DNA from: an uncultured delta proteobacterium | GTDB taxonomy: Bacteria > Desulfobacterota > RBG-13-43-22 | Direction: 5' to 3' | Assembly: GCA_963838485.1 (NCBI GenBank) | Contig: CAWIRY010000115.1 | Span: 74,162-138,161, forward strand | DNA length: 64,000 bases | Part shown: piece after piece, positions 1 to 64,000 of the stretch | Numbering within the stretch: position 1 is the first letter of the stretch | How the letters are laid out: each line of letters begins with the position of its first letter | Made by a program: the position numbers and the translations under genes | Notes under the pieces: generated by a model | Database searches by the model: none | What the model was told of the DNA's origin: nothing | What the model saw: the letters and a program-made list of their open reading frames with translations, nothing else

Positions 1-964
1 CTATTCGGGGATGAACGATTTTCGTAAAGCCGTGGCCTCCTGGTATCAACGTCGATTCGGGGTTGCCCTTGATCCGGAAAAAGAAGTCGTCACCCTGATC
101 GGCTCCAAGGAAGGCATTGCCCATTTTCCCCTGGCCTTTTTAAATTCCGGGGATCTTGCTTTGGTCCCCAGCCCCGCTTATCCGGTTTATCATATCGGGA
201 CCCTTTTCGCCGGGGGGAAATCCTATTTTTTACCCCTTTTAAAAAAGAACGGGTTCTTGCCGGACCTTTCCAAAATTCCCACGGAGACGGCCGTCCGATC
301 CAGGATTTTATTCATCAACTATCCCAACAATCCTACTGCGGCCGTGGCCGACCGGGCCTTTTTTGAACAGGTGGTCCGGTTTGCCAGGGAGAACAAAATC
401 ATCGTCTGCCATGATGCGGCCTATTCGGAGATCGCTTTTGACGGTTTTCGGCCCATGAGCTTTCTGGAAGTTTCCGGGGCCAAGGAAATCGGCATTGAAT
501 TTCATTCCCTGTCCAAGACCTATAACATGACCGGATGGCGTATCGGTTTTGCCGTGGGTAACGCCCAATTGATCGAGGGATTCAGCCAGATCAAGAGCAA
601 TATCGATTCGGGTGCGGCCCAGGCCATCCAATGGGCCGGTATCGAGGCCTTGGAAGGGCCTCAGGACGGCCTCTCAAAGTTGAATGCCGTTTATCAAAGA
701 CGGCGAGACCTGATGGTTGCCGGGCTGAAAAAGATCGGCCTTAAGATCGAACCGCCCAAGGCCACTTTTTATCTCTGGATCGAATGCCCTCAGGGATTTT
801 CTTCGGCCCAAACCACGCTTCACCTTTTGGAAAAGACCGGGGTTGTTACAACTCCGGGAAACGGTTTTGGGGACCCGGGGGAAGGCTATTTTCGGATTTC
901 TTTGACCGTTCCAGAAGAGCGCCTGGAAGAAGCTGTGGGGCGGCTGAACAGGGCCGGTTTTTAA
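1..964 (+). CDS. dapL: LL-diaminopimelate aminotransferase (5' end outside window)
   Basis: PLP class I motifs [36 protein letters not shown]; frame open to window edge. Confidence 0.85.
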
Positions 965-1487
965 TGACCGGTCATCAAGCCTTTATCGGACTGGGTTCCA
1001 ATCGGGGAGATAAAAAAAAAATTGTCTAAAAGCCCTATCTTTGCTCGTAGCCGTCCCGGACCAGGTCGCCCTCAAGGTGTCCTCCTGGTACTTAACCGAG
1101 CCAATAGGCCTGGAAGATCTGGAATGGTTTGTCAATGGGGTTGTTCTTTTGGAAACCCATCTGCCACCGGAAGACCTTATGGCCCAACTCCTGCGCATTG
1201 AGACCTTGATGGGCCGGGAAAGGACCGTTAAATGGGGACCCAGGATCATCGACCTGGATTTGTTGTCTTACGACCGACTGATCATGAATAAGCCCCATTT
1301 GTCCCTTCCCCATCCTTTTCTGGAGAGAAGAAGGTTTGTTCTGGAGCCGATGGCGGAAATCGCCCCGGATTATGTTCATCCGGTTTTGCAAAAGACCATC
1401 GCCCGGTTGAAGGACGAACTTTCTGGCGAGGGACAAAATCTTATTAAACTCTCATGCCCGCCAGAAACGGGCACCGACGAAGCATGA
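964..1487 (+). CDS. folK: 2-amino-4-hydroxy-6-hydroxymethyldihydropteridine pyrophosphokinase, frameshifted in A10 run 1012-1021
   Basis: N-terminal AFIGLGSNRGD from ATG 964; WGPRIIDLDLL and PHP..RRFVLEP in a second frame; one extra A joins them. Confidence 0.85.
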
Positions 1488-1491
1488 AAAT

Positions 1492-1580
1492 GGATTCGAG
1501 GAGTCAAGGGGCCAAGGATTCAAGTGAAAGGCTTGGAAGTTAAAACCCTCGAACCCTCGAATCCCAGAATCCTTGAAACC
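1492..1580. repeat. Palindromic intergenic element built from 8-bp units (GGATTCGA/TCGAATCC-type)
   Basis: ggattcgagg..ggattcaag followed by inverted ccctcgaaccctcgaatccc; similar units at 52195-52231. Confidence 0.55.
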
Positions 1581-1624
1581 TATTTTAGAATTAAATGAAA
1601 GATTAAAAAGTTTAATTTACAAAC

Positions 1625-1888
1625 ATGTTTAGATGGATTATATTATTAATTGTCGGGTATCTGGTTTTCCGGTTTCTGCGAGGATTCCTGCCCCCGCCGA
1701 AACTGCCCAAGAGAAACCCGCCCCAGGAAATCCAGGATGAGATGGTCCAAGACCCGGTGTGCAAGGTGTATCTGCCCAAACGTCAGGCCCTGGTTCTCAA
1801 TGATTCCAAGGGAGGGATTCATTATTTTTGCAGCGCCCAGTGCCGAGATAAATTTATTCAAGAGAAAAAACGAAAGGCTTCTGTCTAA
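1625..1888 (+). CDS. YHS/TRASH-domain membrane-anchored protein
   Basis: N-terminal TM helix, DPVCKVY...YFCSAQC. Confidence 0.8.
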
Positions 1889-1917
1889 CTGACCGCTTGG
1901 TTTGGAAAGAATCCTTA

Positions 1918-2568
1918 ATGAAATTTTTTATTGATACGGCCAACCTGAAAGAAATTCAATCCGCAGCCGACTTAGGGCTCATCGATGGGGTAACCACCAA
2001 TCCTTCCCTCCTTTCCAAGGAAAACGAAAAGCCGCGGGAGTTGATCAAAAAAATCTGCCAGACGGTCGATGGGCCGATCAGTGCCGAGGTCGTTTCCGAA
2101 ACCGCACCGGAGATGATCAAAGAAGCCCAATCCCTGGCCAAAATCCATAAAAATATCTGCGTTAAAATACCCATGACCGCGGAAGGTTTGAAGGCGGTCA
2201 AGAAACTTTCGGCCTTGGGGATCCCGACCAATGTGACCTTGATTTTTTCGCCCCTCCAGGCCCTGCTGGCGGCCAAGGCCGGCGCCACCTATGTCAGCCC
2301 CTTCGTCGGCCGTCTGGACGATATCTCCCAGGAGGGGATGGAAATAGTGGGACAAATTGTGACGATCTTTAACAACTATGGCTTTGAAACCGAGATCATC
2401 GTCGCCTCTATTCGGCATCCGGTTCATGTTTTGACGGCCGCCCTGATGGGGGCCGATATCGCCACTATTCCCCACAAGGTGCTGTTACAGTTGGCCCGGC
2501 ACCCATTGACCGATATGGGGATTCAGAAATTTTTGGATGATTGGAAAAAAATTCCCCATAAGAAATAA
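1918..2568 (+). CDS. tal: Transaldolase (fructose-6-phosphate aldolase family)
   Basis: [32 protein letters not shown]. Confidence 0.9.
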
Positions 2569-2571
2569 CCC

Positions 2572-3234
2572 ATGACGCGAACCTTCTTAACGCTTAGAAT
2601 CCTTTTGGCTATCTTGATCCTTCCCCTCATTTCGGTTGGCTCGGGGATTCTCACCCCTTTATGGGCCGATGTTTATCGATATCTGGATGAAAACGGTGTG
2701 GTCCATTTTACCAACGTTCCCACCGATTCCAAATATCAACTCTTTTTGAAAGAGTATCACAAAGACAGGTCTTCTCAGCCTTCCAAAGGGATAGGAAAAA
2801 CTTTTTCAAAAACCTCCCAGATAGACAGAACTTTTTTCCTCAGCGATCATATCGAAGAAGCCTCTCAGCAATACGGGGTCGACCCAAAACTCATCCAGGC
2901 CGTTATTCATGTGGAATCGAATTTTGATCCTCAGGCCATCTCGCCCAAGGGGGCCCAGGGTCTGATGCAACTCATGCCCCAGACCGCCAGGGAACTTCAA
3001 GTCTTAGATCCCTTCAGCCCGAGGGATAATATCGTCGGCGGTGCACGGTATTTGCGGTATTTATTGGACCTGTTTAATCAGGATGTCTCCTTGGCCCTGG
3101 CCGCCTATAATGCCGGGCCGGAGAAGGTTAATCTCTATCACGGGGTCCCTCCCTACCTGGAAACCCGAACCTATGTTCAAAAGGTGCTGCAGATTTATAA
3201 CCGCCTCAAGAACCAACTCCTGTCGACGCGATAA
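2572..3234 (+). CDS. Lytic transglycosylase (SLT) with DUF4124-like N-terminus
   Basis: VESNFDP, GAQGLMQLMP, ALAAYNAG; VYRYLDENGVVHFTN. Confidence 0.9.
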   Translation: MTRTFLTLRILLAILILPLISVGSGILTPLWADVYRYLDENGVVHFTNVPTDSKYQLFLKEYHKDRSSQPSKGIGKTFSKTSQIDRTFFLSDHIEEASQQYGVDPKLIQAVIHVESNFDPQAISPKGAQGLMQLMPQTARELQVLDPFSPRDNIVGGARYLRYLLDLFNQDVSLALAAYNAGPEKVNLYHGVPPYLETRTYVQKVLQIYNRLKNQLLSTR

Positions 3235-3247
3235 GATAAGATTTTTG

Positions 3248-3826
3248 ATGAGTTCGTCCAATCCCCCCATTTTGAATATCTCCAATTATCTGACTTTTTT
3301 GCGGATCGTCTCCATTCCCTTCGTCTTATTTCCCCTGCAATCGGAGAAACCGAATTCCAGTCTGTTGGCGGCCATAATCTTCGGCTCGGCCTTTGCTACC
3401 GACTGGCTCGATGGTTTCATCGCCCGCAAGAAAAATTTAGTGACTCAATTCGGAAAAATTTTGGATCCCTTAGCCGACAAACTCCTGATCGGATGTTCCT
3501 TGATCATGCTCATCGGGATAGACCGGGTTGAGGCCTGGATGGGGGTTTTGATTATCGGCAGAGAGATCGCCGTGACCTGGCTTCGAGCCATGTTGGCCGC
3601 CAAAGGGCATATCCTGGCCTCTTCCTGGTGGGGGAAATATAAGACCTTTTTTCAGGCCCTGGCTTTAATCCCCCTGATGATTCATTACCCTTACTTTTCG
3701 ATCGATTTTCATTTTTGGGGTACGCTGCTGCTCTGGATTGCTTTAATTTTGACGGTCTGGTCCGGTCTGCTCTATTTTACCCAATATTATTCAATCCTGA
3801 TGGACAAGGGTTCCAAATCCAGATGA
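3248..3826 (+). CDS. pgsA: CDP-diacylglycerol--glycerol-3-phosphate 3-phosphatidyltransferase
   Basis: NYLTFLR, TDWLDGFIAR..T.FGKILDPLADK. Confidence 0.9.
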   Translation: MSSSNPPILNISNYLTFLRIVSIPFVLFPLQSEKPNSSLLAAIIFGSAFATDWLDGFIARKKNLVTQFGKILDPLADKLLIGCSLIMLIGIDRVEAWMGVLIIGREIAVTWLRAMLAAKGHILASSWWGKYKTFFQALALIPLMIHYPYFSIDFHFWGTLLLWIALILTVWSGLLYFTQYYSILMDKGSKSR

Positions 3827-3960
3827 CAGGGTATCGAAGGCATTTGCCGTCATGCCGGCGCTGTGATCCAGCCCCTGGCGGGACTGCACCCTGGTGCGGG
3901 GATCTTCAAAAAATCTAAGAGACAGGCGTTTTTTTGCTTTATTTTTGCTGTTATTTTTCC

Positions 3961-3989
3961 TTGACTTGAAGGAAAGAGCGTTTTATCAT
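3961..3989 (+). promoter_or_regulatory. Putative sigma70 promoter of cold-shock gene (long 5' UTR)
   Basis: TTGACT-17 nt-TATCAT ~130 nt upstream of csp start. Confidence 0.55.
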
Positions 3990-4120
3990 CACCGATCAGT
4001 TGTACAGAGTTTGTGGTGCGTGAAAATGGCAGTAACCAGTAAGGCTCGTCGTTTTTCTGGTTCTTTCCGGCCGGAAGCTGTTACAACTTAAAAGTTACGG
4101 GGGAGAGGGGGTGAGTTGTA

Positions 4121-4324
4121 ATGGCCAAAGGCCAGGTCAAATGGTTCAGCGACCGAAAGGGGTATGGCTTTATTTCCCAGGATGACGGGAGTGACGTGTT
4201 TGTTCATTTTTCAGCCATTAAAGGAGATGGATTTCGCACCTTGCAGGAAGGAGAAAAAGTTGAATTTGAAGTAACCCAGGGTCCGAAAGGACTCCAGGCC
4301 GCTAATGTAATAAAGGCCGAATAA
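4121..4324 (+). CDS. cspA: Cold-shock protein
   Basis: [21 protein letters not shown]. Confidence 0.93.
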
Positions 4325-4336
4325 TTCACTGGATGG

Positions 4337-4379
4337 AAAAAGCTGTGGAAGGGGAGTGGACCATTTCCACAGCTTTTTT
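4337..4379. terminator. Bidirectional intrinsic terminator
   Basis: AAAAAGCTGTGGAA...TTCCACAGCTTTTT between convergent genes. Confidence 0.8.
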
Positions 4380-4390
4380 ATTGTCCTCAT

Positions 4391-5230
4391 TCAAGATTGG
4401 CCGTGGGGCTTTAGACTATGGGCAAAGCGGGCGATGGTTTTAAAATATTCCTGACCACAAAGGGCAATGATGTCGTTATGGCCGGCCCTGGGGATGACGA
4501 TTAATTCTTTCCGCTGGGCCCCGGAATTTTTTAACAGTACATCGGCCTCCTTCAAGGAGATCAATTCGTCAAATTGGGCGTGCAGGATCAGGGTGGGCTT
4601 AGTGACCCCGGAAATCTTCTGGAAATTTCGAAAACCGTCCTTTTCCTGAAGTCCCAGGTGATCTATCGGAATCCCGATCAGCTTCAACAGAGGCAGGGAG
4701 TAGGCAAAGCCGCTTTCAATAATCAGTCCGGTTATTTTTTCCATTTTTTTTGAGGCGATTTCAACGGCCGGGGCGCTGCCCAGGGAACGCCCCATGATTA
4801 ATAAGGGTCCACCACGCCCCCTTTCCCGAGTCCATTTAACAACCTGATCGAATAGAGTTAAGGCATCGGTAAGAAGAGTGCCGATGGAGGGGATCCCCTG
4901 GCTCCTTCCGTATCCCCGGTAGTCCAGGGCCAGAAGGCTTAAACCCAATTGCTGATAGATAAGACCGGCCTCGTCGTAGTCGGAAGCGATCTCTCCATTG
5001 CCGTGAAAAAACAAGAGATGGGGGCCGACAGGATCGGAAAGATAAAAACGGCTTCCGATCCGGATATCCGGTTCCACGGGAAAAAAATGGTCTTCCGAAC
5101 CGGCCGGAGGGGAAAGGCTTTCGTCCGGGCGGGGATAAAAGATCAGGGAGTTTATCTCCGGCTGATCGAAAAAAGAAAGGGAATTTAATGATTCCGTCAC
5201 GACTTCTCCTTGGTGTGTTGTTGTTATCAT
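4391..5230 (-). CDS. Alpha/beta hydrolase
   Basis: FHGNGE, DYRGYG, GRSLG nucleophile, AGHND. Confidence 0.88.
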   Translation of the reverse strand: MITTTHQGEVVTESLNSLSFFDQPEINSLIFYPRPDESLSPPAGSEDHFFPVEPDIRIGSRFYLSDPVGPHLLFFHGNGEIASDYDEAGLIYQQLGLSLLALDYRGYGRSQGIPSIGTLLTDALTLFDQVVKWTRERGRGGPLLIMGRSLGSAPAVEIASKKMEKITGLIIESGFAYSLPLLKLIGIPIDHLGLQEKDGFRNFQKISGVTKPTLILHAQFDELISLKEADVLLKNSGAQRKELIVIPRAGHNDIIALCGQEYFKTIARFAHSLKPHGQS

Positions 5231-5332
5231 TAGCGGCTCCCATCAAAATGTCAAGAACCATTTAAAAAATGCTTGACAGATAACCAAGGGCATGATTAGG
5301 TTTCCCATTTTCGTTCAGAGGAGATTCATGAT

Positions 5333-6056
5333 ATGCGTATTAACAGTCGAAAGCCCGACGAAATCCGTCCGGTCCGCATCATTCGAAATTATGTCAAACA
5401 TGCCGAAGGTTCTGTTCTGATCCAGTTGGGGGAAACCAAAGTCATCTGCACGGCCTCTCTGGAAGAAAAGGTCCCTCCTTTTTTAAGAAACAGCGGTCGG
5501 GGATGGGTCACGGCCGAATACGCCATGTTGCCCAGGTCCACCAAAACCCGGATCATCCGTGAATCTACCCAGGGCCGGGTCGGGGGACGCACCCATGAAA
5601 TTCAGAGGCTGATCGGCCGTTCCTTGCGGGCCGTCATGGACTTGAGTGTAATTGGGGAGCGGACCTTCTGGATCGATTGTGACGTAATTCAGGCCCGACG
5701 GTGGCACCAGAACGGCCGCGATTACCGGGGCCTATGTAGCCCTATACGATGCGGTCGAATATCTTCGAAAAGAGGTGTCCATTCCCCGGGACCCGATCAT
5801 CGATTCCCTGGCGGCTATCAGTGTCGGAGTGGTGGACGGCCGGGTTTGTCTGGATTTAAATTATGAAGAGGATTCCAGAGCGGAGGTGGATTGTAATTTC
5901 GTCATGACCGGCCAGGGTCGGTTTATTGAGATTCAGGGAACGGCCGAAGTAAAGCCTTTTCCCAGAGAGGACTTTGATAAGATGATGGACCTGGCTGTTC
6001 AGGGTATCCACAAGCTGACGGCGATCCAACATCAGGTCCTGAACCCGAAATCATGA
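5333..6056 (+). CDS. rph: Ribonuclease PH, frameshifted at ~5694-5696
   Basis: [25 protein letters not shown]; removing one C of CAGGCCCGACGG restores [14 protein letters not shown] and joins [15 protein letters not shown]. Confidence 0.88.
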
Positions 6057-6670
6057 TTTTGGTCCTGGCCTCCAAAAACCAGGGGAAAATAAGAGAAATC
6101 GAAAACGCCCTGGTCATTCCCTCCCTGACGTACAAGTCCTTAAACGATTTTACGGGCCTGCCGGAAATTATTGAGGACGGTTCATCCTTCCTGGAAAATG
6201 CCTTTAAAAAGGCAGAGACCATTTCAAAAGCCCTCAATCTTGCGGTCATGGCCGATGATTCGGGGCTGGAGGTTGATTTTTTACAAGGGGCTCCGGGGAT
6301 TTATTCGGCGCGGTTCGCCGGGGTTCAAGCGACCGATCCGCAGAATATTCAAAAACTTCTGGGTTTGCTTACGGGGGTGCCGGAAACAAGAAGGACCGCC
6401 CGTTTTGTCTGTGCCTTAGTCCTCTACCTACCATCAGGACCGTGGTTTCAGGCCAAGGGGATCTGTGAAGGCCGTATCGCCCTGTCCCCGGAAGGGGATC
6501 AAGGGTTTGGCTATGATCCGGTTTTTTATCTGCCGGAGTTTCAGAAGACCATGGCCGAGCTTCCTTTGGAGGTCAAGAACCGGATCAGCCACCGGGCAAA
6601 GGCCTTGGAAAATATGCGGCCCCACCTCCTTTCGGTTTTAAAGGCTTCTGTTGGGTCATCGAGTCATTAA
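6053..6670 (+). CDS. rdgB: Non-canonical purine NTP pyrophosphatase (XTP/dITP)
   Basis: ASKNQGKIRE, ADDSGLEV, GFGYDPVF, KNRISHRAKA; follows rph. Confidence 0.92.
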   Translation: MILVLASKNQGKIREIENALVIPSLTYKSLNDFTGLPEIIEDGSSFLENAFKKAETISKALNLAVMADDSGLEVDFLQGAPGIYSARFAGVQATDPQNIQKLLGLLTGVPETRRTARFVCALVLYLPSGPWFQAKGICEGRIALSPEGDQGFGYDPVFYLPEFQKTMAELPLEVKNRISHRAKALENMRPHLLSVLKASVGSSSH

Positions 6671-6860
6671 GTCATTAGTCATTGGTCACTAAGTCAATTG
6701 GGTAATGACTTAATGATTTATAAAGGGCCTCATAATAATGTCGACATACGATCCCTCACCCTCGCCCTCTCCCCTGTCTGCGTGCAACGCCCAGGCAGGC
6801 ACCAGGGGAGAGGGAACCGAATTAACTTCCTCCCCCTTGATGGGGGAGGATAGAGGTGGG
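6662..6860. repeat. Cluster of palindromic/short-unit intergenic elements
   Basis: AGTCATT 7-mer run with inverted copies (6662-6718); CCCTCACCC..CCCTCTCCC..GGGAGAGGG and CCTCCCCC..GGGGGAGG hairpins. Confidence 0.6.
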
Positions 6861-7000
6861 TGTGGTTACCTGTCGAAATTATTCTGAGACTGGTAATAAT
6901 AACTCGATGACCGGGGTCCATGCTTATTCCAGTATCCAGCATCAAGAATTCAGTATCTATCTGTTGCCATTAACCGAGCTTTGTGGTAAAAATCAATCAT

Positions 7001-7078
<78 letters not shown>

Positions 7079-7136
7079 TCTTATCAGTGGATTGGAAAGT
7101 CTGGATATTCAGGTTAAACAAGGTCAAAAGGGGAGC

Positions 7137-7502
7137 ATGAAAATGAACCAGGAAACGGCCATGACATTTAATGTCCTGATTAAAGAAGAAGAGGGGATGT
7201 TCATCGCTCATTGTTTGGAGTTGGATCTTGTAACGACTTCGACAAGCCTGGATCAAGTTCAAACAGATATTCTCGATGTTATCGGGGCTCAGGTAGACTA
7301 TGCCTTTACCAATAACAACTTGGAATATCTTTATCATCCGGCCCCGCAGGAAGTGTGGAAGGAATTTTTTGAATGTCAGGAAAAGTGGGAGAAGAGACAC
7401 AAGATCGCCCCCCTGTTTAAGGAAGAAACCGCCACGGATATTTTTGTTCCAACCTGGATAATCGCGCATACATGTAAACGAACCAGCCGTTGCCATGTCT
7501 AA
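7137..7502 (+). CDS. HicB-like antitoxin
   Basis: VLIKEEEGMFIAHCLELDLVT..LDQV matches HicB N-terminal pattern; overlaps next gene. Confidence 0.65.
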   Translation: MKMNQETAMTFNVLIKEEEGMFIAHCLELDLVTTSTSLDQVQTDILDVIGAQVDYAFTNNNLEYLYHPAPQEVWKEFFECQEKWEKRHKIAPLFKEETATDIFVPTWIIAHTCKRTSRCHV

Positions 7503-7737
7503 GGGCCCTTTGTCTCTAAGGGAACTTCTTCAACGCCTAAAGCCCTTCGGGGTAGAAATCCTCAGTGATCGAGGCAAAGGGTCGGAAATAATCCTTCTCA
7601 AGCCTATCGAAGCCGGTTCAAGAAAAGGCCCCCAATATTCGGTCAAGAATCATGGGCCTTCAACAGAAATTACCATTCCCGTAATAAATTCTATCCTTAG
7701 GCGTTTTGGAATTGAGAAAGATGCGTTTTGGGCTTAG
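7495..7737 (+). CDS. HicA-like toxin
   Basis: 80 aa basic protein, RELLQRLK.FG...RGKGSE...ILRRFGI. Confidence 0.6.
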   Translation: MSKGPLSLRELLQRLKPFGVEILSDRGKGSEIILLKPIEAGSRKGPQYSVKNHGPSTEITIPVINSILRRFGIEKDAFWA

Positions 7738-8218
7738 CCGATATCTGGTATTCTTGATTTTTTCAGCTTTTTGGACCTGCACTTCCGGTTTTGCTTTTCA
7801 AAATCCGACCATTGAACTGAAAAAGGTTCAAATCACCGGGATGGATCAAAAGACCTTTTCCATAGAGGGGACCCTGGAAATCAGGAACCCCAATGACCTG
7901 AGCAGCCGATTTTCCGGTTACCAATATCGATTCGATGTGGAAGGTCAGCGATTGGCGAATGGGGAATCGGATCGTGCTTTTGAAGTCCCGGCCCAGGGAA
8001 CCTTTTCCATCGCCGTACCAGCCACCATTCAGCTCGAGGCCCTCCAGGACTTAAGCCAAAAAGAACCCTTTAACCGGGATCTGACTTACCTCTTATCCGG
8101 TAAGGTTTATTTGAATTCCTGGTTAGGGAAGATACCCCTTCCTTTTTCTTTTGAGGGCGTCTTCAATTTGTCAGACCTTTTGAAAGAGAAAACTCGCCGC
8201 TTTTTGGAAGGTCTCTGA
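7721..8218 (+). CDS. LEA type 2 / WHy-domain exported protein
   Basis: signal peptide, LEIRNPND, VPAQG. Confidence 0.75.
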   Translation: MRFGLSRYLVFLIFSAFWTCTSGFAFQNPTIELKKVQITGMDQKTFSIEGTLEIRNPNDLSSRFSGYQYRFDVEGQRLANGESDRAFEVPAQGTFSIAVPATIQLEALQDLSQKEPFNRDLTYLLSGKVYLNSWLGKIPLPFSFEGVFNLSDLLKEKTRRFLEGL

Positions 8219-8219
8219 G

Positions 8220-9827
8220 ATGGAAATGCCATCCGATTCCCCAACCACAATCCAGGTGGCCAAATCAGCCGGATCCGTCGGGATCGCTGTTTTTTCCAGT
8301 CGTGTTCTGGGCTTGATCCGGGAACAGGTCATGGCCATGCTCTTTGGGGCCGGGTATTACATGGATGCCTTTGTAGTGGCCTTTCGGGTGCCCAATTTGT
8401 TACGGGACCTGTTTGCCGAAGGGGCCCTTTCGGCCGCCTTTGTGACTGTTTTTACCGATTACGATCAGAAAAAAGGACCGGAGGAGACCTGGCGGCTGGC
8501 CAACAATGTCCTCTTGGCCTTGACCATACTCCTTTCGCTGATCACCATTCTGGGAATGATTTTCTCCGAACAAATCATCCGGATCATGGCCGCGGATTTT
8601 GACCGGGTCCAGGGGAAGATCGCCTTGACCCAGCTTTTGACCAATATCATGTTTCCTTTCTTGATCCTCATCTCAACAGCCGCCGTGGTCATGGGGATCT
8701 TAAATACCAAAGGCCGTTTTTTCATCCCGGCCATGGCCTCCGCCTTTTTCAATCTGGGGTCCATCATCGGAGGGGTCTTATGTGCCTGGTGGGCCCCTTC
8801 TTTCGGACAGCCGCCGATTGTCGGGATGGCCGTCGGGACCTTGATCGGCGGCGTTCTGCAATTAACCATGCAAATGCCCTCCTTAAAGAGTTGCGGATTC
8901 AAATGGCGGCCCCATCTAAATTTCAAAGACCAGGGATTGCGCCGCATTATGGTTTTGATGGTCCCGGCGGTAATCGGCCTTTCAGCCACCCAGATCAATG
9001 TTTTCATCAATACCAATTTCGCCGCCCGTTGTGCCCAGGGGAGCGTTTCCTGGCTCAACTATGCCTTCAGGTTGATCCATTTTCCCATTGGTATATTCGG
9101 GGTGGCCATTTCCATCGCCACCTTGCCGGTCATTTCCCGCCAGGTCTCCCAGGGGAACCTTAAGGCCTTGAAGTTCACCTATGTTTCCTCCTTGACCATG
9201 GCTTTTCTGCTGACCGTTCCAGCCTCTTTCGGCCTGGCTTTTTTGGCCAAGCCAATCGTCCGCCTTATATTCCAGCATGGAAGGTTCACGGCCTTAGACA
9301 CCCGATACACGGCCGAGGCCCTGGCCTATTATTCCCTGGGGCTTTTTGCCTATTCTTCGATCAAGATTACGGTGCCGGTCTTCTATGCCCTCAAGGATAC
9401 CAAATATCCGGTCATGGCCAGCTTTTTGGCGGTCATAACCAACATTATTTTTATTTCCTTGACTATCGGCACCTTTCAGCACAGGGCCATTGCCTTTTCC
9501 ACTTCCATCACCATGATTTTTAATTTTATTTTTTTGAGCGCCGTGCTCTACAGGAAAATAGGGGGATATGACCTGAACTATCTGTTCCGGTCCTTGATTA
9601 AGATCATCCTGGCCTCGCTGCTGATGGGGATAGGGGCTTTCTATTTCTACCAGACCCTTGGTTTATTCTTGAATCAAAAGGGGGTAGTAAATGAAATGGT
9701 CTCCCTCGCCCTGTCCATGGCCGCGGCGGTTTTTATTTATTTTGTTCTGATCCGCTGGCTGGGGATTCAGGAATTGAATGAGGTAATGGAGGGCTTTAAA
9801 AAGCGGTTTTTGAAAAGTCAGAATTAA
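8220..9827 (+). CDS. murJ: Lipid II flippase MurJ
   Basis: SRVLGLIRE, AFRVPNLLRDLFAEGALSAAF, multiple TM helices. Confidence 0.95.
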   Translation: MEMPSDSPTTIQVAKSAGSVGIAVFSSRVLGLIREQVMAMLFGAGYYMDAFVVAFRVPNLLRDLFAEGALSAAFVTVFTDYDQKKGPEETWRLANNVLLALTILLSLITILGMIFSEQIIRIMAADFDRVQGKIALTQLLTNIMFPFLILISTAAVVMGILNTKGRFFIPAMASAFFNLGSIIGGVLCAWWAPSFGQPPIVGMAVGTLIGGVLQLTMQMPSLKSCGFKWRPHLNFKDQGLRRIMVLMVPAVIGLSATQINVFINTNFAARCAQGSVSWLNYAFRLIHFPIGIFGVAISIATLPVISRQVSQGNLKALKFTYVSSLTMAFLLTVPASFGLAFLAKPIVRLIFQHGRFTALDTRYTAEALAYYSLGLFAYSSIKITVPVFYALKDTKYPVMASFLAVITNIIFISLTIGTFQHRAIAFSTSITMIFNFIFLSAVLYRKIGGYDLNYLFRSLIKIILASLLMGIGAFYFYQTLGLFLNQKGVVNEMVSLALSMAAAVFIYFVLIRWLGIQELNEVMEGFKKRFLKSQN

Positions 9828-9868
9828 CTTGACCAATTTTCTGATATTCATTAAAAAGAAAAGCAGGT

Positions 9869-9956
9869 GCCTGGGTGGCGGAACTGGTAGACGCAAGGGA
9901 CTTAAAATCCCTCGGTCCTCGTGGCTGTACCGGTTCGATTCCGGTCCCAGGCACCA
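9869..9956 (+). tRNA. tRNA-Leu (UAA), likely integration site
   Basis: GCCTGGG acceptor, AGGGA-CTTAAAA-TCCCT anticodon arm, long variable arm, GGTTCGATTCC, CCA. Confidence 0.95.
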
Positions 9957-9973
9957 GTAAAAACAATAAGATA

Positions 9974-9995
9974 GGGTCCTTCGGGACCTTTTTTT
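9974..9995 (+). terminator. Intrinsic terminator after tRNA-Leu
   Basis: GGTCC-TTCG-GGACC followed by T7. Confidence 0.7.
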
Positions 9996-10045
9996 ATTGA
10001 TTTTATTGGCTCTTGCACCTACCACTTCCGCAACCCCTTTTGATT

Positions 10046-11185
10046 TCAATGTATTACCTGCTTATCTTCTAACTCAAGATTAGGCTCCTGTGCCCATGCT
10101 GTGCCCAAATTGTGCCCGTGTTCTAATTCCATGGGGTGCCCTTCCTTGAATTGGTCGATTTTTTCTTGATGATACACAACCATTTTCTTGGAGGCTTGTT
10201 TGAGGTCCTCTTCGTTGGTGATGTTATACCTTTCAAAAACGCTTCTGGTTTTATGGCCTGATACCAGCATGGCCACCTTCTCAGGAACACCAGCCCGGAC
10301 CATGTTTCTAACTGCCGTTCTTCTGAAGTCATGGAACAACCGGTCTTCAAGACCCAATGCCTTACAGGCTGTATCCCATGATCCCCGGAAGTCCTTAATC
10401 CTGTCTCCCGATTCCCCCCAAAAGACCCATTGACACTTGGGAAATTGATTGTCTCTCAAAATTTTCTGAAACCGGACGGTTTCCAATAGCTCCCCATCCA
10501 TGTAAATTATCCTGGATTCTTTGTTCTTGGTATCTTGTGGCTTCAAGTTTATCTTCCCTTCAATCAAATCAACTTGAGACCATCGAAGGCCAAGAATCTC
10601 TTCTTTCCTCATCCCGGTATGATAGGCCATGGTAATTACTGGCCTAAGATAAGAGGGGAGGGCATTTCTTAAAGCCTGATATTCATGGTGTTCAAAGAAT
10701 CCTTGTCTAACATTGTTTTCCTGCAATCTCGGAATAGAAGGGACCTGGTTTACTTTGGGTGGAGTCATCCCCTTGGCAAGGTTGAACATCCGTTTCAAAA
10801 AAGACAGTTCCCGGTTAATACTTCCGTTCTCGGCTTCCTCCTTCTGTCTTTGAAGAATATAGGACCTGACCTGTTCCGTGGTAACGTCTATAGCCCTCAT
10901 ACCTTCAAAGAAGGCTTTAAGGTGCCGAGAGCTTCTCTCTGCTCTGGGTAATGACTTCTTGCCATTTACCCGGTAATCGTTCAAGACATCTTGGGCCAGT
11001 TCGTCAAACCGGACCCGCTCGATCTTCAGGCCCGGAAAACGGTTTTCAATAACCTGGCCCTCCCTCATTTTAAGGAGGCGCTTGGCGTCCGTTTCTTTGG
11101 CTGAATGTGTACTTTCCCGGTAAGGTTTCCCGGCCCGATAGTACTTTATCCACAATACATTCCCCCTTTTAAAAATTGAACCCAT
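10046..11185 (-). CDS. Tyrosine recombinase/integrase
   Basis: HTGMRKEEI, TKNK, FHDFRRT, SGHKT..VFERY. Confidence 0.95.
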   Translation of the reverse strand: MGSIFKRGNVLWIKYYRAGKPYRESTHSAKETDAKRLLKMREGQVIENRFPGLKIERVRFDELAQDVLNDYRVNGKKSLPRAERSSRHLKAFFEGMRAIDVTTEQVRSYILQRQKEEAENGSINRELSFLKRMFNLAKGMTPPKVNQVPSIPRLQENNVRQGFFEHHEYQALRNALPSYLRPVITMAYHTGMRKEEILGLRWSQVDLIEGKINLKPQDTKNKESRIIYMDGELLETVRFQKILRDNQFPKCQWVFWGESGDRIKDFRGSWDTACKALGLEDRLFHDFRRTAVRNMVRAGVPEKVAMLVSGHKTRSVFERYNITNEEDLKQASKKMVVYHQEKIDQFKEGHPMELEHGHNLGTAWAQEPNLELEDKQVIH

Positions 11186-11222
11186 TGTTTTTCACCTCCT
11201 TTCATTCAAAATTGACCTCCTT

Positions 11223-11411
11223 TTAATTCTTCCTTTTTCCCTCTTTGTTCTCGGCCTTTTTAAACTCGGCTTTGTACTTCACCAATACATAGGCTATGCC
11301 TTCCCGGATGTAATCGGCCTGCTTAACCCTGGTGATGGTGGATAAGGTCCTCAGTCTGTCCAAGATCGCAGGCTCGATAAAAAAGGTTACTTTGGCTGTT
11401 TTCATCTTCAC
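11223..11411 (-). CDS. Ribbon-helix-helix DNA-binding protein
   Basis: KVTFFIEP..LDRLRTLS.ITRVKQADYIREGI. Confidence 0.7.
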   Translation of the reverse strand: MKMKTAKVTFFIEPAILDRLRTLSTITRVKQADYIREGIAYVLVKYKAEFKKAENKEGKRKN

Positions 11412-11490
11412 TACCTCATGTAAGGTTTAATACAGTTATAACCATATAAATAATATTTGTCAAGAGTTTTTTTAAGTGATGGTGATTTTT

Positions 11491-11712
11491 TTAATAGGTG
11501 AAGCGGGTCTTGTGTTGTTCAATGAAATGCTCCAAATCGTCAATGTCGAGGAAGTATCGTCTATCATACTTAACATAAGGCAAGGTCCCTTTCCAGATTA
11601 ATTCTCGGACAGCCACAATGGACCGGCCAAGATATACGGCTCCCTCGGCCACAGATAATAACCGGGGTTTGACATTCATAATCTTTTTTTGTTTAAATTT
11701 TTTCTCTTTCAT
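11491..11712 (-). CDS. Excisionase-like HTH_17 protein
   Basis: LLSVAEGAVYLG......LIWKGTLPYVK..RR. Confidence 0.8.
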   Translation of the reverse strand: MKEKKFKQKKIMNVKPRLLSVAEGAVYLGRSIVAVRELIWKGTLPYVKYDRRYFLDIDDLEHFIEQHKTRFTY

Positions 11713-11802
11713 TGGTAACGCCAGGGATTCTCTATCCTCTGCGCCTTTGTAAGTTAATAATAACTTAAGAATATTTCTATGTGTGTGCCCGGACTGTGCC
11801 CG

Positions 11803-12342
11803 CTATTTGTCAACTATTCCCCTACCCCTACGTCCCGATAGGCCCTTAATCTGGTTTTTTAACCCGCCCCAAGACACCCGACATGAAATGTTTGGCTTAC
11901 CATGCATAGGTTTCTCTTTAGATTCCCCTAGGGGACAATTATTTCGAACGGTTTCACACTTCTTTTTTGATCCTGATTTTCCCAAAAAATAGGCATCATG
12001 GAAACACCACCGCCCCGTACCCAAATAGTTCCATTTAGCCCCAGCAGGACAGGTCTCGCATTTGCCAGGTTCGATTTTGAGATCCAATTTCAACATTGAA
12101 ACCTTTTGACTTCTATTGATCATTCCTGCGGATGTAGTCGTGTCTTTGGTATTGAATACAGGTTCATATTTCTCTTCCCAGGGGATAGCTTCTTCTTTGG
12201 TGGTGTTGAGTAAGGGGAAATTGAGTATCCCTATTGCAAAAGGATCATCCTCTCGGGAATTCAAGGTGGAATTCTCTTTCACAATAGTGGGTGGTATCCC
12301 CATCTTCTGTAAAAAATCTGAACTAAAGATTGATTCTTTCAT
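11803..12342 (-). CDS. Hypothetical protein with Cys cluster
   Basis: 179-aa ORF co-oriented in module; CETCPA..WCFH..C....NCP. Confidence 0.5.
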   Translation of the reverse strand: MKESIFSSDFLQKMGIPPTIVKENSTLNSREDDPFAIGILNFPLLNTTKEEAIPWEEKYEPVFNTKDTTTSAGMINRSQKVSMLKLDLKIEPGKCETCPAGAKWNYLGTGRWCFHDAYFLGKSGSKKKCETVRNNCPLGESKEKPMHGKPNISCRVSWGGLKNQIKGLSGRRGRGIVDK

Positions 12343-12361
12343 CTTCTTGAAATCCTAAGAT

Positions 12362-12640
12362 TGGGATATATGGGATGTAAGTGGGACGTGGTTCAACTCG
12401 TTTTTAATAATTATTTCAACAATATAAATACTTTTATCCATATTTGTCCCACGTCCCAAGCAAAAACAACCCTTCCTATACAAAATATTTTTCACACACG
12501 TTTTTTTTATATTGTGTGTGGTGTTTTTTTCTCTTAAGACAAAATATTTTACATAACATGGGATATAATCATATAATTAATTGTATTTATTAAATATTAT
12601 ACGTCCCAATGACGTCCCATTCACGTCCCAGGCGTCCCAC
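12362..12640. promoter_or_regulatory. Putative replication origin: ACGTCCCA iterons flanking AT-rich core
   Basis: four (A/G)CGTCCCA copies 12601-12639, more at 12446-12458, inverted GGGA(C/T)GT at 12362-12389; directly after primase. Confidence 0.6.
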
Positions 12641-12641
12641 C

Positions 12642-15600
12642 CTAATAGTCAAGGGCATCAATTGTTTCCCGCTTAATCACAATCATCCGGTCTTTGGTCC
12701 CGTTAATATATCTCTGTAAAGTATAACCGCCATTTTTTTCGTTAGATTTTTCAATCCAGCCAAGTTCCTTCCAACCGGCTAAAATCGCATCGGGAGAATA
12801 CCCCATCCGTTTTAATTCACTTTTTAAAACAGTCCGTATAAATCCAATTTCGTCCCAATCTCGTAATTCATCCCATCTCCCTGCCCAGCCACCTGGCGGT
12901 GATTTCGGTTTCCCTTCATTGTCAGTTAAGTGCCGTCCCCAAAATCGATATTCGTTAGAAACGGCCCAGGAATATAAATCGTGAAAAGCCCTAACCTCAC
13001 CTGCTGCATCTATGGCCTCAGCGGCGATCATCGGCCAAACTTCATTTATTCGTTCTTCAAAGTCCCATGGAGTGATTCCTGCCTTCCAGGTCAGGATTTC
13101 GGCCATATGAAGTACTGCAAATCCTTGAGCCAGCCGACCTCCTTCGGTCGTACCCGCTATCCCTGCATATTTTTCGATAAATTTATGGTATTCATCCTTG
13201 AATTCTTTCCAGCTCGAACGATTTTTTAATAGCCAACTTATAAAGGCCGGCCCTGCATGACCGTAATTAAGGAGGAGTCTATTGTTGGTTTCATCTACCA
13301 CCCGGCGGATCCTCTCACTGTCTCTAATGAAAGGTGTTCCTCGAATTTCAAGGCATCTAACCCGGCTTCCTCCATCTTGCGTAAAAGAGGTTGCCGGGGC
13401 TTCTCCACTTGAGATCAGGACAGTCTGCCAAGTTCTTGTTCGAGCAAGACTCTGTGTGTTTCCCCGCCCTCGACCCCTTCCTTGCACAATGGCGTAGATC
13501 ATTTCGGCCACCATCTGTAGCTTCTTGGCCCGTTTTGTATCGTCCAAAATCAGTGGAATTCCGTTGAGAATGGCGCTGGCTCTCTCCAACCAGACCTTGG
13601 TGGCATCCCAGGACGACATTGCACCATCACCTTTTTCGTCCGGCAAACCCCATACACTTGCTGCTATACGGAGAATGGTGGTTTTTCCGGTTGAGGTACG
13701 ATTGGCAAAATCAACCACGAAATTGGGGGCATTCAAAATATGGAGTAAAGGAGCCGCAAAAGAAGCATAAAGCCCTATCAAAACCTTGGGGTAGTAGTGC
13801 AAAGGTCCAATTATTTTCTGCCATTCTTCGAAGGTCCCCAAAGATTTGAACCCATCGGCTATCTGTTCATCACCGGATGCCATTCCTCTGAAGGCTGTCC
13901 AGTCGTCCCGCCAATCTTCCGGCGCTAAATTTTCAATATTAAGCTCCGAGGTTAGTTCTCCATAGGGAGAGATCAGTTTCCGTCCCCACAAAAAACCTTT
14001 TCTCCCATCCTTGCCCTGCCAGCCCATATGATCAGAAACTCGCATTTGGGGAAGTGTTGCAATATTAATGGCCTCAAGTTGATGCAGGTAGGCTGCGATC
14101 TTAGTATTGTTATCCCCGGCGACAGGGAATCCATTTGAAGCCAGAGTCAAAAGCTTTCTTGGATCGAGGCAAATTCCTCGGTCTACGACTTTATCTATCC
14201 AACGATTGTTTCGGAACCAAGCCAGACGAAAATACTCAATACCTTCCTCGCTATTTCGAAACCTACCTGTAATTAAGATGGGAGCATGAGCAATGACTTG
14301 AGGGATCGGTATTGTCGTGCCCTGAATAAATTCTAAAGTTTCAGTTCCACTTAAGGATAAAGAATAATTCCGGGGAATAAGTAAGGCAGGGTAAGGGCAA
14401 CTGCAATCGGGAAGCATTTCACATGCTGTTTTTAATTGAGAAGCCTCTTCGGGTTTTAAACTTCGAAGTTTAAACCTTTCCTCTTTTGACTTGTCTTTGA
14501 TTAACTTCCGGAATACGTCGATGGTTCGCACGGGCAGGCCTTTATTTCTCATATCCCCCAGAGTGGCCTCAAAAAATCCAGGATCTTGGTTAGATACGAG
14601 AACAAAGGCTTGAAGTATCTCTGGGGACTCCATTGCCTTGATTAAGCTTTCTTTCAAATTCTCTGATTGCCTGATGCCTTTAACAACTTCAAGAGCGGAG
14701 GCAAAAACTAAATCAGTTCCATTCACACTTTTGGGAGCATTTGAGGTTCTAAAATTCGGCCTATAGGTTTCCCGAGTACCTGAAACGGCCTCCTCAATGA
14801 CCCCTTGACCGTAGGTTCGGCCATCACCGTAATGTTTTTCATCCCATTTTTCTCGAAACAAACCTGAGATCCTAAATAGTCGGTCAATTTGTTCCTGATT
14901 ATTACCCGTCCAAAAAGCCAACTTCCCACATAACGCAAGATCTGCCTCCGAATGAGAGGTGTACCCAGAAATATTACCTTCCCAAAGTTGGGTAAATCGA
15001 TCTCCATTAATGGCAGATTTGGCTTTCTTAATAACTTCAAGATCCTCAAGGGGCTGACTTTCTCTATACCTCTTGGGCTGGCTCTGGCTATTTGGGGTAG
15101 GGGTAGCATTGGTTCCCTGGCCGAATATCTCTTGGTGGATTTCATTGATTTCCGCTTGACGGTGTTCAACGGTCAACGGTGTGCCTTCAATGTGGTGGCC
15201 GGTAATGGTAAAGAAACGCCCCTTCTCGTAGACTTCGAAATCTCCTTTTTTATTCCCAGGTCCTGGAAGTTTTCCCTTAACAAAAATTCGGACTCCAGTT
15301 CCGGATGGTGAGATCTCAGAATATGAATTAAGCCGGTTGATTATATCCTGGGCCCATGGTTCGATTTCTCCCGTTTCAGAATTTCGGCAATGGTCCAAGT
15401 CAACGCCCGCAAAGCCATCAGCATCCGAAACAACAAAGCCGATCCCCTGAATTCTTACTCCGTTACCGTTGTTATTTTCTCGATAAAAGGCTGTAACTTT
15501 ATCGAAAGGGGACCAGGTCTCTGGGTCGTTTGTTTTTGCTTTTGCTCCAGTTTGAGCGTTTATTGGAATTTTGGTAGGCTTTCCCTTTTCTGTTTCTGCA

Positions 15601-15890
15601 AATTTCCAACAAACCCATTGAGGTAGGACTGTCAATTCTTTTGGGATTCGTTCGAAAAAAATATCACCATCCCGGACAGTTTCATCAGAAAGCCCAGGAT
15701 TGCGAAGGTCAGCGAGATGGTCGGGGTGAAAGTTAAGCGTCATTTCTCTCCCCCCGTCCTCGTTCCCGGTCTGCCAGGATTCAGCGGCTAATGACGAACC
15801 TGTTGGATTGAACGTGTGAAGAGGGCGATCAACTTGGGATAGAAATCTTTCTTTGTCCATATCGCCCTCCATTTTCTTTGCCCTTACCAT
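12642..15890 (-). CDS. Primase-polymerase (NrS-1-like) fused to DUF927 helicase
   Basis: PQWVCW, GVDLDHC, YSEISPSGTG, SEADLAL, RTSTGKTT Walker A, LILDD; true start may be 15860 or 15743. Confidence 0.85.
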   Translation of the reverse strand: MVRAKKMEGDMDKERFLSQVDRPLHTFNPTGSSLAAESWQTGNEDGGREMTLNFHPDHLADLRNPGLSDETVRDGDIFFERIPKELTVLPQWVCWKFAETEKGKPTKIPINAQTGAKAKTNDPETWSPFDKVTAFYRENNNGNGVRIQGIGFVVSDADGFAGVDLDHCRNSETGEIEPWAQDIINRLNSYSEISPSGTGVRIFVKGKLPGPGNKKGDFEVYEKGRFFTITGHHIEGTPLTVEHRQAEINEIHQEIFGQGTNATPTPNSQSQPKRYRESQPLEDLEVIKKAKSAINGDRFTQLWEGNISGYTSHSEADLALCGKLAFWTGNNQEQIDRLFRISGLFREKWDEKHYGDGRTYGQGVIEEAVSGTRETYRPNFRTSNAPKSVNGTDLVFASALEVVKGIRQSENLKESLIKAMESPEILQAFVLVSNQDPGFFEATLGDMRNKGLPVRTIDVFRKLIKDKSKEERFKLRSLKPEEASQLKTACEMLPDCSCPYPALLIPRNYSLSLSGTETLEFIQGTTIPIPQVIAHAPILITGRFRNSEEGIEYFRLAWFRNNRWIDKVVDRGICLDPRKLLTLASNGFPVAGDNNTKIAAYLHQLEAINIATLPQMRVSDHMGWQGKDGRKGFLWGRKLISPYGELTSELNIENLAPEDWRDDWTAFRGMASGDEQIADGFKSLGTFEEWQKIIGPLHYYPKVLIGLYASFAAPLLHILNAPNFVVDFANRTSTGKTTILRIAASVWGLPDEKGDGAMSSWDATKVWLERASAILNGIPLILDDTKRAKKLQMVAEMIYAIVQGRGRGRGNTQSLARTRTWQTVLISSGEAPATSFTQDGGSRVRCLEIRGTPFIRDSERIRRVVDETNNRLLLNYGHAGPAFISWLLKNRSSWKEFKDEYHKFIEKYAGIAGTTEGGRLAQGFAVLHMAEILTWKAGITPWDFEERINEVWPMIAAEAIDAAGEVRAFHDLYSWAVSNEYRFWGRHLTDNEGKPKSPPGGWAGRWDELRDWDEIGFIRTVLKSELKRMGYSPDAILAGWKELGWIEKSNEKNGGYTLQRYINGTKDRMIVIKRETIDALDY

Positions 15891-16125
15891 TATCTTTAGC
15901 AGTTAACATTTTCCCCCGAAGGGTCTTGACGCTGGTGGCGAAGTCAGCAACCCCGACTTCGGAATTCTGGTTGAACAGGTTCATGAGACCATAAACCCGA
16001 TCTGTTGCCGGAAAGGTGAAAACGACCTTTCCGCCTTTAGCCTCAAGCCTTGGCTCTATTCCATGTAGTGAGAGAAAAGAAGATAGGTAGATATCGAGAA
16101 GATTGATAATTTTTGTCTCTGCCAT
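15829..16125 (-). CDS. DUF5659-like small protein
   Basis: DIYLSSFLSLHG...KVVFTF; typical position upstream of primase. Confidence 0.55.
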   Translation of the reverse strand: MAETKIINLLDIYLSSFLSLHGIEPRLEAKGGKVVFTFPATDRVYGLMNLFNQNSEVGVADFATSVKTLRGKMLTAKDNGKGKENGGRYGQRKISIPS

Positions 16126-16270
16126 AAACCCTCCATTTTCCTGAGATTTAAGAAGGGAGAATCTTATCCCTTCAGCTCCTTAGAATCCGAAAAAAGGGTA
16201 TAGGGGCTTTTTTCTCCGATAGGTTAATGAAAGGCACCCAAATGGTTTTGAGTAAGAGAAGGGAGGCAGG

Positions 16271-17566
16271 TTAATCGGACGTATCTTCCTGGGAATCTTC
16301 ACCAATAACATGAGAAAGATGTGCAGGGTCCGTTGTGTGCAAGGGCTTAAAAAGCATCATCCGACGATTAAAATCTTTCATAAAATCAATGAGATATTTG
16401 CATTCTTTTGTGCATTCTAATCCATGTTCAGGACAATTATAATCCTTCTGTTTCGTTTTCGTTGAGGGATAGGGCTTTCTATGGATAGCCCCATAAATGA
16501 GTTTAACCCCCTTTTCAATTTTATCTTCCCCCTTAACGGGCTGACCTATGACACCTTTCAAGGTCTTTTTGCCACGCATTGATTTAATTGTTTCTGTTAT
16601 TTCGCCAATTTTAATTTTTACATCCTCATATCGATCTGGATGTTTCCGCTCTGTAAAATCCAAGAGAGCAATCGCTCTGAAAGTGAAAGTATCCTTGCTG
16701 GGCTTTTGAGACCCTGCATCAATGTTTAGGTCATACCACTTAAGATATCGTTCAAAAGTGGAATTCTTTATGTGGTAAAGGAACATTAAGTCTTTTTGAT
16801 GGAAAATAGGTATAAAAAATTTCCCATCTGGTTCTTGTTGTTGTGAGTTTTTATACTTTTTGAGATGTTTTTTTACAGCCTCAATGACGATTTTTTTAAT
16901 TAACTTTTGGTCATTATTATCAATAAGTGAAAGGTTAATGAAAATTGGAAGTTTATAAATAGGGCTATACACTTTAGTGAGTGAAGGATCTCCAGGAGTG
17001 TCATCAATAATAACATCATCTAATGGCCACGCATTCTTAATAGGCGATGGAGTTATAGGCACTTCAACTGGTGAAGGTATATCGAATATTACAGACCATA
17101 GTGTATCAATGGGAAACACCCCAAAAAGGTGTGTCTTCTCTTCATCAATGACTGTATGAACCGAAGTATGTATTTCGCAATACCATTTTCGCTGGAGTTC
17201 CGTTACTGTGGCTTTTAGATTCACAATATAGTTTTCTCCATTCCCAAAATTCCGATTAAGCCTGAAACAATCAATTGAAAAAACGGAGGAGGAGTCTATG
17301 GGCGTTCCAAGTTTTCTTCGGGGAGGAAGCCAAATTCTCCTTAATGGCTCAAGATTTTCCATTATTATTTGGGAAAGTTTTTTAGAAAGAGGATCACGTT
17401 TAATGAGTTCAACTATTTGTGCCCCAATTTTTCGAGCAAACTCAGTCTGAGGAGCATTTTTGATGCTCTTTGTCCATTCTTTAATAAACGGAGCCTCACG
17501 TCCTGATAATTTTCTCATTCTAAGATAACTTTCAATTTGATATGGATCGTATATATGCGTTTCCAT
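16271..17566 (-). CDS. Hypothetical protein, possible transcriptional regulator
   Basis: 431-aa ORF from METHI; YLKWYDL..TFRAIA HTH-like segment and C-terminal CPEH...C...C. Confidence 0.6.
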   Translation of the reverse strand: METHIYDPYQIESYLRMRKLSGREAPFIKEWTKSIKNAPQTEFARKIGAQIVELIKRDPLSKKLSQIIMENLEPLRRIWLPPRRKLGTPIDSSSVFSIDCFRLNRNFGNGENYIVNLKATVTELQRKWYCEIHTSVHTVIDEEKTHLFGVFPIDTLWSVIFDIPSPVEVPITPSPIKNAWPLDDVIIDDTPGDPSLTKVYSPIYKLPIFINLSLIDNNDQKLIKKIVIEAVKKHLKKYKNSQQQEPDGKFFIPIFHQKDLMFLYHIKNSTFERYLKWYDLNIDAGSQKPSKDTFTFRAIALLDFTERKHPDRYEDVKIKIGEITETIKSMRGKKTLKGVIGQPVKGEDKIEKGVKLIYGAIHRKPYPSTKTKQKDYNCPEHGLECTKECKYLIDFMKDFNRRMMLFKPLHTTDPAHLSHVIGEDSQEDTSD

Positions 17567-17775
17567 TTGCCGTTTCCTTTTACCTAGGAGCCTGTCGGAC
17601 TTAAAAAATACATAATACATAAGAATTTCCGTTATATTAAATATAGGGAGAATTTTTTCCTTTCTTTGCTAAAAAATCGAAAAAATGATTCAGAATTAGG
17701 AATGGCCACAGCTATCCAGAAAGATGGGGGCTAAATATTATTTTTAATGCCAAAACCATTCCTATTAACTGTCAA

Positions 17776-18897
17776 CTCTGCAAGACTGATAATATCTTTC
17801 ATACCTTATTAATCAGGAGCAATAGGGTTTTAATCATGTTCTGGTGGACCTCTGCAAGACTGTTAATGTCTTTAATACATTATTTATCAGGAGCAATAGG
17901 GTTTTAATCATGTTCTGGTGGACCTCTGCAAGACTGATAATATCTTTCATACCTTATTAATCAGGAGCAATAGGGTTTTAATCATGTTCTGGTGGAACTC
18001 TGCAAGACTGATAATGTCTTTCATACCTTATTAATCAGGAGCAATAGGGTTTTAATCATGTTCTGGTGGACCTCTGCAAGACTGTTAATGTCTTTAATAC
18101 CTTATTTATCAGGAGCAATAGGGTTTTAATCATGTTCTGGTGGACCTCTGCAAGACTGATAATATCTTTCATACCTTATTAATCAGGAGCAATAGGGTTT
18201 TAATCATGTTCTGGTGGACCTCTGCAAGACTGATAATATCTTTCATACCTTATTAATCAGGAGCAATAGGGTTTTAATGATGTTCTGGTGGACCTCTGCA
18301 AGACTGTTAATGTCTTTAATACCTTATTTATCAGGAGCAATAGGGTTTTAATCATGTTCTGGTGGAACTCTGCAAGACTGATAATATCTTTCATACCTTA
18401 TTAATCAGGAGCAATAGGGTTTTAATGATGTTCTGGTGGACCTCTGCAAGACTGGTAATGTGTGTTAATACTTTTAGAACTCTGCGAGACTGATAATGTC
18501 TTTAATACCTTATTTATCAGGAGCAATAGGGTTTTAATCATGTTCTGGTAGACCTCTGCAAGACTGTTAATGTCGTTAATACCTTATTAATCAGGAGCAA
18601 TAGGGTTTTAATCATGTTCTGGTGGACCTCTGCAAGACTGGTAATTGCAAAACTGATAATATCTTTCATACCTTATTAATCAGGAGCAATAGGGTTTTAA
18701 TGATGTTCTGGTGGACCTCTGCAAAACTGTTAATGTCTTTAATACATTATTTATCAGGAGCAATAGGGTTTTAATCATGTTCTGGTGGACCTCTGCAAGA
18801 CTGATAATATCTTTCATACCTTATTAATCAGGAGCAATAGGGTTTTAATGATGTCCTGGGAGAACTCTGCAAGACTGTTAATAGCGTTAATACATTA
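17776..18897. repeat. Tandem array of 74-bp units (14 essentially complete + 3 partial)
   Basis: unit CTCTGCAAGACTGATAATATCTTTCATACCTTATTAATCAGGAGCAATAGGGTTTTAATCATGTTCTGGTGGAC starting 17776, 17850, 17924 ... 18791. Confidence 0.97.
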
Positions 18898-19489
18898 TTT
18901 TTGAATTAACTTGAAGATACAAACCGCGTGTATAAATCAACCTTGCTAAGATAAGCCATACCCTCCCACCACTACTTCCAACGGGTCCCATCTATCCATT
19001 TTTGAGACTCCTGTCGAATAATTTTTACCATGTCAGTGCATCAGGCAATAGATCCAATATTGCTATGTGCATTATAATTCTGGTATAAGGTTTGGGAAAA
19101 GATAGTTGCAGCGTTCCAGGCTGGTTTCACCCAGCCACTACCGAGGGGCATTTCGACCACCAAATTACTCTCCAAAAGTCCATCTGAAATGCCCCAGGAT
19201 CGACGATCTTCCTCCAGCCCATCTAAATACCTTCATTAAATAAGTATCTATAGTCGTTATGAAATTAACTTTTGAGGCCTTTATAGAGATTTTAGGGAAT
19301 GGTTTAGTAGCCACACTCCCAAAGTCGTGTATTTACTATTAGTATTTTCAATAACTTGCAAAGGGAAAAATAGAGAACACTGCTTTTTTGCAACCTGCTT
19401 TCTATGGTTTTTGTGCATTTTGCGGAAGAATTGTCACAGAATTAAAATGGGATATCATCCGGGAAATCACCGTCGGGCTGATGATCGTT

Positions 19490-19671
19490 GAGAGTGGCTC
19501 CGGTTCTACAACCAGGAACGCCCTCATCAAACCTTTGGACAACTAACCCCGGATGAGGTATATTATAGCTTACCTTCTCCAATAACCCAGGCAGCCTGAT
19601 GCCTATATTAACAACCCTTACTCAGAGCTTATTCCCATGTTCAGGCTGTCCAACTACTTGGGTCCACCTAC
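19490..19671 (+). pseudogene. IS3-family transposase C-terminal remnant with right end
   Basis: EWLRFYNQERPHQTFGQLTPDEVY..AA* then TGTCCAAC..GGGTCCACC terminal-like sequence. Confidence 0.65.
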
Positions 19672-19759
19672 CTATACTGTCAAAAAAGTTTATATAAACT
19701 GTCTTGTTAATATTAGACATATTGAGTCTTCCCTTTCAATATCTGTGAACAAATAAAAA

Positions 19760-20542
19760 TTACACTTGTTTTTTCTCTGGCGGAATTGGGGAACCATTTT
19801 TATCCCTAACCCAAATCCAACCTTCTTTCTCAGCCAATTTATCATTTTCTGGATTAAGAGCAAGCCCATCCAAGAAATCAGCACCAGCAAGGACACAGAT
19901 TATGGCATCAAGTTCATTATCATCCTCTATAGTTAAGGAAGAGAGGTTTGTTGATGGCCTGATTTTCCCCAATTTTTCAAGGATGTCATTACAAAGGTCA
20001 ATATTCTTTTCTCCTTTATATCCAGATGAAGTCACACCATGAGAAGTCAATGTTGCCGCCGGATACACTTCAATCACTCCAGTGCCAGTAAAATTAGGCT
20101 TCCAGACCAGGGGGAAATCACGATTGGTTTTTTTCCGTACCTCGTTTAATAGATTAAGGGCAGCATGGGCCGTTCGGGCAATTTTATCTGCTCCTACATC
20201 CAACGATTGTTTTCCAAATTTATTTTTAATGAAACGATCGGTCTCTCTACGAAAAAGCTGGTTAGAATCAACCGGAAGTGGGTTGCCTGCTATGTGCTTA
20301 GATAATTGTTTCCCCATATCTATAGGCCAACCTAATGGGGCATCAAAGGCAAGCAGTATCCTATCTGACTGATTTAATGTCCCTTTGATAGTAATTATTA
20401 TTGTCTTTGTTAAAAACTTGTTAGAACCGTGTTTTGAGATCAAATTTAGCTGGCGATCACGTTCAGACCATACACCGACTGCAACCCCTGTGTTTTTATC
20501 CTCTACGGCGCAATCTATACCAATAATGAGGGTTTTATTCAT
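19760..20542 (-). CDS. DUF429 predicted RNase H-fold nuclease
   Basis: IIGIDCA, AFDAPLGWP, RRETD, IEVYPAATL, DAIIC. Confidence 0.8.
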   Translation of the reverse strand: MNKTLIIGIDCAVEDKNTGVAVGVWSERDRQLNLISKHGSNKFLTKTIIITIKGTLNQSDRILLAFDAPLGWPIDMGKQLSKHIAGNPLPVDSNQLFRRETDRFIKNKFGKQSLDVGADKIARTAHAALNLLNEVRKKTNRDFPLVWKPNFTGTGVIEVYPAATLTSHGVTSSGYKGEKNIDLCNDILEKLGKIRPSTNLSSLTIEDDNELDAIICVLAGADFLDGLALNPENDKLAEKEGWIWVRDKNGSPIPPEKKQV

Positions 20543-20660
20543 TTTTAGCTCCCCAAGTTTTAACGATAAGAATATCCAATTCTGATTTCTACCCCGCAGT
20601 AAATAATGGTAGTTAACCTAAAAACCGAAAGAAATCAACTAAGACCCGATAGACTTTACC

Positions 20661-21005
20661 TTATCCCCAAAATATACCGGTCGGATCACGATCTAGCTCC
20701 TTCAGAAGATCATCAAAATCAGTGCTCGGTTGAATCAAGTCATAAAGCTGCCATCTGTTATCCTTGTCAATAGAGTATAGCTGCCATTGTTTTTTATCAT
20801 TATCAAATCGAAATTGAGCTACGCGATTTTGAGTCCAGATGGAAGGATCCTGGAAATATGGTCTTGTTTCAATGAGGGTAACTTTAGTCCCGTCAATTTT
20901 GAAGATCAACTCTCCCATATCACGGGCATGTTCTGGAATACGGTTTATACAGTATTGGGAGAGTTTTTCTTTGATTAATTTCTTGGTAAATTCTGGTAGG
21001 GACAT
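20661..21005 (-). CDS. DUF3024 family protein
   Basis: W.LY..D...RW..Y, ELDRDPTGIFWG terminus. Confidence 0.8.
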   Translation of the reverse strand: MSLPEFTKKLIKEKLSQYCINRIPEHARDMGELIFKIDGTKVTLIETRPYFQDPSIWTQNRVAQFRFDNDKKQWQLYSIDKDNRWQLYDLIQPSTDFDDLLKELDRDPTGIFWG

Positions 21006-21009
21006 TAAT

Positions 21010-21279
21010 TCATTTTTCTGATCGAAGTTTATGAAATTGGGATTTCCAAGATGAAGGTGTACTTTTACAAAAATTATCTTCCCTTACGAAGGCACAGACT
21101 CTTTGTAAATCATGCTTTCGACAAGCATCGGGGTTTGTGTGGCGGCAACCGAATGTTTGATACTCGGTATCTTGAGGGTGCAAGGGTTTGTGGAATTGCG
21201 ACTTTTGTTTCATATCAACTGCCCAATAATTGAGAAATATTTGTGTCCATCCGCCCCCACGATGAGTCAACCTAAACAT
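21010..21279 (-). CDS. Small Cys-rich hypothetical protein (start probably MKQKS)
   Basis: GCRHTNPDAC..VCAFVREDNFC. Confidence 0.55.
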   Translation of the reverse strand: MFRLTHRGGGWTQIFLNYWAVDMKQKSQFHKPLHPQDTEYQTFGCRHTNPDACRKHDLQRVCAFVREDNFCKSTPSSWKSQFHKLRSEK

Positions 21280-21462
21280 GAATTTGTGCTAAGAGTAATT
21301 GAAATTTAAAGGCGGCTCCCTCAGGTAGTCAGATTTAAAAGGGGGAAAATCAAACAATCAAAGGAGAGTCACCAAAAAAAATTACAACGAATTGGGGAAA
21401 AGGGAAAGTAAAAACTGCTGAAAGCTCTATCTGGGAACCTTTATTTTTCGGACGCAAATTAT

Positions 21463-22101
21463 TTAAAAATTTTCTTCCATCCAATCTTCCATTTCGAGAA
21501 TTTCCATGTTGAATAACCCTCTCAGGTTCTCAAAAATCCGTTCATACGCCGCCAGTCGACTTTCCAGTTCACCTATGTGTTCAGCTAATTGTTGGGCAAC
21601 ATAAAAAGCGGTTTGTTCGGATTCACTCTGTCCCCCTTTGGAGACCCGTAGAACCGGTAACTTAACCTTTTTCCCTTTGGGTGCTTTCTGGCGAACACTT
21701 GAGGCCTTGATCTTCTTCTTTGGTGCTTTAGCCCTTTTCTTCCGAGCTTTTTTAGGAGGAGGAGAGGCTTGTTTCTCGACTACCGAGGTCAAATCCTTTT
21801 CTTCAAAATGGACCTTTTTAGTATCACGGGAAAGACATTTATTCAATACCGGCAGGGTAATCGGTTTAACAATGGGAAAGGACTCAACCTTAACCCCCTT
21901 GCCCTTTTTCCCTGAAATATACCCATTTTCCAAAAGATTGCCTTTCAGGGTGGTAGTATACCGTTTTAAAGTTATGCCGGAATATTGGTCTTTGAACTTC
22001 TTCTCCAGCAGCTTCCCCAGTTCTTTATAGTTAATCTCTGTTTTCCCTTTAAGATAATTCAGCCAAGCTTGCAGATATTGTTTCAGGTTGCTTTTTTTCA
22101 T
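21463..22101 (-). CDS. Basic hypothetical protein with Lys/Ala/Pro-rich linker and C-terminal coiled coil
   Basis: 212 aa, PPPKKARKKRAKAPKKKIK; RBS AGGAAAGAG. Confidence 0.7.
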   Translation of the reverse strand: MKKSNLKQYLQAWLNYLKGKTEINYKELGKLLEKKFKDQYSGITLKRYTTTLKGNLLENGYISGKKGKGVKVESFPIVKPITLPVLNKCLSRDTKKVHFEEKDLTSVVEKQASPPPKKARKKRAKAPKKKIKASSVRQKAPKGKKVKLPVLRVSKGGQSESEQTAFYVAQQLAEHIGELESRLAAYERIFENLRGLFNMEILEMEDWMEENF

Positions 22102-22349
22102 ACTCTTTCCTTTCTAAATTACCGTCTCATGTTAGATTCTAATATTTTTAGTAAATCATACTGAAAGAAAATACAAATGTCAAAAACAAATGAAAGAACT
22201 AAAGATTCAAGAAAGGCAGCATTTAATCTGTGAATCCTCGAACCCTGTTATCGTGTTAGATATCCAGGATTAGGTTGAATGGATAGGACGTGGAAGGGAT
22301 GAGGAATCAAAGAAGAACAGGTAGAAAGAAGAAAAGGGCAATGGGTTTT

Positions 22350-22679
22350 TCATTTTGACCTCCGCCGTTTTATGGGGATAATGTTTCCCACCCCTTTTTT
22401 TTCACTATCCGTTCCCATTTCGGTTATTCCAGGACTTAATTCCTTTTTTTCACTATCCGTTCCTATTTCGCTTATTCCCGGTTTTAATTCCTTTTCGAGA
22501 GGAAAACTCACTTTCTGGGCGGCGATTTCCCGGAGGGCTACAACCACTTCCCTGTTTTTCGATTGGACCAATGGGGCGGCGCCGGCCCGTAGTTGCTTAA
22601 TCCTTTGAAAGGCCAAATGAATCAAGGAAAACCGGTTGGGTACTTGCTCAAGGCAATCTTCGATAGTTATTCTGGCCAC
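22350..22679 (-). CDS. rpoZ: RNA polymerase omega subunit paralogue with duplicated C-terminal tail
   Basis: ARITIEDCLEQVPNRFSLIHLA..R..QL..GA.PLV..KN.EVVVALREIA; GTG start with AAGGAG. Confidence 0.85.
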   Translation of the reverse strand: MARITIEDCLEQVPNRFSLIHLAFQRIKQLRAGAAPLVQSKNREVVVALREIAAQKVSFPLEKELKPGISEIGTDSEKKELSPGITEMGTDSEKKGVGNIIPIKRRRSK

Positions 22680-23017
22680 AGTTGCTCCTTTTTAAAAAAG
22701 TTATCCAAATAAAATTTATTAATATAATCCAAATATTGCAAAAAGTAAATTATTATTTATAACTTCCTGAGTTTAAATTCAATCAGTAACCTTTGAAGTT
22801 TTCAGATTATCCATTTCCGGTGGTTTAATTTTTTCCCTTGGGTAAGAAAGCGTCACGGCGACGCTTTTTCAATTGGGCAGTTAAACTGGATCATGGGACG
22901 TGGAAGGGATGATTAGGAATCAAAGAAGGACCAGGAGAAGAGAAGAAGATAGAAGAAGAAAGGGGTAATGGACTTTTTTATTGGGACCTCTAGAATAAGG
23001 GTCCGTTTCCCAAAAAA

Positions 23018-23095
23018 CAAAAACCCCACCCCCTTCTTGAGAAATGGTGTCTATTATCCTTCCGTCGGAACTCCTTTATAAAAGGGTTGTGAAAA
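23018..23095 (-). ncRNA. Copy of recurrent leader/terminator motif
   Basis: closely similar to 30699-30769; ends in hairpin + U-tract. Confidence 0.5.
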
Positions 23096-23427
23096 AGAAA
23101 CTTGGTTAATTTGCTGAAGATTTCCTCCTCTTTAATTACCATAAAGTCACTAATTCTTAAATCATTTTCATTGAATACCGTTTGAAAGATCTGTTTTGGT
23201 CCAGCATCGCACTGGATTTTCGTTAGAATACTTCAAGATGAAAGGGCTTCTGGTGTAATCTTTTACAGCCGTAGCCCAGTAACGACTGGCACAACCTTCG
23301 ATTTTGGAAAGAATGCCTCTGATCTCGGGATAGATCTCCCTGAAATGAACCTCCCTATCCCGGTCTTAGGATCAATTACATAAATTGTCAACCAGGTGTC
23401 GTTGACGATAACTAATTGAAACTTATA

Positions 23428-26400
23428 TCAACTTGCCATCTCAACAAATTGGTCAAGACATTCCAGCCAGACTATCATTGATTTCCACGCCTCATCTGCA
23501 TTGTTGAGTTTCAATTCGACATGCGCTACCCTTGTATTACGGAATTCGTTGACTTTCTCTAATTTGTAATAGAGGCTTTTCATTTTTGACCCTGAAAACA
23601 ATTTAGCCACGTCTTTCCATACGCCTGTTGCACCTAAGCCACCGTCTTTTGCATATCCTAAGCAAAAGAGTAATGTGCCTAGTTTCATTATAGAGCGCCC
23701 GAATACCAAATTATCTTTGAGGTAACGGCCATATTTTTCGAGCTGAATGCGATCTCTTGTTTTAAGCGTATCCAGATAGGGACTAAAATAATTTTCTCGA
23801 TCCTGCTGACTGGTAGGTATTTTAGGTGTAAGTTGCTTGTCAAGTATTCGAATAGCATAATCATCAAGCGGATGAAGCAACGGTTGAAAAGCATGTCCAA
23901 ACTCTGGCATTCCAGAACGGATAGCGTGATCCAGAAGAGTTATTGCCTGCCTCATTTGTCCTTCTACAGCAGTAGGAGCCTTCTGAATACCTGCTTCCCA
24001 AAGGACACGGGAAAACAACTCTTCGGCCTCCTTCTGAGCTGTTTCTTCGAAGAGCGGTAATTCCTGTTGGCCGGTTTTCGCCTCTTCTATCAATCCTCGA
24101 AGAGATGGTTCACAGGCCCTTGATAATTCTTCGATCGTTGATGCCGCACTCTGCTGAAACAGGTGATAAGGGATATATAAAAAGCGCCATTTAACCCTTC
24201 CCTTTGAACCGGCCTTACACCATTCAACGGCAGCCCGGACCTTTACGAGAACGAGATTGTCAACCTTGCCCTTAAGCTCTACGAGGTAATAACTGTTTTC
24301 CTTGCTGCGAATGAAGAAATCCGGGACATACAAGGCTCGATGTCCATCTGGCTTCATATAATCGATCATCAGTTTTTGTGGACCTGCATTCTTCGCAGAA
24401 GCGATAACGTCGGATGCATAATCACAGAAATCAACAAATGCCCTTTCAAATTCATTTTCGCAGGGGACCAGATTAAACATGGTTTTTTTTGCTTGGACAG
24501 CGGGCCTCTTGTCGTTACTGGTAGCCTGATAGGGTTTCCATAAGGATAAAATCTGCCCTTGGCTGATCCGCCGCCGCTCCTTTTTTCGGACGATTTTGTC
24601 TAGAATCAGGGGTGTGAAGGTGGCACGGATGTGTTCCATCACATCGATGTCGCGCATACGATGATCGACATCCCCGGCGTAAAGGTCTACTTCACGTTCA
24701 AAAAGGACCTTCGAGATGAATTCCTCAATCACGGGTGTTAAGATACTGTGTGGATTGCTGACATGGCAGGCTCTTCCCAATTCCTGTGCAAAATAACTCG
24801 CCGCTGACCATGCGTTACTTAGAAGACCTACGTCCACCTTCATCTTGGCGACAACTTCGTCAGTAAAAAGATGCCTCTCCTCATATTCAATAGATTCAGT
24901 TTTTATCTTACCAATCGGCAGGCGGTAAAAGCGTTTCTTTGTCTCGAAAAACTCTCTTACCTCATCAATGGACAACCCCTTTAATTCTGTGCTCATTTCC
25001 ACAGAATCCGAAATTAAAGGGATTTCAATTTCCAGATCCTTAACAGGCTTTTTCTCATGATCAACAAAAATGGTCACAGTTTGTTTGAATGCTTCACGAA
25101 TGGGCAGGTAAGCAATATCGAGACCTTCTTGGGCCAGTTCCTCTTCATATAATTTTCGGAAGGCGGGATGATGGACGACAGTGACTATTTCCGGAGTCTC
25201 GGCAAGTGGGAACATGCGCCTCAGTCCTCGTCCTAATGTCTGTTCAGGAAGGATGCCGGACTTTGCGGAATATGGACGCAAAGGAATGATGGTTGTAACG
25301 TTCTTGACATCCCAACCTTCGCGAAGCATCATGACGGAAACCACACAACGAAATTTACTGTCCTTTTTATCTAGTTCGCGGGACATCTCACGTAATTCCC
25401 GAAGGTCTTCCGGTTTCATGCCCGTTTCCTTTTCCACGAATTCCTTGACTTCACGGCCACCCCGGATGAAGGTCTTTATTTTTCCCTTCAAGCGGGTATG
25501 GATATTCAAAACCCGTCCTTTCAGAAGAGGAAACTGTTTACTGTCCAGATAGTCCGTGATTTCATTCGCTGCGTCTGCGTCTTCAGTCATCACAAAAAGG
25601 ATGGGTTTTCTGACCTTATTCAGTTCCTCATAAGTCTTTTCATAACGTTGATAACCAAGTTGAAGGTGCATATTATATCGCTGATGGGCGGGTGTTCTAT
25701 TATCTCCCCTGATGACCAACGCATCTGATTCTCCAATGACAGGAACCTTAACGATGCCAGCATCTACTGCTTCGCCAAGAGGAAAATCACAAATGATATG
25801 ATTAAAAAGATTACCGTCGTTGTATTTTGGTGTCGCAGAAAAATCCAATTGAAGCCGCACTCCCCGATTCCCCTTACTTAGGCTTTGACTATGCAAAGCA
25901 TTAATAGCTCTGTTCCAAGCAAGATCAGGATCATGGAGGTGATGAGCCTCATCATTCATAACCATGACGCAAGGATGGCTTGAAATTCTCTCTCGGAGAG
26001 CAGCGCCTGTGTCCAGTGCCTTAGCTTTCTTGACAGGAGGGCCGAAGATAGATGCCTTATCGTCATCTCCTTCGTCATTTTCATCACGTGATTCATAGAG
26101 GCGGTGAATGTTTGTCAGATAAATTGTGCCCCTTGTGCTTGAGCCACCGGGATTATCCTGTAGTATGACTTGCATTTGAAAGTCATTAACCCAATCTGTA
26201 GGCAGGAGGGGATCTTTGTAGAAAATTGAACAGTTCTCAAAATCATCTTTTAATCGTTCATAAACTGTCAAATTTGGTGCAATAATAACAAAATGCTGGG
26301 GCAGGTTCGAATCGGTTTCACGGAGCCGATGGAAATAACTCCATACGATTGCCAGACTCATTACTTTGGTTTTCCCACCTCCCGTTGCTATTTTACAACA

Positions 26401-26853
26401 ATCCTTTAGCCATCGATCGTCTTCAGGGTTGATGCCAAGGGCAAGATCGGCGATGCCCTCGCTGCCGAATTCAAACATAAGTTCCATTACATTGCTGATT
26501 CTGCGCATCTCGCACAAATAAATGATGGTTTCAATCGCTTCTCTCTGTGCCCAATGATACCGAAAGGCTAAAGATTCACCTTCGCCGTTTAATATCAAAT
26601 GTTCCGATTTGAACCAGTAATTAAGCAAGGATATTGAAGTTTCGCTAATACTCGCATAACCACCTCGTCGCCATCCATCGACTTCTGCTCGAATCGATCT
26701 TACCAATGCACATTTACTGGGGCGGCGGCCAGGTTCAATAATTGCCGATGCACCCGGTACCGAGTTAGGAAGACGATGCATAATCGGCTCTTCCCACGGC
26801 TTGAACAATGGTTCAAGAGCGGCTGCATTTTTTTCCGTGACCTCAAAAGCCAT
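23428..26853 (-). CDS. res: Type III restriction enzyme Res subunit
   Basis: ATGGGKT, DEAHH, LREGWDV, EQTLGRGLR, YVPDF..VELKG. Confidence 0.9.
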   Translation of the reverse strand: MAFEVTEKNAAALEPLFKPWEEPIMHRLPNSVPGASAIIEPGRRPSKCALVRSIRAEVDGWRRGGYASISETSISLLNYWFKSEHLILNGEGESLAFRYHWAQREAIETIIYLCEMRRISNVMELMFEFGSEGIADLALGINPEDDRWLKDCCKIATGGGKTKVMSLAIVWSYFHRLRETDSNLPQHFVIIAPNLTVYERLKDDFENCSIFYKDPLLPTDWVNDFQMQVILQDNPGGSSTRGTIYLTNIHRLYESRDENDEGDDDKASIFGPPVKKAKALDTGAALRERISSHPCVMVMNDEAHHLHDPDLAWNRAINALHSQSLSKGNRGVRLQLDFSATPKYNDGNLFNHIICDFPLGEAVDAGIVKVPVIGESDALVIRGDNRTPAHQRYNMHLQLGYQRYEKTYEELNKVRKPILFVMTEDADAANEITDYLDSKQFPLLKGRVLNIHTRLKGKIKTFIRGGREVKEFVEKETGMKPEDLRELREMSRELDKKDSKFRCVVSVMMLREGWDVKNVTTIIPLRPYSAKSGILPEQTLGRGLRRMFPLAETPEIVTVVHHPAFRKLYEEELAQEGLDIAYLPIREAFKQTVTIFVDHEKKPVKDLEIEIPLISDSVEMSTELKGLSIDEVREFFETKKRFYRLPIGKIKTESIEYEERHLFTDEVVAKMKVDVGLLSNAWSAASYFAQELGRACHVSNPHSILTPVIEEFISKVLFEREVDLYAGDVDHRMRDIDVMEHIRATFTPLILDKIVRKKERRRISQGQILSLWKPYQATSNDKRPAVQAKKTMFNLVPCENEFERAFVDFCDYASDVIASAKNAGPQKLMIDYMKPDGHRALYVPDFFIRSKENSYYLVELKGKVDNLVLVKVRAAVEWCKAGSKGRVKWRFLYIPYHLFQQSAASTIEELSRACEPSLRGLIEEAKTGQQELPLFEETAQKEAEELFSRVLWEAGIQKAPTAVEGQMRQAITLLDHAIRSGMPEFGHAFQPLLHPLDDYAIRILDKQLTPKIPTSQQDRENYFSPYLDTLKTRDRIQLEKYGRYLKDNLVFGRSIMKLGTLLFCLGYAKDGGLGATGVWKDVAKLFSGSKMKSLYYKLEKVNEFRNTRVAHVELKLNNADEAWKSMIVWLECLDQFVEMAS

Positions 26854-26855
26854 GA

Positions 26856-28922
26856 TTAAACCTCCACGTCGATAACTGTCGTGGTATCTACACCAAAAAC
26901 ATCAATCACCTTGACGCAAATCTTCTTATTGCCCTTATTCTTGTATTCCCAACCAATGTATGTTCTTTCTTTTAACGAGCGATCCTTTCTGGTTCGAAAA
27001 TCCTGCCAATGATGTTCAAATGGCTTGTTTGCGCTCCAGTCAAAATCAACAGCCCAGAAATCAATGAAATCAAAAGGTGATTTTACCGCGCGTTCCCTCA
27101 AGGCGGCCATTTCAGATTCTGGAGCTTCCGCCAACGCCGGGGAGAAACGATTCAATTTGACATCAATCTTCTTTCCCTTCTTGACAGCTTTTACCTCCAG
27201 GGCTCCAGCCTCAAAGAACTGGCATTCCCTCCGGTTCGGTTCCATGATTTCTCTTGGGATGTATTTCAACTTGATGTTCAGACCGCTTTCTGCCTCGATA
27301 GCCTGTTTCTTATGGGATAGTTCCATTTCAAATTCCCATGCAAGACAATGAAGCTCTCGTCCTCCGGCAGCACTCGCCGCTTCTGATATTGTGCGGAGTT
27401 CTTCAAAGGTAAAAATGCCATCAATATGATGCACGTGAACAAAAGCCCCGTGTTTTGTTCCGTGCAGAAGGGAATTTGATGATAACTGTAAAGGAGTTGC
27501 TTTATAGAATTGAAGAACAATTTGGCGATGTTCCGTATCGGCACCCTTGAGGCGCTCCATTTGCCACCATTGGCGTTCGTAACGACCAAGATTATAGACG
27601 TCGAAGGAGCGATAAGGCTTGCTATCTGCATGCAGCTCCCGCTGAACTTGAATGAGGCGTTTACGGCTAACGTGTATGGCATAACGACCTAAATCTACAC
27701 CTATCCAACGTCGGTCGAGTTTCTCGGCAACAGCCATTGTTGTACCAGAACCAGAAAAAAGGTCAGCAACGAGGGCGCCTTTGTCAGAGGATGCACGGAT
27801 AATGCGCTCTAAAAATGGCTCAGATTTCTGCGTCACATAAGCATTTGGGGCATTGTCGTAAGCATAGATATCAGACCAATCGGTATCGGCTGCGATTTCC
27901 TCTTTAGGTTCGACCCAGTAGTAACAGCGTGTTGCCCCTGGCTCGCGCTTGATAAATCTCTTCGATTTCCCAGTTTTTATCCAGTAATCGAAGAGGGTCA
28001 TCTTGTCAGAATACATATCTAGGTATTCTTGGTAGTTCTGCACTGCGAGTTCCGCTTTGTCTCTTGTCCAGCGCCACTGTCCATCCGCAAGATGTATTCC
28101 CAGCAGCGGATAACGTAATGTTGGACGGTCAGCATTATTCCAAAAATTGTTCCACTGTTCGTGATTTGATTCGGGTGCCTTTGTCAATGGAGCACGAAAT
28201 CGAGCAGATATATTCATTGAATACCATAGAACTGAGTCACAAGCGATATTCAAACGAGATACCGTGTCAAACTGATTCTGTAAGTTTTTTGTTTTTCTCT
28301 TCGCATAGATTTCATTCCTGAAATTATCACTTCCAAACACATCATCCATTAATAAGCGTAGGGATGAATTGACTCGATAATCACAATGCACATAAATGCT
28401 ACCTTTTTCACTAAGCAAATCTCGCATCATTGTAAGGCGTTCGTACATCATGTGCAGGTAGGAATCCGTACCTTTACCCCAAGTATCCCGATAAGCTACA
28501 GATTCTAGGATAGACTGCTCCTTCTGTACGGCTTCGCCTTCTTCCCCTAGTTGCACCTGCATGGTGAAATCAGCACCCACGTCAAAAGGAGGATCATTGT
28601 AAATCAAATCAACCTTGCCTCGGAACTGGTCCAACAAAGCGGCCATTGCCAGCTTATTGTCCCCCCAGATGAGAATGTTACGAAAATCATCTTGATGAGC
28701 CTTCATTGAATCAAATAACAAACCCTGGGCAATACTGCGGTCATGGGGCTCATCTATGGCTTCGATTCGTTGCAACGGTAAAGGGGTTGAGGGAAGTTTA
28801 ACGGGACGCCGGTTCCCATATTCATCGTATTTGCCTTCCCATACCAATCCAGTTTTCAATTTCGATAATGGGTGCGGATTTTCCGGACCCCACGTATGAT
28901 TAGACATGTTTTTTTTATCCAT
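26856..28922 (-). CDS. mod: Type III R-M DNA methyltransferase Mod subunit
   Basis: DPPF motif IV precedes DLFSGSGTT motif I (beta class); directly upstream of res. Confidence 0.92.
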   Translation of the reverse strand: MDKKNMSNHTWGPENPHPLSKLKTGLVWEGKYDEYGNRRPVKLPSTPLPLQRIEAIDEPHDRSIAQGLLFDSMKAHQDDFRNILIWGDNKLAMAALLDQFRGKVDLIYNDPPFDVGADFTMQVQLGEEGEAVQKEQSILESVAYRDTWGKGTDSYLHMMYERLTMMRDLLSEKGSIYVHCDYRVNSSLRLLMDDVFGSDNFRNEIYAKRKTKNLQNQFDTVSRLNIACDSVLWYSMNISARFRAPLTKAPESNHEQWNNFWNNADRPTLRYPLLGIHLADGQWRWTRDKAELAVQNYQEYLDMYSDKMTLFDYWIKTGKSKRFIKREPGATRCYYWVEPKEEIAADTDWSDIYAYDNAPNAYVTQKSEPFLERIIRASSDKGALVADLFSGSGTTMAVAEKLDRRWIGVDLGRYAIHVSRKRLIQVQRELHADSKPYRSFDVYNLGRYERQWWQMERLKGADTEHRQIVLQFYKATPLQLSSNSLLHGTKHGAFVHVHHIDGIFTFEELRTISEAASAAGGRELHCLAWEFEMELSHKKQAIEAESGLNIKLKYIPREIMEPNRRECQFFEAGALEVKAVKKGKKIDVKLNRFSPALAEAPESEMAALRERAVKSPFDFIDFWAVDFDWSANKPFEHHWQDFRTRKDRSLKERTYIGWEYKNKGNKKICVKVIDVFGVDTTTVIDVEV

Positions 28923-29149
28923 CAGTTAAACCTCATAGATTAAACATTTTTCGTTTATTTGAAAAGGATTGTAAATGTAAGTGGAGTCAGGCATAAATAA
29001 TTAAGTTTTGATACAAAGTGAAATTTTGATCACTTTATTTTATTCAGTTTTGTTTTCATCTCCACACCTTTAACCGCCATGGCGGCTCCTGTCGTACCAA
29101 ACCCTAATTCCCGTTGATCCCGTCTGATTTTTTTCGAATATCGCTGAAC

Positions 29150-29236
29150 AAAAAACCCTATCTCCTTCAGAAAATAGGGTCTTATTCAATACTTCATGGA
29201 CCAACCTTTCGGTTAAGGGTTGCCAGCATCAAGAAA
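29150..29236 (-). ncRNA. Copy of recurrent leader/terminator motif upstream of mod
   Basis: TTTCTT..CAACCCTT..ATGAAGTATTGA ATAAGA CCCTATTTTC-TGAA-GGAGATAGGG TTTTTT. Confidence 0.45.
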
Positions 29237-29883
29237 GCCTAACTTAAAATGAATAATTTAAACCATAACACATAGTTAAAGTCAATCCAAAAGAGAGACA
29301 GCCCGAAAAGAGTTCAAACACCTTATTTGACAACTTCCAAACTTCTAATCTTTTTTGGGGATTTCCCTTCAAATGCTTGGAAGTTTGGAAGTTCAAAAGT
29401 TCGACCAGAACCACCAGGACAGCAGTAAGATGAAAAACCCAATACAAAAAATAGTTTTTCCTATTTGTCATTATAGATAGTTACAAGGGTTCGGTGCGCC
29501 GACCTTTAACCAACCTTGGTCCATATTTTTGATTATCTATCCATATCTTCTTCTATTCCTATCCCCTGATTACCCTTGAATCCTTCCCAGGTTCGTTTTC
29601 TATCTTATCTGACCTTCTCTTAAATCTAATCTGCCTCTAATCCGATTCTAATGAATCTACGCTCCAGCTTCACCATCTAACATACTATATATATTAAATA
29701 ATACAAGAAAGTCCTAAGGGGCTATCCTGCCCCTTCCCTGGAGCAATCCATGGAATGGGAATCATTATTTCCCTTGAACCTTCTTTAATCCCCCTTCTGT
29801 TTTCCTATCCATACCGGCATTCCCCAATAGCACCCCTTTCATCCCCTTCATTCAATCAAATCCCTTAATAACGGAGGACCCCT

Positions 29884-30390
29884 ATGGAATCCAAAGACCC
29901 AGAGATTCGCCGGGAAAAGGTATTTGTATCCCCGGAAATGTCAGTAAAAGAAATATCAGAAAAATATGGTGTCTGCCCAAGCACAGCTAACCTTTCCCGA
30001 AAGAGAGGGTGGCTCATCAAGAATTACAGCAGAAAGCAGATCATCATTGATCGAGAACATTTTCACGGACCCAGTGCATATAGCATCGCCCGCCAGGTCT
30101 ATTTCAAAAATTTTTCTAATAATCCTGTTGCCCAGTCCATAAAAGAGGATCTGATTCAGGAAGCCGTTACCCTGATGTTCATGCAGAGTGGTAAGGTAAG
30201 AGAAGGCGCCTCTGAAAAATACAACGATAAATATGGATGGTGGTGGTGCGCCCATAATGCTCAACTTTCATACTTGAAAACTTGGATCAGACAGACCCGA
30301 TATGACGTAGAGCTTCAGGATGAAATCCACCCTTATATGACTTATGGAAACAGGAGATATTCGCCGGAGTTTGGCTGGATTCATTGTTGA
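29884..30390 (+). CDS. Hypothetical HTH protein with sigma-region-2-like segment
   Basis: MSVKEISEKYGVCPSTA; IKEDLIQEAVTLMF; RBS GGAGG. Confidence 0.6.
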   Translation: MESKDPEIRREKVFVSPEMSVKEISEKYGVCPSTANLSRKRGWLIKNYSRKQIIIDREHFHGPSAYSIARQVYFKNFSNNPVAQSIKEDLIQEAVTLMFMQSGKVREGASEKYNDKYGWWWCAHNAQLSYLKTWIRQTRYDVELQDEIHPYMTYGNRRYSPEFGWIHC

Positions 30391-30698
30391 TAAGGAAATG
30401 AGGGGAGGTTCAAGGGTTCCAGGGAGTCTTGGGGATGGGGAAATAAACCAGAGGGACAGCATGCACTGGATGGAAGGATAATTGAAGGGGGTATCTTTCC
30501 ACCTGGTGTGTGTTATCCCTCTGTCTCGGGAAGGGAAAATAATATTATTATGGTTTCCGTTTATCATGATTTTTTTTACTTGGCAAATTATCATATGGAC
30601 TGGATTTGAACCGGGACAGATAGGTTCATAAAATCCCTTGACTTTTTCCAGAAAGCAGGTAGATAATCCTATAAAAATTATAGAAATTTTCTTGTTGG

Positions 30699-30769
30699 TA
30701 ACCTTTAAACAGGGAGTTCCAATGGAAGAATAATAGATCCCATTTCTCAAGAGAGAAGTGGGTTTTTTT
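30699..30769 (+). ncRNA. Copy of recurrent leader/terminator motif downstream of TTGACT..GATAAT promoter-like sequence (30638-30667)
   Basis: AACCTTT..GGGAG TTCCAATGGAA GAATAATAGA CCCATTTCTC-AAGA-GAGAAGTGGG T7. Confidence 0.5.
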
Positions 30770-30806
30770 ATTCCGCAATATTAGAAATAGTAAGGCAGGG
30801 AATCCA

Positions 30807-31403
30807 ATGAAAAAATGTCCGTATTGCGCTGAAGAGATTCAGGAGGAAGCTATCAAATGTAAGCATTGTGGGGAATGGCTTCAAAGCGACAAATCGCATA
30901 TTAGGTTAGAATCACAGCCGGTAACTCTATCAAGTAGCCTGGGTAATAATGAACCTATATATCCAACGATTATCAGGAGGTACTTATCAACGTTTATTGA
31001 TGGCATGCTCATTCTTGGTGTATTCATTCTATCTTCCTACCTTTTCTCAGAGGATACAAATCTTGATAAGATATTACGGCTTTGGACGATCCTTGTTATG
31101 ATTTTTATATACGAACCTTTTTGCACCAGTAAACTTTGCACTCTGGGTCAAAAGCTCATAGGAATAAGAGTTAGAACAGTCTCAAAACTTGAAAGGATAT
31201 CTTTGGGTCAGGCATACATGAGAATAGTTGTCAAGGTGTTCCTCGGTTTTATTTCCTTCTTTTCGATAATTTTTTCAAAAAGAAGGCGTGCGATCCATGA
31301 TTTTGTCTCGGGTACGATAGTTGTGAAAGCTGAAAGCATTTTAGCTATTCCACTGATGCAGCCCACTGATTCTAGGGCATGCCGTCCACCTGCATTATGT
31401 TGA
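30807..31403 (+). CDS. RDD-family membrane protein with N-terminal zinc ribbon
   Basis: CPYCAEEIQ..AIKCKHCGE; RRYLSTFID, TLGQKLIGIRV, RRAIHDFVSGT. Confidence 0.85.
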   Translation: MKKCPYCAEEIQEEAIKCKHCGEWLQSDKSHIRLESQPVTLSSSLGNNEPIYPTIIRRYLSTFIDGMLILGVFILSSYLFSEDTNLDKILRLWTILVMIFIYEPFCTSKLCTLGQKLIGIRVRTVSKLERISLGQAYMRIVVKVFLGFISFFSIIFSKRRRAIHDFVSGTIVVKAESILAIPLMQPTDSRACRPPALC

Positions 31404-31437
31404 CGGCCATTGGCAAATATGCGGGATAAAGTGTACA

Positions 31438-32183
31438 GTAGAGTAGGGAACTGGCGCCTGGCTGGAGCCGCTTTTGATCTTTTGGATGCACGCATCTACT
31501 AAGAACTATAACGGTCAGGGGTTTCCAGCTCCCCCTCGTCAAACCGTACGGTCGGTTTTCCCGAATACGGCTTTCCAATCATCTTCTTCCAAAGGCATTC
31601 GCTTTCGCTTGGCCTTCTGGTATATCTTCCACCGGAGTTTTCGGAACACACATGGAGTTTATAGCGTTGCCGCAATCTCCTTTCCTTCCCTCCTTCAGAA
31701 GCATGATGAAGGTATTGCCCCTTCCCTCTCTCAAGGTTATGTTGTCCTTGGGATGCAAGCGGTACTATTGGCAACTCCGACTCCCTCGCCGACCCGGTAA
31801 AATTTCGTTTCCTTATATTTACCAGTTGCTGCTTCCGCAGCATCGGCAAGGGTCTCCCGTGTTCATTGTCGTATGGCTTCCCCTGCGTGTCACCCCTGTT
31901 ACCCCGGAAGCTCATCTATCGGTTATGGTAGTTACTGTTAGGATAGATGCACCGGTCTTCCCCTGTGTAGGAGAGGGTCGACAACTCCATTGTAATTTTC
32001 GAGGCTACATCCAGGTTCGCTTGCGCTGCAACCCGCAGATTTGCCCAGCTTCCTTAAGAAGCCTTTGTCAGGGAACTTAGTGCTTCAGGTTACCCTTAAC
32101 ACCTCCCTCAAGCTACGTGGGCGAACTGCCGAACTCCCACAGTCGGACTTTAACCGACCAGTCATACGTTTTACACGGCATAC
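31438..32183 (-). mobile_element. Group II intron with internally deleted RT/maturase ORF
   Basis: 5' GTATG, domain V GAAAGCCGTATTCGGGAAAACCGACCGTACGGTTTG, 3' CCCTACTCTAC; EBS1 loop CCTACA matches exon TGTAGG. Confidence 0.85.
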
Positions 32184-32308
32184 CCTACAACTATGGATCG
32201 GTGGGATGTGCTTAAATTGTGAATTAATATTTGAAATGTGCAAAGAGGGCAGGGCCATTTCAGACCCTGCCATGATTGGTATCCTGTGATTCAATGCCTG
32301 CAAATGAA

Positions 32309-33118
32309 TTACTGATTAAAAGTAAGAATATGGTGGCCGAAATTACCTGATTGATCGGCAGCTAAGATTTGAAGTTTCACCTCATCAAAGCCTGCTGGCG
32401 GAGTTGTCCTGCCTTCGAATAGACTTGGCTTTCCGGCATATTTCAAATTGAATTTTTCTGAAACCTGATTTCCGGAAAGCCATTGTCCCCATATTTCAAA
32501 TTTGTTCGAGTCCCAGAGACCTCCGGGAGTGATGTGGCACCCTCAAAGCATCCCGATTTCAACCATCACATCAACTTCTTCTCCCTTTTTTAATGGAATC
32601 TTAGAAGCAGGGGATACAATATTTACGATCAAACCACGCAACTGAATGATCACCCCCTCACCTAAAATGTGTTTCCCAGGGATAAGGGTAAGCGTCATTG
32701 AACCTTTCTGGATGGCATGAGGATAGGCAAGAGGAGCCTTAGCGGAGATCTCCACCTGAGTTGGCTTATCTAAAAAAAGCTCGGCCTGGTAAAAAGCAGC
32801 TCCAGGAGTCCCATAGAGGGGTTCCCCTCGTTTGTGCGGTCGAATCATAATTTGGTCTGTATTGCCCGTTCCCCCTTCCTGTTTCCCTTCTGCAAGGATT
32901 TCTTCATTCTCCAGATTCTTGATTTGGACAAGCGCTCCCCCGACGCTCGATCCAATCACTTTAGCATCCCACGAAACAACCCGAACAATTACCTTAGTCG
33001 AAATCTTTTCAGCAGAAAAAGACGGATGAACAAAAGAAATAAAAAGAAAGGTTCCTGTGAGGATCGTAATAAAGAATAAGAACAATATCAACTTTCTCAT
33101 CTTAGTGCCTCCTTTCAT
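32309..33118 (-). CDS. Exported protein with in-frame UGA (32543-32545), putative selenoprotein (MLUGC)
   Basis: frame continues 77 sense codons after TGA (GCHITPGGLWD...GNFG) to TAA; hairpin TCCCGGA-GGTC-TCTGGGA 14-32 nt after UGA. Confidence 0.75.
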
Positions 33119-33255
33119 CCCCCCAAATTGAAGTAACCGCTTTCCCTCGAAAAAGGCCCATCATCCCAAATTTCTCTCCTTCACCTACAAGTCCTCGACA
33201 TTAGAATGTGCTTGAATCAACGATTACGACTTGAACTCAACAAGCCGCCCCACGG

Positions 33256-33586
33256 TCAGATCGCAGTTTCGCCGGTCCTTATTCTGATCACTTGATCGAG
33301 GGTCGAGACGAATATATTTCCGTCGCCTATCTTGCCGGTCTCGGCCTTTTCCTGGATTGTTCTAACGACCTTTTCGACGAGGTTGTTTTCAGTGATCACT
33401 TCAAGCCTTACCTTCGGGATAAAGTCGACGTCGTTTTTGGCGGCGCGGTAAAACTCGATGTGGCCTTCTTTTCTTCCGAACCAATTCACCTTGGTCACCG
33501 CTATCCCTTGGATACCGATCTCGTTCAAGGCATCTTTGACTTCATCGAGCTTAAAGAGCTTGATGGTTGCTTCTATCCTTTTTATT
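33256..33586 (-). pseudogene. glnB: Degenerate P-II nitrogen regulator
   Basis: (I)KRIEATIKLFKLDEVKDAL..TGKIGDGNIFV..VIRIRTGE; start codon is ATA and T-loop Tyr is lost. Confidence 0.7.
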
Positions 33587-33675
33587 TTTTAATTTTCTAT
33601 GGTTTTCGATTTGAGAAAATTTTACTTTCCACTATAATTTTCAATCTGTCAGCGGTTGACTTTGCGAATGCTGGA

Positions 33676-34106
33676 ATCCGGGTTGGCCGTGATCGCCAGC
33701 TAAAGACCTCTTTGGTCCTGGAGGCCCTGCGGATGGCCTATTGGCGCCAGAAACCGACTCCGGGATTGATTTATCATTCCGATCGGGGCTTTCAATATGC
33801 CGCCGGTGACTATCAACGCCAACTGGAAATTTTCCACATGATCCCCAGTATGAGCCGCAAAGGGGACTGCTATGACAACGCGGTAGCCGAAAGTTTTTTT
33901 CATACCCTATAAACCGAAGAGGTTGGAGATCAGGCATACTCGTCCCGGGAAGAGGGCCAGCGTGCGGTTATCGATTATATCGAGATGTTTTATAACAGCC
34001 GCCGCCTCACTCCTTCCTGGGGCATGTCTCCCCCAATGATTTTGAAAAAAAGTTAACCTTGTCTATGGTTGCTTAACCGGGTGTCCGTTTTCTCTTGTCC
34101 AGATCA
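33676..34106 (+). pseudogene. IS3-family transposase remnant with right end
   Basis: YHSDRGFQY, SMSRKGDCYDNAVAESFF, internal stop/frameshift, YIEMFYN, ends ..GTGTCCGTTTT..CCAGATCA. Confidence 0.8.
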
Positions 34107-34756
34107 GAGAAAAGTTTTAACCTCCATGATTGACAAAAATTTGTCATGTTTTTGATAGGGAATGGATTATTTCCTGGAGTCTTACGGTTGACCAGGTGTG
34201 AGCAGGTGAGCGAAAAATGAATGGAGCTATCCTTTTAAAATGACTTGAAACAGCTTAATGCCCACTTCCGGATAGTTCTTCTTGACTCCTGGTTTTTCGA
34301 CGATCGAATGTTTAAAAACAAACAAGCCTCCACAAGGATTTTATTCTCTCATGGAGCCTTCGTATTGGATGTTGCCGAAACTCCAACTTCATAAGAGACT
34401 CCATCAAGTATAAGGTTAGGTTGTGAGACACGCCAAAGCCCAGGCTATTCAACCTGGGCTTTTCTTTTGCTCTTTCCATTAACCCTAAAAATCACTTAGG
34501 AGGAAGGGTATAGGTCATAGTGTATTCGCCAATTGTCCTAAAACCTATTTTCCTTTTTTCAGGAGGAAGGAAATTGAGGGTGCCCGTTACTCTTCCTTTG
34601 ATCCCTTGGAATCGACCCATTCCATGAATGATTTCAGAAACCTGTTTGGCCATTAAATCACCGCTACTCGTACCTTTAGTATAGCTTGTGGTTGTTGATT
34701 CATCCTTAAAAGTCGTCGTTACATATTGGGAAAAAGGTCAGAATCAACGGGCTCTT

Positions 34757-35224
34757 TCATCTTCCGCTACTACTATCCGGTTTAGAAAGGGTTCGAATAT
34801 AGGCAATTAGGGTAGTAAGATCCTGGGTCTTAAAAAGACCGCCCCATGAGGGCATAAGTGAAGAGAGGCCGTGCGCGGCGCCTCCGTCTCTAATAACCCC
34901 TTTGATTTGTTCATCAGACAACTTGGCTATGAAAGTCGGATCGGCTAATTTTGCGGGCGGAGTGGCCAACATGTAAGCATTAAAACCATCCCCATTTCCA
35001 GTGGCGCCGTGGCAAAGGACACAATAATAGTCATACAAGACCTTTCCCTTTTGTTCGACAGAGGTGAGTTTGGATTGTTTTTGCGGAAGTAAAAATCTTG
35101 ATTTTTCTTCTTTGGTTGGAGGCCCTTGAGAAGAGGGTTTTTGGCATTCTCCCTGGATATCCAGGATGAAAAGAATCAAGGCACTGACCAATATCATGAG
35201 GGATAAATATTTTGTCATACCCAT
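34757..35224 (-). CDS. Monoheme class I cytochrome c
   Basis: signal/TM, CVLCH, LMPSW. Confidence 0.88.
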   Translation of the reverse strand: MGMTKYLSLMILVSALILFILDIQGECQKPSSQGPPTKEEKSRFLLPQKQSKLTSVEQKGKVLYDYYCVLCHGATGNGDGFNAYMLATPPAKLADPTFIAKLSDEQIKGVIRDGGAAHGLSSLMPSWGGLFKTQDLTTLIAYIRTLSKPDSSSGR

Positions 35225-35234
35225 TCCTTTTCCT

Positions 35235-37199
35235 TTACTTGGGAGAAGCCAAAAAGGCCGCCATGGCTTCGACTTCCTTATCGGACAGTTTATAAACCGG
35301 CTCCACCGAGCGTTTTACAAAGGCCTTGGGATTTCGTAGATAATAGAGGATCCATTCGATCCTCAATCTGTCCCTGACCTTGGTCAGGTCCGGTCCGACA
35401 AGTCCGCCTTTTTGATTAATCTGATGACAGGCCTGGCAGGCGTATTTTTGGTGGTAAAGGATTTTACCGGCCTGGATGAGACCTGGATCACGAAAGGCGG
35501 CCCCTTTGATCTTGCCGCTCAGGTCCTCCACCCGGTCATCTACCAGGGTCGTATCAAAATAGGCATAGAGGATTTCGATTTCCGAATTCTGGATTTTGAA
35601 TTGGGGCATACGCTCCACCAGGATGGGCCGGATGGTATCGGGGGCCTTCATAAATTTCTCCAGCCAGGTCTTCTTGACCCGGCTCCCTTCCTGGGTCAGG
35701 TCGGTGGCCATTTCCCCGCCCTTTCCAAGGATTTTATGGCAGGTGAAACAGCGGTACTTGTCCAGGACCCTCCCGAATTTTCCCTGAGGGGCGTAGGTCG
35801 AAGGTCTCTCTCCCAAAGGCAGGGTATAGGCTGCCGGGACCTCCTGGCCTTTCATTCCCAACAGGAAGGTGGTTACTGCCTCGGCTTCCCGGTCGCTGAA
35901 GGAATAATCGGGCATCTTTAAATCCGCTTTGAAGAGCCTGGGGTTTTTCATCTTGTTGTACAGCCAGTTGGGAACGGTCCGATCCTTGGGGGCTACTGGG
36001 ATAAGACCAAAATCCAGATGGCTGATATGGATTGCCCCGATGGTGGTCAACTCCAATCCGATTTCCCCGCGATCCTTAACGCCTTCTATCTTGGTATGGC
36101 AGCCTGTACAACCCTGTTTTTCGATCAGTTCCTTGCCCCGTTGTTTGCTGCCCCCCTGGACCAACCGGGCCTGACTGGCAGCCTGGGTTTCATCCAATTC
36201 CAAATCGATATATTGATTGACCAGAAAGGTGACGATCTTTCGGATTTCCTGGTCGGAAAAACTATAGATGGGCATTTGTGAAGAAGCCCAGAGCTCATGG
36301 GGGTTTTTGATGATCCGGATAAGCCTTTCCGGGACCAGCTTGGAGGAGATCTTGCTCAACTCGGGTCCTATGGTGCCCCCTTTACCTTCCACGGAATGAC
36401 AACTGACGCAACGGGAATCGCCGAAGATTTTTTTACCCTCTTCGATCGATCCGCCCAACTCGACGCCAGTTGGTTTGCCCCCTTGAAAGAGAAGGGCGGC
36501 CACATCCGCCGCTTGTTGCGAGGAAAATTTCGGGTTGGGCATTTTCGTCCGGGGGAGATAGCTTCTGGGATTTAAGACCCAGCGATAAAGCCAATCTGGT
36601 TTGACCCTTTGACTCATCCGGTCCAGCGGAGGCCCCACTATGATTCTTTCTTTTCCCCTGACCAGGTGACAGCCCCGGCAGCCGTGATCCTGGAAAATGG
36701 CCCTTCCTTTGGCCAGGACCGGTGCCTGGTCCTGGATGAAATCGCCATGGCACAGTCCGCAGGAGTTCTCCATAAAGACCTGGTTGTAGAGGGCCTGATT
36801 CCAATTTTCCACCGGCCCGTGGGCGTCCTGCAAGGGAGTGGCCAAGCCCTGACCCCCATGGCAGATAGTGCAGCCGAATTTTTCGAAATCGTGGCCGCCG
36901 ATATCGGGATGGGACTGGAAGGGCTGAGGGGCATTTTGGAATCTCGGGTCATCCATCCCAAGATGGCAGGTCTCGCAGCGATCGGTTTTTTTTAATTTTT
37001 CGATCCACCGCTGGCGAACCCCGAACTGAAAGTCCGGGCTTTTACCGGTCAGGGTGGCCTTTTGGATTAGGAGTTTTTTAAACTGCTTCTGATAGGTCCG
37101 ATAGGAAGGGTTTGAGTTTTTCCAGACCTGTCCGATAAAAAGGAGAAAGACTAATAGGGCTAAAAATGGAAATATTTTTTGGAATAGGTCTTTCATCAC
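35235..37199 (-). CDS. Membrane-anchored octaheme cytochrome c
   Basis: 8 CxxCH motifs (CETCH, CTICH, CGLCH, CRGCH, CVSCH, CTGCH, CFTCH, CQACH). Confidence 0.9.
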   Translation of the reverse strand: MMKDLFQKIFPFLALLVFLLFIGQVWKNSNPSYRTYQKQFKKLLIQKATLTGKSPDFQFGVRQRWIEKLKKTDRCETCHLGMDDPRFQNAPQPFQSHPDIGGHDFEKFGCTICHGGQGLATPLQDAHGPVENWNQALYNQVFMENSCGLCHGDFIQDQAPVLAKGRAIFQDHGCRGCHLVRGKERIIVGPPLDRMSQRVKPDWLYRWVLNPRSYLPRTKMPNPKFSSQQAADVAALLFQGGKPTGVELGGSIEEGKKIFGDSRCVSCHSVEGKGGTIGPELSKISSKLVPERLIRIIKNPHELWASSQMPIYSFSDQEIRKIVTFLVNQYIDLELDETQAASQARLVQGGSKQRGKELIEKQGCTGCHTKIEGVKDRGEIGLELTTIGAIHISHLDFGLIPVAPKDRTVPNWLYNKMKNPRLFKADLKMPDYSFSDREAEAVTTFLLGMKGQEVPAAYTLPLGERPSTYAPQGKFGRVLDKYRCFTCHKILGKGGEMATDLTQEGSRVKKTWLEKFMKAPDTIRPILVERMPQFKIQNSEIEILYAYFDTTLVDDRVEDLSGKIKGAAFRDPGLIQAGKILYHQKYACQACHQINQKGGLVGPDLTKVRDRLRIEWILYYLRNPKAFVKRSVEPVYKLSDKEVEAMAAFLASPK

Positions 37200-37227
37200 T
37201 ATTACCTTTTTTAACGACTGGAAGAAC

Positions 37228-38358
37228 TCAATGGGTGGGCCAAGACTGCCATGGCCAATAAAAGACCCAGCCCGGCCCCCTCAGGAACTGACCAATGATA
37301 ATCAGACCCAGGTATACCGTGACGGCCGCGGTAAAAAGGATATTGGCCCGTCTGCGGCTGGGGTGAAACCAGACCCCGATCCCTTCCCCACCCCGATCGA
37401 AATAGGGGATCAGGATTATCAGGACGATCATGATATTGGGAACCAGGACTCCAAAAAAGAAAGGAGCCCCCCAGGACAAAAGTTCTTGCATACCCACCAG
37501 AAACCAGGGGGCTTTTACCGGACTGGGTGTTACCGAAGGATTGGCCGCTTCTTCCAAGGGGGCGTTAAATAAAAGGGATATCCCCATGACGATGGCCAGG
37601 ACCAGGAGGAATTTGGACAGCTCTCTAACGACGATATCCTGCCAGCGGTGCTCCGGATCGGAAGGGGCCTGGGGATTTTGGCCTTCCTGGAAATCCAGGT
37701 GTCCGCCCCAGAGGGCCCAGGCAAAAAAGTCGTCCTTGCGGATCCGCCAAAAATGAACGCCCATGAGCAATCCGATCACCAGAGGAATGATTTTAACATG
37801 CATCCCGTAAGCATGGGCCAGGGCGTTTTGCCCCACCTCGTTTCCGCCCAGGATCAGATATTTGAGCTTTGCTCCGATAACCGGCGCCGAGGTGACTACA
37901 TTGGAGGTAATGGTCATAGCCCAATAGCCCTTCTGGTCCCAGGGCAGGATGTAACCGGTTATAGCCATGACTATTGTGCAGAGAAATAGGAGCAGCCCGG
38001 TCACCCAATTGAATTCCCGGGGTTCCCGGTATTCGGCCGTAAAAAAAACGCGGGACATGTGCAGAAAGACCGATAAAAGCATCAGGTAAGCGGCAAAGCG
38101 GTGCATGTTGCGGAAGATCAGGCCGAAGCTGACCACGTATTCCAGGTCCTTGATCCCCTGGTAAGCCCTTTCGGTGTCGGGGGTGTAATAGAACATGAGC
38201 AGGACCCCTGTTATGGTCAGGATGATGAAGAGATAGAAATTAATCAGGCCCAGGCCCAAGATTTTGGTCTTCAGCCACTGATTAACGGGAATTTCTTTTC
38301 GGACGACGGATTTCCAAAAACGGTTCTGGAAGAGGAGATCGTTTATGTCGGTCCTCAT
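37228..38358 (-). CDS. Cytochrome b of Rieske/cytochrome b complex
   Basis: RNMH..LHMSRVF, GYILPWDQKGYWA, MH..VHFW, KAPWF (PEWY equivalent). Confidence 0.92.
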   Translation of the reverse strand: MRTDINDLLFQNRFWKSVVRKEIPVNQWLKTKILGLGLINFYLFIILTITGVLLMFYYTPDTERAYQGIKDLEYVVSFGLIFRNMHRFAAYLMLLSVFLHMSRVFFTAEYREPREFNWVTGLLLFLCTIVMAITGYILPWDQKGYWAMTITSNVVTSAPVIGAKLKYLILGGNEVGQNALAHAYGMHVKIIPLVIGLLMGVHFWRIRKDDFFAWALWGGHLDFQEGQNPQAPSDPEHRWQDIVVRELSKFLLVLAIVMGISLLFNAPLEEAANPSVTPSPVKAPWFLVGMQELLSWGAPFFFGVLVPNIMIVLIILIPYFDRGGEGIGVWFHPSRRRANILFTAAVTVYLGLIIIGQFLRGPGWVFYWPWQSWPTH

Positions 38359-38396
38359 GATCCGGGGTCTCCTTGGAAACGCTTCAGCCTTGGCCT

Positions 38397-38855
38397 TTAG
38401 ACCGAAAGGGTTTTTTGGAAAGGTACTAATCGACTCTCATCCACCTGGAGCCGACCGTCCGCGGTTAAAGTGACTTCATACCAGGGAAGGGGGTTTTGGG
38501 CCGGACCAACGGTTACCTGTCCCCGGGCATTAAACAGGCTGCCGTGGCAGGGACACTCAAACCGGTTACGCTCGGCCGACCATTGAACTGAACATCCCAG
38601 ATGGGTGCAGACGGCTGAGACGACCTTGATGAGATTTCCTTGGCGGATGACGAAGATCCTTTTGTCATCAAGATAATCCACGCCCTCAGGGTAGTCGTCG
38701 GGCCTGTCGATCTTGAAGATCTTGGGAGGCTCGTAAAGGACGTTGGGAATCACATAGCGGACGGAGGCTCCGGCCAGGCCTCCAAAGGTCCCTAAGGTGG
38801 CCAGCCAGCCGATACGATTCAAAATATCCCGCCTGGTGTATTTCTTATCGCTCAT
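38397..38855 (-). CDS. Rieske 2Fe-2S subunit (Tat signal)
   Basis: TRRDIL, CTHLGC, CPCHGS. Confidence 0.93.
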   Translation of the reverse strand: MSDKKYTRRDILNRIGWLATLGTFGGLAGASVRYVIPNVLYEPPKIFKIDRPDDYPEGVDYLDDKRIFVIRQGNLIKVVSAVCTHLGCSVQWSAERNRFECPCHGSLFNARGQVTVGPAQNPLPWYEVTLTADGRLQVDESRLVPFQKTLSV

Positions 38856-38895
38856 GTCTATCTCACGGCCCCAGCCTTGGGGCGGAATCGCTTTC

Positions 38896-39019
38896 TTAGC
38901 GCTTTATCAGGGCCACCAGGATTTCGGCAAGGACCAGCAGAAACACTCCTAACGCGCCCGCCGCCGATAACCACAATCAGCATTTCCTTGGGCAAACTAT
39001 AATCTTCCTGATTATCCAT
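38896..39019 (-). CDS. Small single-TM protein (~40 aa, one-base frameshift)
   Basis: MDNQEDYSLPKEMLIVVI/..GALGVFLLVLAEILVALIKR* after removing one G. Confidence 0.45.
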
Positions 39020-39061
39020 TTTGAGACTCGGCCTCATTTAATTATTTTTTGTCCGAAATTT

Positions 39062-39775
39062 TCAAAATACTCGGCTTCTCTGGTATATTCTGGAAGTCAA
39101 CTTGCCGGTTATAACTTCAAAGTCTGGTTTCTCTCGAAGACGATGGACCCAACCTGTTTTAAAGTCAGGCCACCAATATAAGCGATATGTCCCCGGGGGA
39201 ACTTTTTCAAAAACGTACCTTCCCTTAGCATCCGTTTGCGTATTCAGTGAAATCCCTTGATCTGTTTCATAAGATTCTTTATCGTCTCTCGAAAGCATTT
39301 TTTTAACAGAAGCCAGTGAAACACCGGTATAGTTTTCGAGTTCGATCTTAACCTTTCCGTTGACCAAAGGCTTCCCCTGCCAGAGAATAACACCCTGCAC
39401 GCTCCCCAATTCTTCCTGTAAAAGTTGTTCGTGGAGGTCCCCTTTTTTGGCAGATTTAGGCGGGGTAGGTGATGAACTACCAGTCCCCTTGCTCTCTTCC
39501 TGCATTATTTCGGGTCGGGGAAGCGGGATCGGTGAGAGTCCGGTCTGCTTGGGTTCGGCTTGCTTTTTCTCGAGACGTTCGATCCTTTTTTCAAGCTGTT
39601 CAAGTTTCTCTAATATTAGTTGTGTGTCCGATTTCTGAGCTCCTTTATCTTTTAAACCAATCTCATCTCCAAGGCAGTAGGTCGGAGACAACCACGCCGT
39701 CATCAAAACGACCAGCCCCATCAGACTCATGAGTCGTCCGGCACCTTTGCGGATGATCGTTCCCGACATCTTCAT
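39062..39775 (-). CDS. Exported coiled-coil + carboxypeptidase-regulatory-like domain protein
   Basis: signal peptide, LEQLEKRIERLEK, TDAKGRYVFEKVPPGTY. Confidence 0.7.
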   Translation of the reverse strand: MKMSGTIIRKGAGRLMSLMGLVVLMTAWLSPTYCLGDEIGLKDKGAQKSDTQLILEKLEQLEKRIERLEKKQAEPKQTGLSPIPLPRPEIMQEESKGTGSSSPTPPKSAKKGDLHEQLLQEELGSVQGVILWQGKPLVNGKVKIELENYTGVSLASVKKMLSRDDKESYETDQGISLNTQTDAKGRYVFEKVPPGTYRLYWWPDFKTGWVHRLREKPDFEVITGKLTSRIYQRSRVF

Positions 39776-39784
39776 ATCCTTATC

Positions 39785-40438
39785 TTAGCGTTCCTTTAAT
39801 TTGTCCCGTTCGAAATCTACAGTAACAGTCTTCCCCTCCTGCACGGTTACTTCCTTGGAGGTCTCCTTGAGCTTCTCATGCCAGACCTTCAGCTTGTAGG
39901 TCCCCGGGGGTACGTTTTTGATCTCATATTTCCCGGTATTGTCAGTTAGGACAAAATAGGGATTTTGTAAGACGATAACATAACCCAGCATCTCGGGGTG
40001 AACATTACAGAGCAGAGGAACCTCGCCAAGGTTATTAAAGGTCACGGTTTTTTTGACACCTGAGCCGTAAAGGCCGAGGTTAAAGCGAGTGGCCGCGCCT
40101 GGAGGGGTGAAGACATTGTGAGCGACCGTGTTATCGTTGGTGAAGTCAACGGTAGTCCCTTTTACGACGGGTAAAACATGGGGGTCAAAAGCCAGGCCTT
40201 TCTGGCTCATAAAAGAATTCTTTTTAGGGGGGGGAAAATCACCTTTCACCTGATCCACATAGACCACGGCCGGGTACCGCTTGACCCAGGGTGTATTGAC
40301 TACCCCTTTGATTATCCCTCCTGCCTGACGGCCTTTGGTTTCCTGGGCCCGGATCGGCAGGACTGTCAAAAAAACCGACAGGAACAAGATAACGGTAATA
40401 CATAAATAAACTCGACTTTTTTTGAAATAGTTGTCCAT
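39785..40438 (-). CDS. Cupredoxin (type-1 copper) + carboxypeptidase-regulatory-like domain protein
   Basis: HNVF...CNVHPEM ligand set; signal peptide. Confidence 0.8.
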   Translation of the reverse strand: MDNYFKKSRVYLCITVILFLSVFLTVLPIRAQETKGRQAGGIIKGVVNTPWVKRYPAVVYVDQVKGDFPPPKKNSFMSQKGLAFDPHVLPVVKGTTVDFTNDNTVAHNVFTPPGAATRFNLGLYGSGVKKTVTFNNLGEVPLLCNVHPEMLGYVIVLQNPYFVLTDNTGKYEIKNVPPGTYKLKVWHEKLKETSKEVTVQEGKTVTVDFERDKLKER

Positions 40439-40526
40439 GGTTTCCCCTCTCGTTAAACCTAATCTTTAAGATTCAGTGTCACCCGGAGGTATTTTTAAAC
40501 TTCATCGGGATGGACCCTTGGACCGG

Positions 40527-41891
40527 TTAAAAAGCAAAATCGAGCTGGAAGGACAGCATGTCGTCAGCCGACTTATCCTGGCCGGCGGCCTCCCGCGGTT
40601 GGTTAATCGTATAATGCATATATTCAACATTGAGCTTTATGTTGGCCCTTATCAAGAAAGCCAGTCCACCGATTATTCGGGCCATATTTTGATCGCCGAC
40701 GTTGTCTTCGGTCAGAGACTCATAGCGGGCATAAGGGATCAACCAGGGAAATACAAAATAGTGCCCCTCGATGAACCAGAGATTTTGCGTGGTGTTCGTG
40801 CTTGATGGTGTTTGGTAAAAAATCGAATATTTCTGCATTCCAAAATAATAAAATGGACTTTTTGTCTCCTCCGCGGTCGAAGTAGTATTCGCCACATTCC
40901 CGGTTTCCCTGATATATCCCGTGCCCAGGGAAAAGTCTTTGTAGTTCAAGCGAAAGTCTCCTCCAAACCGATCAGCCTGGTAGGCATTGACGCCGGTATA
41001 GGCCCGGTAGCCGAAGAGGCCGAAAAGAATCGAGTCGTCCCGCCAGTAACCGGACGGTGAGGTGTTGATCCCCCCCGCCTCAGATTTCGATCCCGAACCG
41101 TCGAAGCCCATCCCGCCGATTTTAAAAGCCAGCCCGCCGTAATAATCCTTGGCGCTGTTGTCAGAATTGGATTGTACTATACCGGCATAGTAGCGCGAAC
41201 GACTGCCGAATCCCTCTACCTGGAAACCGGGTTGAGGCTGCAGGTTGAGCACATCTTGATAGAGGTAATCGTTTATGGTAAAATTATTTTCATCCCTGGA
41301 ATTGGGTAAGGCGATCGATTGCCGGCCCACATTTCCGGCTTTAATGTTCAGATGGTTTTTGCCGAGGAGACTACTGCAAAGGTTCTGCCACATCAGCCAA
41401 ACCAGTCCATTGGTGTTGGTAGTCCCGGCTTCGCTGGTAAAGGCCAGATTCGTGAAAAAGGAGAAGTCCTTCCCTAAGTTACCCGCCGCAAGCAGGTCTA
41501 TCTCTCCTGGGAAGTTGAAGTCGGTATTGTTGGTAGTGGTTCCATTAGCGCTACCGGTATTGACATTCACGCCGCCGGTGGCCCGAATTGAAAGAGGAGG
41601 CATCCCGGGGATGTCGGAGGGCCAGAGAGAATTGGGAAATACTTTTTTGTAGGGCTCGGCCCCCATGCTGACCGGCTGATCCTTGACATAGAGTTCATCG
41701 GCATCAGGCAACTTATAACCGTTCAATCTGAAGGCTTCCCCTAAGGCGGATAGTTTCGGAAAGACGGTGTGGCAGGTCGTACAGGTGGTTTTGTATTTCC
41801 TGGCAAACGCAGGAATAGCCAATGCCTCTTTAGGGTAATGTGCAACAAGAAAGACAGCCAGAAAGATGCTTCCTAATACCATCCTTTTCAT
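40527..41891 (-). CDS. Cyc2-like monoheme cytochrome-porin fusion
   Basis: signal peptide then AIPAFARKY...CTTCH..FPKL..LGEAFRLNGY; beta-strand-rich C-terminus ending QLDFAF. Confidence 0.8.
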   Translation of the reverse strand: MKRMVLGSIFLAVFLVAHYPKEALAIPAFARKYKTTCTTCHTVFPKLSALGEAFRLNGYKLPDADELYVKDQPVSMGAEPYKKVFPNSLWPSDIPGMPPLSIRATGGVNVNTGSANGTTTNNTDFNFPGEIDLLAAGNLGKDFSFFTNLAFTSEAGTTNTNGLVWLMWQNLCSSLLGKNHLNIKAGNVGRQSIALPNSRDENNFTINDYLYQDVLNLQPQPGFQVEGFGSRSRYYAGIVQSNSDNSAKDYYGGLAFKIGGMGFDGSGSKSEAGGINTSPSGYWRDDSILFGLFGYRAYTGVNAYQADRFGGDFRLNYKDFSLGTGYIRETGNVANTTSTAEETKSPFYYFGMQKYSIFYQTPSSTNTTQNLWFIEGHYFVFPWLIPYARYESLTEDNVGDQNMARIIGGLAFLIRANIKLNVEYMHYTINQPREAAGQDKSADDMLSFQLDFAF

Positions 41892-42380
41892 TGTCCCCTC
41901 CTTCATTTACGGTAAGAAGCTTAAGGCCTATTAATTTGCCCATCACTCCTCCGTCCCTAGGGTTTTTGTACTCTGATTAATGCCTTATCCCTTAAGTATC
42001 TCCTTCTTAGTTTTGGTTAAAATTATTCTTTCTCTCTTTAATTGCCGATAGGCACGGTTCTTTCTAAATTATATATCCCGTATTTAATCCAAATCCTCTT
42101 TTAATTCGTAAAATATTTTACAGTAGAAAAGGATAGAGTCAAGAAAAAAAATAATGGATTCATTGTTGTGGAGTGCGAGCATTAGAGCAACCACAAAGAT
42201 TCCAATAAATATGCCTTTAAATATACCACATATCACGAGAAGAAAGGGACTCATAATTTTCTCCCCAAGCAGCAACGTTTCTATTTGTTTCGGCTTAATA
42301 AACCAGATCGGAAACCCGCCTGATCAGTTCCTCCATGGAAAAGGGTTTCTGAAGGGGATTAACTTGGTACTTGTTTTTTT

Positions 42381-43781
42381 GGTTCTTTAGCAAAATTTAT
42401 GGGTAATAAATGGCCCTATAAAAAGGGGTTAACGTTAGACTAAGATAAAAGTGCATCCCGCTCTCAAATCTGGCAAGATGGAAGTTGTGCGAAAACAAAC
42501 CATCGCCAGAGGAGAAACGGGATGCAGATCAAATATATCCTTAATCAGGTTCAAAAGCATAGTGGTTTTGTATATGGTCAAGTTCGATTAAGGAGAAGAC
42601 GAACTCAAATGACCCTGGAGATTGAAATTCGTCCTCGTCAGAACAGCCGCCCGATTTGTTCGGGCTGTGAGAAGAAAGGCCCCGGCTATGACACCTTGCC
42701 GGTCCGATGGTTTCAGTTTGTACCTCTTTGGGGCATAGCTGTTTTTTTCCTTTACGGCCTCCGGCGGGTCGATTGCCCTCGTTGCGGTGTCAAGGTAGAG
42801 CGGGTTCCCTGGGCGCAAGGGAAGAACCATATGACCATCCCCTTTTCCTGGTTCCTGGCTCGCTGGGCTAAGCGACTGAGTTGGAAAGAAACGGCCGAGG
42901 TCTTTCAGACCACCTGGGATAATGTATTTCGCTCGGTTAAGATGGCTGTCGCCTGGGGACTGGCCCATCGAGATCTTGAGAATGTTACGGCTATCGGCAT
43001 TGATGAGATCTTCTGGAAAAAGGGTCCTAAATACCTGACGATGGTCTATCAAATCGATATCGGGTGCCGACGATTACTCTGGATAGGTCAGGAGCGGACC
43101 CAGAAAACCTTACGGGCCTTCTTTGAAGACTTTGGCCCCGAGGCCACGGCCCGGCTTCGCTTCATCTGCAGTGATATGTGGAAACCCTATCTGCGGATAG
43201 TGGCCGAGTTAGCAGGTCAGGCGGTTCATATCTTGGACCGATTTCATATTATGAGTCAAGTGGGTAAAGCCATCGACAAAGTAAGAGCCCAAGAAGCCAA
43301 GCAGCTTAAGGCGAAAGGAGAACAGCCAGTCCTGACTAATAGTCGTTGGTGTTTACTGAAACGGCCAGAAAATTTAACCGACAAACAAACGGTAAAGCTG
43401 AAGGAACTGTTATCCTGCAATCTGAAAACGGTTCGCGCCTACCTCCTCAAGGAGGATCTGCAGCGCTTTTGGAGCTATACCTCCCCGAAATGGGCTGGTC
43501 GATTTCTGGACGAATGGTGTCAAAGAACGACGCGCTCCCGAATCGACCCGATGAAGAAAGTGGCCAAGATGTTACGCAATCACTGGGAGCTTTTGCTCAA
43601 TTGGTTCCGGGTCAAAGATCGAATCGCATTAGGTGCTGTAGAGGGCTTTAACAACAAAGCGAAATTGACCACAAAAAAAGCCTATGGCTTTCGTAGTTAC
43701 GAGGTGATTAAAATCGCTTTATATCACACACTTGGTGATCTGCCCCAGCAAACGGGCTCCCATAAATTTTGCTAATGAACC
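42381..43781 (+). mobile_element. ISL3-family insertion sequence
   Basis: IRs GGTTCTTTAGCAAAATTTATGGG / CCCATAAATTTTGCTAATGAACC; flanks GTTTTTTT / GTTTTTTC. Confidence 0.92.
42522..43775 (+). CDS. ISL3 transposase
   Basis: CSGC/CPRC zinc finger, IGIDE, SDMW, DRFH, EGFNNKAK..AYGFR. Confidence 0.93.
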   Translation: MQIKYILNQVQKHSGFVYGQVRLRRRRTQMTLEIEIRPRQNSRPICSGCEKKGPGYDTLPVRWFQFVPLWGIAVFFLYGLRRVDCPRCGVKVERVPWAQGKNHMTIPFSWFLARWAKRLSWKETAEVFQTTWDNVFRSVKMAVAWGLAHRDLENVTAIGIDEIFWKKGPKYLTMVYQIDIGCRRLLWIGQERTQKTLRAFFEDFGPEATARLRFICSDMWKPYLRIVAELAGQAVHILDRFHIMSQVGKAIDKVRAQEAKQLKAKGEQPVLTNSRWCLLKRPENLTDKQTVKLKELLSCNLKTVRAYLLKEDLQRFWSYTSPKWAGRFLDEWCQRTTRSRIDPMKKVAKMLRNHWELLLNWFRVKDRIALGAVEGFNNKAKLTTKKAYGFRSYEVIKIALYHTLGDLPQQTGSHKFC

Positions 43782-44297
43782 GTTTTTTCTTCTTCCAGGT
43801 GGGAGTAAAACTGTTCCAAGTTATCGCTCATATAGATCGTCTTTACCGTTACCAACCTTAAAAAAAATAGATATCGTTTGTACTAGATAGTTTTCATCCG
43901 GAAATCCAAGATTCCGGATAGCTTTCAGCAGTCAGCGGTCAGCATTTAGCCCAACTCTCGGATGATAAAGGATTTTGCTGAAAGCTAAAAGCTGATTGCT
44001 TAATGCTCCATCCGGAAGAGGATCGTTTCCGGATGGATACTAGATAGGTAGATAAAAAATGGGAATCCCCGCAATTATTTTTTTAATAATAATTAAGCTA
44101 TTTGGTGCTAATTTAATCTTTGACGAAGCCCTCCGGAAGAAGTTACAATAAATCCCATAGATTCGGACCATTAAACGGTAGACCAACTGGGTCTCTACCA
44201 GGGAACAGATTATTTTGGAAAAAATAAGGCCCGAATGATATAGCAGATCATGTTTTTCAAAGAAAAATCTGTTAAACCATAGGTCGGACTTTCAAGG

Positions 44298-44972
44298 ATG
44301 CCCATTATGAGAAAGTTTTTTTATTTTTTAACTTTATCAATCCTGCTTTTAACCCTTTCTTGTGGGGGTGGAGGGTCTTCGAGTGGGGGTGGGAGTCAAA
44401 GCCCTGGTTCCGGCTGGCCAAGCGGAGACTATAATTATCTTAATCAGCATAATGCCAGTTTTAATAATGGTATTATCATTCGCTGGCAAACGCCAATTCT
44501 TGTTAATACTAATGGGATATCGGGGGCTGAGGATTCGATACGGCAATGGGGTTTGCCCTTTACATTCGTTAATTACAATCCCGCTGAGGGAATTACTCTT
44601 AATATTGGCAACCCTGGTCCAGGTGCTTGTGGAGTTACTTATTCCCAATGGAATAGCGCAAATGGCAGAATGGTTTCCGCAAACATCATTATCAGTTCAA
44701 ACCTACAGGGCTGTGTGGGGACAATAACTCACGAGACGGGACATGCCATTGGTTTTGAAAACCATACTACTGACGGAGGTTTAATGGATGCTGACGGAGG
44801 CAATGGTCAGATTACCTCTCCAGTACGGAACATGATTAACTTATTGTATTCTCTCCCAATAGGAACAAATATTACGCCGGTGCTGTCTATGAATAGTCAA
44901 TCTCTTTTACCCCGTTTGGAAACAAGACAGGTTCCCGATGGAGGTAGAATTGTTACCAGGGTGATTCAATGA
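44298..44972 (+). CDS. Matrixin-like zinc metalloprotease lipoprotein
   Basis: LTLSC lipobox-like, HETGHAIGFENH, LM Met-turn. Confidence 0.75.
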   Translation: MPIMRKFFYFLTLSILLLTLSCGGGGSSSGGGSQSPGSGWPSGDYNYLNQHNASFNNGIIIRWQTPILVNTNGISGAEDSIRQWGLPFTFVNYNPAEGITLNIGNPGPGACGVTYSQWNSANGRMVSANIIISSNLQGCVGTITHETGHAIGFENHTTDGGLMDADGGNGQITSPVRNMINLLYSLPIGTNITPVLSMNSQSLLPRLETRQVPDGGRIVTRVIQ

Positions 44973-45403
44973 AAACTACTAGCTTCTTCATAGGATTACT
45001 GGTGATCTTAGGAATGGTAACGGATTGTCTGCCAGAGAATAACCCCCATCCTAATATAGTTATGGGAATAACAGATCTTCAGTGCGACGATGTATGGGAA
45101 GGCGTTCTTAGAATTTTAAAAACTCAAAAAATCCCTCTCTTGGTGGTAGACAAAAAGGCAGAGTATATTGAAACAGGGTCTGTCTTGACCATTCCATTAG
45201 AAGGTGATCTCTTCCAGAAAATGGAGGAACAATACGGCATTGAGATTAAATGTAAAGAACCTCTGGTCACCCAAATAACCTGCCAGATTAAGGTCAGGGG
45301 GTTAACCAATGACAATAACTGGATCGTAGTAAAGGATGTCTTAAAATATGAAATGCGTTTTTTAGATAATCTGAAATTCAATCTCCTTCATTTCTCCCAT
45401 TAG
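44969..45403 (+). CDS. Exported hypothetical protein
   Basis: ATGA overlap with previous gene, N-terminal hydrophobic segment. Confidence 0.6.
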   Translation: MKTTSFFIGLLVILGMVTDCLPENNPHPNIVMGITDLQCDDVWEGVLRILKTQKIPLLVVDKKAEYIETGSVLTIPLEGDLFQKMEEQYGIEIKCKEPLVTQITCQIKVRGLTNDNNWIVVKDVLKYEMRFLDNLKFNLLHFSH

Positions 45404-45956
45404 TTAGTGTCCATCCGGAAATGGGCATTTTTAAGCTTCTGTTTGGGAGTGGAGGGCATCAATTCATTGTGAAAAGTGAATTATCCTACTCAATTTAGAT
45501 GGAATTTATAATTTTTTCGTTATCAAACAAAAAATTGACTTTTTTATGAAACACTACTCCTGTCATCAGCTATCCGCAGCAGTCAGGAAGTTAAGCTTTG
45601 GCCAATTAGCGTTTGGCCAAGAGAGACAGACTGTAAGAGACTACCGCACTCCACACGTATTGCTTAAAAAGATGAACACAAAAAGATGTAGGGTCTTCTG
45701 GAGAAAATTGGACTTTGTAGATCTGGACTTACAAACTGATTACTGTTTTTAATGCAGTACAAAGAGTCAAAATTTAAAAACAATAGTATAGTCATGCATC
45801 TCGACCTTACCGGGAGGCCCTCTTTATGGCCGATCCGGTGCCTCGCATGAAGTAAAAATAGGGACAGCACACGGTTTACTTTGACAAAGAATTGATGGCC
45901 GATTAACAAATAGGCGCTGTCCCTGTTTCCCCATGAGGTTTGATTTCCCGGTGGCT

Positions 45957-46868
45957 TCAAACTCTTTTGGGTGATTGACCCAGAGGTTTGGTTTGTATTA
46001 TTAGCATCGGTTTCGTGGTCTGCTTTATAACCCGGTCGGTCACCGAACCTAATAAAGCTCGACGCCAGCCGGTTAGCCCGTGTGTGGCTATGACGATCAG
46101 ATCCGCATCGTTCTTTTCGGCCAAATCAACGATTTGAACGGACGGCTGCCCGCACTTGACCAAGTGTCGAACCTGGACCTTGGCGGAAATCATCCTTTCG
46201 GATACGGCTTCCAGATTCTTTACGGCGGCCGCTTCCATAGTGGAGACCGATCCCGGAACAAACGGCGGCGACTCCACCACGTGGGCCACCAGCAGCTCAG
46301 CCGAATAATCCCCGGCCAGACTGGCAGCTGATTTGAGGGCTTCGTCTGCCGATTCGCTGAAATCCGTAGGACAGAGAATTTTTCTAATCTTCATAAAGGC
46401 CCTCTCTGCTGATGAACGAGCTGGTGGTTTGGGTTGAATAACCCATACCGGCCGCGTACTCATTTTGATGATCTGCGCTGTCACCGATCCTAAAAGAGCT
46501 TGACGCCAGCCGGTCTGGCCGTAAGGCGCAATCACGATCAAATCCGTCTCATATTCTTCGGCCCACTCCAAGATCTGGATGGCCGGTGAGCCGATTTTGA
46601 CCAGGGCCCTGGCTTTAATCTTGACGGGGATCCCCTTCGTAACCAGTTGTTCCAACCGTTCTTTAGCATCTTCTTCCTTTTGCCGGCAACGCTCCTGGAA
46701 TTGAGCAACCGGGTCGTGACCACCTCCCAGGAGGAGCGGCAGCGAATTTACCACGTGGGCCACCAGCAGCTCAGCCGAATACTCTCCGGCCAGATCGGTA
46801 GCCGATAGCAAGGCTTCGTAGGCCTGATCGCTAAAATCGGTGGGACATAAAATTTTTTTAATATTCAA
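45957..46868 (-). CDS. Tandem universal stress protein
   Basis: two KILCPTDFS...DLIVIA..G.TG....LLGSV domains. Confidence 0.9.
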   Translation of the reverse strand: MNIKKILCPTDFSDQAYEALLSATDLAGEYSAELLVAHVVNSLPLLLGGGHDPVAQFQERCRQKEEDAKERLEQLVTKGIPVKIKARALVKIGSPAIQILEWAEEYETDLIVIAPYGQTGWRQALLGSVTAQIIKMSTRPVWVIQPKPPARSSAERAFMKIRKILCPTDFSESADEALKSAASLAGDYSAELLVAHVVESPPFVPGSVSTMEAAAVKNLEAVSERMISAKVQVRHLVKCGQPSVQIVDLAEKNDADLIVIATHGLTGWRRALLGSVTDRVIKQTTKPMLIIQTKPLGQSPKRV

Positions 46869-46932
46869 ATTAAACCCTCCTTTTTAACGCGTCTAATCTG
46901 TTCCCCCCCATCGCGTATCATGGCTCCTGGCC

Positions 46933-47130
46933 TTATGTAAAGTCCATGGCCAAGTATGTTTTTGAATCACTTCCAGCCCGGCGATGCTGAATGGAGCCAG
47001 TTATCACCTCTTTATAAGCGCTAAGGGTCCCGATGGTCCCTTCCTCATCCTCCCCCATGAGACGGCTGTAACTCTTGACATCGGCGCTGAGGATGGCAGC
47101 GAGCTTGCGCTTGATCTGATCCGGAATCAT
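46933..47130 (-). pseudogene. Class III adenylate cyclase N-terminal fragment
   Basis: KRKLAAILSADVKSYSRLMGEDEEGT then truncates. Confidence 0.75.
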
Positions 47131-47160
47131 AAATTTTTCTCCTTAAGCCAAGGCGGAAAT

Positions 47161-47232
47161 AAAAAACCCCGCCTCCTGAATGAGAACGGGGTTTCCTAAA
47201 TTCCTCCATGTGCTTGCCTCCCTTTAAGGTAA
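47161..47232 (-). ncRNA. Copy of recurrent leader/terminator motif
   Basis: TACCTTAAAGGGAGG..ATGGAGGAA..CCCCGTTCTC..GAGGCGGGG TTTTTT. Confidence 0.45.
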
Positions 47233-47520
47233 CGTGGCGTTGCTGGAAGACAATTTATTAACTTATTCTGATTTTTAGGATATCCACTATTTTACACCAT
47301 TTTATAAAAAGTCAACAGGAATTTTTATTCCCTGAGGGGGACGAACTGAGGTAGGGATTCAAACGAATATCGTTCGTAATCTAGGGATTTTTCACAAATG
47401 GAACTTACATGATTTCAGGAAGAAGCTCTCGTCCTTTAATTTCCTTGATATTTCAATAAATTTGTAATAATAGAGCCAAAAGGTCCAATAGAAAGGACTA
47501 AACTAAAAGGAGGGGAAGCT

Positions 47521-47790
47521 ATGAATAAAGGCGATCTGATCAAGGAATTGGGGAAAGTCGTGTGTACGAAAAAAGAAGCGGAGGCAGCGGTTAATACCAT
47601 CTTGGAGACTATTACAAAGGCCTTAAAGAAAGGCAACAAAGTAACCCTGATTGGTTTTGGCACCTTCAGCGTGACCAAGAGGGCAGCCCGGAAGGGAAGG
47701 AATCCGCAAACAGGTAAGGAGATCAAAATCACCGCCAGAAAGGTCCCCAAGTTTACCCCAGGTAAGGGCCTAAAGGCCGCTGTAAAATAG
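47521..47790 (+). CDS. hup: DNA-binding protein HU
   Basis: MNKGDLI, GFGTFSV..RAARKGRNPQTG. Confidence 0.95.
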   Translation: MNKGDLIKELGKVVCTKKEAEAAVNTILETITKALKKGNKVTLIGFGTFSVTKRAARKGRNPQTGKEIKITARKVPKFTPGKGLKAAVK

Positions 47791-47858
47791 TTTCCCCGTG
47801 ATCGGGGATATGGTCAGTCATGGCCGCCAGCCAATCTAATGCGTCAAGGAGATGGGAG

Positions 47859-48170
47859 ATGGAAAAGATCGGAAATGTTAAGCATCTGAAGCTTGGAGAA
47901 GCTATCAATTTTACTTATAAGGGGAAAGAGGGGATATTGGTAAGAACCAAGCAAGACAAGTTGGTTGCCTACAGCAGGGTTTGCCCCCACGAAGGAGGGA
48001 CCATTGAATGGGATACAGATATTAATAAATTATTGTGTGAATGTCATCTCTCCATTTTCAATGCTGATGATGGTACGGCATATAGATATAGTTCAGTTTT
48101 TAAGAAAATGGATAATTTAACTCCAATCGAACTTAAAATTGAGAGCAACCAGGACATTTACGTTGATTAA
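47859..48170 (+). CDS. Small Rieske-type ferredoxin
   Basis: CPHEG...CECH. Confidence 0.75.
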   Translation: MEKIGNVKHLKLGEAINFTYKGKEGILVRTKQDKLVAYSRVCPHEGGTIEWDTDINKLLCECHLSIFNADDGTAYRYSSVFKKMDNLTPIELKIESNQDIYVD

Positions 48171-48320
48171 TTGATAGTAGCCGTTTTGCTTAGGAAGAAG
48201 ACAAAAGGGAAGAAGGTCCGTCCCTTTTTAAAGGGATGGGCGCTATTTTATTTGATGGCCTCCGCAGAGAATACGAAGTTTGCAATATCTGGCTTTTGGG
48301 GCAAGATAGCTTTTATTGAT

Positions 48321-48887
48321 TTAGCTTTTTTCCCCGACCTCAAAAGCTTTTCCAATAAATGCTCCTATACCATGATAGCGTAAGGTATCCGGACTGAAGA
48401 CAATGGGATGAATTTTTTCGATATCTGGCTTCCCATCATCGTCCAACATACTTTCATCTATTTTAACATCTAAAATCTCACCCACGAAATGTGTGTGCAA
48501 GCCGATCTCGTATTGGTGAATGACCTTGCATTCCAAAATCATTGGAAATTCCCCTACATAAGGAGCATCGACCAATTCAGATTTAACCGGCGTTAGACCG
48601 GTCTCCTTGAATTTATTTACACTTCGGCCAGATGCCATACCAAAATAATCAGCCTCTTTAACAAATTGGACAGACGGAACGCTTAATGTATATGCCTGTC
48701 TCGCTATGATATTGCCATAGGTATACGTGGCCTTGCGAAGGGAAATGGTCACACAAGGGGGGTCGGAACAACAGATTCCGCCCCAGGCAATGGTCATCAC
48801 GTTTGGATTCCCGTTGTTATCATACGATCCCACACACCAGACCGGTGCTGGATAGATGAGTGTCTTTGCGCCAAATGATTTTTTCAT
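48321..48887 (-). CDS. Flavin reductase-like (flavoredoxin)
   Basis: PNVMTIAWGG, ADYFGMASG, LECKV, GLHTHFVGEI. Confidence 0.85.
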   Translation of the reverse strand: MKKSFGAKTLIYPAPVWCVGSYDNNGNPNVMTIAWGGICCSDPPCVTISLRKATYTYGNIIARQAYTLSVPSVQFVKEADYFGMASGRSVNKFKETGLTPVKSELVDAPYVGEFPMILECKVIHQYEIGLHTHFVGEILDVKIDESMLDDDGKPDIEKIHPIVFSPDTLRYHGIGAFIGKAFEVGEKS

Positions 48888-49277
48888 GGGGTTCAATCCT
48901 TTCATTTTTCTCAATTCTTCAAAGGCGGTCCTCTAATTAAACGTCAGATGCCATATAATATGGAAATTTGAGGAAGCAATTCTTCGGATAGCTCCTAGCC
49001 CGTCAAATCTTTTCTTGATCTTCTCGATTATTCTTTAGACCTTTCCAAGAGGTCCCGGATAACAGGCATTACATGGATGTCACCGAGGTCGAACTGCTTT
49101 AAGGCCTCTATGGCGACTCCGATCTTCTCTTTGGTTGTGGCCTGGGAGTCGATAATCAGAACCATCCATTCCTCTTTGATAGAGCCCTGCACGAAAATAA
49201 ACCTTGTCAAAACGGCGAGTTTCGGATGAAAGCCGATTAAGTGACAGGTAGCTAAAAACTCCGGAGACAGTTGGCAA

Positions 49278-49931
49278 CTATCTCACTGTATAACCTCGCC
49301 CATCCATGCAGGCGTCGAAGGCCCGGAAGAACTCTCCGCCCTTCTGGGCTAATTGGGCCTCAGATAGTCCCTGGGGTGGTGGCTTAGTCACGTCAACCCC
49401 AGTCTGGCTCGTTGCCCAGACCTGGCATTCATCACGGTCCTTTGCCTGCTGCTCTTGACTCTGCCCTTGGCGGGGGTAGATAAAAGGCTGGCTTCCCCCA
49501 GGAGGAGGTTGGCCTACATTACTCGGAGGTGGATTATAATTTTCTGGAGGGGGTGGAGGATAATAATAGTCTGAAGGGGGATAGTAGTCATAAGCTGGAG
49601 GATAGTAATAGGGCCAACCCCAATACCAATATAAGCCTGGTCCCCAGTATACCCCAGTATAATAGCGGCCCCCACCGCCATAATATCCCCTGCCATAGTA
49701 TCCGCCTCCGTAATGTCCTCCGCCATAATATCCTCCACCATGGCCATCGTAGTCTCCATGACCACCGCCGCTATAGTCCCCTCCATGACTACCGCCTCCA
49801 TAACTACCACCACTGTAGCCTCCTCCAGGGCTTCCGCTGTGACCTCCGCCGCCGCCGTCATGAGCAAACGCCGGGAAGGTAATGGGCAAAATAAAAACTA
49901 TCGCAACCAACATAATTTTTAATGTCTTCAT
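49278..49931 (-). CDS. Exported Gly/Tyr/Pro-rich protein
   Basis: signal peptide, GGY repeats, YPRQGQS.EQQ.KD..EC..WA...ACMDGRGYTV. Confidence 0.75.
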   Translation of the reverse strand: MKTLKIMLVAIVFILPITFPAFAHDGGGGGHSGSPGGGYSGGSYGGGSHGGDYSGGGHGDYDGHGGGYYGGGHYGGGYYGRGYYGGGGRYYTGVYWGPGLYWYWGWPYYYPPAYDYYPPSDYYYPPPPPENYNPPPSNVGQPPPGGSQPFIYPRQGQSQEQQAKDRDECQVWATSQTGVDVTKPPPQGLSEAQLAQKGGEFFRAFDACMDGRGYTVR

Positions 49932-50143
49932 ATTCTCAATCCTTTTTTGTTCTTATTACAAATAGACGACAAGAAATTTAATTTGTTAAATCCTTGGTCC
50001 ATAGTTACATATTTAGTTGGATACCTGTGGCAAGCCTTGCGGTCATTTTGTAAAAAATATCATAACATGATGAAATAATATACTATTTCATTAAAAATGC
50101 GTATTTTTATTCATATTTACTTAATAAATTCAATAAATTAAGC

Positions 50144-50470
50144 CAAGCGGACCTCTCGGTTCTCCTGATCGGGGATATCGGGACCAACAAGACCGAAGGG
50201 GCCAAGACCATCGCCAAGGCGGTGCTAGGGCCGGAGATCAGTTTCAGACACTACGAAGTACCAACCCTTAACTTTGACGACCTGGTGGGCTTCCTCAATC
50301 CCAAGTCTTTGGCCAAAGGCAAGCTGGAGTTCGTCCCCACCCCCTTCTCGATCTGGAAGGCGGAGGCGGCTTTGTTTGATGAAATCAACCGGGCCAACCC
50401 CTTTATCCAGTCCAAGCTTCATGAACTCATCAGGACCCGCCAAGTCATGGGGCTGTCGACCAGGCTTAAA
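50144..50470 (+). pseudogene. MoxR/AAA ATPase fragment
   Basis: VLLIGDIGTNKT (degenerate Walker A), LFDEINRA; both ends missing. Confidence 0.6.
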
Positions 50471-50498
50471 GAAATCCTTCAAAAAATGTCAATTAATT

Positions 50499-52175
50499 TT
50501 ATACTATTTCCCAACTGCGGATGGCGGCTAATACTTCTTCGGGGGTTTGGGCGGATTTGAGGCCTTGCAGAAGCTGTCTGTTTTGGGCCGCCCGGCTGGC
50601 CAAACCTAACACCTTGACCTGGATGTCCGGGGTTTGGACCGGAGAAAGAATTAAAAAAACGATCTCAATGGGCTTATCGGTGAGGACATCGGAGACTCCC
50701 TTTCGGGTTAATCCCAGGGCCACTATGGGGGCCGTCAGGCCGTTGATTCGGGCGTGGGGGAAGGCCACCCCCTCGTTAAAAAAGGTCGAACCCTGGTCTT
50801 CACGCTTGAGGACCTCTTTTAATAAGGTCTCCGGATCGCCTATCCGGTTGGATTTCCCCGCGGCTTCCACCAATTTTTGAAGAATGACCTCTTTGAGTGC
50901 CGGTTGGTCCCAAATGATAATCCCTTGAGGGGTGATCAGTTTATTCAACATCAATTGATCTTGTGGAGGGGGCTTGGGTTCTGAAGGCGTGGAGACCGCG
51001 GGAGGTGTTTCCGACACCTCTTTTCGGTCCAGGGCCGTCCGCGGTCCTTCTTCACGGGTATCCAGAATAATAAGTGTGATCCCGACGGCATTTTTAATCA
51101 GGTCCCCGACTACGTCTTTATTCTTTCCGAACTTTTTAAAGAAAGGTTTAGAGCCCGGTCGCCCGATAATGATATGGCCTACCCGATATTCCCTGGCAAA
51201 TCTGAGGATGGTATCCGCAATGTCTTCACCTTTGTAGGTAAATACCAGGGCCCCTAATTGCTTGGCCAGGGTCAAGGTGTCGGAGAGGAGCCGCTGGGTG
51301 CGGGCATCGATGACCGTGGCTTCCTCGGAAGGGGTTTGGACATAAACGGCGTACCAGTTTCGGTTCAATCTTCCGGCTAAGCGCGAGGCATAACGCAGCA
51401 GTTTATCACTATTGGGGCCCCGTGAACTCAGGCAGACCATGACCTGGTCCGGGGTGATATCGCTTTCTTTTTCCTCCGTCTCCCGCCTCCTAAAATCGAT
51501 CTGGGAGGCCAGTTCCCGGAGGGTGAGTTCCCGAAGTTTTTCCAGATTGGAGGTCCTGAAAAAATGACTCAGCGCGGTCTGGATGCGCTCCCGGGGATAG
51601 ATCTTTCCTTCCTCCAACCGTTTTTGCAAATCTTCGGTGGACAAATCCACGTCGACGATCTGGTCGGCTTCGGCCAGGACCGAATCGGGCAAACGCTCCC
51701 GGACCTTGACCCCTACGGCCTTTTCGACCATATTGTAGAGGCTTTCCAAATGCTGGACATTCAAGGTGGTGATGACATGGATCCCGGCGGCCAGGATGTC
51801 TTGAACATCCTGATAGCGTTTCTGGTTGGGGCTGCCGGGGACATTGGTATGGGCCAGTTCGTCGATAAGGGCAACCTGCGGTTTGCGGGCCAGGAGGGCC
51901 TCCACGTCCATCTCTTCCACCGGAACACCGCGGTATTCTTGCCGACGCCGGGGGACGACCTCCAGCCCTTCGATCAGTCTGGCGATATCGGCCCGACCGT
52001 GGGTTTCAACCAGCCCGACGACCACATCGATTCCGTCATCCTTGAGTCTGTGGCCTTCCTGGAGCATCTGATAGGTCTTGCCCACCCCTGGGCAATAGCC
52101 CAGATAGACCTTTAACCGGCCGCGCTGGGAGTGGCGGATCATTCTGAGAAAAGCGTTGGCTCTGTCGTCGCTCAT
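50499..52175 (-). CDS. kdpD: KdpD N-terminal domain + Usp + PTS EIIA(Ntr/Fru)-like fusion
   Basis: RGRLKVYLG..PGVGKTY, DELAHTN, LRELTLR; C-terminal KRE..GST..GVAFPHAR. Confidence 0.85.
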   Translation of the reverse strand: MSDDRANAFLRMIRHSQRGRLKVYLGYCPGVGKTYQMLQEGHRLKDDGIDVVVGLVETHGRADIARLIEGLEVVPRRRQEYRGVPVEEMDVEALLARKPQVALIDELAHTNVPGSPNQKRYQDVQDILAAGIHVITTLNVQHLESLYNMVEKAVGVKVRERLPDSVLAEADQIVDVDLSTEDLQKRLEEGKIYPRERIQTALSHFFRTSNLEKLRELTLRELASQIDFRRRETEEKESDITPDQVMVCLSSRGPNSDKLLRYASRLAGRLNRNWYAVYVQTPSEEATVIDARTQRLLSDTLTLAKQLGALVFTYKGEDIADTILRFAREYRVGHIIIGRPGSKPFFKKFGKNKDVVGDLIKNAVGITLIILDTREEGPRTALDRKEVSETPPAVSTPSEPKPPPQDQLMLNKLITPQGIIIWDQPALKEVILQKLVEAAGKSNRIGDPETLLKEVLKREDQGSTFFNEGVAFPHARINGLTAPIVALGLTRKGVSDVLTDKPIEIVFLILSPVQTPDIQVKVLGLASRAAQNRQLLQGLKSAQTPEEVLAAIRSWEIV

Positions 52176-52255
52176 AAGTTAAATACGAAAACCAGGGTTC
52201 AAGGATTCCAGGATTCGAGGGTTCAAGGGTTTTAACTCCGTTTCTTTTTCATGCC

Positions 52256-53506
52256 TCAGGCCCCGGATTTCGCGCATCCGGCCAGGCGCTCCACTTCCAA
52301 GGTCAGGGCGACTTGTTTGGTCAGCGATTCCAGGAGATTCAATTGGTCCGGATGGCGGAAGCGGTCACGATCTGCGGGCCGCAAGACCAAAACACCCGAA
52401 GTGAAATCAGCCGCTCGAATCGGCACATAGAGATTTTCGGATGTGGGAAAGGACTCCGTGCCCAATCCGGTTATTTGCCCGCTGTCAAAGGCCAAATGGG
52501 CCATCTTGATTTCTTTTTCGATATCCTGGTAAAGAACGGAAGAGGTATCCCCGGCGATCACCTGAAGTCTCCCTTCCCCGTTCGACACCAAAGCTACGGC
52601 CGGGCTATCAAAAATCTCCGAGATATATTCTACGGCCTTCTGGAAGATTTTTTCCCTTCCTCCAATGCCGGCGAGTTGGCGGCTGAGACCATGCATGGCG
52701 GTAGCCTGCCGCTCTTGGTGCCTGGCAACTTGGACCTGTTGACGCAACCGGTCTGCCAGGTGACTGATGACCAAAGCCACCAGAAACATGACGATGAAGG
52801 TAACGATGTACTGGGCCTCGTCCACGGTGAATGAAAAACGGGGGGGGACAAAAAAGAAATCAAAGCCCAGAACGCTTAAGAAAGAATCCAGAATAGCCGG
52901 ACCCCGGCCGCAGGAAGCGGCCGTGATCATCACACCCAGCAGATAGACCATAATGAGATTACTGAGGTGAAAGAAGGGGTACATCAAAAAACAGAGCAGG
53001 GAGGCCAGGATAAAAAATAAGAGGCCGGCTCCATAGTCGGACAGTCGGATCCTTTGGGGTCGAATCGTGTAGGTGGCCTCTCTCGGCTCCCCCGGTTCTC
53101 CGCCAAGGACGTAAACATTCATCTCCCCGCTCATCCGGACCAGTTTATCCACCGGGCTCCTCAAGAGGGATCTTTTCCAAAAGGAGCCGCCTGGTTTGCC
53201 GACGACAATCCTGGTGATTTTCCGTTGTCCGGCAAAGGCGATAATTTCTTCGGCTATATGACGACCGGTCAAGGTAAAGGTCTCGGCCCCCCATTGCTCG
53301 GCTAGGCGCAGATTATCGAAGACGCGATTGCGCGCTTCCTCCGGCAGCAGCAGTGTCTTGGGGTTCTCGACAAACAGGACAAACCATTTGGCCTTTAGAT
53401 CGGCGGCCATTCTCCGGGCTGCGTTTATGAGTCCGGCAGAAGAGGGACCTGGTCCCAGGCACACCAAAAGTCTTTCGGACGGGGGTGTTAATGTGTCGCT
53501 TGCCAT
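52256..53506 (-). CDS. KdpD middle part (Usp + 4TM DUF4118 + GAF), no kinase domain
   Basis: ERLLVCLGP, NLIMVYLLGV, FDFFFVPP. Confidence 0.85.
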   Translation of the reverse strand: MASDTLTPPSERLLVCLGPGPSSAGLINAARRMAADLKAKWFVLFVENPKTLLLPEEARNRVFDNLRLAEQWGAETFTLTGRHIAEEIIAFAGQRKITRIVVGKPGGSFWKRSLLRSPVDKLVRMSGEMNVYVLGGEPGEPREATYTIRPQRIRLSDYGAGLLFFILASLLCFLMYPFFHLSNLIMVYLLGVMITAASCGRGPAILDSFLSVLGFDFFFVPPRFSFTVDEAQYIVTFIVMFLVALVISHLADRLRQQVQVARHQERQATAMHGLSRQLAGIGGREKIFQKAVEYISEIFDSPAVALVSNGEGRLQVIAGDTSSVLYQDIEKEIKMAHLAFDSGQITGLGTESFPTSENLYVPIRAADFTSGVLVLRPADRDRFRHPDQLNLLESLTKQVALTLEVERLAGCAKSGA

Positions 53507-53526
53507 CAGCCTTATCCTATCTGGGT

Positions 53527-53650
53527 TTGATGATTTTGTAAAAAGTCGTCAAAATTTCATCTTCGTCATTCCGGCGAAAGCCGGAATCCAGATTCAATGC
53601 CGGGTTTCCTGCTTCGCCGGGAGGGTGTCGGAGACTTTTTATAAGTCTCT
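53527..53650. repeat. MITE/palindromic element (CGTCATTCCGGCGAAAGCCGGAATCCAG core)
   Basis: second copy at 54268-54402. Confidence 0.7.
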
Positions 53651-53664
53651 CCATGTGTTACCCT

Positions 53665-54249
53665 TTATTGGGTCAGGCGATCCAGGGCCAGATTCAACAT
53701 CAGGACATTCACCCTGGGTTCACCGAAGACACCCAGGTCCCGGCCCTCGGTGTAATGTTCAATCTGCTTCAAAACGGTTTTATCACCCACGCCCCGGGCC
53801 GCGGCCACCCGGGGTGCCTGGAGAAAGGCGTTTTTCAAACTGATGTGCGGGTCTAGGCCGCTGGCTGAGGCGGTTACGGCATCGGCCGGCACGAGGACAT
53901 CTGGAGCAAGTTTGTTTTCAGTACGGTATTGGCCCAGGCGTTCTTTAAGACTATCATTCAGTTTCTTGGAAAGAGGTCCGAGATTGCTGCCGCCGGAATT
54001 GAGGCCATCATAGCCTTGTCCGGCGGCTGATGGGCGGGGATGAAAGTATTTCGGAGCGCCAAACCCCTGGGCGATAAGGCGCGATCCCCTGATCATCTGC
54101 TTTTCCTTGACCAAAGAGCCATTGGCCTTATCCGGGAATAATCCCTGGGAAAGGGCCCAGACCGCAAGGGGATAAAAACCACAAAGAATCACCGCCATGG
54201 ATAGCGTGGCCAGCAGGGCGATGCGAAGTTCGGCTATTATATTTTTCAT
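53665..54249 (-). CDS. kdpC: K+-transporting ATPase C subunit
   Basis: YFHPRPSA, SGGSNLGP, VTASASGLDPHIS, VNVLMLNLALD. Confidence 0.95.
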   Translation of the reverse strand: MKNIIAELRIALLATLSMAVILCGFYPLAVWALSQGLFPDKANGSLVKEKQMIRGSRLIAQGFGAPKYFHPRPSAAGQGYDGLNSGGSNLGPLSKKLNDSLKERLGQYRTENKLAPDVLVPADAVTASASGLDPHISLKNAFLQAPRVAAARGVGDKTVLKQIEHYTEGRDLGVFGEPRVNVLMLNLALDRLTQ

Positions 54250-54267
54250 GTTTCAAACCTTTCAAGG

Positions 54268-54402
54268 TTGATGATCTTTTAAAAAGTCGAGAATTGGCCT
54301 TTTCCGTCATTCCTGGCGAAAGCCGGAATCCAGGAAATTCAACTGCTTCTGGACCCCGGTTTTCACCGGGGTGACCATAGAGGTTTTTTACGATTTCATT
54401 AA
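54268..54402. repeat. MITE/palindromic element, copy 2
   Basis: TTGATGAT..AAAAAGTCG..CGTCATTCC.GGCGAAAGCCGGAATCCAG..TTTTTAC. Confidence 0.7.
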
Positions 54403-54449
54403 GGTGCATGGCTTAGATATACGTTTTTTCCTTGAACCTTTTGTGTGTC

Positions 54450-56471
54450 TCACATTATGTGCATGGCGTTAAGGATCATATCGATCAGTTTAATACCCGG
54501 GAAGGGCGCGATAAGACCACCAAGACCGTAAATTAAAAGGTTACGCTTGAGAAGTACGGCGGCCCCTAAAGGTCGAAAACGTACTCCCCGCAAGGCCAAG
54601 GGGATGAGGGTGACGATGATCAAGGCATTAAAAATAACGGCACTCAGAATGGCGCTTTGGGGGGACCGGAGGCCCATAATGTTAAGGGGAGAGATCACCG
54701 GAAAGACACTCATCAGCATGGCCGGGATGATGGCGAAGTATTTGGCCACATCGTTGGCGATACTGAAGGTGGTCAGGGCGCCCCGGGTGATCAGCATCTG
54801 TTTGCCTATTTCAACCACCTCGATTAATTTGGTCGGGTTGGAATCCAGGTCCACCATATTGCCGGCCTCCTTGGCCGCCTGGGTTCCGGTGTTCATGGCC
54901 ACCCCGACATCGGCCTGGGCCAGGGCCGGCGCGTCGTTGGTGCCGTCGCCGGTCATGGCCACCAAATGACCGGCGGCCTGTTCCTTGCGGATTAGGGCCA
55001 GCTTATCCTCCGGCTTGGCCTCGGCAATGAAATCATCCACTCCGGCCTCCCGGGCAATGGCCTCGGCCGTTAAACGGTTGTCTCCGGTGACCATTACGGT
55101 TTTGATGCCCATGGCCCTGAAACGTTCGAAACGATCCTTCAGCCCCCCTTTGACAATATCCTTCAAGTGGATGGCTCCCAGCACCTTCTCCCTATCGACG
55201 ACCAGCAGTGGGGTCCCGCCGGAAAGGGAAATATCTTCCACGGCCTTTTGAATCTCCAAGGGAAGATCCGTCCCGGTAAAGGCTTTGACGGCGTCTATGG
55301 CCCCTTTGCGGATCTGCCGCTCGTCCACATCCACTCCGCTCATTCTGGTCTGGGCGGAAAAAGCGATAAATTGGGCATGGGACATTTCAGTGATGGAACG
55401 CCCTCTTAGACCATATTGTTTAGCCAGGACGACGATACTCCGGCCTTCGGGTGTTTCGTCGGCTAAAGAGGCTAATTGGGCCGCATCGGCCAATTCCTCG
55501 ACCGTAATCCCCGGGGCCGGAAGAAAGGCAGTGGCCTGTCGGTCTCCCAGGGTGATGGTCCCTGTTTTATCCAAGAGCAACACGTCGATATCTCCGGCGG
55601 CCTCGACGGCCCGGCCGCTCATGGCCAGGACATTTTTTTGGACCATCCGGTCGATCCCGGCGATCCCGATGGCGCTGAGCAAACCCCCGATGGTGGTGGG
55701 AATCAGGCAAACCAGCAAGGCCACCAGGACAGTGATGGAGAAGGCCACGCCCGAATAAAGACCGAAGGGCTTCAAGGTGATGCAGACGATCAAAAAGATG
55801 ATGGTCAGGGCCGAGAGAAGAATCGTCAGGGCGATCTCGTTGGGTGTTTTCTGACGTTGGGCTCCTTCGACGAGCTGGATCATACGATCCAAAAAACTTT
55901 CCCCCGGGTTGGCGGTTACCAGGACCTTGATCTGGTCCGATAGAACCCTGGTGCCGCCGGTGACGGCGCTACGATCGCCGCCGGCTTCGCGGATGACCGG
56001 AGCAGACTCTCCGGTGATGGCCGATTCGTCCACCGTAGCCACACCGGCTACGATTTCACCGTCAGAGGGAATGATTTCCCCTGCCGATACCAGAACGAGG
56101 TCGCCCTTCCGCAGGCGGTCGGCTTCGATCTTCTCGACTGAGTTATCGGATTTCAATCGATTGGCCAGGGTCTGGGTTCGGGTCTTGCGGAGGGCATTGG
56201 CCTGGGCCTTGCCCCGGCCTTCGGCCATGGCCTCGGCGAAATTGGCGAAGAGCACGGTAAACCAGAGCCAAAGGGAGACCTGCAGGATAAACCCTAAGGG
56301 GTCCTTCCCGGATCGCAAGAAGAGGCCGATGGTGGTCAGGGCCGCGCCGACTTCGGTCACAAATATAACCGGATTTTTCAACATGGAAACCGGATTGAGT
56401 TTTTTAAACGAATCTATTATCGCTTGTCCGATAATGGCCCGTTCAAAAAGGGAATGGGTTCTTGACGCCAT
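54450..56471 (-). CDS. kdpB: K+-transporting ATPase B subunit
   Basis: TGES, CLIPTTI, DKTGT, TGDN, GDGTND. Confidence 0.97.
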
Positions 56472-56575
56472 GATTTTATTTACCCTTTATACCGTCATGT
56501 CCCGTCAGGGACGTGACCCTGTGAATTATGAAAATAGGGCTCTTCGATGGTTGAACCTCGAACCCTATTTTCGGG

Positions 56576-58378
56576 TTAGAAGAAAATTTTTGACCCGGTC
56601 ATCAAAAAGTGCTCGACGATAGGACCCAGGGCCAATGCCGGAAGAAAGGTCAAGGCCCCGACGATTACGACCGTCCCCACTAAGACGAGGGTAAAGGTCA
56701 AACCCCAGACGGGAAAGCTTCCTCCGGATGAGGGAACGAGTTTTTTCCCGGCCAGACTCCCGGCCAGGGCCATCACCGGCACGACCATAATAAAACGTCC
56801 AAAGAGCATGGCCAGCCCCAAAGTGGTATTGTACCAGGGGGTATTGGCGCTAAGGCCGGCAAAGGCGCTGCCGTTGTTGCCGGTGGTTGAGGAAAAGGCA
56901 TAGAGTATCTCGCTCAACCCATGGGGGCCGCCGTTGTTCAAGCCGGCCAATCCCCATTTACTCACCAGGGCCCAGGCCGAGAAGCAGAGGATACTGAAGA
57001 TCAGTATCATCAAGGCCAGAACGCTCACCTTCACATCGTAGGGTTCTATCTTTTTACCGAGATACTCGGGTGTGCGACCGACCATCAAGCCGGTCAGGAA
57101 TACGGCCAGGATGACAAAAATCAGCATCCCATACAATCCCGCACCGACTCCCCCGAAAACGACCTCGCCCAATTGGATGTTAAAAAGGGGAATCAGTCCA
57201 CCGAGAGGGGTAAAGGAATCATGCATGGCATTGACGGCCCCGCAAGAGGCGTCGGTGGTGATGGAGGCAAAAAGGGCGGAGTTGAAGATCCCGAAACGGA
57301 CCTCTTTCCCTTCCATGTTCCCGCTGACCTGCTCCAGGCCAAGGGTTTGGAGGCGCGGATTGCCGGCCGATTCAGCGTACCAGCAGACCAGGACGGCACT
57401 GAGAAAGAGGATGGTCATGGCGCTCCAGACCGCCCAACCGTGCTTTTGCTTTTTGACCATTCGACCCAGATAATAAGTCAGGCCGCTGGGGATGAGAAAG
57501 ATGGAAAGCATCTGCAGAAAATTGGATAAAGGGGTCGGGTTCTCATAAGGATGAGCGGCATTGGCATTGAAGAAACCGCCGCCGTTGGTCCCCAGCATCT
57601 TGATGGCCACCTGGGAGGCAGCGGGCCCCTGGGGGAGGGTCTGTTGGGTTACCTTCTGCTCTTCCATCACCGGGTTGCCCTGGGCATCCCTAATCTCCTG
57701 ACCGCCGGCGTCCTTTTTAGGGACCTGGATAGTCATAGGTTCGATGAGCCTGGCTGAATCATAGGCCTTAAAGTTCTGGATCATGCCCTGGGAGACCAGG
57801 AAGACGGCCAGTACCAGGCTGATCGGCAGCAGCAGATAAAGGATCCCTCGGATCAAGTCGACCCAGAAATTGCCGATCGTTTTGGCCGAATGGCGGGCAA
57901 TGCCGCGTACCAGGGCCGCGGCTGCGGCCAGGCCCACTGCGGCTGAAGCGAAGTTATGAAAAACAAGGCCCACCATCTGCGAGAAATAGGAGAGGGTTGA
58001 TTCGCCGCCGTAATTCTGCCAATTGGTGTTGGTGGTGAAACTGACCGCCGTATTAAAGGCCAGGTCTGCGGGGACCGGCCCGAAGCCCTGGGGGTTGAGG
58101 GGCAGCAGATGCTGAAGGCGAAGGATAAAATAGGTAAACAGCAACCCGACCAGGCTGAATAGAAGCAGGGAAAAGGTATAGTCTTTCCAGTCCTGCTCCT
58201 TTTTCGGGTCCAGACCCAAGAACCGGTATAAGCCCCGTTCCAAAGGCCTTAGAACCGGATCGAGAAAGGTTTTGCCTGAACTATCCATGACCTGAACCAA
58301 ATAAAGGCCCATGGGTTTGGTCAGTGCCAGAAGAACCAGCATGTAGAGTGCGAGTTGAATCCATCCGTAAAGGTCCAT
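56576..58378 (-). CDS. kdpA: K+-transporting ATPase A subunit
   Basis: SFTTNTNWQ, LGTNGGG, HPYENP, GNNGSAFAGL. Confidence 0.97.
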   Translation of the reverse strand: MDLYGWIQLALYMLVLLALTKPMGLYLVQVMDSSGKTFLDPVLRPLERGLYRFLGLDPKKEQDWKDYTFSLLLFSLVGLLFTYFILRLQHLLPLNPQGFGPVPADLAFNTAVSFTTNTNWQNYGGESTLSYFSQMVGLVFHNFASAAVGLAAAAALVRGIARHSAKTIGNFWVDLIRGILYLLLPISLVLAVFLVSQGMIQNFKAYDSARLIEPMTIQVPKKDAGGQEIRDAQGNPVMEEQKVTQQTLPQGPAASQVAIKMLGTNGGGFFNANAAHPYENPTPLSNFLQMLSIFLIPSGLTYYLGRMVKKQKHGWAVWSAMTILFLSAVLVCWYAESAGNPRLQTLGLEQVSGNMEGKEVRFGIFNSALFASITTDASCGAVNAMHDSFTPLGGLIPLFNIQLGEVVFGGVGAGLYGMLIFVILAVFLTGLMVGRTPEYLGKKIEPYDVKVSVLALMILIFSILCFSAWALVSKWGLAGLNNGGPHGLSEILYAFSSTTGNNGSAFAGLSANTPWYNTTLGLAMLFGRFIMVVPVMALAGSLAGKKLVPSSGGSFPVWGLTFTLVLVGTVVIVGALTFLPALALGPIVEHFLMTGSKIFF

Positions 58379-58515
58379 GATGTTATTCCTTCTTCAAACC
58401 GTCATGCGCCGCCAGGGGCGTGACACCACGAATCATCAAAATTCCCCCCCCTCCCTCACCCTCCCCCTCGGAGGGGGGAGGGAAGGGGTGAGGGTGGACA
58501 AGGGTTATTTTCGAG

Positions 58516-58599
58516 CTAAAATTTTTCAGGCCGAAGGACGGTTATAAAGAGATAAACAATCAGGATCAGCCCGATAATCAATCCGATAATATCCGCCAT
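58516..58599 (-). CDS. kdpF: K+-transporting ATPase F subunit (27 aa)
   Basis: MADIIGLIIGLILIVYLFITVLRPEKF*. Confidence 0.85.
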   Translation of the reverse strand: MADIIGLIIGLILIVYLFITVLRPEKF

Positions 58600-58600
58600 G

Positions 58601-58684
58601 TTAAAGCCTTTCACAGGCCCGCATGTACAGGACACACAAGCCGAAAAAAACGATTGATATTAAAATATAGATGACATCACTCAT
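58601..58684 (-). CDS. Small membrane peptide upstream of kdpF (27 aa)
   Basis: RBS AGGAGG; MSDVIYILISIVFFGLCVLYMRACERL*. Confidence 0.7.
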   Translation of the reverse strand: MSDVIYILISIVFFGLCVLYMRACERL

Positions 58685-58758
58685 GATAACCTCCTAAAAA
58701 GTCAAGACAGGTCTTTTCCCGTCTTTCCGGCGGACGTGACGTTTTACATATCTACCAC

Positions 58759-60603
58759 TCATGAACGATCCTCCTGTTTCGAAGAAGAATTCACTGTCCT
58801 CAGGGTAAAAGTGAAGGTGCTTCCCTGGCCTTCCTGACTTTCCACACCCACGGTCCCGCCATGGGCTTCGATGATCTCTTTAACGATGGCCAGTCCAAGT
58901 CCGGCCCCGGATTCCTTTTCCTGGCCGGGGACCCGAAAGAATTGTTCGAAGATCCTGGGGAGATATTGACCGGGAATCCCCTTTCCCGTGTCGGAGATGG
59001 AAAACCGGACCTCATTTTTTTCCGCTTTGGCGGAAACGGTGACCTTACCGCCCGGAGGAGTGTATTTAAGGGCATTGGAAAGAAGGTTACCAAAGACATA
59101 GTAGATCCTGGTTTGATCGGCCCAGACGTCGGGTAACTCTCCGGGTATGTCGACAAGCAGGGTCACCCCCTGGTCGTGGGCCGCCCTCCAAAAGGGTTCC
59201 AGGGCTTCCATTTGAAGGGAATGGGGAGAAACCGCCTGGAATTCCATCTTGGTCTTGCCGGATTCGATGCGGCTGATATCCAGCAGGTTGTTGAGGATAT
59301 TGTGCAGCCGGTCGCTGTCTTCCCTGGCCGCCAAGAGAAGATCGACCTGCTGTTCCGTCAGGGGGCCTACTTTCTCTTCCAACAGGAGGTGTATGGCCAT
59401 ACGAATGGAAGTGAGAGGCGTTTTGAGCTGATGAGACACGGTGGAGATCATCCCTCTTTTTAATTCATCCTGGTGCCTGATCTGGGTGACATCCTGTAGG
59501 ACCAGGACCACTCCGGTTGATTGTCTCTCCTGATCAAGGATGGGAATCGCCTCCGGGCGAAAGTAGCGCTCTTCTCCTTGGATAAAATGTTGAATAACCT
59601 TTTGATTGCCTTTGGGCTCCGTTATGCGGCCTTGTTTCAGGGCCTCCTGGACCAGGCCGTTTACCCATTCTAAGGGTAATTCTTTGATAGGGGTGTTGGG
59701 CTGCAAGCCGAAAAAATTCCTGGCCGTTTCAGTGGCCACCTCCACCGTGCCTTCCGGGTCAATAACCGCCACCGCTTCCGGGAGACTGTCAAAGGCCTGT
59801 TGCGTGGCCTGCTGGATCCGAAATAATTTGGACCGGTTGGAGCGGCGAAATTCCCGGATGCTGGCCGCCATTTCATTGAAGGCTTCGGAAAGGTGTCCGA
59901 TTTCATCGCGGGAATTGCTTTGGACCACTAAGTTAAGATTGCCCTTCCTGATTTCATTGGCCGAATCAATAAGACGATTGATCGGACGCAAGATCCATCT
60001 TCCGATAAAAAAAATAAACCCCACGGCGATGAGCGTCCCGGTCAATAAAAGAATAATCATCCCCCTTTTGGCCGCAGTGGCATTGCGGCGCGCCCGATCA
60101 TTGGCCTCACTCATATTTTGCTGATTCATCTTAAGGATTTCATTGGCCGTACCTTTGATCAGGTCGGACAAGGGGAGGAGTTCGTTGAAATAGGTACGAC
60201 TGCGGACGGCAAGCGAAAAACGGGGGCCTTCTATATTCTTGAGCGTTGTTTTATACTGGTTAAATTGTTTTTGGAGGAGGGCGGCCTTTTCTCCTTCCCC
60301 CGGAAGGGTAATGTTGTTCAACTCGGTCTGCAGGGCCTTCTCAAAGGTGCGCTCATTTCTATCCATCAGGTCATTGCCTTTTTGAATATACCCCTGAAGG
60401 GCAAAGAAGACCCCTTTATCCATCTCTTCCAGGTCTTCCTTCATTTCCTGGCAGGCAATGACGCTCTGGTAATTTTCCCGAAGGATGACGTCGATGGACT
60501 CTCCCAGTCTGCTTAAATGGATAATACTCTGGATACCGATAACCAGAATAATGAACAGCAGCCCGGCGAAACCGAGAGATATTTTTTGACGAAGACCCAA
60601 CAT
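58759..60603 (-). CDS. HAMP/PAS sensor histidine kinase
   Basis: 2 TM, RDEIGHL, SHQLKTPLT, NLLSNALKY, DTGKGI, GAGLGL. Confidence 0.92.
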   Translation of the reverse strand: MLGLRQKISLGFAGLLFIILVIGIQSIIHLSRLGESIDVILRENYQSVIACQEMKEDLEEMDKGVFFALQGYIQKGNDLMDRNERTFEKALQTELNNITLPGEGEKAALLQKQFNQYKTTLKNIEGPRFSLAVRSRTYFNELLPLSDLIKGTANEILKMNQQNMSEANDRARRNATAAKRGMIILLLTGTLIAVGFIFFIGRWILRPINRLIDSANEIRKGNLNLVVQSNSRDEIGHLSEAFNEMAASIREFRRSNRSKLFRIQQATQQAFDSLPEAVAVIDPEGTVEVATETARNFFGLQPNTPIKELPLEWVNGLVQEALKQGRITEPKGNQKVIQHFIQGEERYFRPEAIPILDQERQSTGVVLVLQDVTQIRHQDELKRGMISTVSHQLKTPLTSIRMAIHLLLEEKVGPLTEQQVDLLLAAREDSDRLHNILNNLLDISRIESGKTKMEFQAVSPHSLQMEALEPFWRAAHDQGVTLLVDIPGELPDVWADQTRIYYVFGNLLSNALKYTPPGGKVTVSAKAEKNEVRFSISDTGKGIPGQYLPRIFEQFFRVPGQEKESGAGLGLAIVKEIIEAHGGTVGVESQEGQGSTFTFTLRTVNSSSKQEDRS

Positions 60604-60929
60604 GACTTTCCTTTTTTGGTTAAACAGTTTAAACAAAGCAAATAGCAGGCCAAGCCCTTTCTTAATTTAACTTATTGTAAGACATCGATTTTTATTTGCA
60701 AGAAAGATTTGCCACCTTGCATTTCTCAAGAAACAGGAGGAAATCTTATTGAAATTTGCAAGGTGGCTTGAAGAATAAGAGCGGAGAGAACAATCAGGAC
60801 AAAATGGTAATCGTTATCAAGTCGGCTAGGTTAGACCATTGGCAAACCAAACACGGTTTCCCCCTTTTTCTCGTTGACCGCTCTTCAAGACGCTTTCTCT
60901 TCAAGAACAATGTCTTATCAAGAATTTTG

Positions 60930-61081
60930 GGTCACGGCTCTTTACCGATATCCATATACTTACGGACGGTAAAGCCCCGCTTGGCGAAATCCACGCTGTG
61001 ACCGAAGCGATTGAATTGAGGATCCAGGCCATTGTGCCGAATGCGGACGTAACGGTCCATCCCGAACCGGACTCATCGTAA
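60930..61081 (+). pseudogene. CDF/FieF cation-efflux C-terminal fragment
   Basis: DIHILTDGKAPLGEIHAVTEAIELRIQAIVPNADVTVHPEP. Confidence 0.6.
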
Positions 61082-61130
61082 ACCGAATAGACTTCCCTGG
61101 TCATCCAGACCTATTGATCTCCTTACCGTT

Positions 61131-62408
61131 CTAAGAAAATTTATGCTCCAGGTTCATGATGTCCCTGTAGGGGATTACCCCCTGGATAACATCATTTTGG
61201 TCGGTAACCGGAATGGCACGGAATCCATATCGAGTAAACATCTCCGAGGCCTTGGCGATGGTGTCCGTGGATTCGAGGCTGATAACCTGGGTGTTCATTA
61301 CCTTTTCCAGTGTATCGGCGGGGTCGGCCATCAAGAGATCCTGTGTGCCGAGAACTCCGATGAGTTTATTTTCCCCATCCAGCACAAATACGTAATTGGT
61401 CACATCCATCTCCGGGGCGACCTGGCGGTAATGTTCAATCGCTTCAGAAATGGTGTCGGTTGGGCGGAACGAGATGAAGCCGGATGTCGTCAGGTTGGTA
61501 ATGGTATCGACCTGTTCATCAAGCAATGTTTCGATCTTCTCCGATTCCTCATGCTCCATCAGGTTGTGGATTTCCTCCGCGTCCCAGGCGGGCAGGACCG
61601 ACAGAACGTCGGCCGCCTGGGCCGGGGTCATCTCATCAATCAGATCGGCTACTTTCTCTTTGTTCATGGATGAGATAAGACTTCGCTGCACCCGGGGCTC
61701 TATCTCTTCCAGGGTATCCGAGGCATGCTCCGTCTCCAACTCATTAAAGATGGCGGAACGTTGCCCCTCATCCAATTCCTCCAAGATATCGGCCAAATCC
61801 ACCGGATGGATCTCCGGCAGTTTTTCCTTCAAGACCTTAAGCTTGACGTTACCCTTGAAGCTTCCGATATCCTCCGGCAGATGTTGTACATAGGCCCAGG
61901 AAAGCGTTTCCTTCTTGAATACCTCCGCGAGATTATAGATCGCCTTGGCTATTGGCGCCAACCCCAGTCTTTTCAGGAGTCCGTACCGGCTGAAGTCCAC
62001 ATCGGTTACATAGAGTCGACCATGACGCAGCACTAACTTCACGTCATAGACCACGTCGATCTCCTTATCGTCCATATCAATAACCTTCTTGTCCAGGATA
62101 TGATCATTTAAAAGGACCTGATGCTCTTCCGGTTCACCCTCATATTCTTCCGGTGATTCGATATCGATGGTTACGGATTTCTTGCCGATCTCCATGATCC
62201 TCTCCCAGGGAACCAACAAGGGCTTGTATCCGAAGGGGCGGCTGATGATGAAATGGGTCACTTCGGGAATTTTGTCATGCTCGACTATGGCGATGTCCCG
62301 TAATTTGCCTATTTTTTTTCCCTTGGAAATCACTTTGGCATGGATGATATCGCTTAGAAAATAAACGGACTCGTCGGCTTCCGGCCCTTTGGAATTAAAG
62401 GAATTCAT
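61131..62408 (-). CDS. PRC-barrel + MgtE N-terminal + CBS-pair protein
   Basis: HPVDLADILEEL, two CBS domains, no TM. Confidence 0.85.
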   Translation of the reverse strand: MNSFNSKGPEADESVYFLSDIIHAKVISKGKKIGKLRDIAIVEHDKIPEVTHFIISRPFGYKPLLVPWERIMEIGKKSVTIDIESPEEYEGEPEEHQVLLNDHILDKKVIDMDDKEIDVVYDVKLVLRHGRLYVTDVDFSRYGLLKRLGLAPIAKAIYNLAEVFKKETLSWAYVQHLPEDIGSFKGNVKLKVLKEKLPEIHPVDLADILEELDEGQRSAIFNELETEHASDTLEEIEPRVQRSLISSMNKEKVADLIDEMTPAQAADVLSVLPAWDAEEIHNLMEHEESEKIETLLDEQVDTITNLTTSGFISFRPTDTISEAIEHYRQVAPEMDVTNYVFVLDGENKLIGVLGTQDLLMADPADTLEKVMNTQVISLESTDTIAKASEMFTRYGFRAIPVTDQNDVIQGVIPYRDIMNLEHKFS

Positions 62409-62423
62409 GATCGACGTCTCCTT

Positions 62424-62603
62424 TTATAATAAGGTAATGAATTTATAGATCAACAACCCAACGAGAAAGACCAAATACAAGCGGAGGCAGAGAAGGGAAA
62501 ACTTGACCGCTCCTGACATTTCTATGTTGGGGGTGGCGTACTTCTTGTTTATGTCGCGGACCTTCGCATAGTTGTGGCTGATAAAATTCCTGATCGGATT
62601 CAT
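62424..62603 (-). CDS. Small membrane protein (59 aa)
   Basis: RBS AAGGAGG; MNPIRNF...LRLYLVFLVGLLIYKFITLL*. Confidence 0.65.
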   Translation of the reverse strand: MNPIRNFISHNYAKVRDINKKYATPNIEMSGAVKFSLLCLRLYLVFLVGLLIYKFITLL

Positions 62604-62618
62604 GACAATCCTCCTTCC

Positions 62619-63881
62619 CTATTTGAACATGTTCGGAAACAGGGTACTGATTCCGTACAAAGTGGACAAGATGACGATTACGACAACAATCACCGTGGTG
62701 ATGGCGTTCTGCCAGAAATTGTTGGTGTATTCCCCCATGGTCTTCTTGTTGTTTAGAAGCAGGATCAGGAAGACCAGGGCGGCGGGCAGGAGCGTAACGG
62801 CGATGACCTGGACGAACAGGGTGATCAGTACCAACGGCGCATTGGGAATGAGGACGATGAGGCCGGACGTTATCAGGGTGAAGAAATAGTTGGCGTAAAA
62901 CCAGGGGGCCTCCTTTATCTTGTTGTTCAAGGAGTGGGCCCAGCCGAAGACCTCTCCGAAGGCCCAGGAACTGGCCAGGGAGATACAGATCGCTCCGAGA
63001 AAACCGGCATCGAATAATCCTATGGCCATGAAGGTCCCGACATATTTATTGCTTTTCATCAGGATTTGCGAAGCCTGGGCTGCGTCATCGATGTTGACCC
63101 CTTTTAAGACAGTGGCGGTGACCACAAGTATGAATATCGCCACCACCACGGTCAAAATCGAGCCGATGAAGGTGTCGAGTTTACCCCAGGGAATATCTTT
63201 TTCCTTCATGGCCTTGTCAACCACGGCGCTCTGTTGGAAAAAGAGCATCCAAGGGGCGATGGTCGTCCCGATATTGGCCATCAGGTAAAAGAACAACTCA
63301 TTATGGAAACCGCCCGGGAAATTGGGGATCAGACCCGTATGGATGATCTGTGACACCGACGGGTTGACCAGAAAGGCCCCGGGTATGTATATAAGATTGA
63401 TGGCACAGAAGAAAAGGGCGATTTTTTCCCAGGTCCAGTAACGGCCGTGGAGGACCATGATCCCCATAAACACACAAACGGTTATGACCGTAATAGCTGG
63501 TGGGATGCCGAAGATCCGCATGGCCGAAGTCATGCCGATAAACTCGGTTACCAAAGTGAGCCAATTGACCAGAATCAGGTCAAGAAGGGAAAACCATCCC
63601 CAGAAAGAGCCGAATCCTGCGAAGATGGCCTCCGCATGCCCCCGTTTGGTAACGGCGCCTAAGCGAACAGTCATTTCCTGCACGTAATAGGCCACAGGAA
63701 CCAGAATAACCAGAAACCAGATGAGATTATAGCCGAACTTCGCACCGGTTGCGGCATAGGTCGTGATCCCCCCGGCGTCGTTATCCGCCACCATCACTAC
63801 GATCCCCGGGCCGGCAAGGATGAAGTAAAGCACGATGGCTTTCCATACCCGGCGAAAGATGTAATAAAGCTTTGGAAAATT
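62619..63881 (-). CDS. NRAMP-family divalent cation (probably Mg2+) transporter, 5' end cut by ISL3
   Basis: GPGIVVMVADNDAGGITTY, IGTTIAPWM; frame open up to IS boundary. Confidence 0.85.
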   Translation of the reverse strand, partial: NFPKLYYIFRRVWKAIVLYFILAGPGIVVMVADNDAGGITTYAATGAKFGYNLIWFLVILVPVAYYVQEMTVRLGAVTKRGHAEAIFAGFGSFWGWFSLLDLILVNWLTLVTEFIGMTSAMRIFGIPPAITVITVCVFMGIMVLHGRYWTWEKIALFFCAINLIYIPGAFLVNPSVSQIIHTGLIPNFPGGFHNELFFYLMANIGTTIAPWMLFFQQSAVVDKAMKEKDIPWGKLDTFIGSILTVVVAIFILVVTATVLKGVNIDDAAQASQILMKSNKYVGTFMAIGLFDAGFLGAICISLASSWAFGEVFGWAHSLNNKIKEAPWFYANYFFTLITSGLIVLIPNAPLVLITLFVQVIAVTLLPAALVFLILLLNNKKTMGEYTNNFWQNAITTVIVVVIVILSTLYGISTLFPNMFK

Positions 63882-64000
63882 GGTTCTTTAGCAAAATTTA
63901 TGGGTAATAAATGGCCCTATAAAAAGGGGTTAACGTTAGACTAAGATAAAAGTGCATCCCGCTCTCAAATCTGGCAAGATGGAAGTTGTGCGAAAACAAA
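63882..64000 (+). mobile_element. Second ISL3 copy (left end, truncated by window)
   Basis: appears identical to 42381-42499. Confidence 0.93.

Follow-up and report, generated by a model that had tools for sequence, protein, structure and literature searches.

Bacterial minisatellites include the 40-bp 'dru' repeats in SCCmec and the mycobacterial MIRU loci. Phage P4 has a second cis replication region, crr, made of long repeats located several kb from its origin, and these repeats contain the same iterons as the origin itself. In SaPI and SCC/Cch elements the origins are short repeats found directly downstream of the helicase gene (PMC7581432). Viral arrays of crRNA-like RNAs with short pseudo-spacers have also been described (bioRxiv 10.1101/2024.10.29.618823; PMC10651486); these Cracr and Racr arrays have two or three different pseudo-spacers and retain the structure of the repeat. 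We have analyzed a tandem array of 74-bp units in the draft genome of an uncultured delta proteobacterium (212 contigs, 93.8% complete). It is located in a stretch of 64,000 nucleotides, referred to here as the window. The array is unusual for a bacterial genome, and it can be compared with each of the systems mentioned above.

Structure of the array and its units

The array extends from 17776 to 18897 of the window (no strand assigned) and was delimited by TRF together with the splitting of its sequence at the CTGCAAGACTG motif, which marks the start of each unit. It is a head-to-tail repetition of 74 bp with 14 full units and three partial ones, namely one of 38 bp at about 18444, one of 15 bp at about 18630 and a terminal one that runs from about 18867. 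TRF found a period of 74 with 9.2 copies, 94% matches and a score of 1235 over 17776-18459, and two further period-74 blocks beyond it that reach 18899. Units 1 to 9 are three copies of a 222-bp higher-order repeat in which two unit types alternate as A-B-A. Actually, the mean number of mismatches among these nine units was 4.1, 3.0 and 1.17 at lags 1, 2 and 3, respectively, and this minimum indicates that a 222-bp A-B-A trimer was amplified three times. Two pairs of units are identical in sequence (1 with 6, and 7 with 9), so that the copy number cannot be fixed by short reads.

When the window array was considered together with two sister arrays of the same genome (see next section), the 26 full units corresponded to 21 distinct sequences, which are shuffled combinations of the variants at about a dozen sites, most of them biallelic. 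Variable columns were 21 out of 74, some of them in the 3' third of the unit. A core of about 22-23 bp was identical in 14/14 window units and had one singleton change, in a unit of the C133 array, over the 26. The longest strictly invariant run was 16 columns (P ~0.06 under random placement of the variable columns; P ~0.04 when singletons are ignored, this last figure being a rough estimate and not a computed value). The invariance of the core is only mildly unusual and statistically weak. Nor was the phasing of AA/TT across the unit distinctive, with a power of 28 at harmonic 7 and of 30 at harmonic 9.

The array does not encode protein. All six reading frames are closed within about 1.3 units, and a coding repeat was ruled out by the stop codons present in every frame; the one ORF listed within the array (50 aa) was judged to be a product of chance. 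Each unit has an AGGAG about 16 nt ahead of an ATG, a distance that is probably too large for a ribosome-binding site.

An earlier note on this DNA had described 14 full and three partial units around an invariant core, with a period that is not a multiple of 3 and with the two types ordered as A B A A B A A B A. From the unit split and the TRF results the array is real, and that description stands with two corrections. The number of units was confirmed, with a middle fragment of 15 bp at about 18630 in place of the 18 bp at 18628 given before; the order is correct for the first nine units, and every frame of the repeat is closed. The corrections affect the core, whose invariance is no more than mildly unusual, and the variation, which had been placed in positions 14-36 and is not confined there.

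The host island and the sister arrays

The presence of a tRNA-Leu gene, a tyrosine integrase, a primase-polymerase/DUF927 helicase and a low G+C content (0.37-0.40 at 16-24 kb of the window) supports the location of the array within an integrated, presumably self-replicating genomic island. The tRNA-Leu(TAA) gene (9869-9956, plus strand) is the likely integration site, and the integrase gene adjoins it (10046-11185, minus strand). A second att copy was looked for at 11200-45000, where the tRNA-Leu region turned out to have no repeat of at least 13 nt. The next genes, all on the minus strand, code for the primase-polymerase/DUF927 (Cch-like) helicase of 1082 aa with a C-terminal HTH_56 domain, assigned as the replication protein (12642-15890), for a small DUF5659 protein (15829-16125) and for a 449-aa protein (P0001, 16271-17620) of a rare family without a Pfam match. 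The C-terminal half of this last protein is conserved and carries a Cys/His motif, and the protein is absent at the other two array sites. It was assigned to no Pfam, PADLOC or PHROG family and matched hypothetical clusters only in the Atlas; its AlphaFold2 model had a mean pLDDT of 60 and gave no Foldseek match in the PDB at E<=0.001. To the right of the array there are about 860 bp without a credible gene, followed by the genes of a DUF429 protein (19760-20542, minus strand; PADLOC candidate PDC-S44) and of a DUF3024 protein (20661-21005, minus strand; PADLOC candidate PDC-S43). Both are cargo in common with the C133 element, with about 96-98% identity in the case of DUF429. Farther right, the island has a type III restriction-modification pair, a group II intron and fragments of insertion sequences.

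Directly past the stop codon of the helicase gene there is a probable origin of replication (12382-12639, minus strand) made of TGGGACG iterons. Four copies at 9-11-bp spacing are followed by an AT-rich stretch and then by two more copies, one of them direct and the other inverted. The 64-kb window has nine TGGGACG sites, of which six are within 12382-12639 and none is within the array. The array lies 1.9 kb upstream of the helicase gene start and about 5 kb from the iteron origin. The same layout is present past the helicase gene of a sister element on C20, with a different repeat, and in the C133 element, with repeats of its own. Besides, relatives in other genomes (e.g. L042 and L053) have short repeats of 11-12 bp just past the helicase gene. 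The position of the iteron cluster of the island matches that published for the SaPI/Cch origins (PMC7581432). The iterons change with the helicase, whereas the 74-bp array does not. The array was ruled out as a replication origin or a crr-like element by its wrong position and by the absence of the helicase iteron.

The same genome contains two other arrays, of 8 and 5 full units, with flanks in common with the window array. The one at C133:4811-5437 has 8 full units. In the one at C117:35755-36227 four full units are in register, a fifth has a decayed start, and two units of 38 bp are present as well. Two of the three arrays retain the short 38-bp unit. The order of the units differs among the three, and the terminal partial unit and the right boundary sequence (18898-18916, no strand assigned) are common to all of them. 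The AT-rich left flank (17602-17775, no strand assigned) is about 93-96% identical to its C133 copy, and its end is a decayed sequence that resembles a unit. It contains a motif of about 55 bp that is conserved at all three arrays, C117 included. This conserved motif contains a promoter-like site (17612-17640, minus strand; TTAATA, 17 nt, TATTAT), a match to the consensus only, which is directed away from the array and towards the gene of the 449-aa protein.

The surroundings of the three arrays were compared as well. The window and C133 are about 96% identical over 17602-21008, a segment that includes the flank, the array, the gene-poor segment and the DUF429 and DUF3024 genes. The helicases of both islands are only 56% identical, against the value of about 96% for the arrays and right flank. 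To the left of the C133 array there are unrelated proteins of 291 and 327 aa where the window has the 449-aa protein; the 291-aa protein matched hypothetical clusters only in the Atlas. The C117 array is located between a serine recombinase gene, split by an insertion sequence, and a transposon, and there the homology ends at the right boundary sequence, beside insertion-sequence remnants. The genes on the left side are wholly different at the three sites, and the comparison of neighbours revealed no protein common to the three. The three sites differ in the number and composition of their units over near-identical flanks, indicating that the array turns over faster than its surroundings. We also observed that C117 codes for a class A penicillin-binding protein and the window for MurJ, which identifies the host as a bacterium.

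The repeat was absent by blastn from 20 other genomes of the family. With up to three mismatches allowed, the core had 27 occurrences in this genome and one lone match in 400 other genomes of the phylum. Searches with the repeat gave 0 exact matches in genome_contigs, viral_contigs and metagenome_contigs, and the degenerate repeat/core pattern gave 0 matches in viral_contigs. A comparable long-period non-coding array was found at 0/33 metagenome loci with homologues of the 449-aa protein, and a comparable array at 0/23 loci with helicase homologues. Repeats of other periods were seen at a few of these loci: one and the same 102-bp-period repeat, about 2 kb away, at 3/33 loci of the 449-aa protein and a 150-bp-period repeat at 1/23 helicase loci.

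Pieces of the array were present in small shares in five public DNA runs from two studies, with no RNA run among them. The four runs that were mapped gave short unitigs only, leaving parts of the array uncovered and with none of the listed pieces spanning the whole stretch. The distinctive 38-bp junction was found in three runs (X1, X3 and X4) from two studies. In X1 there were loose ends running into other flanks. In X2 a unitig of 222 nt with a depth of 2 joined the left flank to the last unit, skipping 1015 bp, which may reflect a short allele and equally a collapse of the graph. For the near-identical 222-bp part, the number of copies is that of the assembly, with short unitigs as the read support.

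RNA, partition and CRISPR features

The array has no RNA structure. Stretches of three units folded no better than shuffles (z = 0.07 for the plus strand and 1.21 for the minus strand), and Rfam gave no family at the gathering threshold or at E<=10 except for one chance miRNA row; a structured RNA was rejected on the basis of these z values (~0 to +1.2) and of the empty Rfam search. A single terminator-like site was detected, and it is inside the gene of the 449-aa protein, with none between the array and the neighbouring genes. At the three sites no conserved ORF was found downstream of the array, whichever strand was considered. The lack of an adjoining terminator and of a conserved following ORF led us to discard a type III toxin-antitoxin system of the ToxI type. 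At 19098-19071, some 175 bp beyond the right end of the array, the minus strand has a 10/12 match to the promoter consensus, and the number of promoter-like sites in the region was not above that of shuffles. As for a plasmid centromere of the parS/parC type, no partition ATPase or centromere-binding genes were found among the scanned neighbours of the three sites. An ORF of 130 aa on C117 gave ParB-N-like matches that were weak and extended also to methyltransferase fusions.

The only CRISPR array of the genome is found on C86 and has 8 repeats of 36 nt and 7 unique spacers, with a period of 70-73. A Cas_GSU0053 gene lies there amid transposase genes as a cas remnant, and Cas1 was not found in the genome (93.8% complete). 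The core of the 74-bp unit aligned with the C86 repeat at 19/23 identical positions with one gap, for a Smith-Waterman score of 14 (shuffles 7.7 +/- 1.3). This score was reached by 3/5000 repeat shuffles, 0/2000 unit shuffles and 40/20000 random genomic 36-mers, and P was ~0.002 in this targeted test. The 28 nt past the last C86 repeat were collinear with the variable part of the B-type unit with a score of 15, reached by 10/4000 GC-matched genomic 28-mers, a similarity that was noticed post hoc. Adding the adjoining degenerate repeat raised the score to 17-18, and 17 was reached by 16/10000 GC-matched 47-mers.

On the scale of the genome the picture is different. A nhmmer profile of the 26 units run against the masked genome had no C86 CRISPR match in its best 100, and the best one within the C86 array had E=700. 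Of 25110 sampled 100-nt genome tiles, 34 reached the Smith-Waterman score of 18 that corresponds to the C86 flank, with a maximum of 24, and blastn of the C86 locus against the arrays found nothing at E<1. The C86 repeat forms a hairpin with a stem of 8 bp and a fold energy of -10.2 kcal/mol, and the equivalent stretch of the unit gives -1.6 kcal/mol (z +1.06). The likeness of the core to the CRISPR repeat is therefore weak and inside the genome-wide background, with the hairpin lost. None of the C86 spacers matches the islands, the CRISPR-DR families of Rfam have no match in the array, and the neighbours scanned at the three array sites include no cas domains. A CRISPR array proper was discarded, as the earlier note had already done, on the grounds that the segments between cores are homologous variants and not unique spacers, and besides there are no cas genes nearby and the repeat is not palindromic.

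A proposed minisatellite and its alternatives

The best explanation, to which we give a probability of about 0.5, is that the array is a lineage-restricted non-coding minisatellite (VNTR) of mobile elements, turned over by recombination and with no function of its own. As in minisatellites, the repeat is non-coding and head-to-tail with a unit within the range of ~10-100 bp, and its variant units have a mosaic and higher-order arrangement. The three paralogous sites have 14, 8 and 5 full units, and the one hint of a different number between strains is the 222-nt unitig of X2. The array occupies a non-coding junction with replication genes on one side and defence-type cargo on the other. A junction module, made up of the left flank with its outward promoter-like motif, the array and the fixed terminal partial unit, would have reached at least three mobile-element contexts of this genome by copying or recombination. 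Within it, unequal crossing-over, replication slippage and gene conversion among the units would make the array grow, shrink and become partly homogenised. Such turnover could yield the 222-bp higher-order repeat, the biallelic mosaic, a deletion-derived 38-bp unit and the different numbers of full units. We infer that the array itself has no sequence-specific function; it may serve at most as an AT-rich spacer, prone to recombination, located upstream of the leftward promoter-like site. Two observations can be read in the opposite direction. The identical ends of all the arrays and the 38-bp unit found in two of them could reflect constraint rather than shared descent, and three occurrences restricted to mobile elements may point to a selected role beyond the reach of these tools.

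The interpretation offered in the earlier note was partly supported. Its placement of the array inside a mobile element agrees with the tRNA-Leu, the integrase, the helicase and the low G+C, and one of its suggestions, a recombination-driven variable locus, fits well with the 222-bp repeat, the mosaic of biallelic sites and the variation in unit number. The proximity to a replication module is correct as a position, but the functional link that it implied is weakened by the iteron origin 5 kb away. The search of the unit that it proposed did find the two sister arrays in the genome, although nothing identical turned up in the three public collections, and arrays beside homologues of the 16271-17620 gene, which it also suggested looking for, were not found at any of the 33 loci. 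No support was obtained for an undescribed array system with processed RNA or a dedicated partner, given the folding values, the empty Rfam search and the lack of a common protein.

An unlikely alternative is an array of protein-binding sites read by a trans factor, be it centromere-like, for copy-number 'handcuffing' or as a large operator for the leftward promoter. The factor would come from the host or from another part of the element. The core would be the putative site, and since 74 bp correspond to about seven helical turns, all the sites would be set on one face of the helix. The near-invariance of the core (one change in 26 units), its vicinity to the conserved promoter-like motif, the occurrence only in mobile elements and the precedent of the second cis region of P4 with its long repeats are all consistent with such an array. 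However, that invariance is statistically weak and the helical phasing of the A/T tracts is not clear. No partition or DNA-binding gene is common to the three sites, and the ParB-N-like matches of the C117 ORF are weak and shared with methyltransferase fusions. The TGGGACG iteron of the helicase is absent from the array, helicases with 56% identity coexist with arrays and right flanks at about 96%, and related elements do without such an array (0/23 and 0/33 loci). A processed non-coding RNA array apart from CRISPR, with ToxI-like antitoxin or sponge units released as pieces of about 74 nt, appears very improbable. The tandem non-coding architecture with a fixed register, the promoter-like motif in the conserved left flank and the location in a mobile element beside candidate defence genes would suit it, but the fold energy is that of shuffles on both strands, Rfam has no match, no conserved ORF or terminator-like site accompanies the array, and the best-conserved promoter-like site is directed away from it. 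Besides, the unit is about twice as long as known type III antitoxin repeats.

A relationship with CRISPR is distinctly unlikely, either as a decoy of the Racr or Cracr kind that titrates Cas proteins or as a decayed, spacer-homogenised relic of a captured CRISPR fragment. In its favor are the alignment of core and repeat, beyond shuffles and most genomic 36-mers, the collinearity of the 28 nt past the last C86 repeat with the B-type unit, the similar periods (74 vs 70-73) and the minus-strand promoter-like site (10/12) at ~175 bp from the right end. A cis-encoded partner would be unnecessary, which is consistent with the lack of a protein common to the sites, and the viral crRNA-like arrays already described provide a precedent (bioRxiv 10.1101/2024.10.29.618823; PMC10651486). 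Nevertheless, the unbiased profile scan did not single out the C86 locus, 34 genome tiles score as high as its flank, blastn is silent, the flank similarity was noticed post hoc and the unit has lost the hairpin of the repeat. In the predicted crRNA sense, the end of the pseudo-spacer that matches would probably be PAM-distal. The genome lacks a detectable Cas1, the cas remnant of C86 lies amid transposase genes, and neither the CRISPR-DR families nor the C86 spacers connect the array or the islands with CRISPR. The specific version in which the units imitate the end of the host CRISPR (repeat tail, short pseudo-spacer and degenerate repeat) as multiplexed decoys that titrate or redirect type I Cas proteins, in the form of RNA or of DNA, is quite improbable. 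A mis-assembled or inflated repeat is extremely improbable. The draft state of the genome (212 contigs), the identical units 1/6 and 7/9, beyond short-read copy counting, and a read support made of unitigs only would allow it, but there are three separate arrays inside contigs, with unique flanks and distinct unit orders, and pieces of the 38-bp junction come from X1, X3 and X4 in two studies.

Comparison with described repeat systems

Like CRISPR arrays, the 74-bp array has a conserved segment at regular spacing and an AT-rich flank, but unlike them it lacks unique spacers and a palindromic repeat and has no cas genes in its vicinity. With the Racr and Cracr arrays it has in common the repeat-like units, the presence in mobile elements without cas genes and a period close to that of repeat plus spacer. 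There is also a weak similarity to the host repeat and its terminal pseudo-spacer. It differs from the described arrays in having about 15 near-identical units, no hairpin and a similarity that stays within background. If the CRISPR likeness were true, a decoy array of about 15 units in satellite-like islands would extend a counter-defence described so far with two or three units.

P4 crr is similar in that several kb of DNA, including the primase-helicase gene, separate its long direct repeats from the origin. Unlike crr, the array has no origin iterons, and nearly the same array accompanies helicases that are only 56% identical. The iteron origins of SaPI and SCC elements are also repeats, and they too belong to replicative integrative elements whose helicase is self-loading; in contrast to them, the array is upstream of the operon, 5 kb off and iteron-free. 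The iterons past the DUF927 helicase, which differ between sister elements, support a replication model of the SaPI/SCC type in a distant bacterial lineage.

Returning to the minisatellite, our preferred reading, the array would be an example of a minisatellite with higher-order structure that moves with a non-coding module between integrative elements. It could serve as a strain marker and as a warning in assembly work, and it is not a new system. Compared with dru and MIRU, it has a longer unit of 74 bp, a 222-bp higher-order repeat, three copies in one genome and a module with fixed boundaries. Otherwise it is like these VNTRs, being a non-coding head-to-tail repeat of tens of bp with variant units whose order differs between copies and, like dru in particular, it is carried by an integrative element that encodes a DUF927/Cch-type helicase.

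A probable replication origin and the state of the sister elements

Directly past the stop codon of the primase-helicase gene (12642-15890, minus strand) of the tRNA-Leu-integrated island starts a cluster of iterons (12382-12639). It opens with four copies of TGGGACG spaced 9-11 bp apart, followed by an AT-rich stretch, beyond which the same motif is found once more in direct and once in inverted orientation. This region is the probable iteron-type replication origin of the island. The same layout, with different repeats, appears in the sister elements of the source genome on contigs C20 and C133. The tyrosine integrase of the C133 element (11563-12698 of that contig) is split into two overlapping ORFs of 201 and 198 aa, and the serine recombinase (4685-7941) of C117, the other contig with a sister 74-bp array, is broken by an IS3-like insertion. 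Therefore, the sister elements on C133 and C117 both look decayed.

A rare protein family

The 449-aa protein encoded on the minus strand at 16271-17620 belongs to a rare family, with only 18 relatives among 5.8 billion proteins, none of which carries an informative name. Conservation in the family lies in the C-terminal half, where W-Y-D is invariant and both an F-R..A segment and a C..H...C...C motif occur. AlphaFold2 modelled the protein with only moderate confidence (pLDDT 60), and the model gave no match to solved folds at E<=0.001.

Island cargo and repeated sequences

Downstream of the DUF429/PDC-S44 (19760-20542) and DUF3024/PDC-S43 (20661-21005) genes, both PADLOC defence candidates, the array-bearing island carries a type III restriction-modification pair (23428-28922) made up of a res-like protein of 1141 aa and a methylase of 688 aa. 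A group II intron RNA (31438-32160, minus strand; Rfam D1-D4 and domain V-VI models) is located close to the island's far part. The stretch at 21280-22361, containing a 212-aa ORF (21463-22101), has no Pfam, PADLOC or PHROG family match. It has copies of about 89-96% identity elsewhere in the genome, on four contigs or more (C91, C97, C100 and C191), and probably represents a mobile sequence present in multiple copies. The island also holds a 109-aa ORF (22350-22679) matching the RNA polymerase omega/Rpb6 family, within which there is a 48-bp tandem duplication (2.1 copies, 22396-22495); a 78% identical copy is present on C97.

The CRISPR array of the genome

Cas1 was not found in the source genome. 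Its sole CRISPR array is located on contig C86 (6558-7132), with eight repeats of 36 nt and seven spacers; about 22 nt separate the last repeat from a terminal degenerate repeat. The same contig carries a Cas_GSU0053 gene amid three transposase genes.

Follow-up and report, generated by a model that had tools for sequence, protein, structure and literature searches.

The ribosome-mediated (leader-peptide) transcription attenuators include trpL and pyrL. GEMM-I c-di-GMP riboswitches of Geobacter are multi-copy structured leaders with a terminator, while Correia/NEMIS, ERIC and REP/REPIN sequences, 100–200 nt long and present in dozens of intergenic copies, can carry promoters or terminators. 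The latter are named intergenic repeats in work on putative mobile promoters (PMPs), which are homologous non-coding sequences upstream of non-homologous genes, recognised by at least 80% identity over at least 50 nt (PMC3575422). Most PMP families are pairs, and RNA regulatory motifs may be part of a PMP (PMC3575422). Ribosome-mediated attenuation is also described for bmrB-bmrCD (PMC4191407) and for the ARE-ABCF leader msrD (10.1101/2021.11.29.470318).

Here we analyse a family of leader units, four of which lie in a 64-kb stretch of DNA (the window). As in trpL, pyrL, bmrB-bmrCD and msrD, a promoter-proximal short ORF with a Shine-Dalgarno sequence (SD) near the predicted promoter is followed by an intrinsic terminator and then a gene. 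Unlike in these systems, a hairpin encloses the ribosome-binding site, we found no mutually exclusive antiterminator and no conserved peptide or regulatory codons, and one design stands before more than 40 unrelated gene families instead of one leader per operon. With GEMM-I in Geobacter the family shares many leader copies with a terminator before signalling or unknown genes in Desulfobacterota-type bacteria; it differs in having no Rfam match, no aptamer core across subfamilies, and a promoter and spacers within the repeat. It is like Correia/NEMIS, ERIC and REP/REPIN in length, intergenic location and copy number, and unlike them in lacking terminal inverted repeats in the A and C copies of the window, in its strict co-orientation and in the promoter-to-terminator order of each unit. 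Like PMPs, it is a homologous non-coding unit before non-homologous genes, but in contrast to most of them it has dozens of members per genome, extends order-wide and has a defined content of promoter, leader SD-AUG and terminator. The literature searched holds no description of the family; the NAR 2012 PMP paper and its supplements could list related elements. From the arrangement of its parts we propose that the family may be a portable promoter-attenuator, a lineage-specific dispersed module that would serve unrelated accessory genes as a shared on/off leader, a reading to which we give an even chance.

Results

Four leader units in the window

A covariance-model search with filters off gave exactly four matches in the window, scoring 60–78 bits, with the next best at 22 bits (Table 1). 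These are the strong copies that a sequence-only reading of the window had pointed out; the weaker matches it had listed at about 16130–16200 and 41980–42010, both on the minus strand, returned neither a covariance-model match at E ≤ 10 nor an nhmmer match. The order of parts it described (CU-rich 5′ strand, purine-rich SD-like patch, start-like codon, linker, hairpin, U-tract) was seen again. Its four mini-ORFs read as it had spelled them, but family-wide only the SD and AUG are kept, and the (T/G)TGACTTT box that it had noted before two copies in fact precedes all four. The downstream genes are also those it had named. A second rpoZ is present in the genome. Other subfamily B copies precede full-length cyclase paralogues with the Pfam domain Guanylate_cyc.

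Table 1. Positions in the window of the four leader units, their parts and the genes behind them
Feature	Position	Strand	Details and basis
Unit 1	23012..23150	-	Subfamily A; covariance-model match 23016-23104, 60 bits
Unit 1, -35-like GTGACT	23145-23150	-	Upstream alignment
Unit 1, SD AAAGGAG in hairpin	23071-23077	-	Sequence, fold
Unit 1, start-like ACG	23063-23065	-	Followed by GAA GGA TAA TAG
Unit 1, terminator stem	23026-23047	-	U-tract to 23012; terminator scan
rpoZ-like paralogue	22350..22679	-	RNA_pol_Rpb6 domain, repeat-rich C-terminal tail; ~330 nt past unit 1 terminator
Unit 2	29149..29285	-	Subfamily C; covariance-model match 29148-29237, 72 bits
Unit 2, -35 TTGACT	29280-29285	-	Sequence
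Unit 2, ATG	29195-29197	-	ATG AAG TAT TGA; hairpin with SD-like GAAAGG
Unit 2, terminator and U-tract	29149-29181	-	Sequence, fold
Type III R-M mod, behind unit 2	26856-28922	-	Pfam N6_N4_Mtase; PADLOC MTase_III 4.7e-292
res-like helicase ORF, behind unit 2	23428-26853	-	res by position and sequence motifs only
Unit 3	30638..30771	+	Subfamily A; covariance-model match 30684-30771, 78 bits
Unit 3, predicted promoter	30638-30643 (TTGACT), 30662-30667 (GATAAT)	+	18-nt spacer; 10/12 matches
Unit 3, SD GGGAG in hairpin	30712-30716	+	Sequence, fold
Unit 3, ATG	30722-30724	+	ATG GAA GAA TAA TAG
Unit 3, terminator stem, 10 bp	30739-30762	+	Followed by U7; terminator scan
Zinc-ribbon and RDD family protein	30807..31403	+	PF06271, PF13248; starts 37 nt past unit 3 U-tract
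Unit 4	47161..47315	-	Subfamily B; covariance-model match 47159-47252, 68.5 bits
Unit 4, -35 TTGACT	47310-47315	-	Preceded by GGAAT..ATTCC palindrome 47316-47334
Unit 4, SD GGGAGG	47217-47222	-	Sequence, fold
Unit 4, ATG	47207-47209	-	ATG GAG GAA...; ORF continues through terminator
Unit 4, terminator and U-tract	47161-47193	-	Sequence, fold
Adenylate/guanylate-cyclase family remnant, 65-codon N-terminal	46933..47130	-	ATG 30 nt past unit 4 U-tract; translation

The family belongs to one lineage

The source genome (93.8% complete) holds 54–66 copies in total, depending on the search. Seeded with the four window copies, nhmmer found 54 matches at E < 1e-3; an iterated nhmmer profile found 71, with 66 left at E < 1e-5 once overlaps are removed, and the covariance model found 54 at E ≤ 1e-3. 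The remaining 20 genomes of the family or order were all positive (19 of them at E ≤ 1e-5), with 2–61 copies each, counts that are not independent because the genomes are related MAGs. These 20 and the source make up the entire order. Elsewhere in the phylum, 20 genomes that represent 20 further families were all negative, and viral contigs gave no match to two family patterns. The leader family is restricted to one lineage, and its size is far beyond chance. It comprises subfamilies A, B and C/D and includes decayed and partial copies.

Anatomy of the unit

Units are ~170–185 nt long and run from a predicted promoter through a 5′ tail, a hairpin and a short A-rich linker to a strong predicted intrinsic terminator. 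In an upstream alignment a TTGACT box and a –10-like box appear in all three subfamilies, pointing to a predicted sigma-70-like promoter inside each unit; sequence conservation begins ~70–90 nt before P1. The 5′ tail of 15–35 nt is conserved within subfamilies. It leads into an irregular hairpin, P1–P3, whose 3′ strand bears the SD GG and the AUG. P1 and the SD/AUG are common to the subfamilies, P2, P3 and the loops differ among A, B and C/D, and every subfamily has a GCAAC motif and an apical loop with ACC.

The start signals are kept closely. Of 93 distinct copies, 81 have ATG at the aligned position and 12 lack it; the two G residues of the SD are present in 86 and in all 93, and the T of ATG is retained in 35 of the 38 cells in which its model partner is unable to pair. 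In most copies 6–11 nt separate the SD from the ATG, and the stem of the terminator begins 14–19 nt past the ATG. The stop, length (1 to more than 50 codons), frame and peptide of the mini-ORF are not conserved, and the frame through the terminator varies by subfamily. Just ahead of the terminator hairpin and U-tail the sequence is rich in A and U. The terminator helix is paired in 94.8% of cases (93 copies), and it is conserved in sequence, not just in pairing.

Pairing is maintained across substitutions

For the 93 distinct copies, pairing is present in 89.1% of cells, compared with at most 66.1% when partners are slid. Both sides have changed in 14 of 21 pairs, so the pairing that the sequence-only reading saw preserved despite substitutions holds for the family, and the covariation score of 0.297 (0.246 shuffled) was reached by none of 500 shuffles. 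Covariance-model alignments lean towards the model's own structure; comparable results were obtained on a MAFFT alignment and on the set from other relatives. RNAalifold found no consensus structure in the MAFFT alignment of 47 copies, on which the hand-derived structure was then imposed and tested against controls. In a column-pair scan of the MAFFT alignment, low-complexity columns pair with everything.

Folds without the terminator 3′ arm revealed no consistent antiterminator partner for the 5′ arm; pairing of GAGGAA with UUUCUC is possible in some B copies only. In the window as a whole, the gathering thresholds of Rfam 15 are reached by a group II intron and two tRNAs and by nothing else. 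At E ≤ 10 over 22900–31000 the hits are sub-threshold and at chance level, the best of those overlapping copies being TtnuHACA12 (25.9 bits, 80 needed) and PyrR (24 bits, 54 needed). CsrA binding was set aside: C/D copies have, by eye, no GGA motifs, and no csrA gene was found.

Units stand before unrelated accessory genes

By crude longest-ORF calls, 61 of the 66 copies in the source genome and 37 of 40 in relatives point the same way as the next gene (the exceptions being 5/66 and 3/40), whereas MITE insertions would be oriented independently of neighbouring genes; for 22 of the 66, the gene upstream lies on the opposite strand. Two units stand in tandem at one locus, and divergent pairs also exist. 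Gaps between unit and ORF are frequently below 35 nt; the median is 29 nt in subfamily B, where gaps of 12–30 nt occur, and 10 of the 40 relatives' copies have gaps of 31 nt or less. Many gene starts are thus too near the terminator for a promoter of their own, so that their expression would need read-through. Median gaps of 75 nt in A and 110 nt in C/D are wide enough to hold another promoter.

Clustering of the 61 downstream proteins gives 46 groups, and the genes are unrelated, largely accessory and partly strain-specific. Matches to defence families were found by PADLOC for 21 of 60 downstream genes; to speak of defence-gene 'enrichment' behind the units is a matter of judgement. The systems named behind the cassettes are type I and III R-M, CRISPR I-U cas3/cas7, Dnd/Ssp-like systems, Hma/DISARM-like helicases, Pycsar-like cyclases, SIR2 and TIR. 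C/D units stand almost exclusively before defence genes, and many copies precede signalling genes (PAS, GGDEF, HD-GYP, histidine kinases, cyclases). No transposase association was seen, a DDE transposase being one of the 61 downstream ORFs.

Homology between loci is confined to the units

Before dissimilar proteins, 108 pairs of units are at least 80% identical over at least 50 nt, and 41 of 47 full units take part; the family qualifies as PMPs. Homology between loci stops within a few nt of the unit edges, and the copies are located at mosaic junctions. Orthologous loci do not retain the leader, as seen for rpoZ in 12 same-genus genomes, where the sole nearby leader, in one genome, points the other way, and DLH homologues at 77% and 73% identity are without it. 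Terminal inverted repeats are absent from the unit ends of the three A/C window copies, which have internal hairpins only; the B window copy has a weak 11-nt A/T-rich inverted pair at its ends. Integron attC sites were set aside, as the copies do not form one co-oriented array and end in U-tracts. A unit with its own predicted promoter, dozens of copies order-wide and portability at mosaic junctions before accessory genes goes beyond what the sequence-only reading contained.

Discussion

Because many downstream genes would have to rely on read-through, the module would act as a transcription attenuator: RNA polymerase would start at the unit promoter, and termination at the unit terminator would be the default state. 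The switch may be ribosome loading on the buried SD/AUG, a suggestion that we regard as possible but doubtful. Since the terminator 5′ arm begins 14–19 nt after the AUG, an initiating ribosome, stopping a few codons on or translating further, would cover this arm and prevent termination, and the hairpin would set the ease of ribosome entry. The module may spread as a 'mobile promoter' via recombination at its edges, and newly acquired genes would thereby come under one common control.

That each unit is self-contained from predicted promoter to terminator, with a 5′ tail conserved within subfamilies and an A/U-rich stretch before the terminator hairpin and U-tail, would also suit stand-alone sRNA genes. 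The terminated transcript of ~100–130 nt would then be a trans-acting product with the subfamily 5′ tails as seeds, and the neighbouring genes would have their own promoters or tolerate leak-through. Tandem and divergent pairs, the five of 66 copies facing an opposite-strand gene and the gaps often above 75 nt in A and C/D agree with this. We nevertheless consider it unlikely: co-orientation is strong, the shortest B gaps cannot hold a promoter, the most conserved unpaired positions are the SD and AUG, unneeded by a trans-acting sRNA, and no gene for Hfq (PF17209; controls responded) or CsrA was found in the 93.8%-complete genome.

The layout of a hairpin followed by a terminator could also belong to a riboswitch-like or protein-dependent switch, with the 5′ hairpin binding a small molecule (e.g. 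a second messenger) or a lineage-specific antiterminator protein and so deciding terminator formation. The many signalling genes behind the units, the GCAAC motif and ACC-containing loop and a terminator conserved beyond pairing speak for it. Yet with P2, P3 and internal loops differing by subfamily no common binding core is evident, RNAalifold predicted no common structure from the sequence alignment, the search for a conserved antiterminator was negative and the best Rfam overlap (PyrR) is far below its threshold; promoter and spacers are conserved too, which resembles recent copying and not an old aptamer, and such a switch seems improbable. A further reading is a dispersed repeat, either selfish or neutral, that is MITE-like or was spread by recombination and has no regulated function. 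In its favour are the dozens of copies, varying from 2 to 61 across related genomes, mosaic junctions with homology ending at unit edges, units missing at orthologous loci, and decayed and partial copies. For promoter- and terminator-like sequences to be incidental is, however, very improbable in our view, given an orientation far from random, both-side changes that keep pairing, an SD/AUG conserved beyond pairing needs, inverted ends that are absent or, in the B copy, weak in the window, and no link to transposases. With covariation present, orientation non-random as first noticed on the four copies, and no Rfam family at its gathering threshold, the original suggestion, a family of attenuators, cis-regulatory RNAs or sRNAs that had gone unrecognised, is supported.

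If the portable promoter-attenuator works as proposed, few cis-regulatory leader families would have as many members within one genome, and it would move with its own promoter. An extension that we see as a long shot is that an entire uncultured Thermodesulfobacteriota order uses one promoter and ribosome-gated terminator cassette as a plug-in for newly acquired genes, and so controls many immune and signalling genes by translation state; for example, phage attack or toxin action might stall ribosomes on the 2–4-codon mini-ORF and so keep the terminator from forming. Defence islands would then have a common regulator at the RNA level; to our knowledge, the shared regulators of defence systems are proteins. 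Because C/D units stand almost only before defence genes, a shared RNA-level input to unrelated immune systems would be directly testable, and because the module is short and self-contained, testing in a heterologous host is feasible though the lineage is uncultured; it might be of use, too, as a regulatory part of compact size. For the lineage itself, the finding would mean that horizontally acquired genes are brought under common control by recombination behind a standard cassette.

A leader family confined to one uncultured order

Searching the whole window with R1, a covariance model of the family, with filters off returned exactly four members (units 1–4), at the places where the sequence-only reading had located its four strong copies; the order of parts it had described is seen in all of them. 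The remaining R1 matches in the window do not exceed 22 bits and are mostly terminators read on the reverse strand. Two weaker copies proposed at ~16130–16200 and ~41980–42010 gave no R1 match with filters off and are not members. The suspicion that the family was unrecognised stands: searched against Rfam 15 at gathering thresholds, the whole window contains only a group II intron and two tRNAs, with the copies unmatched, and at E ≤ 10 the matches overlapping a copy are at chance level (e.g. PyrR, 24 bits where 54 are required). A literature search found no description of the family.

In the surrounding 5.04-Mb genome (212 contigs), an nhmmer profile built from the four copies gave 54 matches at E < 1e-3, and the iterated profile gave 71, including 66 non-overlapping ones at E < 1e-5; R1 gave 54 at E ≤ 1e-3. 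Copies fall into subfamilies A, B, C and D, of which C and D are handled jointly as C/D. R1 was positive in 20/20 other genomes of the same taxonomic family (four genera, 2–61 matches each), all MAGs of an uncultured order and, being kin, not independent samples; among the genomes examined the order consists of this one family, and 19/20 are positive at E ≤ 1e-5. R1 matches across all 21 genomes number roughly 480. One genome from each of 20 other families of the phylum was also searched, and all were negative. When 185,579 species genomes were scanned for an exact pattern, 54 loci emerged, almost all in MAGs labelled Thermodesulfobacteriota or delta proteobacterium. Loci in Verrucomicrobia and Lachnospiraceae are unmatched by R1 and were rejected as chance. 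Viral contigs scanned for the family patterns gave no match.

Leader units and other features (window coordinates, or contigs C of G000, the genome containing the window; L-numbers are individual loci)
Feature	Position	Strand	Details
Unit 1 (A)	23016–23104	-	R1, 60 bits
Unit 2 (C)	29148–29237	-	R1, 72.2 bits
Unit 3 (A)	30684–30771	+	R1, 78 bits
Unit 4 (B)	47159–47252	-	R1, 68.5 bits
C/D promoter inverted repeat	29246–29275	-	also L018, L025, L027, L035
Palindrome before –35	47316–47334	-	also other B-type units
Post-U-tract motif	29125–29147	-
Post-U-tract motif	30772–30792	+
Post-U-tract motif	C97, near 26417
Near-perfect hairpin, ~30 bp	29330–29394		~100 nt upstream of unit 2 promoter
Group II intron RNA domains	31438–32160	-	RF02003, 89.9 bits; RF00029, 43.3 bits
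rpoZ-like gene	22350–22679	-	preceded by leader
rpoZ-like gene	C97, 21088–21306		no leader
Three co-oriented units	C112, 74108–77058		L064, L025, L059
Tandem complete units	C150, 3450–3544 and 3602–3695		L020; C/D-type, then A-type

Two further features lie near copies in the window. The group II intron sits directly after the RDD gene behind unit 3 and may lack an intact maturase, since the overlapping ORFs are all short. The near-perfect hairpin, which drew a spurious plant miRNA match, is within a 464-nt stretch 86% identical to one other locus (C205).

Promoter and limits of the unit

In every subfamily the upstream region contains a conserved TTGACT(TT) box and, after it, a –10-like box. 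The –10 is GATAAT or GGAAAT, ~18 nt after the –35 box, in A; TATAAT or TAGAAT in B; and an AT-rich box between the arms of an inverted repeat in C/D. Promoter scanning of the window's A copy returned TTGACT-18-GATAAT (10/12 matches). Conservation extends from ~70–90 nt before the hairpin to just past the U-tract, and the repeated unit therefore measures ~170–185 nt. The genome contains 368 occurrences of TTGACTTT (expectation ~155); 118 sites are outside crude ORF calls, and at 37 of these the leader follows.

Three elements accompany the units. The C/D inverted repeat, (G)ATGG...CCAT(C), keeps its symmetry through substitutions and could be a repressor operator or a 5′ RNA hairpin. Immediately before the –35 box of B-type units there is a GGAAT-N4-ATTCC-type palindrome, terminator-like according to the scan tool, which could insulate against upstream transcription or bind a factor. 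Just past the U-tract, copies of different subfamilies have in common TTC(A/C)GC(G/A)ATATTnGAAA, a candidate for another –10-like box or for a binding site.

Hairpin, terminator and buried start site

Folds of the 5′ hairpin contain three paired stretches. In P1, a CU-rich 5′ strand pairs with (U)GRARG, which takes in the final G of AUG plus one or two further codons; P2 differs between subfamilies; the SD (AAGGAG, GGGAGG or AAAGG) forms the 3′ strand of P3. An A-rich linker follows, and then a terminator of conserved sequence with U6–7. RNAalifold predicted no structure on a plain MAFFT alignment, and the structure tested was derived from single-sequence folds. On the MAFFT alignment, 83.8% of cells are paired versus ≤67% with slid partners. 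The values are 91.1% versus ≤69% for 63 distinct copies from other genomes and 89.1% versus ≤66% for 93 distinct copies selected by score alone, and both overstate independence, since these alignments follow the model and the sequences are related. Among the 93 copies, 14/21 pairs have changed on both sides, and the covariation score (0.297 versus 0.246 shuffled) was reached in 0/500 shuffles. The earlier impression that substitutions keep the hairpin paired is thus borne out.

The aligned start triplet is ATG in 81/93 copies (otherwise AGG 3, ATA 2, ACG 2, GGG 2, TTG 1, AAG 1, gap 1), and the two SD G residues occur in 86/93 and 93/93. Pairing fails to explain the T of ATG, since it is retained in 35/38 cells whose P1 partner cannot pair. 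From the SD end to ATG there are 6–11 nt in nearly all full copies, and from ATG to the start of the terminator stem 14–19 nt. The mini-ORF itself varies between copies: it reads MEE-stop in 5 of the 9 A copies in which the conserved site is ATG, and is open in the other four, whereas in B and C/D it mostly spans 18–54 codons and crosses the terminator, in a frame that varies by subfamily; some C/D mini-ORFs stop after 2–3 codons.

Downstream genes

The sequence-only reading had the copies co-oriented with, and upstream of, unrelated genes, and both points hold across the genome. By crude longest-ORF calls, the downstream gene is co-oriented at 61/66 copies, and the upstream gene is on the same strand at 44/66 and on the opposite strand at 22/66; the element thus belongs to the following, not the preceding, gene. 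In relatives the first ORF is co-oriented at 37/40 copies (11 other genomes, in score order). The 61 downstream ORFs form 46 similarity clusters, and 47 of them have Pfam matches. The median distance from unit end to ORF start is 29 nt for B, 75 for A, 110 for C/D and 83 in relatives; many gaps are <35 nt, with no space for another promoter.

PADLOC (E ≤ 1e-10) matched 21/60 downstream proteins to a defence family. The matches include three type I methylases and one of type III, Cas3g, Cas7g, two HmaA/DrmD-like helicases, PycC-like cyclases, a ThsA-like SIR2, AbiU, SoFic, PDC-S01 and PDC-S05; some are at domain level only (e.g. a trypsin-like protease, a DndA/SspA-like desulfurase). With types assigned by the CCATGAAG motif, copies with a co-oriented ORF have a defence match in 15/20 C/D-type versus 6/40 A/B-type cases, raw counts that compare the types only with each other. 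In relatives, downstream genes encode PAS, histidine-kinase, GGDEF and HD-GYP signalling proteins, cyclases, two TIR proteins, a DruA-DDE fusion, a HigB-like toxin and hydrolases; many ORFs match no family.

A defence island on contig C112 has a cassette-like layout, in which three genes (a PDC-S01 ATPase, an ORF6N/PDC-S05 gene and an HmaA-like helicase with GIY-YIG) have one unit each in front of them. The tandem units of L020 precede a Cas3g-like helicase fragment.

Accessory and mosaic character

Behind one copy lies a sulfate-symporter gene for which the 20 related genomes gave no match at E ≤ 1e-80. For a second copy, the gene is a dienelactone hydrolase with matches in 3/20, and the leader accompanies only the 93%-identical orthologue; none was found at the 77% and 73% homologues or the 60% paralogue. 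Between the two genomes, homology at this locus covers ~1 kb (part of the promoter, leader and gene) with unrelated flanks. At rpoZ loci of 12 same-genus genomes, the sole nearby leader (one genome) faces the other way. The leader-preceded rpoZ-like gene in the window, which adjoins a type III R-M system and has a repeat-rich C-terminal tail, has the appearance of an accessory paralogue of the omega subunit.

At all loci compared, homology blocks stop within a few nt of the unit edges. Some locus pairs have upstream sequence and leader in common and a different gene; others have leader and gene in common and a different promoter. The unit fits the working definition of a putative mobile promoter (≥80% identity over ≥50 nt ahead of non-homologous genes; PMC3575422), with 108 qualifying pairs that involve 41/47 units.

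Possible function of the leader

Comparative sequence analysis establishes every unit as a predicted promoter-to-terminator unit aimed at the next gene, with putative ribosome-binding signals that are conserved beyond pairing needs and set at a short, constant distance ahead of the terminator. This anatomy and the short gaps suggest that genes, at least behind B copies, would be made only by terminator read-through, which would be attenuator behaviour. Orientation relative to genes is non-random, the hairpins carry compensatory changes, and A and C copies have no terminal inverted repeats; a functionless repeat is on these grounds very improbable, even though copy number is variable and copies lie at mosaic junctions. 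A self-contained unit with subfamily-specific tails could also be a stand-alone sRNA family; we consider this unlikely given the short gaps to the gene and the presence of SD and AUG, and Hfq and CsrA were looked for in the genome and not found. Signalling genes in the context and a terminator conserved in sequence might point to a switch operated by a ligand or protein, but the hairpin interiors are divergent and such a switch seems quite improbable.

We give an even chance to the unit being an attenuator module. Against this, no conserved antiterminator was found in the folds, some copies are orphaned or tandem, and A and C/D copies could have separate promoters between unit and gene. The unit would work like a leader-peptide attenuator, but it lacks the antiterminator and conserved peptide of that system; multi-copy riboswitch leaders resemble it in context only.

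As the trigger of such an attenuator module, ribosome gating at the buried start site is a possible, though doubtful, candidate. The default state would be 'off', with the hairpin that buries SD and AUG limiting ribosome entry. In toeprinting, mRNA is protected by an initiating ribosome as far as about +15 to +17, so one positioned on the unit's AUG would lie against the base of the terminator stem or cover it. One to three codons on, it would cover the CCCC arm required for termination. Ribosome gating would fit both the MEE-stop copies and those whose ORFs cross the terminator.

Follow-up and report, generated by a model that had tools for sequence, protein, structure and literature searches.

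An in-frame TGA very probably read as selenocysteine in an uncharacterised family of exported two-domain proteins

The alpha-domain of DsbD (nDsbD) is a periplasmic Ig-fold carrier in thiol-disulfide exchange, and its redox-active Cys pair represents the only functional cysteines. Table 1 of a 2026 review lists 119 prokaryotic selenoprotein families together with their model identifiers (PMC13188914). The entry nearest in kind to the protein described here is DUF1573 (PF07610), for which that table gives the motif UGC (PMC13188914). MccSep is the multihaem polysulfide reductase of Geobacter. It is a pentahaem cytochrome, and it illustrates that an exported Ig-like domain can carry a catalytic selenocysteine (Sec) (PMC13510729). 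The bacterial SECIS model given in the 2026 review is composed of a loop of 3-9 nt with G in its first two positions, a stem of 4-16 bp, a UGA-to-loop distance of 16-37 nt and a folding energy of -7.5 kcal/mol or lower (PMC13188914).

The window is a stretch of 64,000 nucleotides from an uncultured delta proteobacterium, and positions are counted from its first letter. Its minus strand encodes a 191-aa ORF (33118..32543) that is closed by a TGA at 32545-32543. Past this TGA, the same frame stays open for a further 77 codons and stops at a TAA (32311-32309). Translated with TGA as U, the frame around and past the TGA reads ...EIGML-U-GCHITPGGLWDSNKFEIWGQW...SGNFGHHILTFNQ, and the surroundings of the U site are ...VEIGML-U-G-C-HITPGGLWD. 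The original prediction had described an ORF that starts at 33118, ends at the TGA and continues for 77 codons. The end and the continuation stand, but the start is likely ATG 33100 rather than 33118. ATG 33100 is preferred because AAGGAGG lies 7 nt upstream of it and because the database gene call is 185 aa long. From ATG 33100, the frame has 263 codons with a single in-frame TGA, and U is residue 186. The features of the locus are as follows.

32309..33100, minus strand: the whole gene of the very probable selenoprotein, 263 codons plus TAA, from the translation with TGA as U; an alternative ATG lies upstream at 33118
33108..33114, minus strand: Shine-Dalgarno sequence AAGGAGG, 7 nt before ATG 33100, from the sequence
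33014..33100, minus strand: predicted signal peptide, residues 1-29, consisting of MRK, a hydrophobic core and PSFS, followed by AEK; from the sequence and a helix at residues 2-23 in the AlphaFold2 (AF2) model
32633..33010, minus strand: N-terminal beta-sandwich domain, approximately residues 31-156, with conserved DAKxIG and GGTGxT..IM motifs; from AF2 and VIA-align
32312..32632, minus strand: C-terminal Ig-like (E-set) domain, approximately residues 157-263, which carries the U-G-C loop; from AF2 and VIA-align
32543..32545, minus strand: in-frame TGA, residue 186, very probably read as Sec; TGA in 88/88 related loci and Cys in homologues
32537..32539, minus strand: TGC encoding Cys188, the putative Sec partner in U-G-C; invariant in the homologue alignment and TGY in 60/60 distinct sequences
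32511..32528, minus strand: SECIS-type hairpin with a 7-bp stem and a GGUC loop; from the fit to the published model and synonymous constraint

Relatives align with the window protein across residues 1-268, and a similar N-terminus is common to all aligned homologues. Cleavage of the signal peptide probably falls at PSFS/AEK. [quoted passage not shown]

A 77-codon open run has a chance of approximately (61/64)^77 = 0.025. The observation rises above chance because the TGA, the coding extension and the Cys column are all conserved across relatives. The comparison set was the DNA of relatives at 48-77% identity, 8 from genomes and 80 from metagenomes (88 loci, or 89 copies with the window), and an 84-nt region within it occurs in 68 distinct versions among the 89 copies. 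One rival to recoding is that the TGA is a true stop. The gene would then encode a 185-residue protein, and the DNA downstream would be a decaying remnant left by a nonsense mutation in a Cys codon, a separate small gene or a conserved RNA. Database gene calls are in line with a true stop. A search at the protein level yielded 724 relatives. The 120 best of them are 176-220 aa long, and 120/120 have gene calls that end at the TGA, with ..ML as the last residues before it. The window copy also lies among IS and intron remnants, and the extension is damaged in 8/89 copies. Against a true stop, the U column is TGA, and never TGY or another stop, in 88/88 related loci that span 62-77% protein identity.

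The extension itself behaves as coding sequence and aligns to the C-terminal domain of uninterrupted homologues. It is open for 77-89 codons to a stop in 75/89 copies, while 6/89 reach a contig end before the stop and 8/89 are shortened by a frameshift or early stop. Among 63 distinct sequences, the entropies at codon positions 1, 2 and 3 are 0.43, 0.39 and 1.04 after the TGA and 0.43, 0.30 and 1.17 before it. These matching values on either side indicate that the extension is under the same protein-level selection as the upstream part. The best conserved stretch of the whole protein, GCP.TPGGLWDSNKFEIWGQW, sits directly after the TGA and precedes any start codon, the first possible one being TTG 32446. 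A separate downstream gene is thus excluded. Moreover, in the AF2 model the Ig-like domain would lose everything past its first strand without the extension. A true stop is extremely unlikely given this evidence. The shortened extensions were found in two groups. Five loci (L045, L119-L122) have a common frameshift approximately 80 nt after the TGA, where the frame ends after 33 codons, and in three more (L123, L046, L126) the cause is a 1-nt deletion or an early stop. Either the assemblies are wrong at these points or the copies are decaying.

The database copies found all stop at residue 185 and are named hypothetical. Because they are cut there, approximately 720 clusters (90% identity, public metagenomes) lack one third of the sequence, active site included.

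Uninterrupted forms of the protein provide the residue that pairs with U. Of 401 genomes from the phylum searched in six frames, 18 gave a match. Among these matches, 3 have a TGA (the window's own genome and 2 others) and 15 are uninterrupted. The full-length homologues read MMCGCPIKPGGLWD and similar, with the first Cys on the TGA column. The original prediction had attributed the motif MMCGCP..PGGLWD to similar exported proteins. This motif is real, since full-length homologues without a stop carry MMCGCP or PMCGCP at the U site. Pairing of Cys with UGA at this column had been named as a check, and Cys was found opposite the TGA in 12/12 aligned full-length homologues, with C186-G187-C188 invariant. 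Among the Cys forms listed by a search from one Cys form, CGC is present in 120/120, Met directly precedes it in 116/120, and 107/120 have no further Cys after residue 25. W196, which lies eight residues past the U/C-G-C triplet, and M85 of domain 1 are also invariant in the homologue alignment. An exhaustive profile search yielded 866 family clusters at 50% identity, in which the rare variants CSC, CAC, CTC and CDC retain both Cys residues. Several mutually dissimilar clusters end exactly at the U column at the protein level, which suggests additional Sec forms among them. No protein of 147-471 aa was matched in a word search with residues 186-269. Approximately 870 clusters at 50% identity make up this uncharacterised family, and the Sec/Cys pair identifies C-x-C as its functional centre. 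Among its members are proteins of cultured sulfur- and metal-reducing bacteria, in which genetic work is feasible.

The arms TCCCGGA (32528-32522) and TCTGGGA (32517-32511) follow the TGA and enclose the loop GGTC (32521-32518). In the transcript, UCCCGGA-GGUC-UCUGGGA begins 14 nt after the UGA and its loop 21 nt after the UGA, exactly the stem and G-led loop that had been pointed out at the outset. The hairpin alone folds at -9.3 kcal/mol. The GGUC loop, the 7-bp stem, the 21-nt distance and the folding energy are all within the four constraints of the bacterial SECIS model. The thermodynamics of the region are ordinary. The 81-nt fold is nothing unusual against shuffles (z = 0.02), and of the window's 2282 TGA triplets, 3.5% are followed by a contiguous hairpin that fits the model at -7.5 kcal/mol or lower and 2.0% by one as stable as the hairpin described here. 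The hairpin by itself is weak evidence, and the case is therefore built on conservation.

The six inner pairs are retained in 60/60 distinct sequences, and the six one-sided changes found in them are all wobble-compatible (6/6). The outer U-A pair is broken in 7/60. There are no compensatory double changes among these 60 sequences because the 3' arm is fixed by Leu-Trp-Asp. The third-position entropy of the invariant Pro-Gly-Gly codons within the hairpin is 0.23, compared with a mean of 1.35 and a minimum of 0.70 at 11 comparable columns elsewhere. The Leu codon of the stem is CTC in every sequence, while other conserved Leu columns use 3-7 codons. Cys forms that encode PGGLW do so with other codons (CCC GGC GGG CTG or CCG GGC GGC CTC), and the hairpin is absent from them. 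As judged from these codon choices, the hairpin is under synonymous constraint. Its predicted SECIS-like nature thus gains support from both the fit to the published constraints and the frozen synonymous sites. An Rfam search at E <= 10 across the region returned nothing meaningful. The element resembles the bacterial SECIS consensus, of which E. coli fdhF is the studied case, in that it lies within the coding region directly after the UGA and its loop starts with G-G-U. GGUC is presumably also the loop of fdhF. Unlike the consensus, the bulged U and the lower helix are not evident here, though a lower pairing of alignment columns 9-12 with 56-59 is possible.

A second rival holds that the UGA is read through without Sec, by near-cognate Trp or Cys insertion or by a lineage-specific reassignment of TGA. 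The state of tRNA-Sec in the window's own assembly (5.04 Mb, 212 contigs, 93.8% complete) is in its favour, since a whole tRNA-Sec was not found there by Rfam, ARAGORN or a motif scan. The best genome-wide Rfam match to tRNA-Sec, at 46.1 bits, falls short of the cut-off of 47, and ARAGORN assigns the same place to tRNA-Ser. ARAGORN reports 51 tRNAs and none for Sec, and its lowered-threshold candidates have poor stems. Rfam likewise detects no credible whole tRNA-Sec around selA, selB and selD. Against this rival, 11/12 other genomes of the genus have a tRNA-Sec at approximately 74 bits, and a fragment of it is present in the own genome. At C90:12785-12812, 28 nt are identical to the 3' end (T arm to CCA) of the tRNA-Sec of the genus and are preceded by unrelated AT-rich DNA. 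This fragment resembles the duplicated attachment site that an element integrating into selC would leave behind, and the intact selC is probably unassembled.

The remaining evidence also argues against readthrough without Sec. The genes selA (629.7 bits, cut-off 268), selB (379.5 bits, cut-off 242) and selD (394.1 bits, cut-off 125) are present in the own genome, so that the check on the host's machinery found all three above curated cut-offs. The selD gene has one in-frame TGA and is of the Sec type, and fdhA (1457 bits) also carries one in-frame TGA. TGA terminates 643/1830 long ORFs in this genome. As a common stop, it has not undergone genome-wide reassignment, and the code is standard. 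In addition, the column is Cys in homologues, which is the usual partner of Sec, and a conserved SECIS-type hairpin follows at the proper distance. Readthrough without Sec is very unlikely.

The locus is very probably a genuine Sec-decoding gene of an uncharacterised exported family. The original prediction of a hidden selenoprotein is supported by the TGA in 88/88 loci, the coding extension, the Cys partner, the hairpin and the presence of selA, selB and selD. By the standard bacterial mechanism, SelB loaded with Sec-tRNA(Sec) would bind the hairpin 14 nt past UGA-186. Sec would then be inserted in place of termination, resulting in a 263-residue precursor whose N-terminal signal peptide would lead to passage across the inner membrane. 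The Sec would serve as a replacement for the first Cys of the conserved Cys-Gly-Cys site.

The AlphaFold2 model, built from a 23-row alignment, has a pLDDT of 91 and a pTM of 0.80. It is composed of a signal-peptide helix and two beta-sandwich domains, and U-G-C is placed in a well-ordered loop that follows the first strand of domain 2. Domain 1 resembles carboxypeptidase-D regulatory-type sandwiches (VIA-align Z 8-9.5), and domain 2 resembles Ig-like/E-set domains (VIA-align Z 10-11). The matches from Foldseek and VIA-align are generic Ig-like and transthyretin-like ones only. A sequence-profile search of the PDB gave 0 matches. Searches of Pfam and NCBIfam at E <= 1 with the window protein, and of Pfam also with 23 aligned members, found no family beyond chance-level matches. 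Based on the model, the product should be an exported protein with two beta-sandwich domains.

In relatives, the gene is located directly behind hemE (URO-D), hemH (ferrochelatase) and a hemY-like amine oxidase gene, all on one strand and separated by 50-80 nt. The order hemE-hemH-hemY was confirmed with Pfam in 6/6 loci scanned, and the same ORF layout is found in 20/20 long loci, several of which are near-duplicates. This conserved place is a testable lead. The window copy is found at a rearranged spot, away from hemEHY neighbours. Upstream, at 33256-33912, is a truncated P-II gene (90 aa, profile positions 21-102), which is overlapped on the opposite strand by an integrase-core (rve) fragment below the Pfam cut-off. 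The P-II and rve fragments are insertion remnants where relatives have hemE-hemH-hemY. The gene is absent from 10/10 congeners and 13/13 family members searched. Given this absence and the location away from the hem genes, the window copy was probably acquired by transfer. It has 5 private changes at conserved columns, the most of any copy (median 1). The possibility that the window copy is a pseudogene was considered and is not supported, since frame and hairpin are intact despite these changes.

Other elements of the window were also annotated. An ORF-less group II intron (31438-32160, minus strand) lies approximately 150 nt past the stop of the gene. Rfam detects its domains 1-4 at 32021-32160 (RF02003, 89.9 bits) and its domains 5-6 at 31438-31575 (RF00029, 43.3 bits), and there is no reverse-transcriptase ORF between the two matches. 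A restriction-modification pair on the minus strand (23428-28922) encodes a 1141-aa protein of the ResIII helicase type and an N6/N4 DNA methylase. A respiratory cluster on the minus strand (34757-40438) encodes a Rieske protein, cytochrome b, a 654-aa multihaem cytochrome c and a small cytochrome c. The same cluster includes two exported CarboxypepD_reg proteins, one of which also has a cupredoxin domain.

The neighbourhoods of 12 Cys forms are heterogeneous and have no common partner. One Cys form, L134 (G135:C15, ~4745-7482), lies inside a long cobalamin operon on the same strand with short gaps. The order of this operon is CbiD, three tetrapyrrole methylases, the homologue, CbiG, a CobQ fusion and CobD. 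A second Cys form lies 60 nt from an SBP_bac_5 (NikA-type) gene, with an AhpC/TSA protein adjoining. Another adjoins rubrerythrin and AhpC/TSA proteins, one is found near CobU and one near CutA1, and the remaining neighbourhoods are uninformative.

The two residues of the site are usually the only cysteines in Cys-type relatives, and the pair is therefore taken as the active site. That two otherwise lone cysteines also exist as a Sec variant suggests a pair for redox chemistry or sulfur transfer. It is quite possible that the Sec/Cys pair is a periplasmic site of thiol redox or sulfur transfer, alternating between the selenol/thiol and selenenylsulfide states. Metal or cofactor binding is suggested instead by the Met-rich flank, by the invariant Trp and by neighbours connected with tetrapyrroles and metals. 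The M-x-U/C-G-C-P loop may, with some doubt, bind Cu(I), Co, Ni, Fe or the metal of a haem or corrinoid in the periplasm. Consistent with binding are the Met at -1 in 116 of the 120 Cys forms listed, the invariant W196 and M85, and the position of Sec forms behind hemE-hemH-hemY-like genes (6/6 by Pfam, 20/20 by layout). The Cys form between CbiG and a tetrapyrrole methylase and the single ones near SBP_bac_5 (NikA-type), CobU and CutA1 point the same way. An ESM Atlas look-alike cluster is auto-named 'Nickel uptake...', which is a lead only. The selenoproteins catalogued in the review table include BtuF-, CobW- and HgcA-types (PMC13188914). However, the family is without a conserved His or another classic ligand set, and the DUF4198 model, which represents a nickel/cobalt periplasmic component, does not match. 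Haem and cobalamin are synthesised in the cytoplasm whereas this protein is exported, the hemEHY synteny may reflect inheritance among close relatives instead of function, and the own genome has no ferrochelatase match. The remainder of the probability belongs to a function other than redox/sulfur-transfer or metal/tetrapyrrole binding.

A more specific proposal is unlikely. The protein would be a periplasmic carrier of a tetrapyrrole (haem or corrinoid) or of sulfane sulfur, made together with hemE-hemH-hemY for cytochrome-rich, sulfur- and metal-respiring bacteria, and the Sec/Cys loop would ligate the cofactor metal or hold the sulfur chain. If true, the periplasmic trafficking of cofactors or sulfur would include a step that depends on selenium and has no described counterpart.

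Among the families in the 2026 table, none of the listed Pfam, TIGRFAM and NCBIfam models matches the window protein; this comparison does not extend to entries defined solely by a cd or PTHR identifier, nor to the four that lack a representative accession (PMC13188914). A literature search that included PMC13188914, PMC12013277, PMC1976440, 10.1101/2022.07.06.499078 and PMC13510729 found no description of the family, though supplementary tables may list one. The original prediction had not recognised the family as a described one. The absence of a Pfam or NCBIfam match, of an entry in the 119-family table and of a description in the literature searched agrees with this, and within these sources it is a previously unlisted selenoprotein family.

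DUF1573 shares several features with the window family. Both have an exported Ig-like domain in which a beta-strand is directly followed by U/C-G-C, and in both, Sec and Cys forms occur side by side in Thermodesulfobacteriota. The window family differs from DUF1573 in having two domains, in the distance to PGG and in the residue ahead of the motif, which is Met and not Ser. Kinship with DUF1573 is not supported. There is no PF07610 match at E <= 1 for the window protein or 23 aligned members, and the PF07610 matches in the own genome do not include the window gene. Profile-profile comparison (hhalign) gave probabilities of 9% and 4.6%, with only the strand and CGC aligned. The own genome also encodes four DUF1573 genes with one in-frame TGA each (C85:9914-10192, C8:5482-5745, C171:5538-5795 and C118:4637-4900). 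One of them has RPG-U-GC. In the other three the site is KIKYT-U-S/G, which lacks a second Cys and so departs from the UGC listed for DUF1573. Kinship with DUF4198 (PF10670, periplasmic Ni-Co uptake) is likewise not supported, as its matches in five genomes are elsewhere and not at the family loci.

The UGC-containing TlpA-family disulfide reductase (cd02966) has the U-G-C motif and export in common with the window protein (PMC13188914). The fold is thioredoxin-like there and an all-beta sandwich here. Thioredoxin-fold proteins of the TlpA, DsbA and Prx types were rejected as relatives because the model is all-beta and has no AhpC/TSA, Redoxin or Thioredoxin match in Pfam. MccSep has another Sec motif; CXXCH is absent from the window protein, and no homology between the two is detectable (PMC13510729). 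The resemblance to MccSep is architectural only (PMC13510729). By analogy, nDsbD could be a model for a U-G-C loop that shuttles electrons. It is absent among the best 50 VIA-align matches. It differs in its Cys spacing, and the window protein is free-standing with an extra N-terminal domain. Recognition of this family adds to the bacterial selenoproteome an exported pair of beta-sandwiches that is not thioredoxin-like.

What the first reader, a model, noticed from the sequence alone, without database searches (positions are those of the whole stretch)
34757..41891. Cyc2-like porin-cytochrome operon wired to a cupredoxin and a Rieske/cytochrome b-octaheme complex
Seen: one minus-strand run of Cyc2-like gene, type-1 Cu protein, exported protein, small TM peptide, Rieske, cytochrome b, octaheme cytochrome c and monoheme cytochrome c. 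Known: Cyc2 is the outer-membrane Fe(II) oxidase of several iron oxidisers, working with rusticyanin and a reverse bc1 in Acidithiobacillus. Multiheme-containing bc complexes occur in anammox bacteria. Inference: a complete surface-to-quinone electron conduit on an island of a probable anaerobe; direction and substrate unknown.
Basis: partly seen in the sequence, partly recalled or inferred. Interest (0 to 1): 0.8.

Follow-up and report, generated by a model that had tools for sequence, protein, structure and literature searches.

The report
Cyc2 porin-cytochrome wired to bc complex
A sulfate-reducer-like soil bacterium carries one tight operon that links an outer-membrane iron-oxidase-type cytochrome-porin, through a blue copper protein, to a quinone-handling membrane complex, and the same wiring recurs in many uncultured anaerobes.

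Summary
On the minus strand, 34757-41891, lie a Cyc2-type fused monoheme cytochrome-porin, a type-1 copper protein, an exported beta-sandwich protein, a small membrane peptide (frameshifted here), Rieske protein, b6-type cytochrome b, an octaheme and a monoheme cytochrome c. The first gene meets every published Cyc2 criterion I could test: diagnostic N-terminal motif, single heme site, PxL, length, and a predicted 16-strand barrel. Placement in Cyc2 clusters 1-3 could not be tested.

The whole operon is syntenic in seven relatives. Across 80 loci from many phyla the cupredoxin follows cyc2 in 75 of 76 testable cases. A Rieske/cytochrome b module follows in 27, an Alternative-Complex-III-like module in 4.

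The operon is not itself an island. Its GC equals the genome's, and a congener has it beside kdp. Mobile DNA flanks it on both sides.

Best reading (about 0.5): an Fe(II)-oxidation-type conduit whose Rieske/b complex is the uphill branch into menaquinone, as in Acidithiobacillus. This genome shows no cytochrome-c oxidase or nitrate reductase as a sink, so outward quinol-driven electron export (about 0.3) remains a serious rival.

Verdict: new variant of a known kind, of moderate-to-high interest.

The parts
40527..41891 (-). Cyc2-family fused monoheme cytochrome c / 16-strand outer-membrane porin (454 aa from the ATG behind the AAGGAGG site; the longest ORF reaches 41906)
   Evidence: It has a signal peptide, then AxPxFARKY, 3 residues, CxxCH, 3 residues, PxL. 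This motif set is invariant in 36 of 36 aligned homologs and matches the published Cyc2 motif. There is a single CXXCH at residue 42. The AlphaFold2 model built with the alignment has pTM 0.71 and 16 strands. The best Foldseek hits are 16-strand porins PorB and OmpF, E about 1e-9. No Pfam or NCBIfam family matches.
39785..40438 (-). Exported type-1 copper protein (cupredoxin) with a C-terminal prealbumin-like (CarboxypepD_reg) domain
   Evidence: Pfam Copper-bind 1.6e-6 and CarboxypepD_reg 8.5e-11. The His107, Cys144, His147 and Met150 ligands are invariant in 14 of 14 homologs from several phyla, with amicyanin-like C-x2-H-x2-M spacing. The nearest solved sequences are the cupredoxin domain of a Cu nitrite reductase and amicyanin. 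It lies next to cyc2 in 75 of 76 testable loci.
39062..39775 (-). Exported protein with a charged, helix-prone middle part and a C-terminal beta-sandwich; no cofactor motif
   Evidence: It gives weak CarboxypepD_reg (1.1e-5) and fn3_3 matches, below the Pfam cut-offs. Its C-terminal 114 residues or so are 80-82% identical in relatives, and it holds the same operon position.
38896..39019 (-). Small single-TM peptide gene, split here by a 1-nt insertion near 38960
   Evidence: An intact ORF of about 40 aa lies at the same place in 13 of 14 relatives inspected (L036 is the exception). The DNA alignment shows one extra base in the window. The two half-ORFs appear.
38397..38855 (-). Rieske [2Fe-2S] subunit with a twin-arginine N-terminus
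   Evidence: Pfam Rieske 1.2e-13. The best NCBIfam match is b6f PetC, below its cut-off. CTHLGC and CPCH boxes sit at residues 83 and 101, and the N-terminus carries an RR motif.
37228..38358 (-). Cytochrome b, a b6-type N-terminal half fused to a subunit-IV-like half
   Evidence: Pfam Cytochrome_B 4.1e-43. The best NCBIfam matches are ExtP (225.5 bits, cut-off 290) and ExtQ (66.7, cut-off 150). The nearest solved sequence is cytochrome b6, 2.7e-41. HX13H lies at residue 86 and HX14H at 187. There is no Cys in the first 60 residues, and APWF stands at the PEWY position. It is the only cytochrome b found in the genome.
35235..37199 (-). Membrane-anchored octaheme cytochrome c (four c3/c7-like sites followed by four class-I domains)
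   Evidence: Eight CXXCH motifs lie at residues 75, 110, 147, 174, 264, 364, 484 and 588, and there is one N-terminal hydrophobic segment. Pfam matches Cytochrom_C, Cytochrome_CBB3, Cytochrome_C7 and c3_2. No close solved relative exists. A homolog is present in 23 of 23 loci that have Rieske plus cytochrome b.
34757..35224 (-). Membrane-anchored or exported monoheme class-I cytochrome c
   Evidence: One CXXCH lies at residue 68. Pfam Cytochrome_CBB3 2.1e-9. A homolog is present in 22 of the 23 Rieske/b loci.
42522..43775 (+). ISL3-family transposase upstream of cyc2 (flank, not part of the system)
   Evidence: NCBIfam transpos_ISL3 286.9 bits, cut-off 180. It belongs to about 8.6 kb of 44.8% GC DNA that separates cyc2 from kdpD here but not in the congener locus L023.

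Best explanation
The operon encodes a dedicated electron conduit between a dissolved extracellular redox species, most likely Fe2+, and the menaquinone pool.

Proposed chain: a Cyc2-type outer-membrane cytochrome-porin takes single electrons at the cell surface. A type-1 copper protein carries them across the periplasm. The monoheme and octaheme cytochromes c pass them to the Rieske centre of a b6-type Rieske/cytochrome b complex. That complex, running in reverse at the expense of proton-motive force, reduces menaquinone. This is the 'uphill' branch of the Acidithiobacillus scheme (Cyc2, rusticyanin, CycA1, bc1), here written into one operon. In relatives the energy-yielding 'downhill' branch would be a distant cbb3-like oxidase encoded elsewhere.

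Shown here: the parts, their cofactor motifs, the barrel fold, conserved synteny, and the near-obligate Cyc2-cupredoxin pairing.

Inferred: the order of carriers, the substrate and the direction.

My odds: the architecture as a surface-to-quinone conduit about 0.85; inward (oxidising) direction about 0.5.
For: Cyc2 membership. The diagnostic motif, the heme site, PxL, the length and the 16-strand barrel are all met.

Precedent for direction. Every Cyc2 assayed so far in the papers I read oxidises Fe(II). That covers one representative of each of the three clusters (section read), a cluster-1 protein from Ghiorsea (abstract), and a cluster-3-type protein from a Dsr-bearing anaerobic Thermodesulfovibrionia MAG (passages).

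Wiring. The full operon order is conserved in 7 relatives. The cupredoxin follows cyc2 in 75 of 76 loci that have at least 900 nt downstream. Its four Cu ligands are invariant in 14 of 14 homologs. Of the 80 loci, 27 carry Rieske/cytochrome b and 4 an ACIII-like module. These are the same two quinone-level partners proposed for known iron oxidisers.

Link to oxidases. Some loci place oxidase-related genes beside the pair: COX4 plus cytochrome c upstream in L078, and COX2-like proteins in L045 and L048. A heme-copper oxidase family gene is present in 22 of 23 genomes that carry the cyc2-Rieske/b cluster. Within the host family it is present in 7 of 7 genomes with an intact cyc2, against 8 of 12 without cyc2. 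In a congener it is a cbb3-like CcoN/CcoO next to ACIII-like genes. The two genomes of the genus with a damaged system (this one, and G008 with stops in cyc2) are also two that show no such oxidase. That is anecdotal, n = 2.
Against: This genome offers no sink for Fe(II)-derived electrons. The searches found no heme-copper oxidase, no NarG over its cut-off, no NirS and no Sec-type NosZ. The NirK model matched only a multicopper-oxidase-like ORF at 60 bits. There are no orthologs of the congener's ACIII/cbb3-like locus. The assembly is 93.8% complete. Only cytochrome bd was found, and by my own bookkeeping that gives no net gain after an uphill step.

Rieske/b complexes with multiheme c subunits are otherwise read as quinol oxidases.

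Reported Cyc2 heme potentials run from -130 mV to +208 mV, so family membership does not fix direction.

The oxidase base rate in the family is already high (8 of 12), and kin are not independent.

No expression data exist. Cluster placement was not tested. The small subunit gene is frameshifted, and an IS lies upstream.
Confidence: 0.5

Rival explanations
1. The same conduit runs outward. Menaquinol is oxidised by the Rieske/cytochrome b complex (a forward Q-cycle that conserves energy). Electrons pass through the octaheme and monoheme cytochromes and the cupredoxin to the Cyc2-type porin. The porin reduces a dissolved extracellular oxidant such as organically complexed Fe(III), Mn(III) or humic quinones.
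For: In this genome it is the only direction with a thermodynamic sink, because no cytochrome-c- or cupredoxin-dependent terminal reductase was found. This is the genome's only cytochrome b, and the host is Dsr-bearing. Multiheme Rieske/b complexes of anaerobes are read as quinol oxidases. Geobacter has a porin plus Rieske/b cluster, extHIJKLMNOPQS, in a metal reducer, and the window's cytochrome b is closest to ExtP/ExtQ. Cyc2 homologs occur in Fe(III)-reducing taxa and in anoxic humic water. One Cyc2 heme was measured at -130 mV.
Against: In the papers I read, no Cyc2 has been shown to act as a reductase. Oxidase-related genes next to the pair in some phyla make no sense for outward flow. 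Oxidase genes are present in 22 of 23 carrier genomes. A monoheme buried in a porin can reach only dissolved acceptors.
Confidence: 0.3
2. In this particular genome the operon is a decaying remnant and no longer works, whatever its ancestral direction.
For: A 1-nt insertion splits the conserved small membrane peptide gene. An ISL3 element and 8.6 kb of foreign-composition DNA separate cyc2 from the upstream region seen in the congener. The cbb3-like/ACIII locus of relatives is missing. The same-genus genome G008 has cyc2 with internal stops and also lacks the oxidase.
Against: All seven large ORFs are intact and 65-89% identical to relatives, with every cofactor motif kept. The frameshift may be an assembly error, which I could not check. 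A sigma-70-like site scoring 10 of 12 lies about 210 nt upstream, though such sites are no more frequent here than in shuffled sequence.
Confidence: 0.12
3. An ordinary respiratory Rieske/cytochrome b complex merely sits next to an unrelated porin and copper protein.
For: Promoter and terminator scans cannot show co-transcription: 8 promoter-like sites against 8.1 expected, and 13 terminator-like sites against 12.5 expected.
Against: The same order and strand, with gaps of 9-90 nt, recur in 7 relatives and, with module swaps, in many phyla. The cupredoxin pairing holds in 75 of 76 loci. The porin carries a covalent-heme site.
Confidence: 0.03

Closest known systems
Cyc2 family of fused cytochrome-porins (Cyc2 of Acidithiobacillus ferrooxidans, Cyc2PV-1 of Mariprofundus, Cyt572 of Leptospirillum; criteria of Keffer et al. 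2021, PMC8406198, sections 12-13 and passages read)
   Same: It shares the signal peptide, the AxPxFAR[Q/K][T/Y] motif, a single CXXCH, PxL, a length above 365 aa and a 16-strand porin resembling general and phosphate porins.
   Different: The host is a Dsr-bearing anaerobe-type Thermodesulfobacteriota. The gene heads an operon with its own cupredoxin and a Rieske/b-octaheme complex. Cluster 1/2/3 placement is unknown.
Acidithiobacillus ferrooxidans iron chain: Cyc2, rusticyanin, then CycA1 to bc1 (uphill) and Cyc1 to the oxidase (downhill) (as described in He et al. 2017, PMC5566968, passages read)
   Same: The logic is the same: an outer-membrane Cyc2, then a periplasmic cupredoxin, then c-type cytochrome(s), then a Rieske/cytochrome b complex.
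   Different: Here all parts lie in one operon with no oxidase genes. The copper protein is amicyanin-like with an extra beta-sandwich domain and has not been shown to be a rusticyanin. Cytochrome b is b6-type and fused to subunit IV. An octaheme stands in place of cytochrome c1. The quinone is presumably menaquinone (inference).
Geobacter sulfurreducens extHIJKLMNOPQS cluster (PMC5877670, passages read)
   Same: One cluster holds an outer-membrane porin-like protein with multiheme cytochromes c, a Rieske protein (ExtO), cytochrome b (ExtP) and a membrane partner (ExtQ). The window's cytochrome b scores best against the ExtP and ExtQ models.
   Different: The scores are below the equivalog cut-offs (225.5 against 290; 66.7 against 150). 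In the passages read ExtI is listed as a porin-like protein and not among the cluster's cytochromes c, whereas here the porin itself carries a heme site. The passages read list no cupredoxin in the ext cluster. The heme counts differ.
Anammox Rieske/cytochrome b complexes Kustd1480-1485 and Kuste4569-4574 (PMC12954380, passages read)
   Same: Both have a b6f-like cytochrome b with a subunit-IV-like part and a hexa- or octaheme cytochrome c in place of cytochrome f.
   Different: The window has no NAD(P) oxidoreductase subunit and no Cys for a cN heme. However, 8 of the 80 related loci in other phyla do carry a GltD-like FAD/FeS protein between the cupredoxin and Rieske genes.
'Candidatus Mariimomonas ferrooxydans' Cyc2 (PMC13647500, 2026, passages read)
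   Same: It is a cluster-3-type Cyc2 in a Dsr-bearing, Wood-Ljungdahl-encoding anaerobic lineage, and Fe(II) oxidation was shown in E. coli.
   Different: The main text of that paper does not contain the words Rieske, cupredoxin, plastocyanin or cytochrome b (0 occurrences each). Sequence relatedness to the window's protein was not tested.

Membership tests
Cyc2 fused cytochrome-porin | AXPXFAR[Q/K][T/Y] motif just upstream of the heme site (said to be unique to Cyc2) | tested here: met
   The protein reads A-I-P-A-F-A-R-K-Y at residues 30-38. Columns A30, P32, R36, K37 and Y38 are invariant in 36 of 36 homologs. The spacer to CXXCH is 3 residues here, whereas the paper says '5 amino acids upstream'; the counting convention is unclear.
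Cyc2 fused cytochrome-porin | Single CXXCH near the N-terminus followed by a PXL motif | tested here: met
   There is one CXXCH, at residue 42. P50 and L52 are invariant.
Cyc2 fused cytochrome-porin | Length of at least 365 aa and a signal peptide | tested here: met
   The protein is 454-459 aa. An N-terminal hydrophobic segment spans residues 4-22 and is followed by A-L-A. No dedicated signal-peptide predictor was run.
Cyc2 fused cytochrome-porin | 16-stranded beta-barrel porin C-terminal to the cytochrome part | tested here: met
   The AlphaFold2 model built with a 36-sequence alignment has pTM 0.71 and 16 strands between residues 105 and 458. Foldseek's top hits are 16-strand porins, E 7e-10 and weaker. 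The cytochrome part is modelled poorly (pLDDT below 50).
Cyc2 fused cytochrome-porin | FeGenie Cyc2 HMM score and placement in cluster 1, 2 or 3 of the reference tree | not testable with these tools
   No FeGenie HMMs or named reference Cyc2 sequences were available. The reference alignment is in figshare files that I could not reach.
Cyc2 fused cytochrome-porin | Fe(II) oxidase activity | not testable with these tools
   This needs biochemistry.
Rieske/cytochrome b complex (b6f-like) | Rieske CxHxGC and CxCH boxes; cytochrome b with two bis-His heme sites; a subunit-IV-like C-terminal part | tested here: met
   CTHLGC and CPCH boxes are present. HX13H and HX14H are present. Pfam matches Rieske and Cytochrome_B over their cut-offs, while Cytochrom_B_C scores 20.1 against a cut-off of 20.7. 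ExtQ matches at 2.3e-18.
Rieske/cytochrome b complex (b6f-like) | Cytochrome f or c1 as the c-type subunit; Cys for heme cN | tested here: not met
   An octaheme and a monoheme class-I cytochrome stand in their place. No Cys occurs in the first 60 residues of cytochrome b.
Geobacter ExtOPQS (NCBIfam equivalogs) | Scores over the curated cut-offs for ExtP, ExtQ and ExtS | tested here: not met
   ExtP scores 225.5, below 290. ExtQ scores 66.7, below 150. ExtS scores 110.3, above 100, but only as the sum of three repeated class-I domains in a 654-aa protein, against a 262-position model.
Anammox-type Rieske/b with NAD(P) oxidoreductase | A GltD-like FAD/FeS subunit encoded in the cluster | tested here: not met
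   It is absent from the window and present in 8 of the 80 related loci.
Type-1 copper protein (cupredoxin) | His, Cys, His, Met ligand set in a cupredoxin fold | tested here: met
   Pfam Copper-bind scores 28.9 bits against a cut-off of 21.2. The ligands are invariant in 14 of 14 homologs. Rusticyanin identity was not tested.

The most novel reading that the evidence does not exclude
In Dsr-bearing anaerobes that lack a cytochrome-c oxidase, the Cyc2-type porin works backwards, as the terminal outlet of a respiratory chain. The chain would run from menaquinol through a Q-cycling Rieske/b6 complex, an octaheme wire and a blue copper protein to Cyc2, and on to dissolved Fe(III)-organic complexes or humics. 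The gene widely used as the marker of iron oxidation would then also mark an energy-conserving form of extracellular electron export, and the Cyc2-cupredoxin pair would be a direction-neutral, plug-in outer-membrane module for bc or ACIII complexes across a dozen phyla.
Probability: 0.3. Interest if true: 0.8.

Novelty: new variant of a known kind. Interest (0 to 1): 0.62.

Why it matters
cyc2 is the gene most used to call 'iron oxidiser' in metagenomes. Two things shown here bear on that use.

1. A large branch of the family lives in sulfate-reducer-like and other anaerobe-type lineages.
2. It is almost always paired with its own blue copper protein (75 of 76 loci).
3. It is often hard-wired in one operon to a quinone-level complex, either Rieske/b6 with an octaheme or an ACIII-like module.

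This gives a complete, testable pathway from surface to quinone in organisms where none had been drawn. It also puts the direction question (Fe(II) oxidation or electron export) in a form that a few potentiometric titrations and activity assays could settle.

It further ties the puzzling multiheme Rieske/b complexes of anaerobes, including the anammox-like versions with an NAD(P) oxidoreductase subunit, to a defined outer-membrane partner.

In four literature searches and the papers opened, I found no description of this operon.

Tried and rejected
- **Single-sequence AlphaFold2 of Cyc2.** The model was useless (pLDDT 31.2) and was replaced by the run with an alignment.
- **Complex prediction for Cyc2 + cupredoxin + heme.** The job never ran. 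There is therefore no verdict on binding.
- **Expression.** No RNA holder was listed, and the DNA holders had only small shares of 0.06-0.12.
- **Promoter and terminator scans.** Counts were no different from shuffled sequence.
- **Rfam.** It found nothing in or near the operon. A conserved 5' leader in relatives folds only weakly (-5.4 kcal/mol, little covariation).
- **att repeat for the tRNA-Leu island.** None was found.
- **Protein atlas.** It returned only 'hypothetical' clusters, plus Porin_O_P on 12% of the members of one cluster.
- **Homolog names.** Names of octaheme homologs are generic, and solved structures give no close octaheme relative.
- **The Caldithrix paper** concerns a different Rieske/b cluster.
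- **PMC12442345** contained none of my search terms.
- **Oxidase as a discriminator.** Presence is 7 of 7 with the operon against 8 of 12 without it in the family. This is suggestive only.
- **Rejected idea: Fe(II) oxidation coupled to sulfate reduction or to cytochrome bd.** By my own reckoning the first is endergonic and the second gives no net charge gain. This is inference, not a tool result.

Full report
**What is there**

Between 34757 and 41906 the minus strand carries seven long ORFs in a row, separated by 9-90 nt.

| Coordinates | Gene product | Key evidence |
|---|---|---|
| 40527-41891 | Cyc2-like cytochrome-porin; real start probably the ATG at 41891, behind AAGGAGG | No Pfam or NCBIfam family |
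| 39785-40438 | Exported protein: plastocyanin/azurin-type copper domain plus CarboxypepD_reg domain | Pfam 1.6e-6 and 8.5e-11 |
| 39062-39775 | Exported protein with a weak beta-sandwich match | |
| 38397-38855 | Rieske protein | |
| 37228-38358 | Cytochrome b, 376 aa | Pfam 4.1e-43; nearest solved relative cytochrome b6, 2.7e-41 |
| 35235-37199 | Octaheme cytochrome c, 654 aa | Eight CXXCH motifs and one N-terminal anchor |
| 34757-35224 | Monoheme class-I cytochrome c | |

Between the third and fourth genes, relatives carry an intact ORF of about 40 codons for a single-helix peptide. In the window that ORF is split over two frames by one extra base near 38960. I could not tell whether this is a mutation or an assembly error.

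**Is the first gene a Cyc2?**

Keffer et al. (PMC8406198; sections 12 and 13 and passages read) define the family by five features: a signal peptide, one CXXCH, an AXPXFAR[Q/K][T/Y] motif said to be unique to Cyc2, a PXL motif after the heme site, and a length of at least 365 aa followed by a 16-strand porin.

- The window's protein has the motif set exactly.
- The motif columns are invariant in all 36 sequences of my alignment, which spans 46-86% identity.
- A single-sequence fold failed.
- With the alignment, AlphaFold2 gives pTM 0.71 and 16 strands between residues 105 and 458. The heme-binding N-terminus is poorly modelled.
- Foldseek's best solved matches are 16-strand porins PorB and OmpF, E about 1e-9.
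- The protein atlas adds a cluster in which 12% of members carry the phosphate-porin family. That is the porin type Cyc2 is said to resemble.

Every defining feature I could test is met. FeGenie scores and placement in clusters 1-3 could not be tested, because no reference Cyc2 sequences or HMMs were within reach.

**How widespread is it, and what travels with it?**

- Family size. The word-indexed search found 698 proteins at E <= 0.001 among the 8000 candidates scored. All named ones were 'hypothetical'. The exhaustive profile search found 3408 representative clusters at E <= 0.001, 1082 at 1e-10 and 291 at 1e-30.
- Own genome. There is one copy.
- Kin. Among 40 relatives, 9 have a match: 5 of 13 in the genus, 8 of 20 in the family, and 1 weak match among 20 other families. 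The distribution is patchy.
- Synteny. The whole operon, in the same order, is present in seven relatives' genomes. Cytochrome b and the octaheme are better conserved (80-89%) than Cyc2 (65-81%).
- Species genomes. A scan found 355 stretches encoding a relative, and the best 80 loci were kept. They come from Thermodesulfobacteriota, Nitrospirota, Deferrimicrobia, Planctomycetota, Bacteroidota, Ignavibacteria, Zixibacteria, Gemmatimonadota, Omnitrophota, Calditrichota, Acidobacteriota and others.
- Cupredoxin pairing. A cupredoxin homolog lies within 3.5 kb of cyc2 in 75 of the 76 loci that have at least 900 nt downstream. Its His, Cys, His and Met ligands are invariant in 14 of 14 sequences aligned.
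- Quinone-level modules. Of the 80 loci, 19 carry Rieske plus cytochrome b. Another 8 carry these plus a GltD-like FAD/FeS oxidoreductase. Four carry an Alternative-Complex-III-like set. Twenty-three show none of these within at least 6 kb. Twenty-six are too short to say.
- Cytochromes in the Rieske/b loci. Among 50 loci with at least 6 kb downstream, 23 have Rieske/b. All 23 have the octaheme and 22 the monoheme.
- Regulator. A sigma-54 response regulator sits upstream in 22 of the 80 loci, none of them in the window's near kin.
- Tree. A quick tree of 58 rows places the window in a well-supported 24-row clade of Thermodesulfobacteriota, Nitrospirota and Deferrimicrobia, 16 of which have Rieske/b. 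The linkage also appears elsewhere on the tree. My motif and length filters dropped 23 of the 80 loci, and the careful search did not finish.

**Island or not?**

A tRNA-Leu (9869-9956) is followed by an integrase, a DUF927 primase-like gene, a type III restriction-modification pair and group II intron RNA. This stretch is 42.1% GC. On the other side of the operon lie an ISL3 transposase and about 8.6 kb at 44.8% GC.

The operon itself is 50.4% GC, against 49.9% for the genome. In a same-genus genome it follows kdpD directly, and kdpD is also the next core gene here. So the operon is resident DNA bracketed by insertions, not cargo.

**Host physiology**

The assembly is 93.8% complete.

| Gene family searched | Result in this genome |
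|---|---|
| dsrA | Present, 605 bits |
| Cytochrome bd | Present |
| Cytochrome b | Only the one in this operon |
| Heme-copper oxidase | None found |
| NarG | None over cut-off |
| NirS | None found |
| Sec-type NosZ | None found |
| NirK model | Only a multicopper-oxidase-like match |

By contrast, 22 of 23 other genomes carrying the cyc2-Rieske/b cluster have a heme-copper oxidase family gene, and 12 of those 23 have dsrA over its cut-off. Within the host family the oxidase is present in 7 of 7 genomes with an intact cyc2 and in 8 of 12 without cyc2. In a congener it is a distant cbb3-like CcoN/CcoO next to ACIII-like genes. The window's genome has no orthologs of that locus.

**Mechanism**

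The parts suffice for a path from the cell surface to the quinone pool. The order I propose is: Cyc2, cupredoxin, monoheme and octaheme c, Rieske, cytochrome b, menaquinone. That order is inferred from location signals, from analogy to the Acidithiobacillus chain (PMC5566968) and from the near-obligate pairing.

I lean to the oxidising direction (about 0.5), for three reasons.

- Every assayed Cyc2 in the papers read oxidises Fe(II).
- bc and ACIII are the two quinone partners proposed for known iron oxidisers.
- Some loci place oxidase-related genes beside the pair, and carriers almost always have an oxidase.

Against this, the present genome shows no sink. Multiheme Rieske/b complexes are otherwise read as quinol oxidases. 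Measured Cyc2 potentials span -130 to +208 mV. Outward, Q-cycle-coupled electron export to dissolved Fe(III) or humics therefore stays a serious rival (about 0.3).

A third possibility is that the operon is decaying in this genome. The evidence is the frameshift, the IS upstream, the missing oxidase, and a parallel in G008. It cannot be excluded (about 0.1) and is compatible with either ancestral direction.

**Compared with what is known**

The operon works like the Acidithiobacillus uphill branch. It resembles the Geobacter ext cluster in putting a porin and a Rieske/b complex together (PMC5877670). It resembles anammox Rieske/b complexes in its b6-like core with a multiheme c (PMC12954380).

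It is a member of the Cyc2 family by the tested criteria. It is not an ExtP, ExtQ or ExtS equivalog, and it lacks the anammox NAD(P) oxidoreductase subunit.

Cyc2 in a Dsr-bearing anaerobe was reported in 2026. That paper's main text contains none of the words Rieske, cupredoxin, plastocyanin or cytochrome b. Four searches found no description of this operon.

**Verdict**

The finding is real, is conserved, and is a new variant of a known kind. The direction of electron flow is unresolved but directly testable.

Noticed in passing
window 17628-19016: A tandem array with a 74-nt period sits inside the low-GC island. TRF reports 9.2 near-identical copies at 17776-18459 plus degenerate flanking copies. 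The repeat finder counts 16 registers over the whole span. It lies between ORFs and has no known family.
   Followed up: partly
window 9869-32500: An integrative island lies at tRNA-Leu. It holds an integrase (10046-11185), a 1082-aa DUF927/NrS-1-polymerase-like primase (12642-15890), and a ResIII helicase plus N6/N4 methylase pair (23428-28922). Its GC is 42.1% against 49.9% for the genome. No att repeat was found.
   Followed up: partly
window 31438-32160 (-): Rfam finds group II intron RNA pieces here: D1-D4 at 89.9 bits and domain 5-6 at 43.3 bits. Only short ORFs with no family match lie between them, so no intact maturase is evident.
   Followed up: no
window 33256-33912: Overlapping remnants lie just downstream of the operon: a 90-aa P-II nitrogen-regulator fragment on the minus strand and an IS3-type integrase-core fragment on the plus strand.
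   Followed up: no
L038, L060, L073, L089 (and L031, L076, L085, L088): In Nitrospirota, Calditrichota, Ignavibacteria, Bacteroidota and an alphaproteobacterial MAG, a gene of about 620 aa for a GltD-like FAD/NAD(P)-binding FeS protein sits between the cupredoxin and Rieske genes. This echoes the NAD(P) oxidoreductase subunit of anammox Rieske/b complexes.
   Followed up: partly
L038, L042, L045, L060, L073, L075, L080, L089, L092 and 13 further loci: A sigma-54-dependent response regulator (receiver plus AAA+ plus Fis HTH) lies directly upstream of cyc2 in 22 of the 80 loci. None of these belong to the window's closest relatives.
   Followed up: partly
L018-L023, about 110 nt upstream of cyc2: Relatives share a conserved 5' leader with a weak hairpin (-5.4 kcal/mol, little covariation). 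The window's leader has diverged.
   Followed up: partly
G008:C51:791-1464: A same-genus genome has a cyc2 remnant with several internal stop codons at a contig end. It also shows no heme-copper oxidase gene, as in the window's genome.
   Followed up: no
window 50499-53506 (-): The Kdp sensor appears as two ORFs. One of 558 aa holds a KdpD sensor domain, Usp and a PTS EIIA domain. The other, of 416 aa, holds Usp, DUF4118 and GAF. Neither shows a histidine-kinase core.
   Followed up: no
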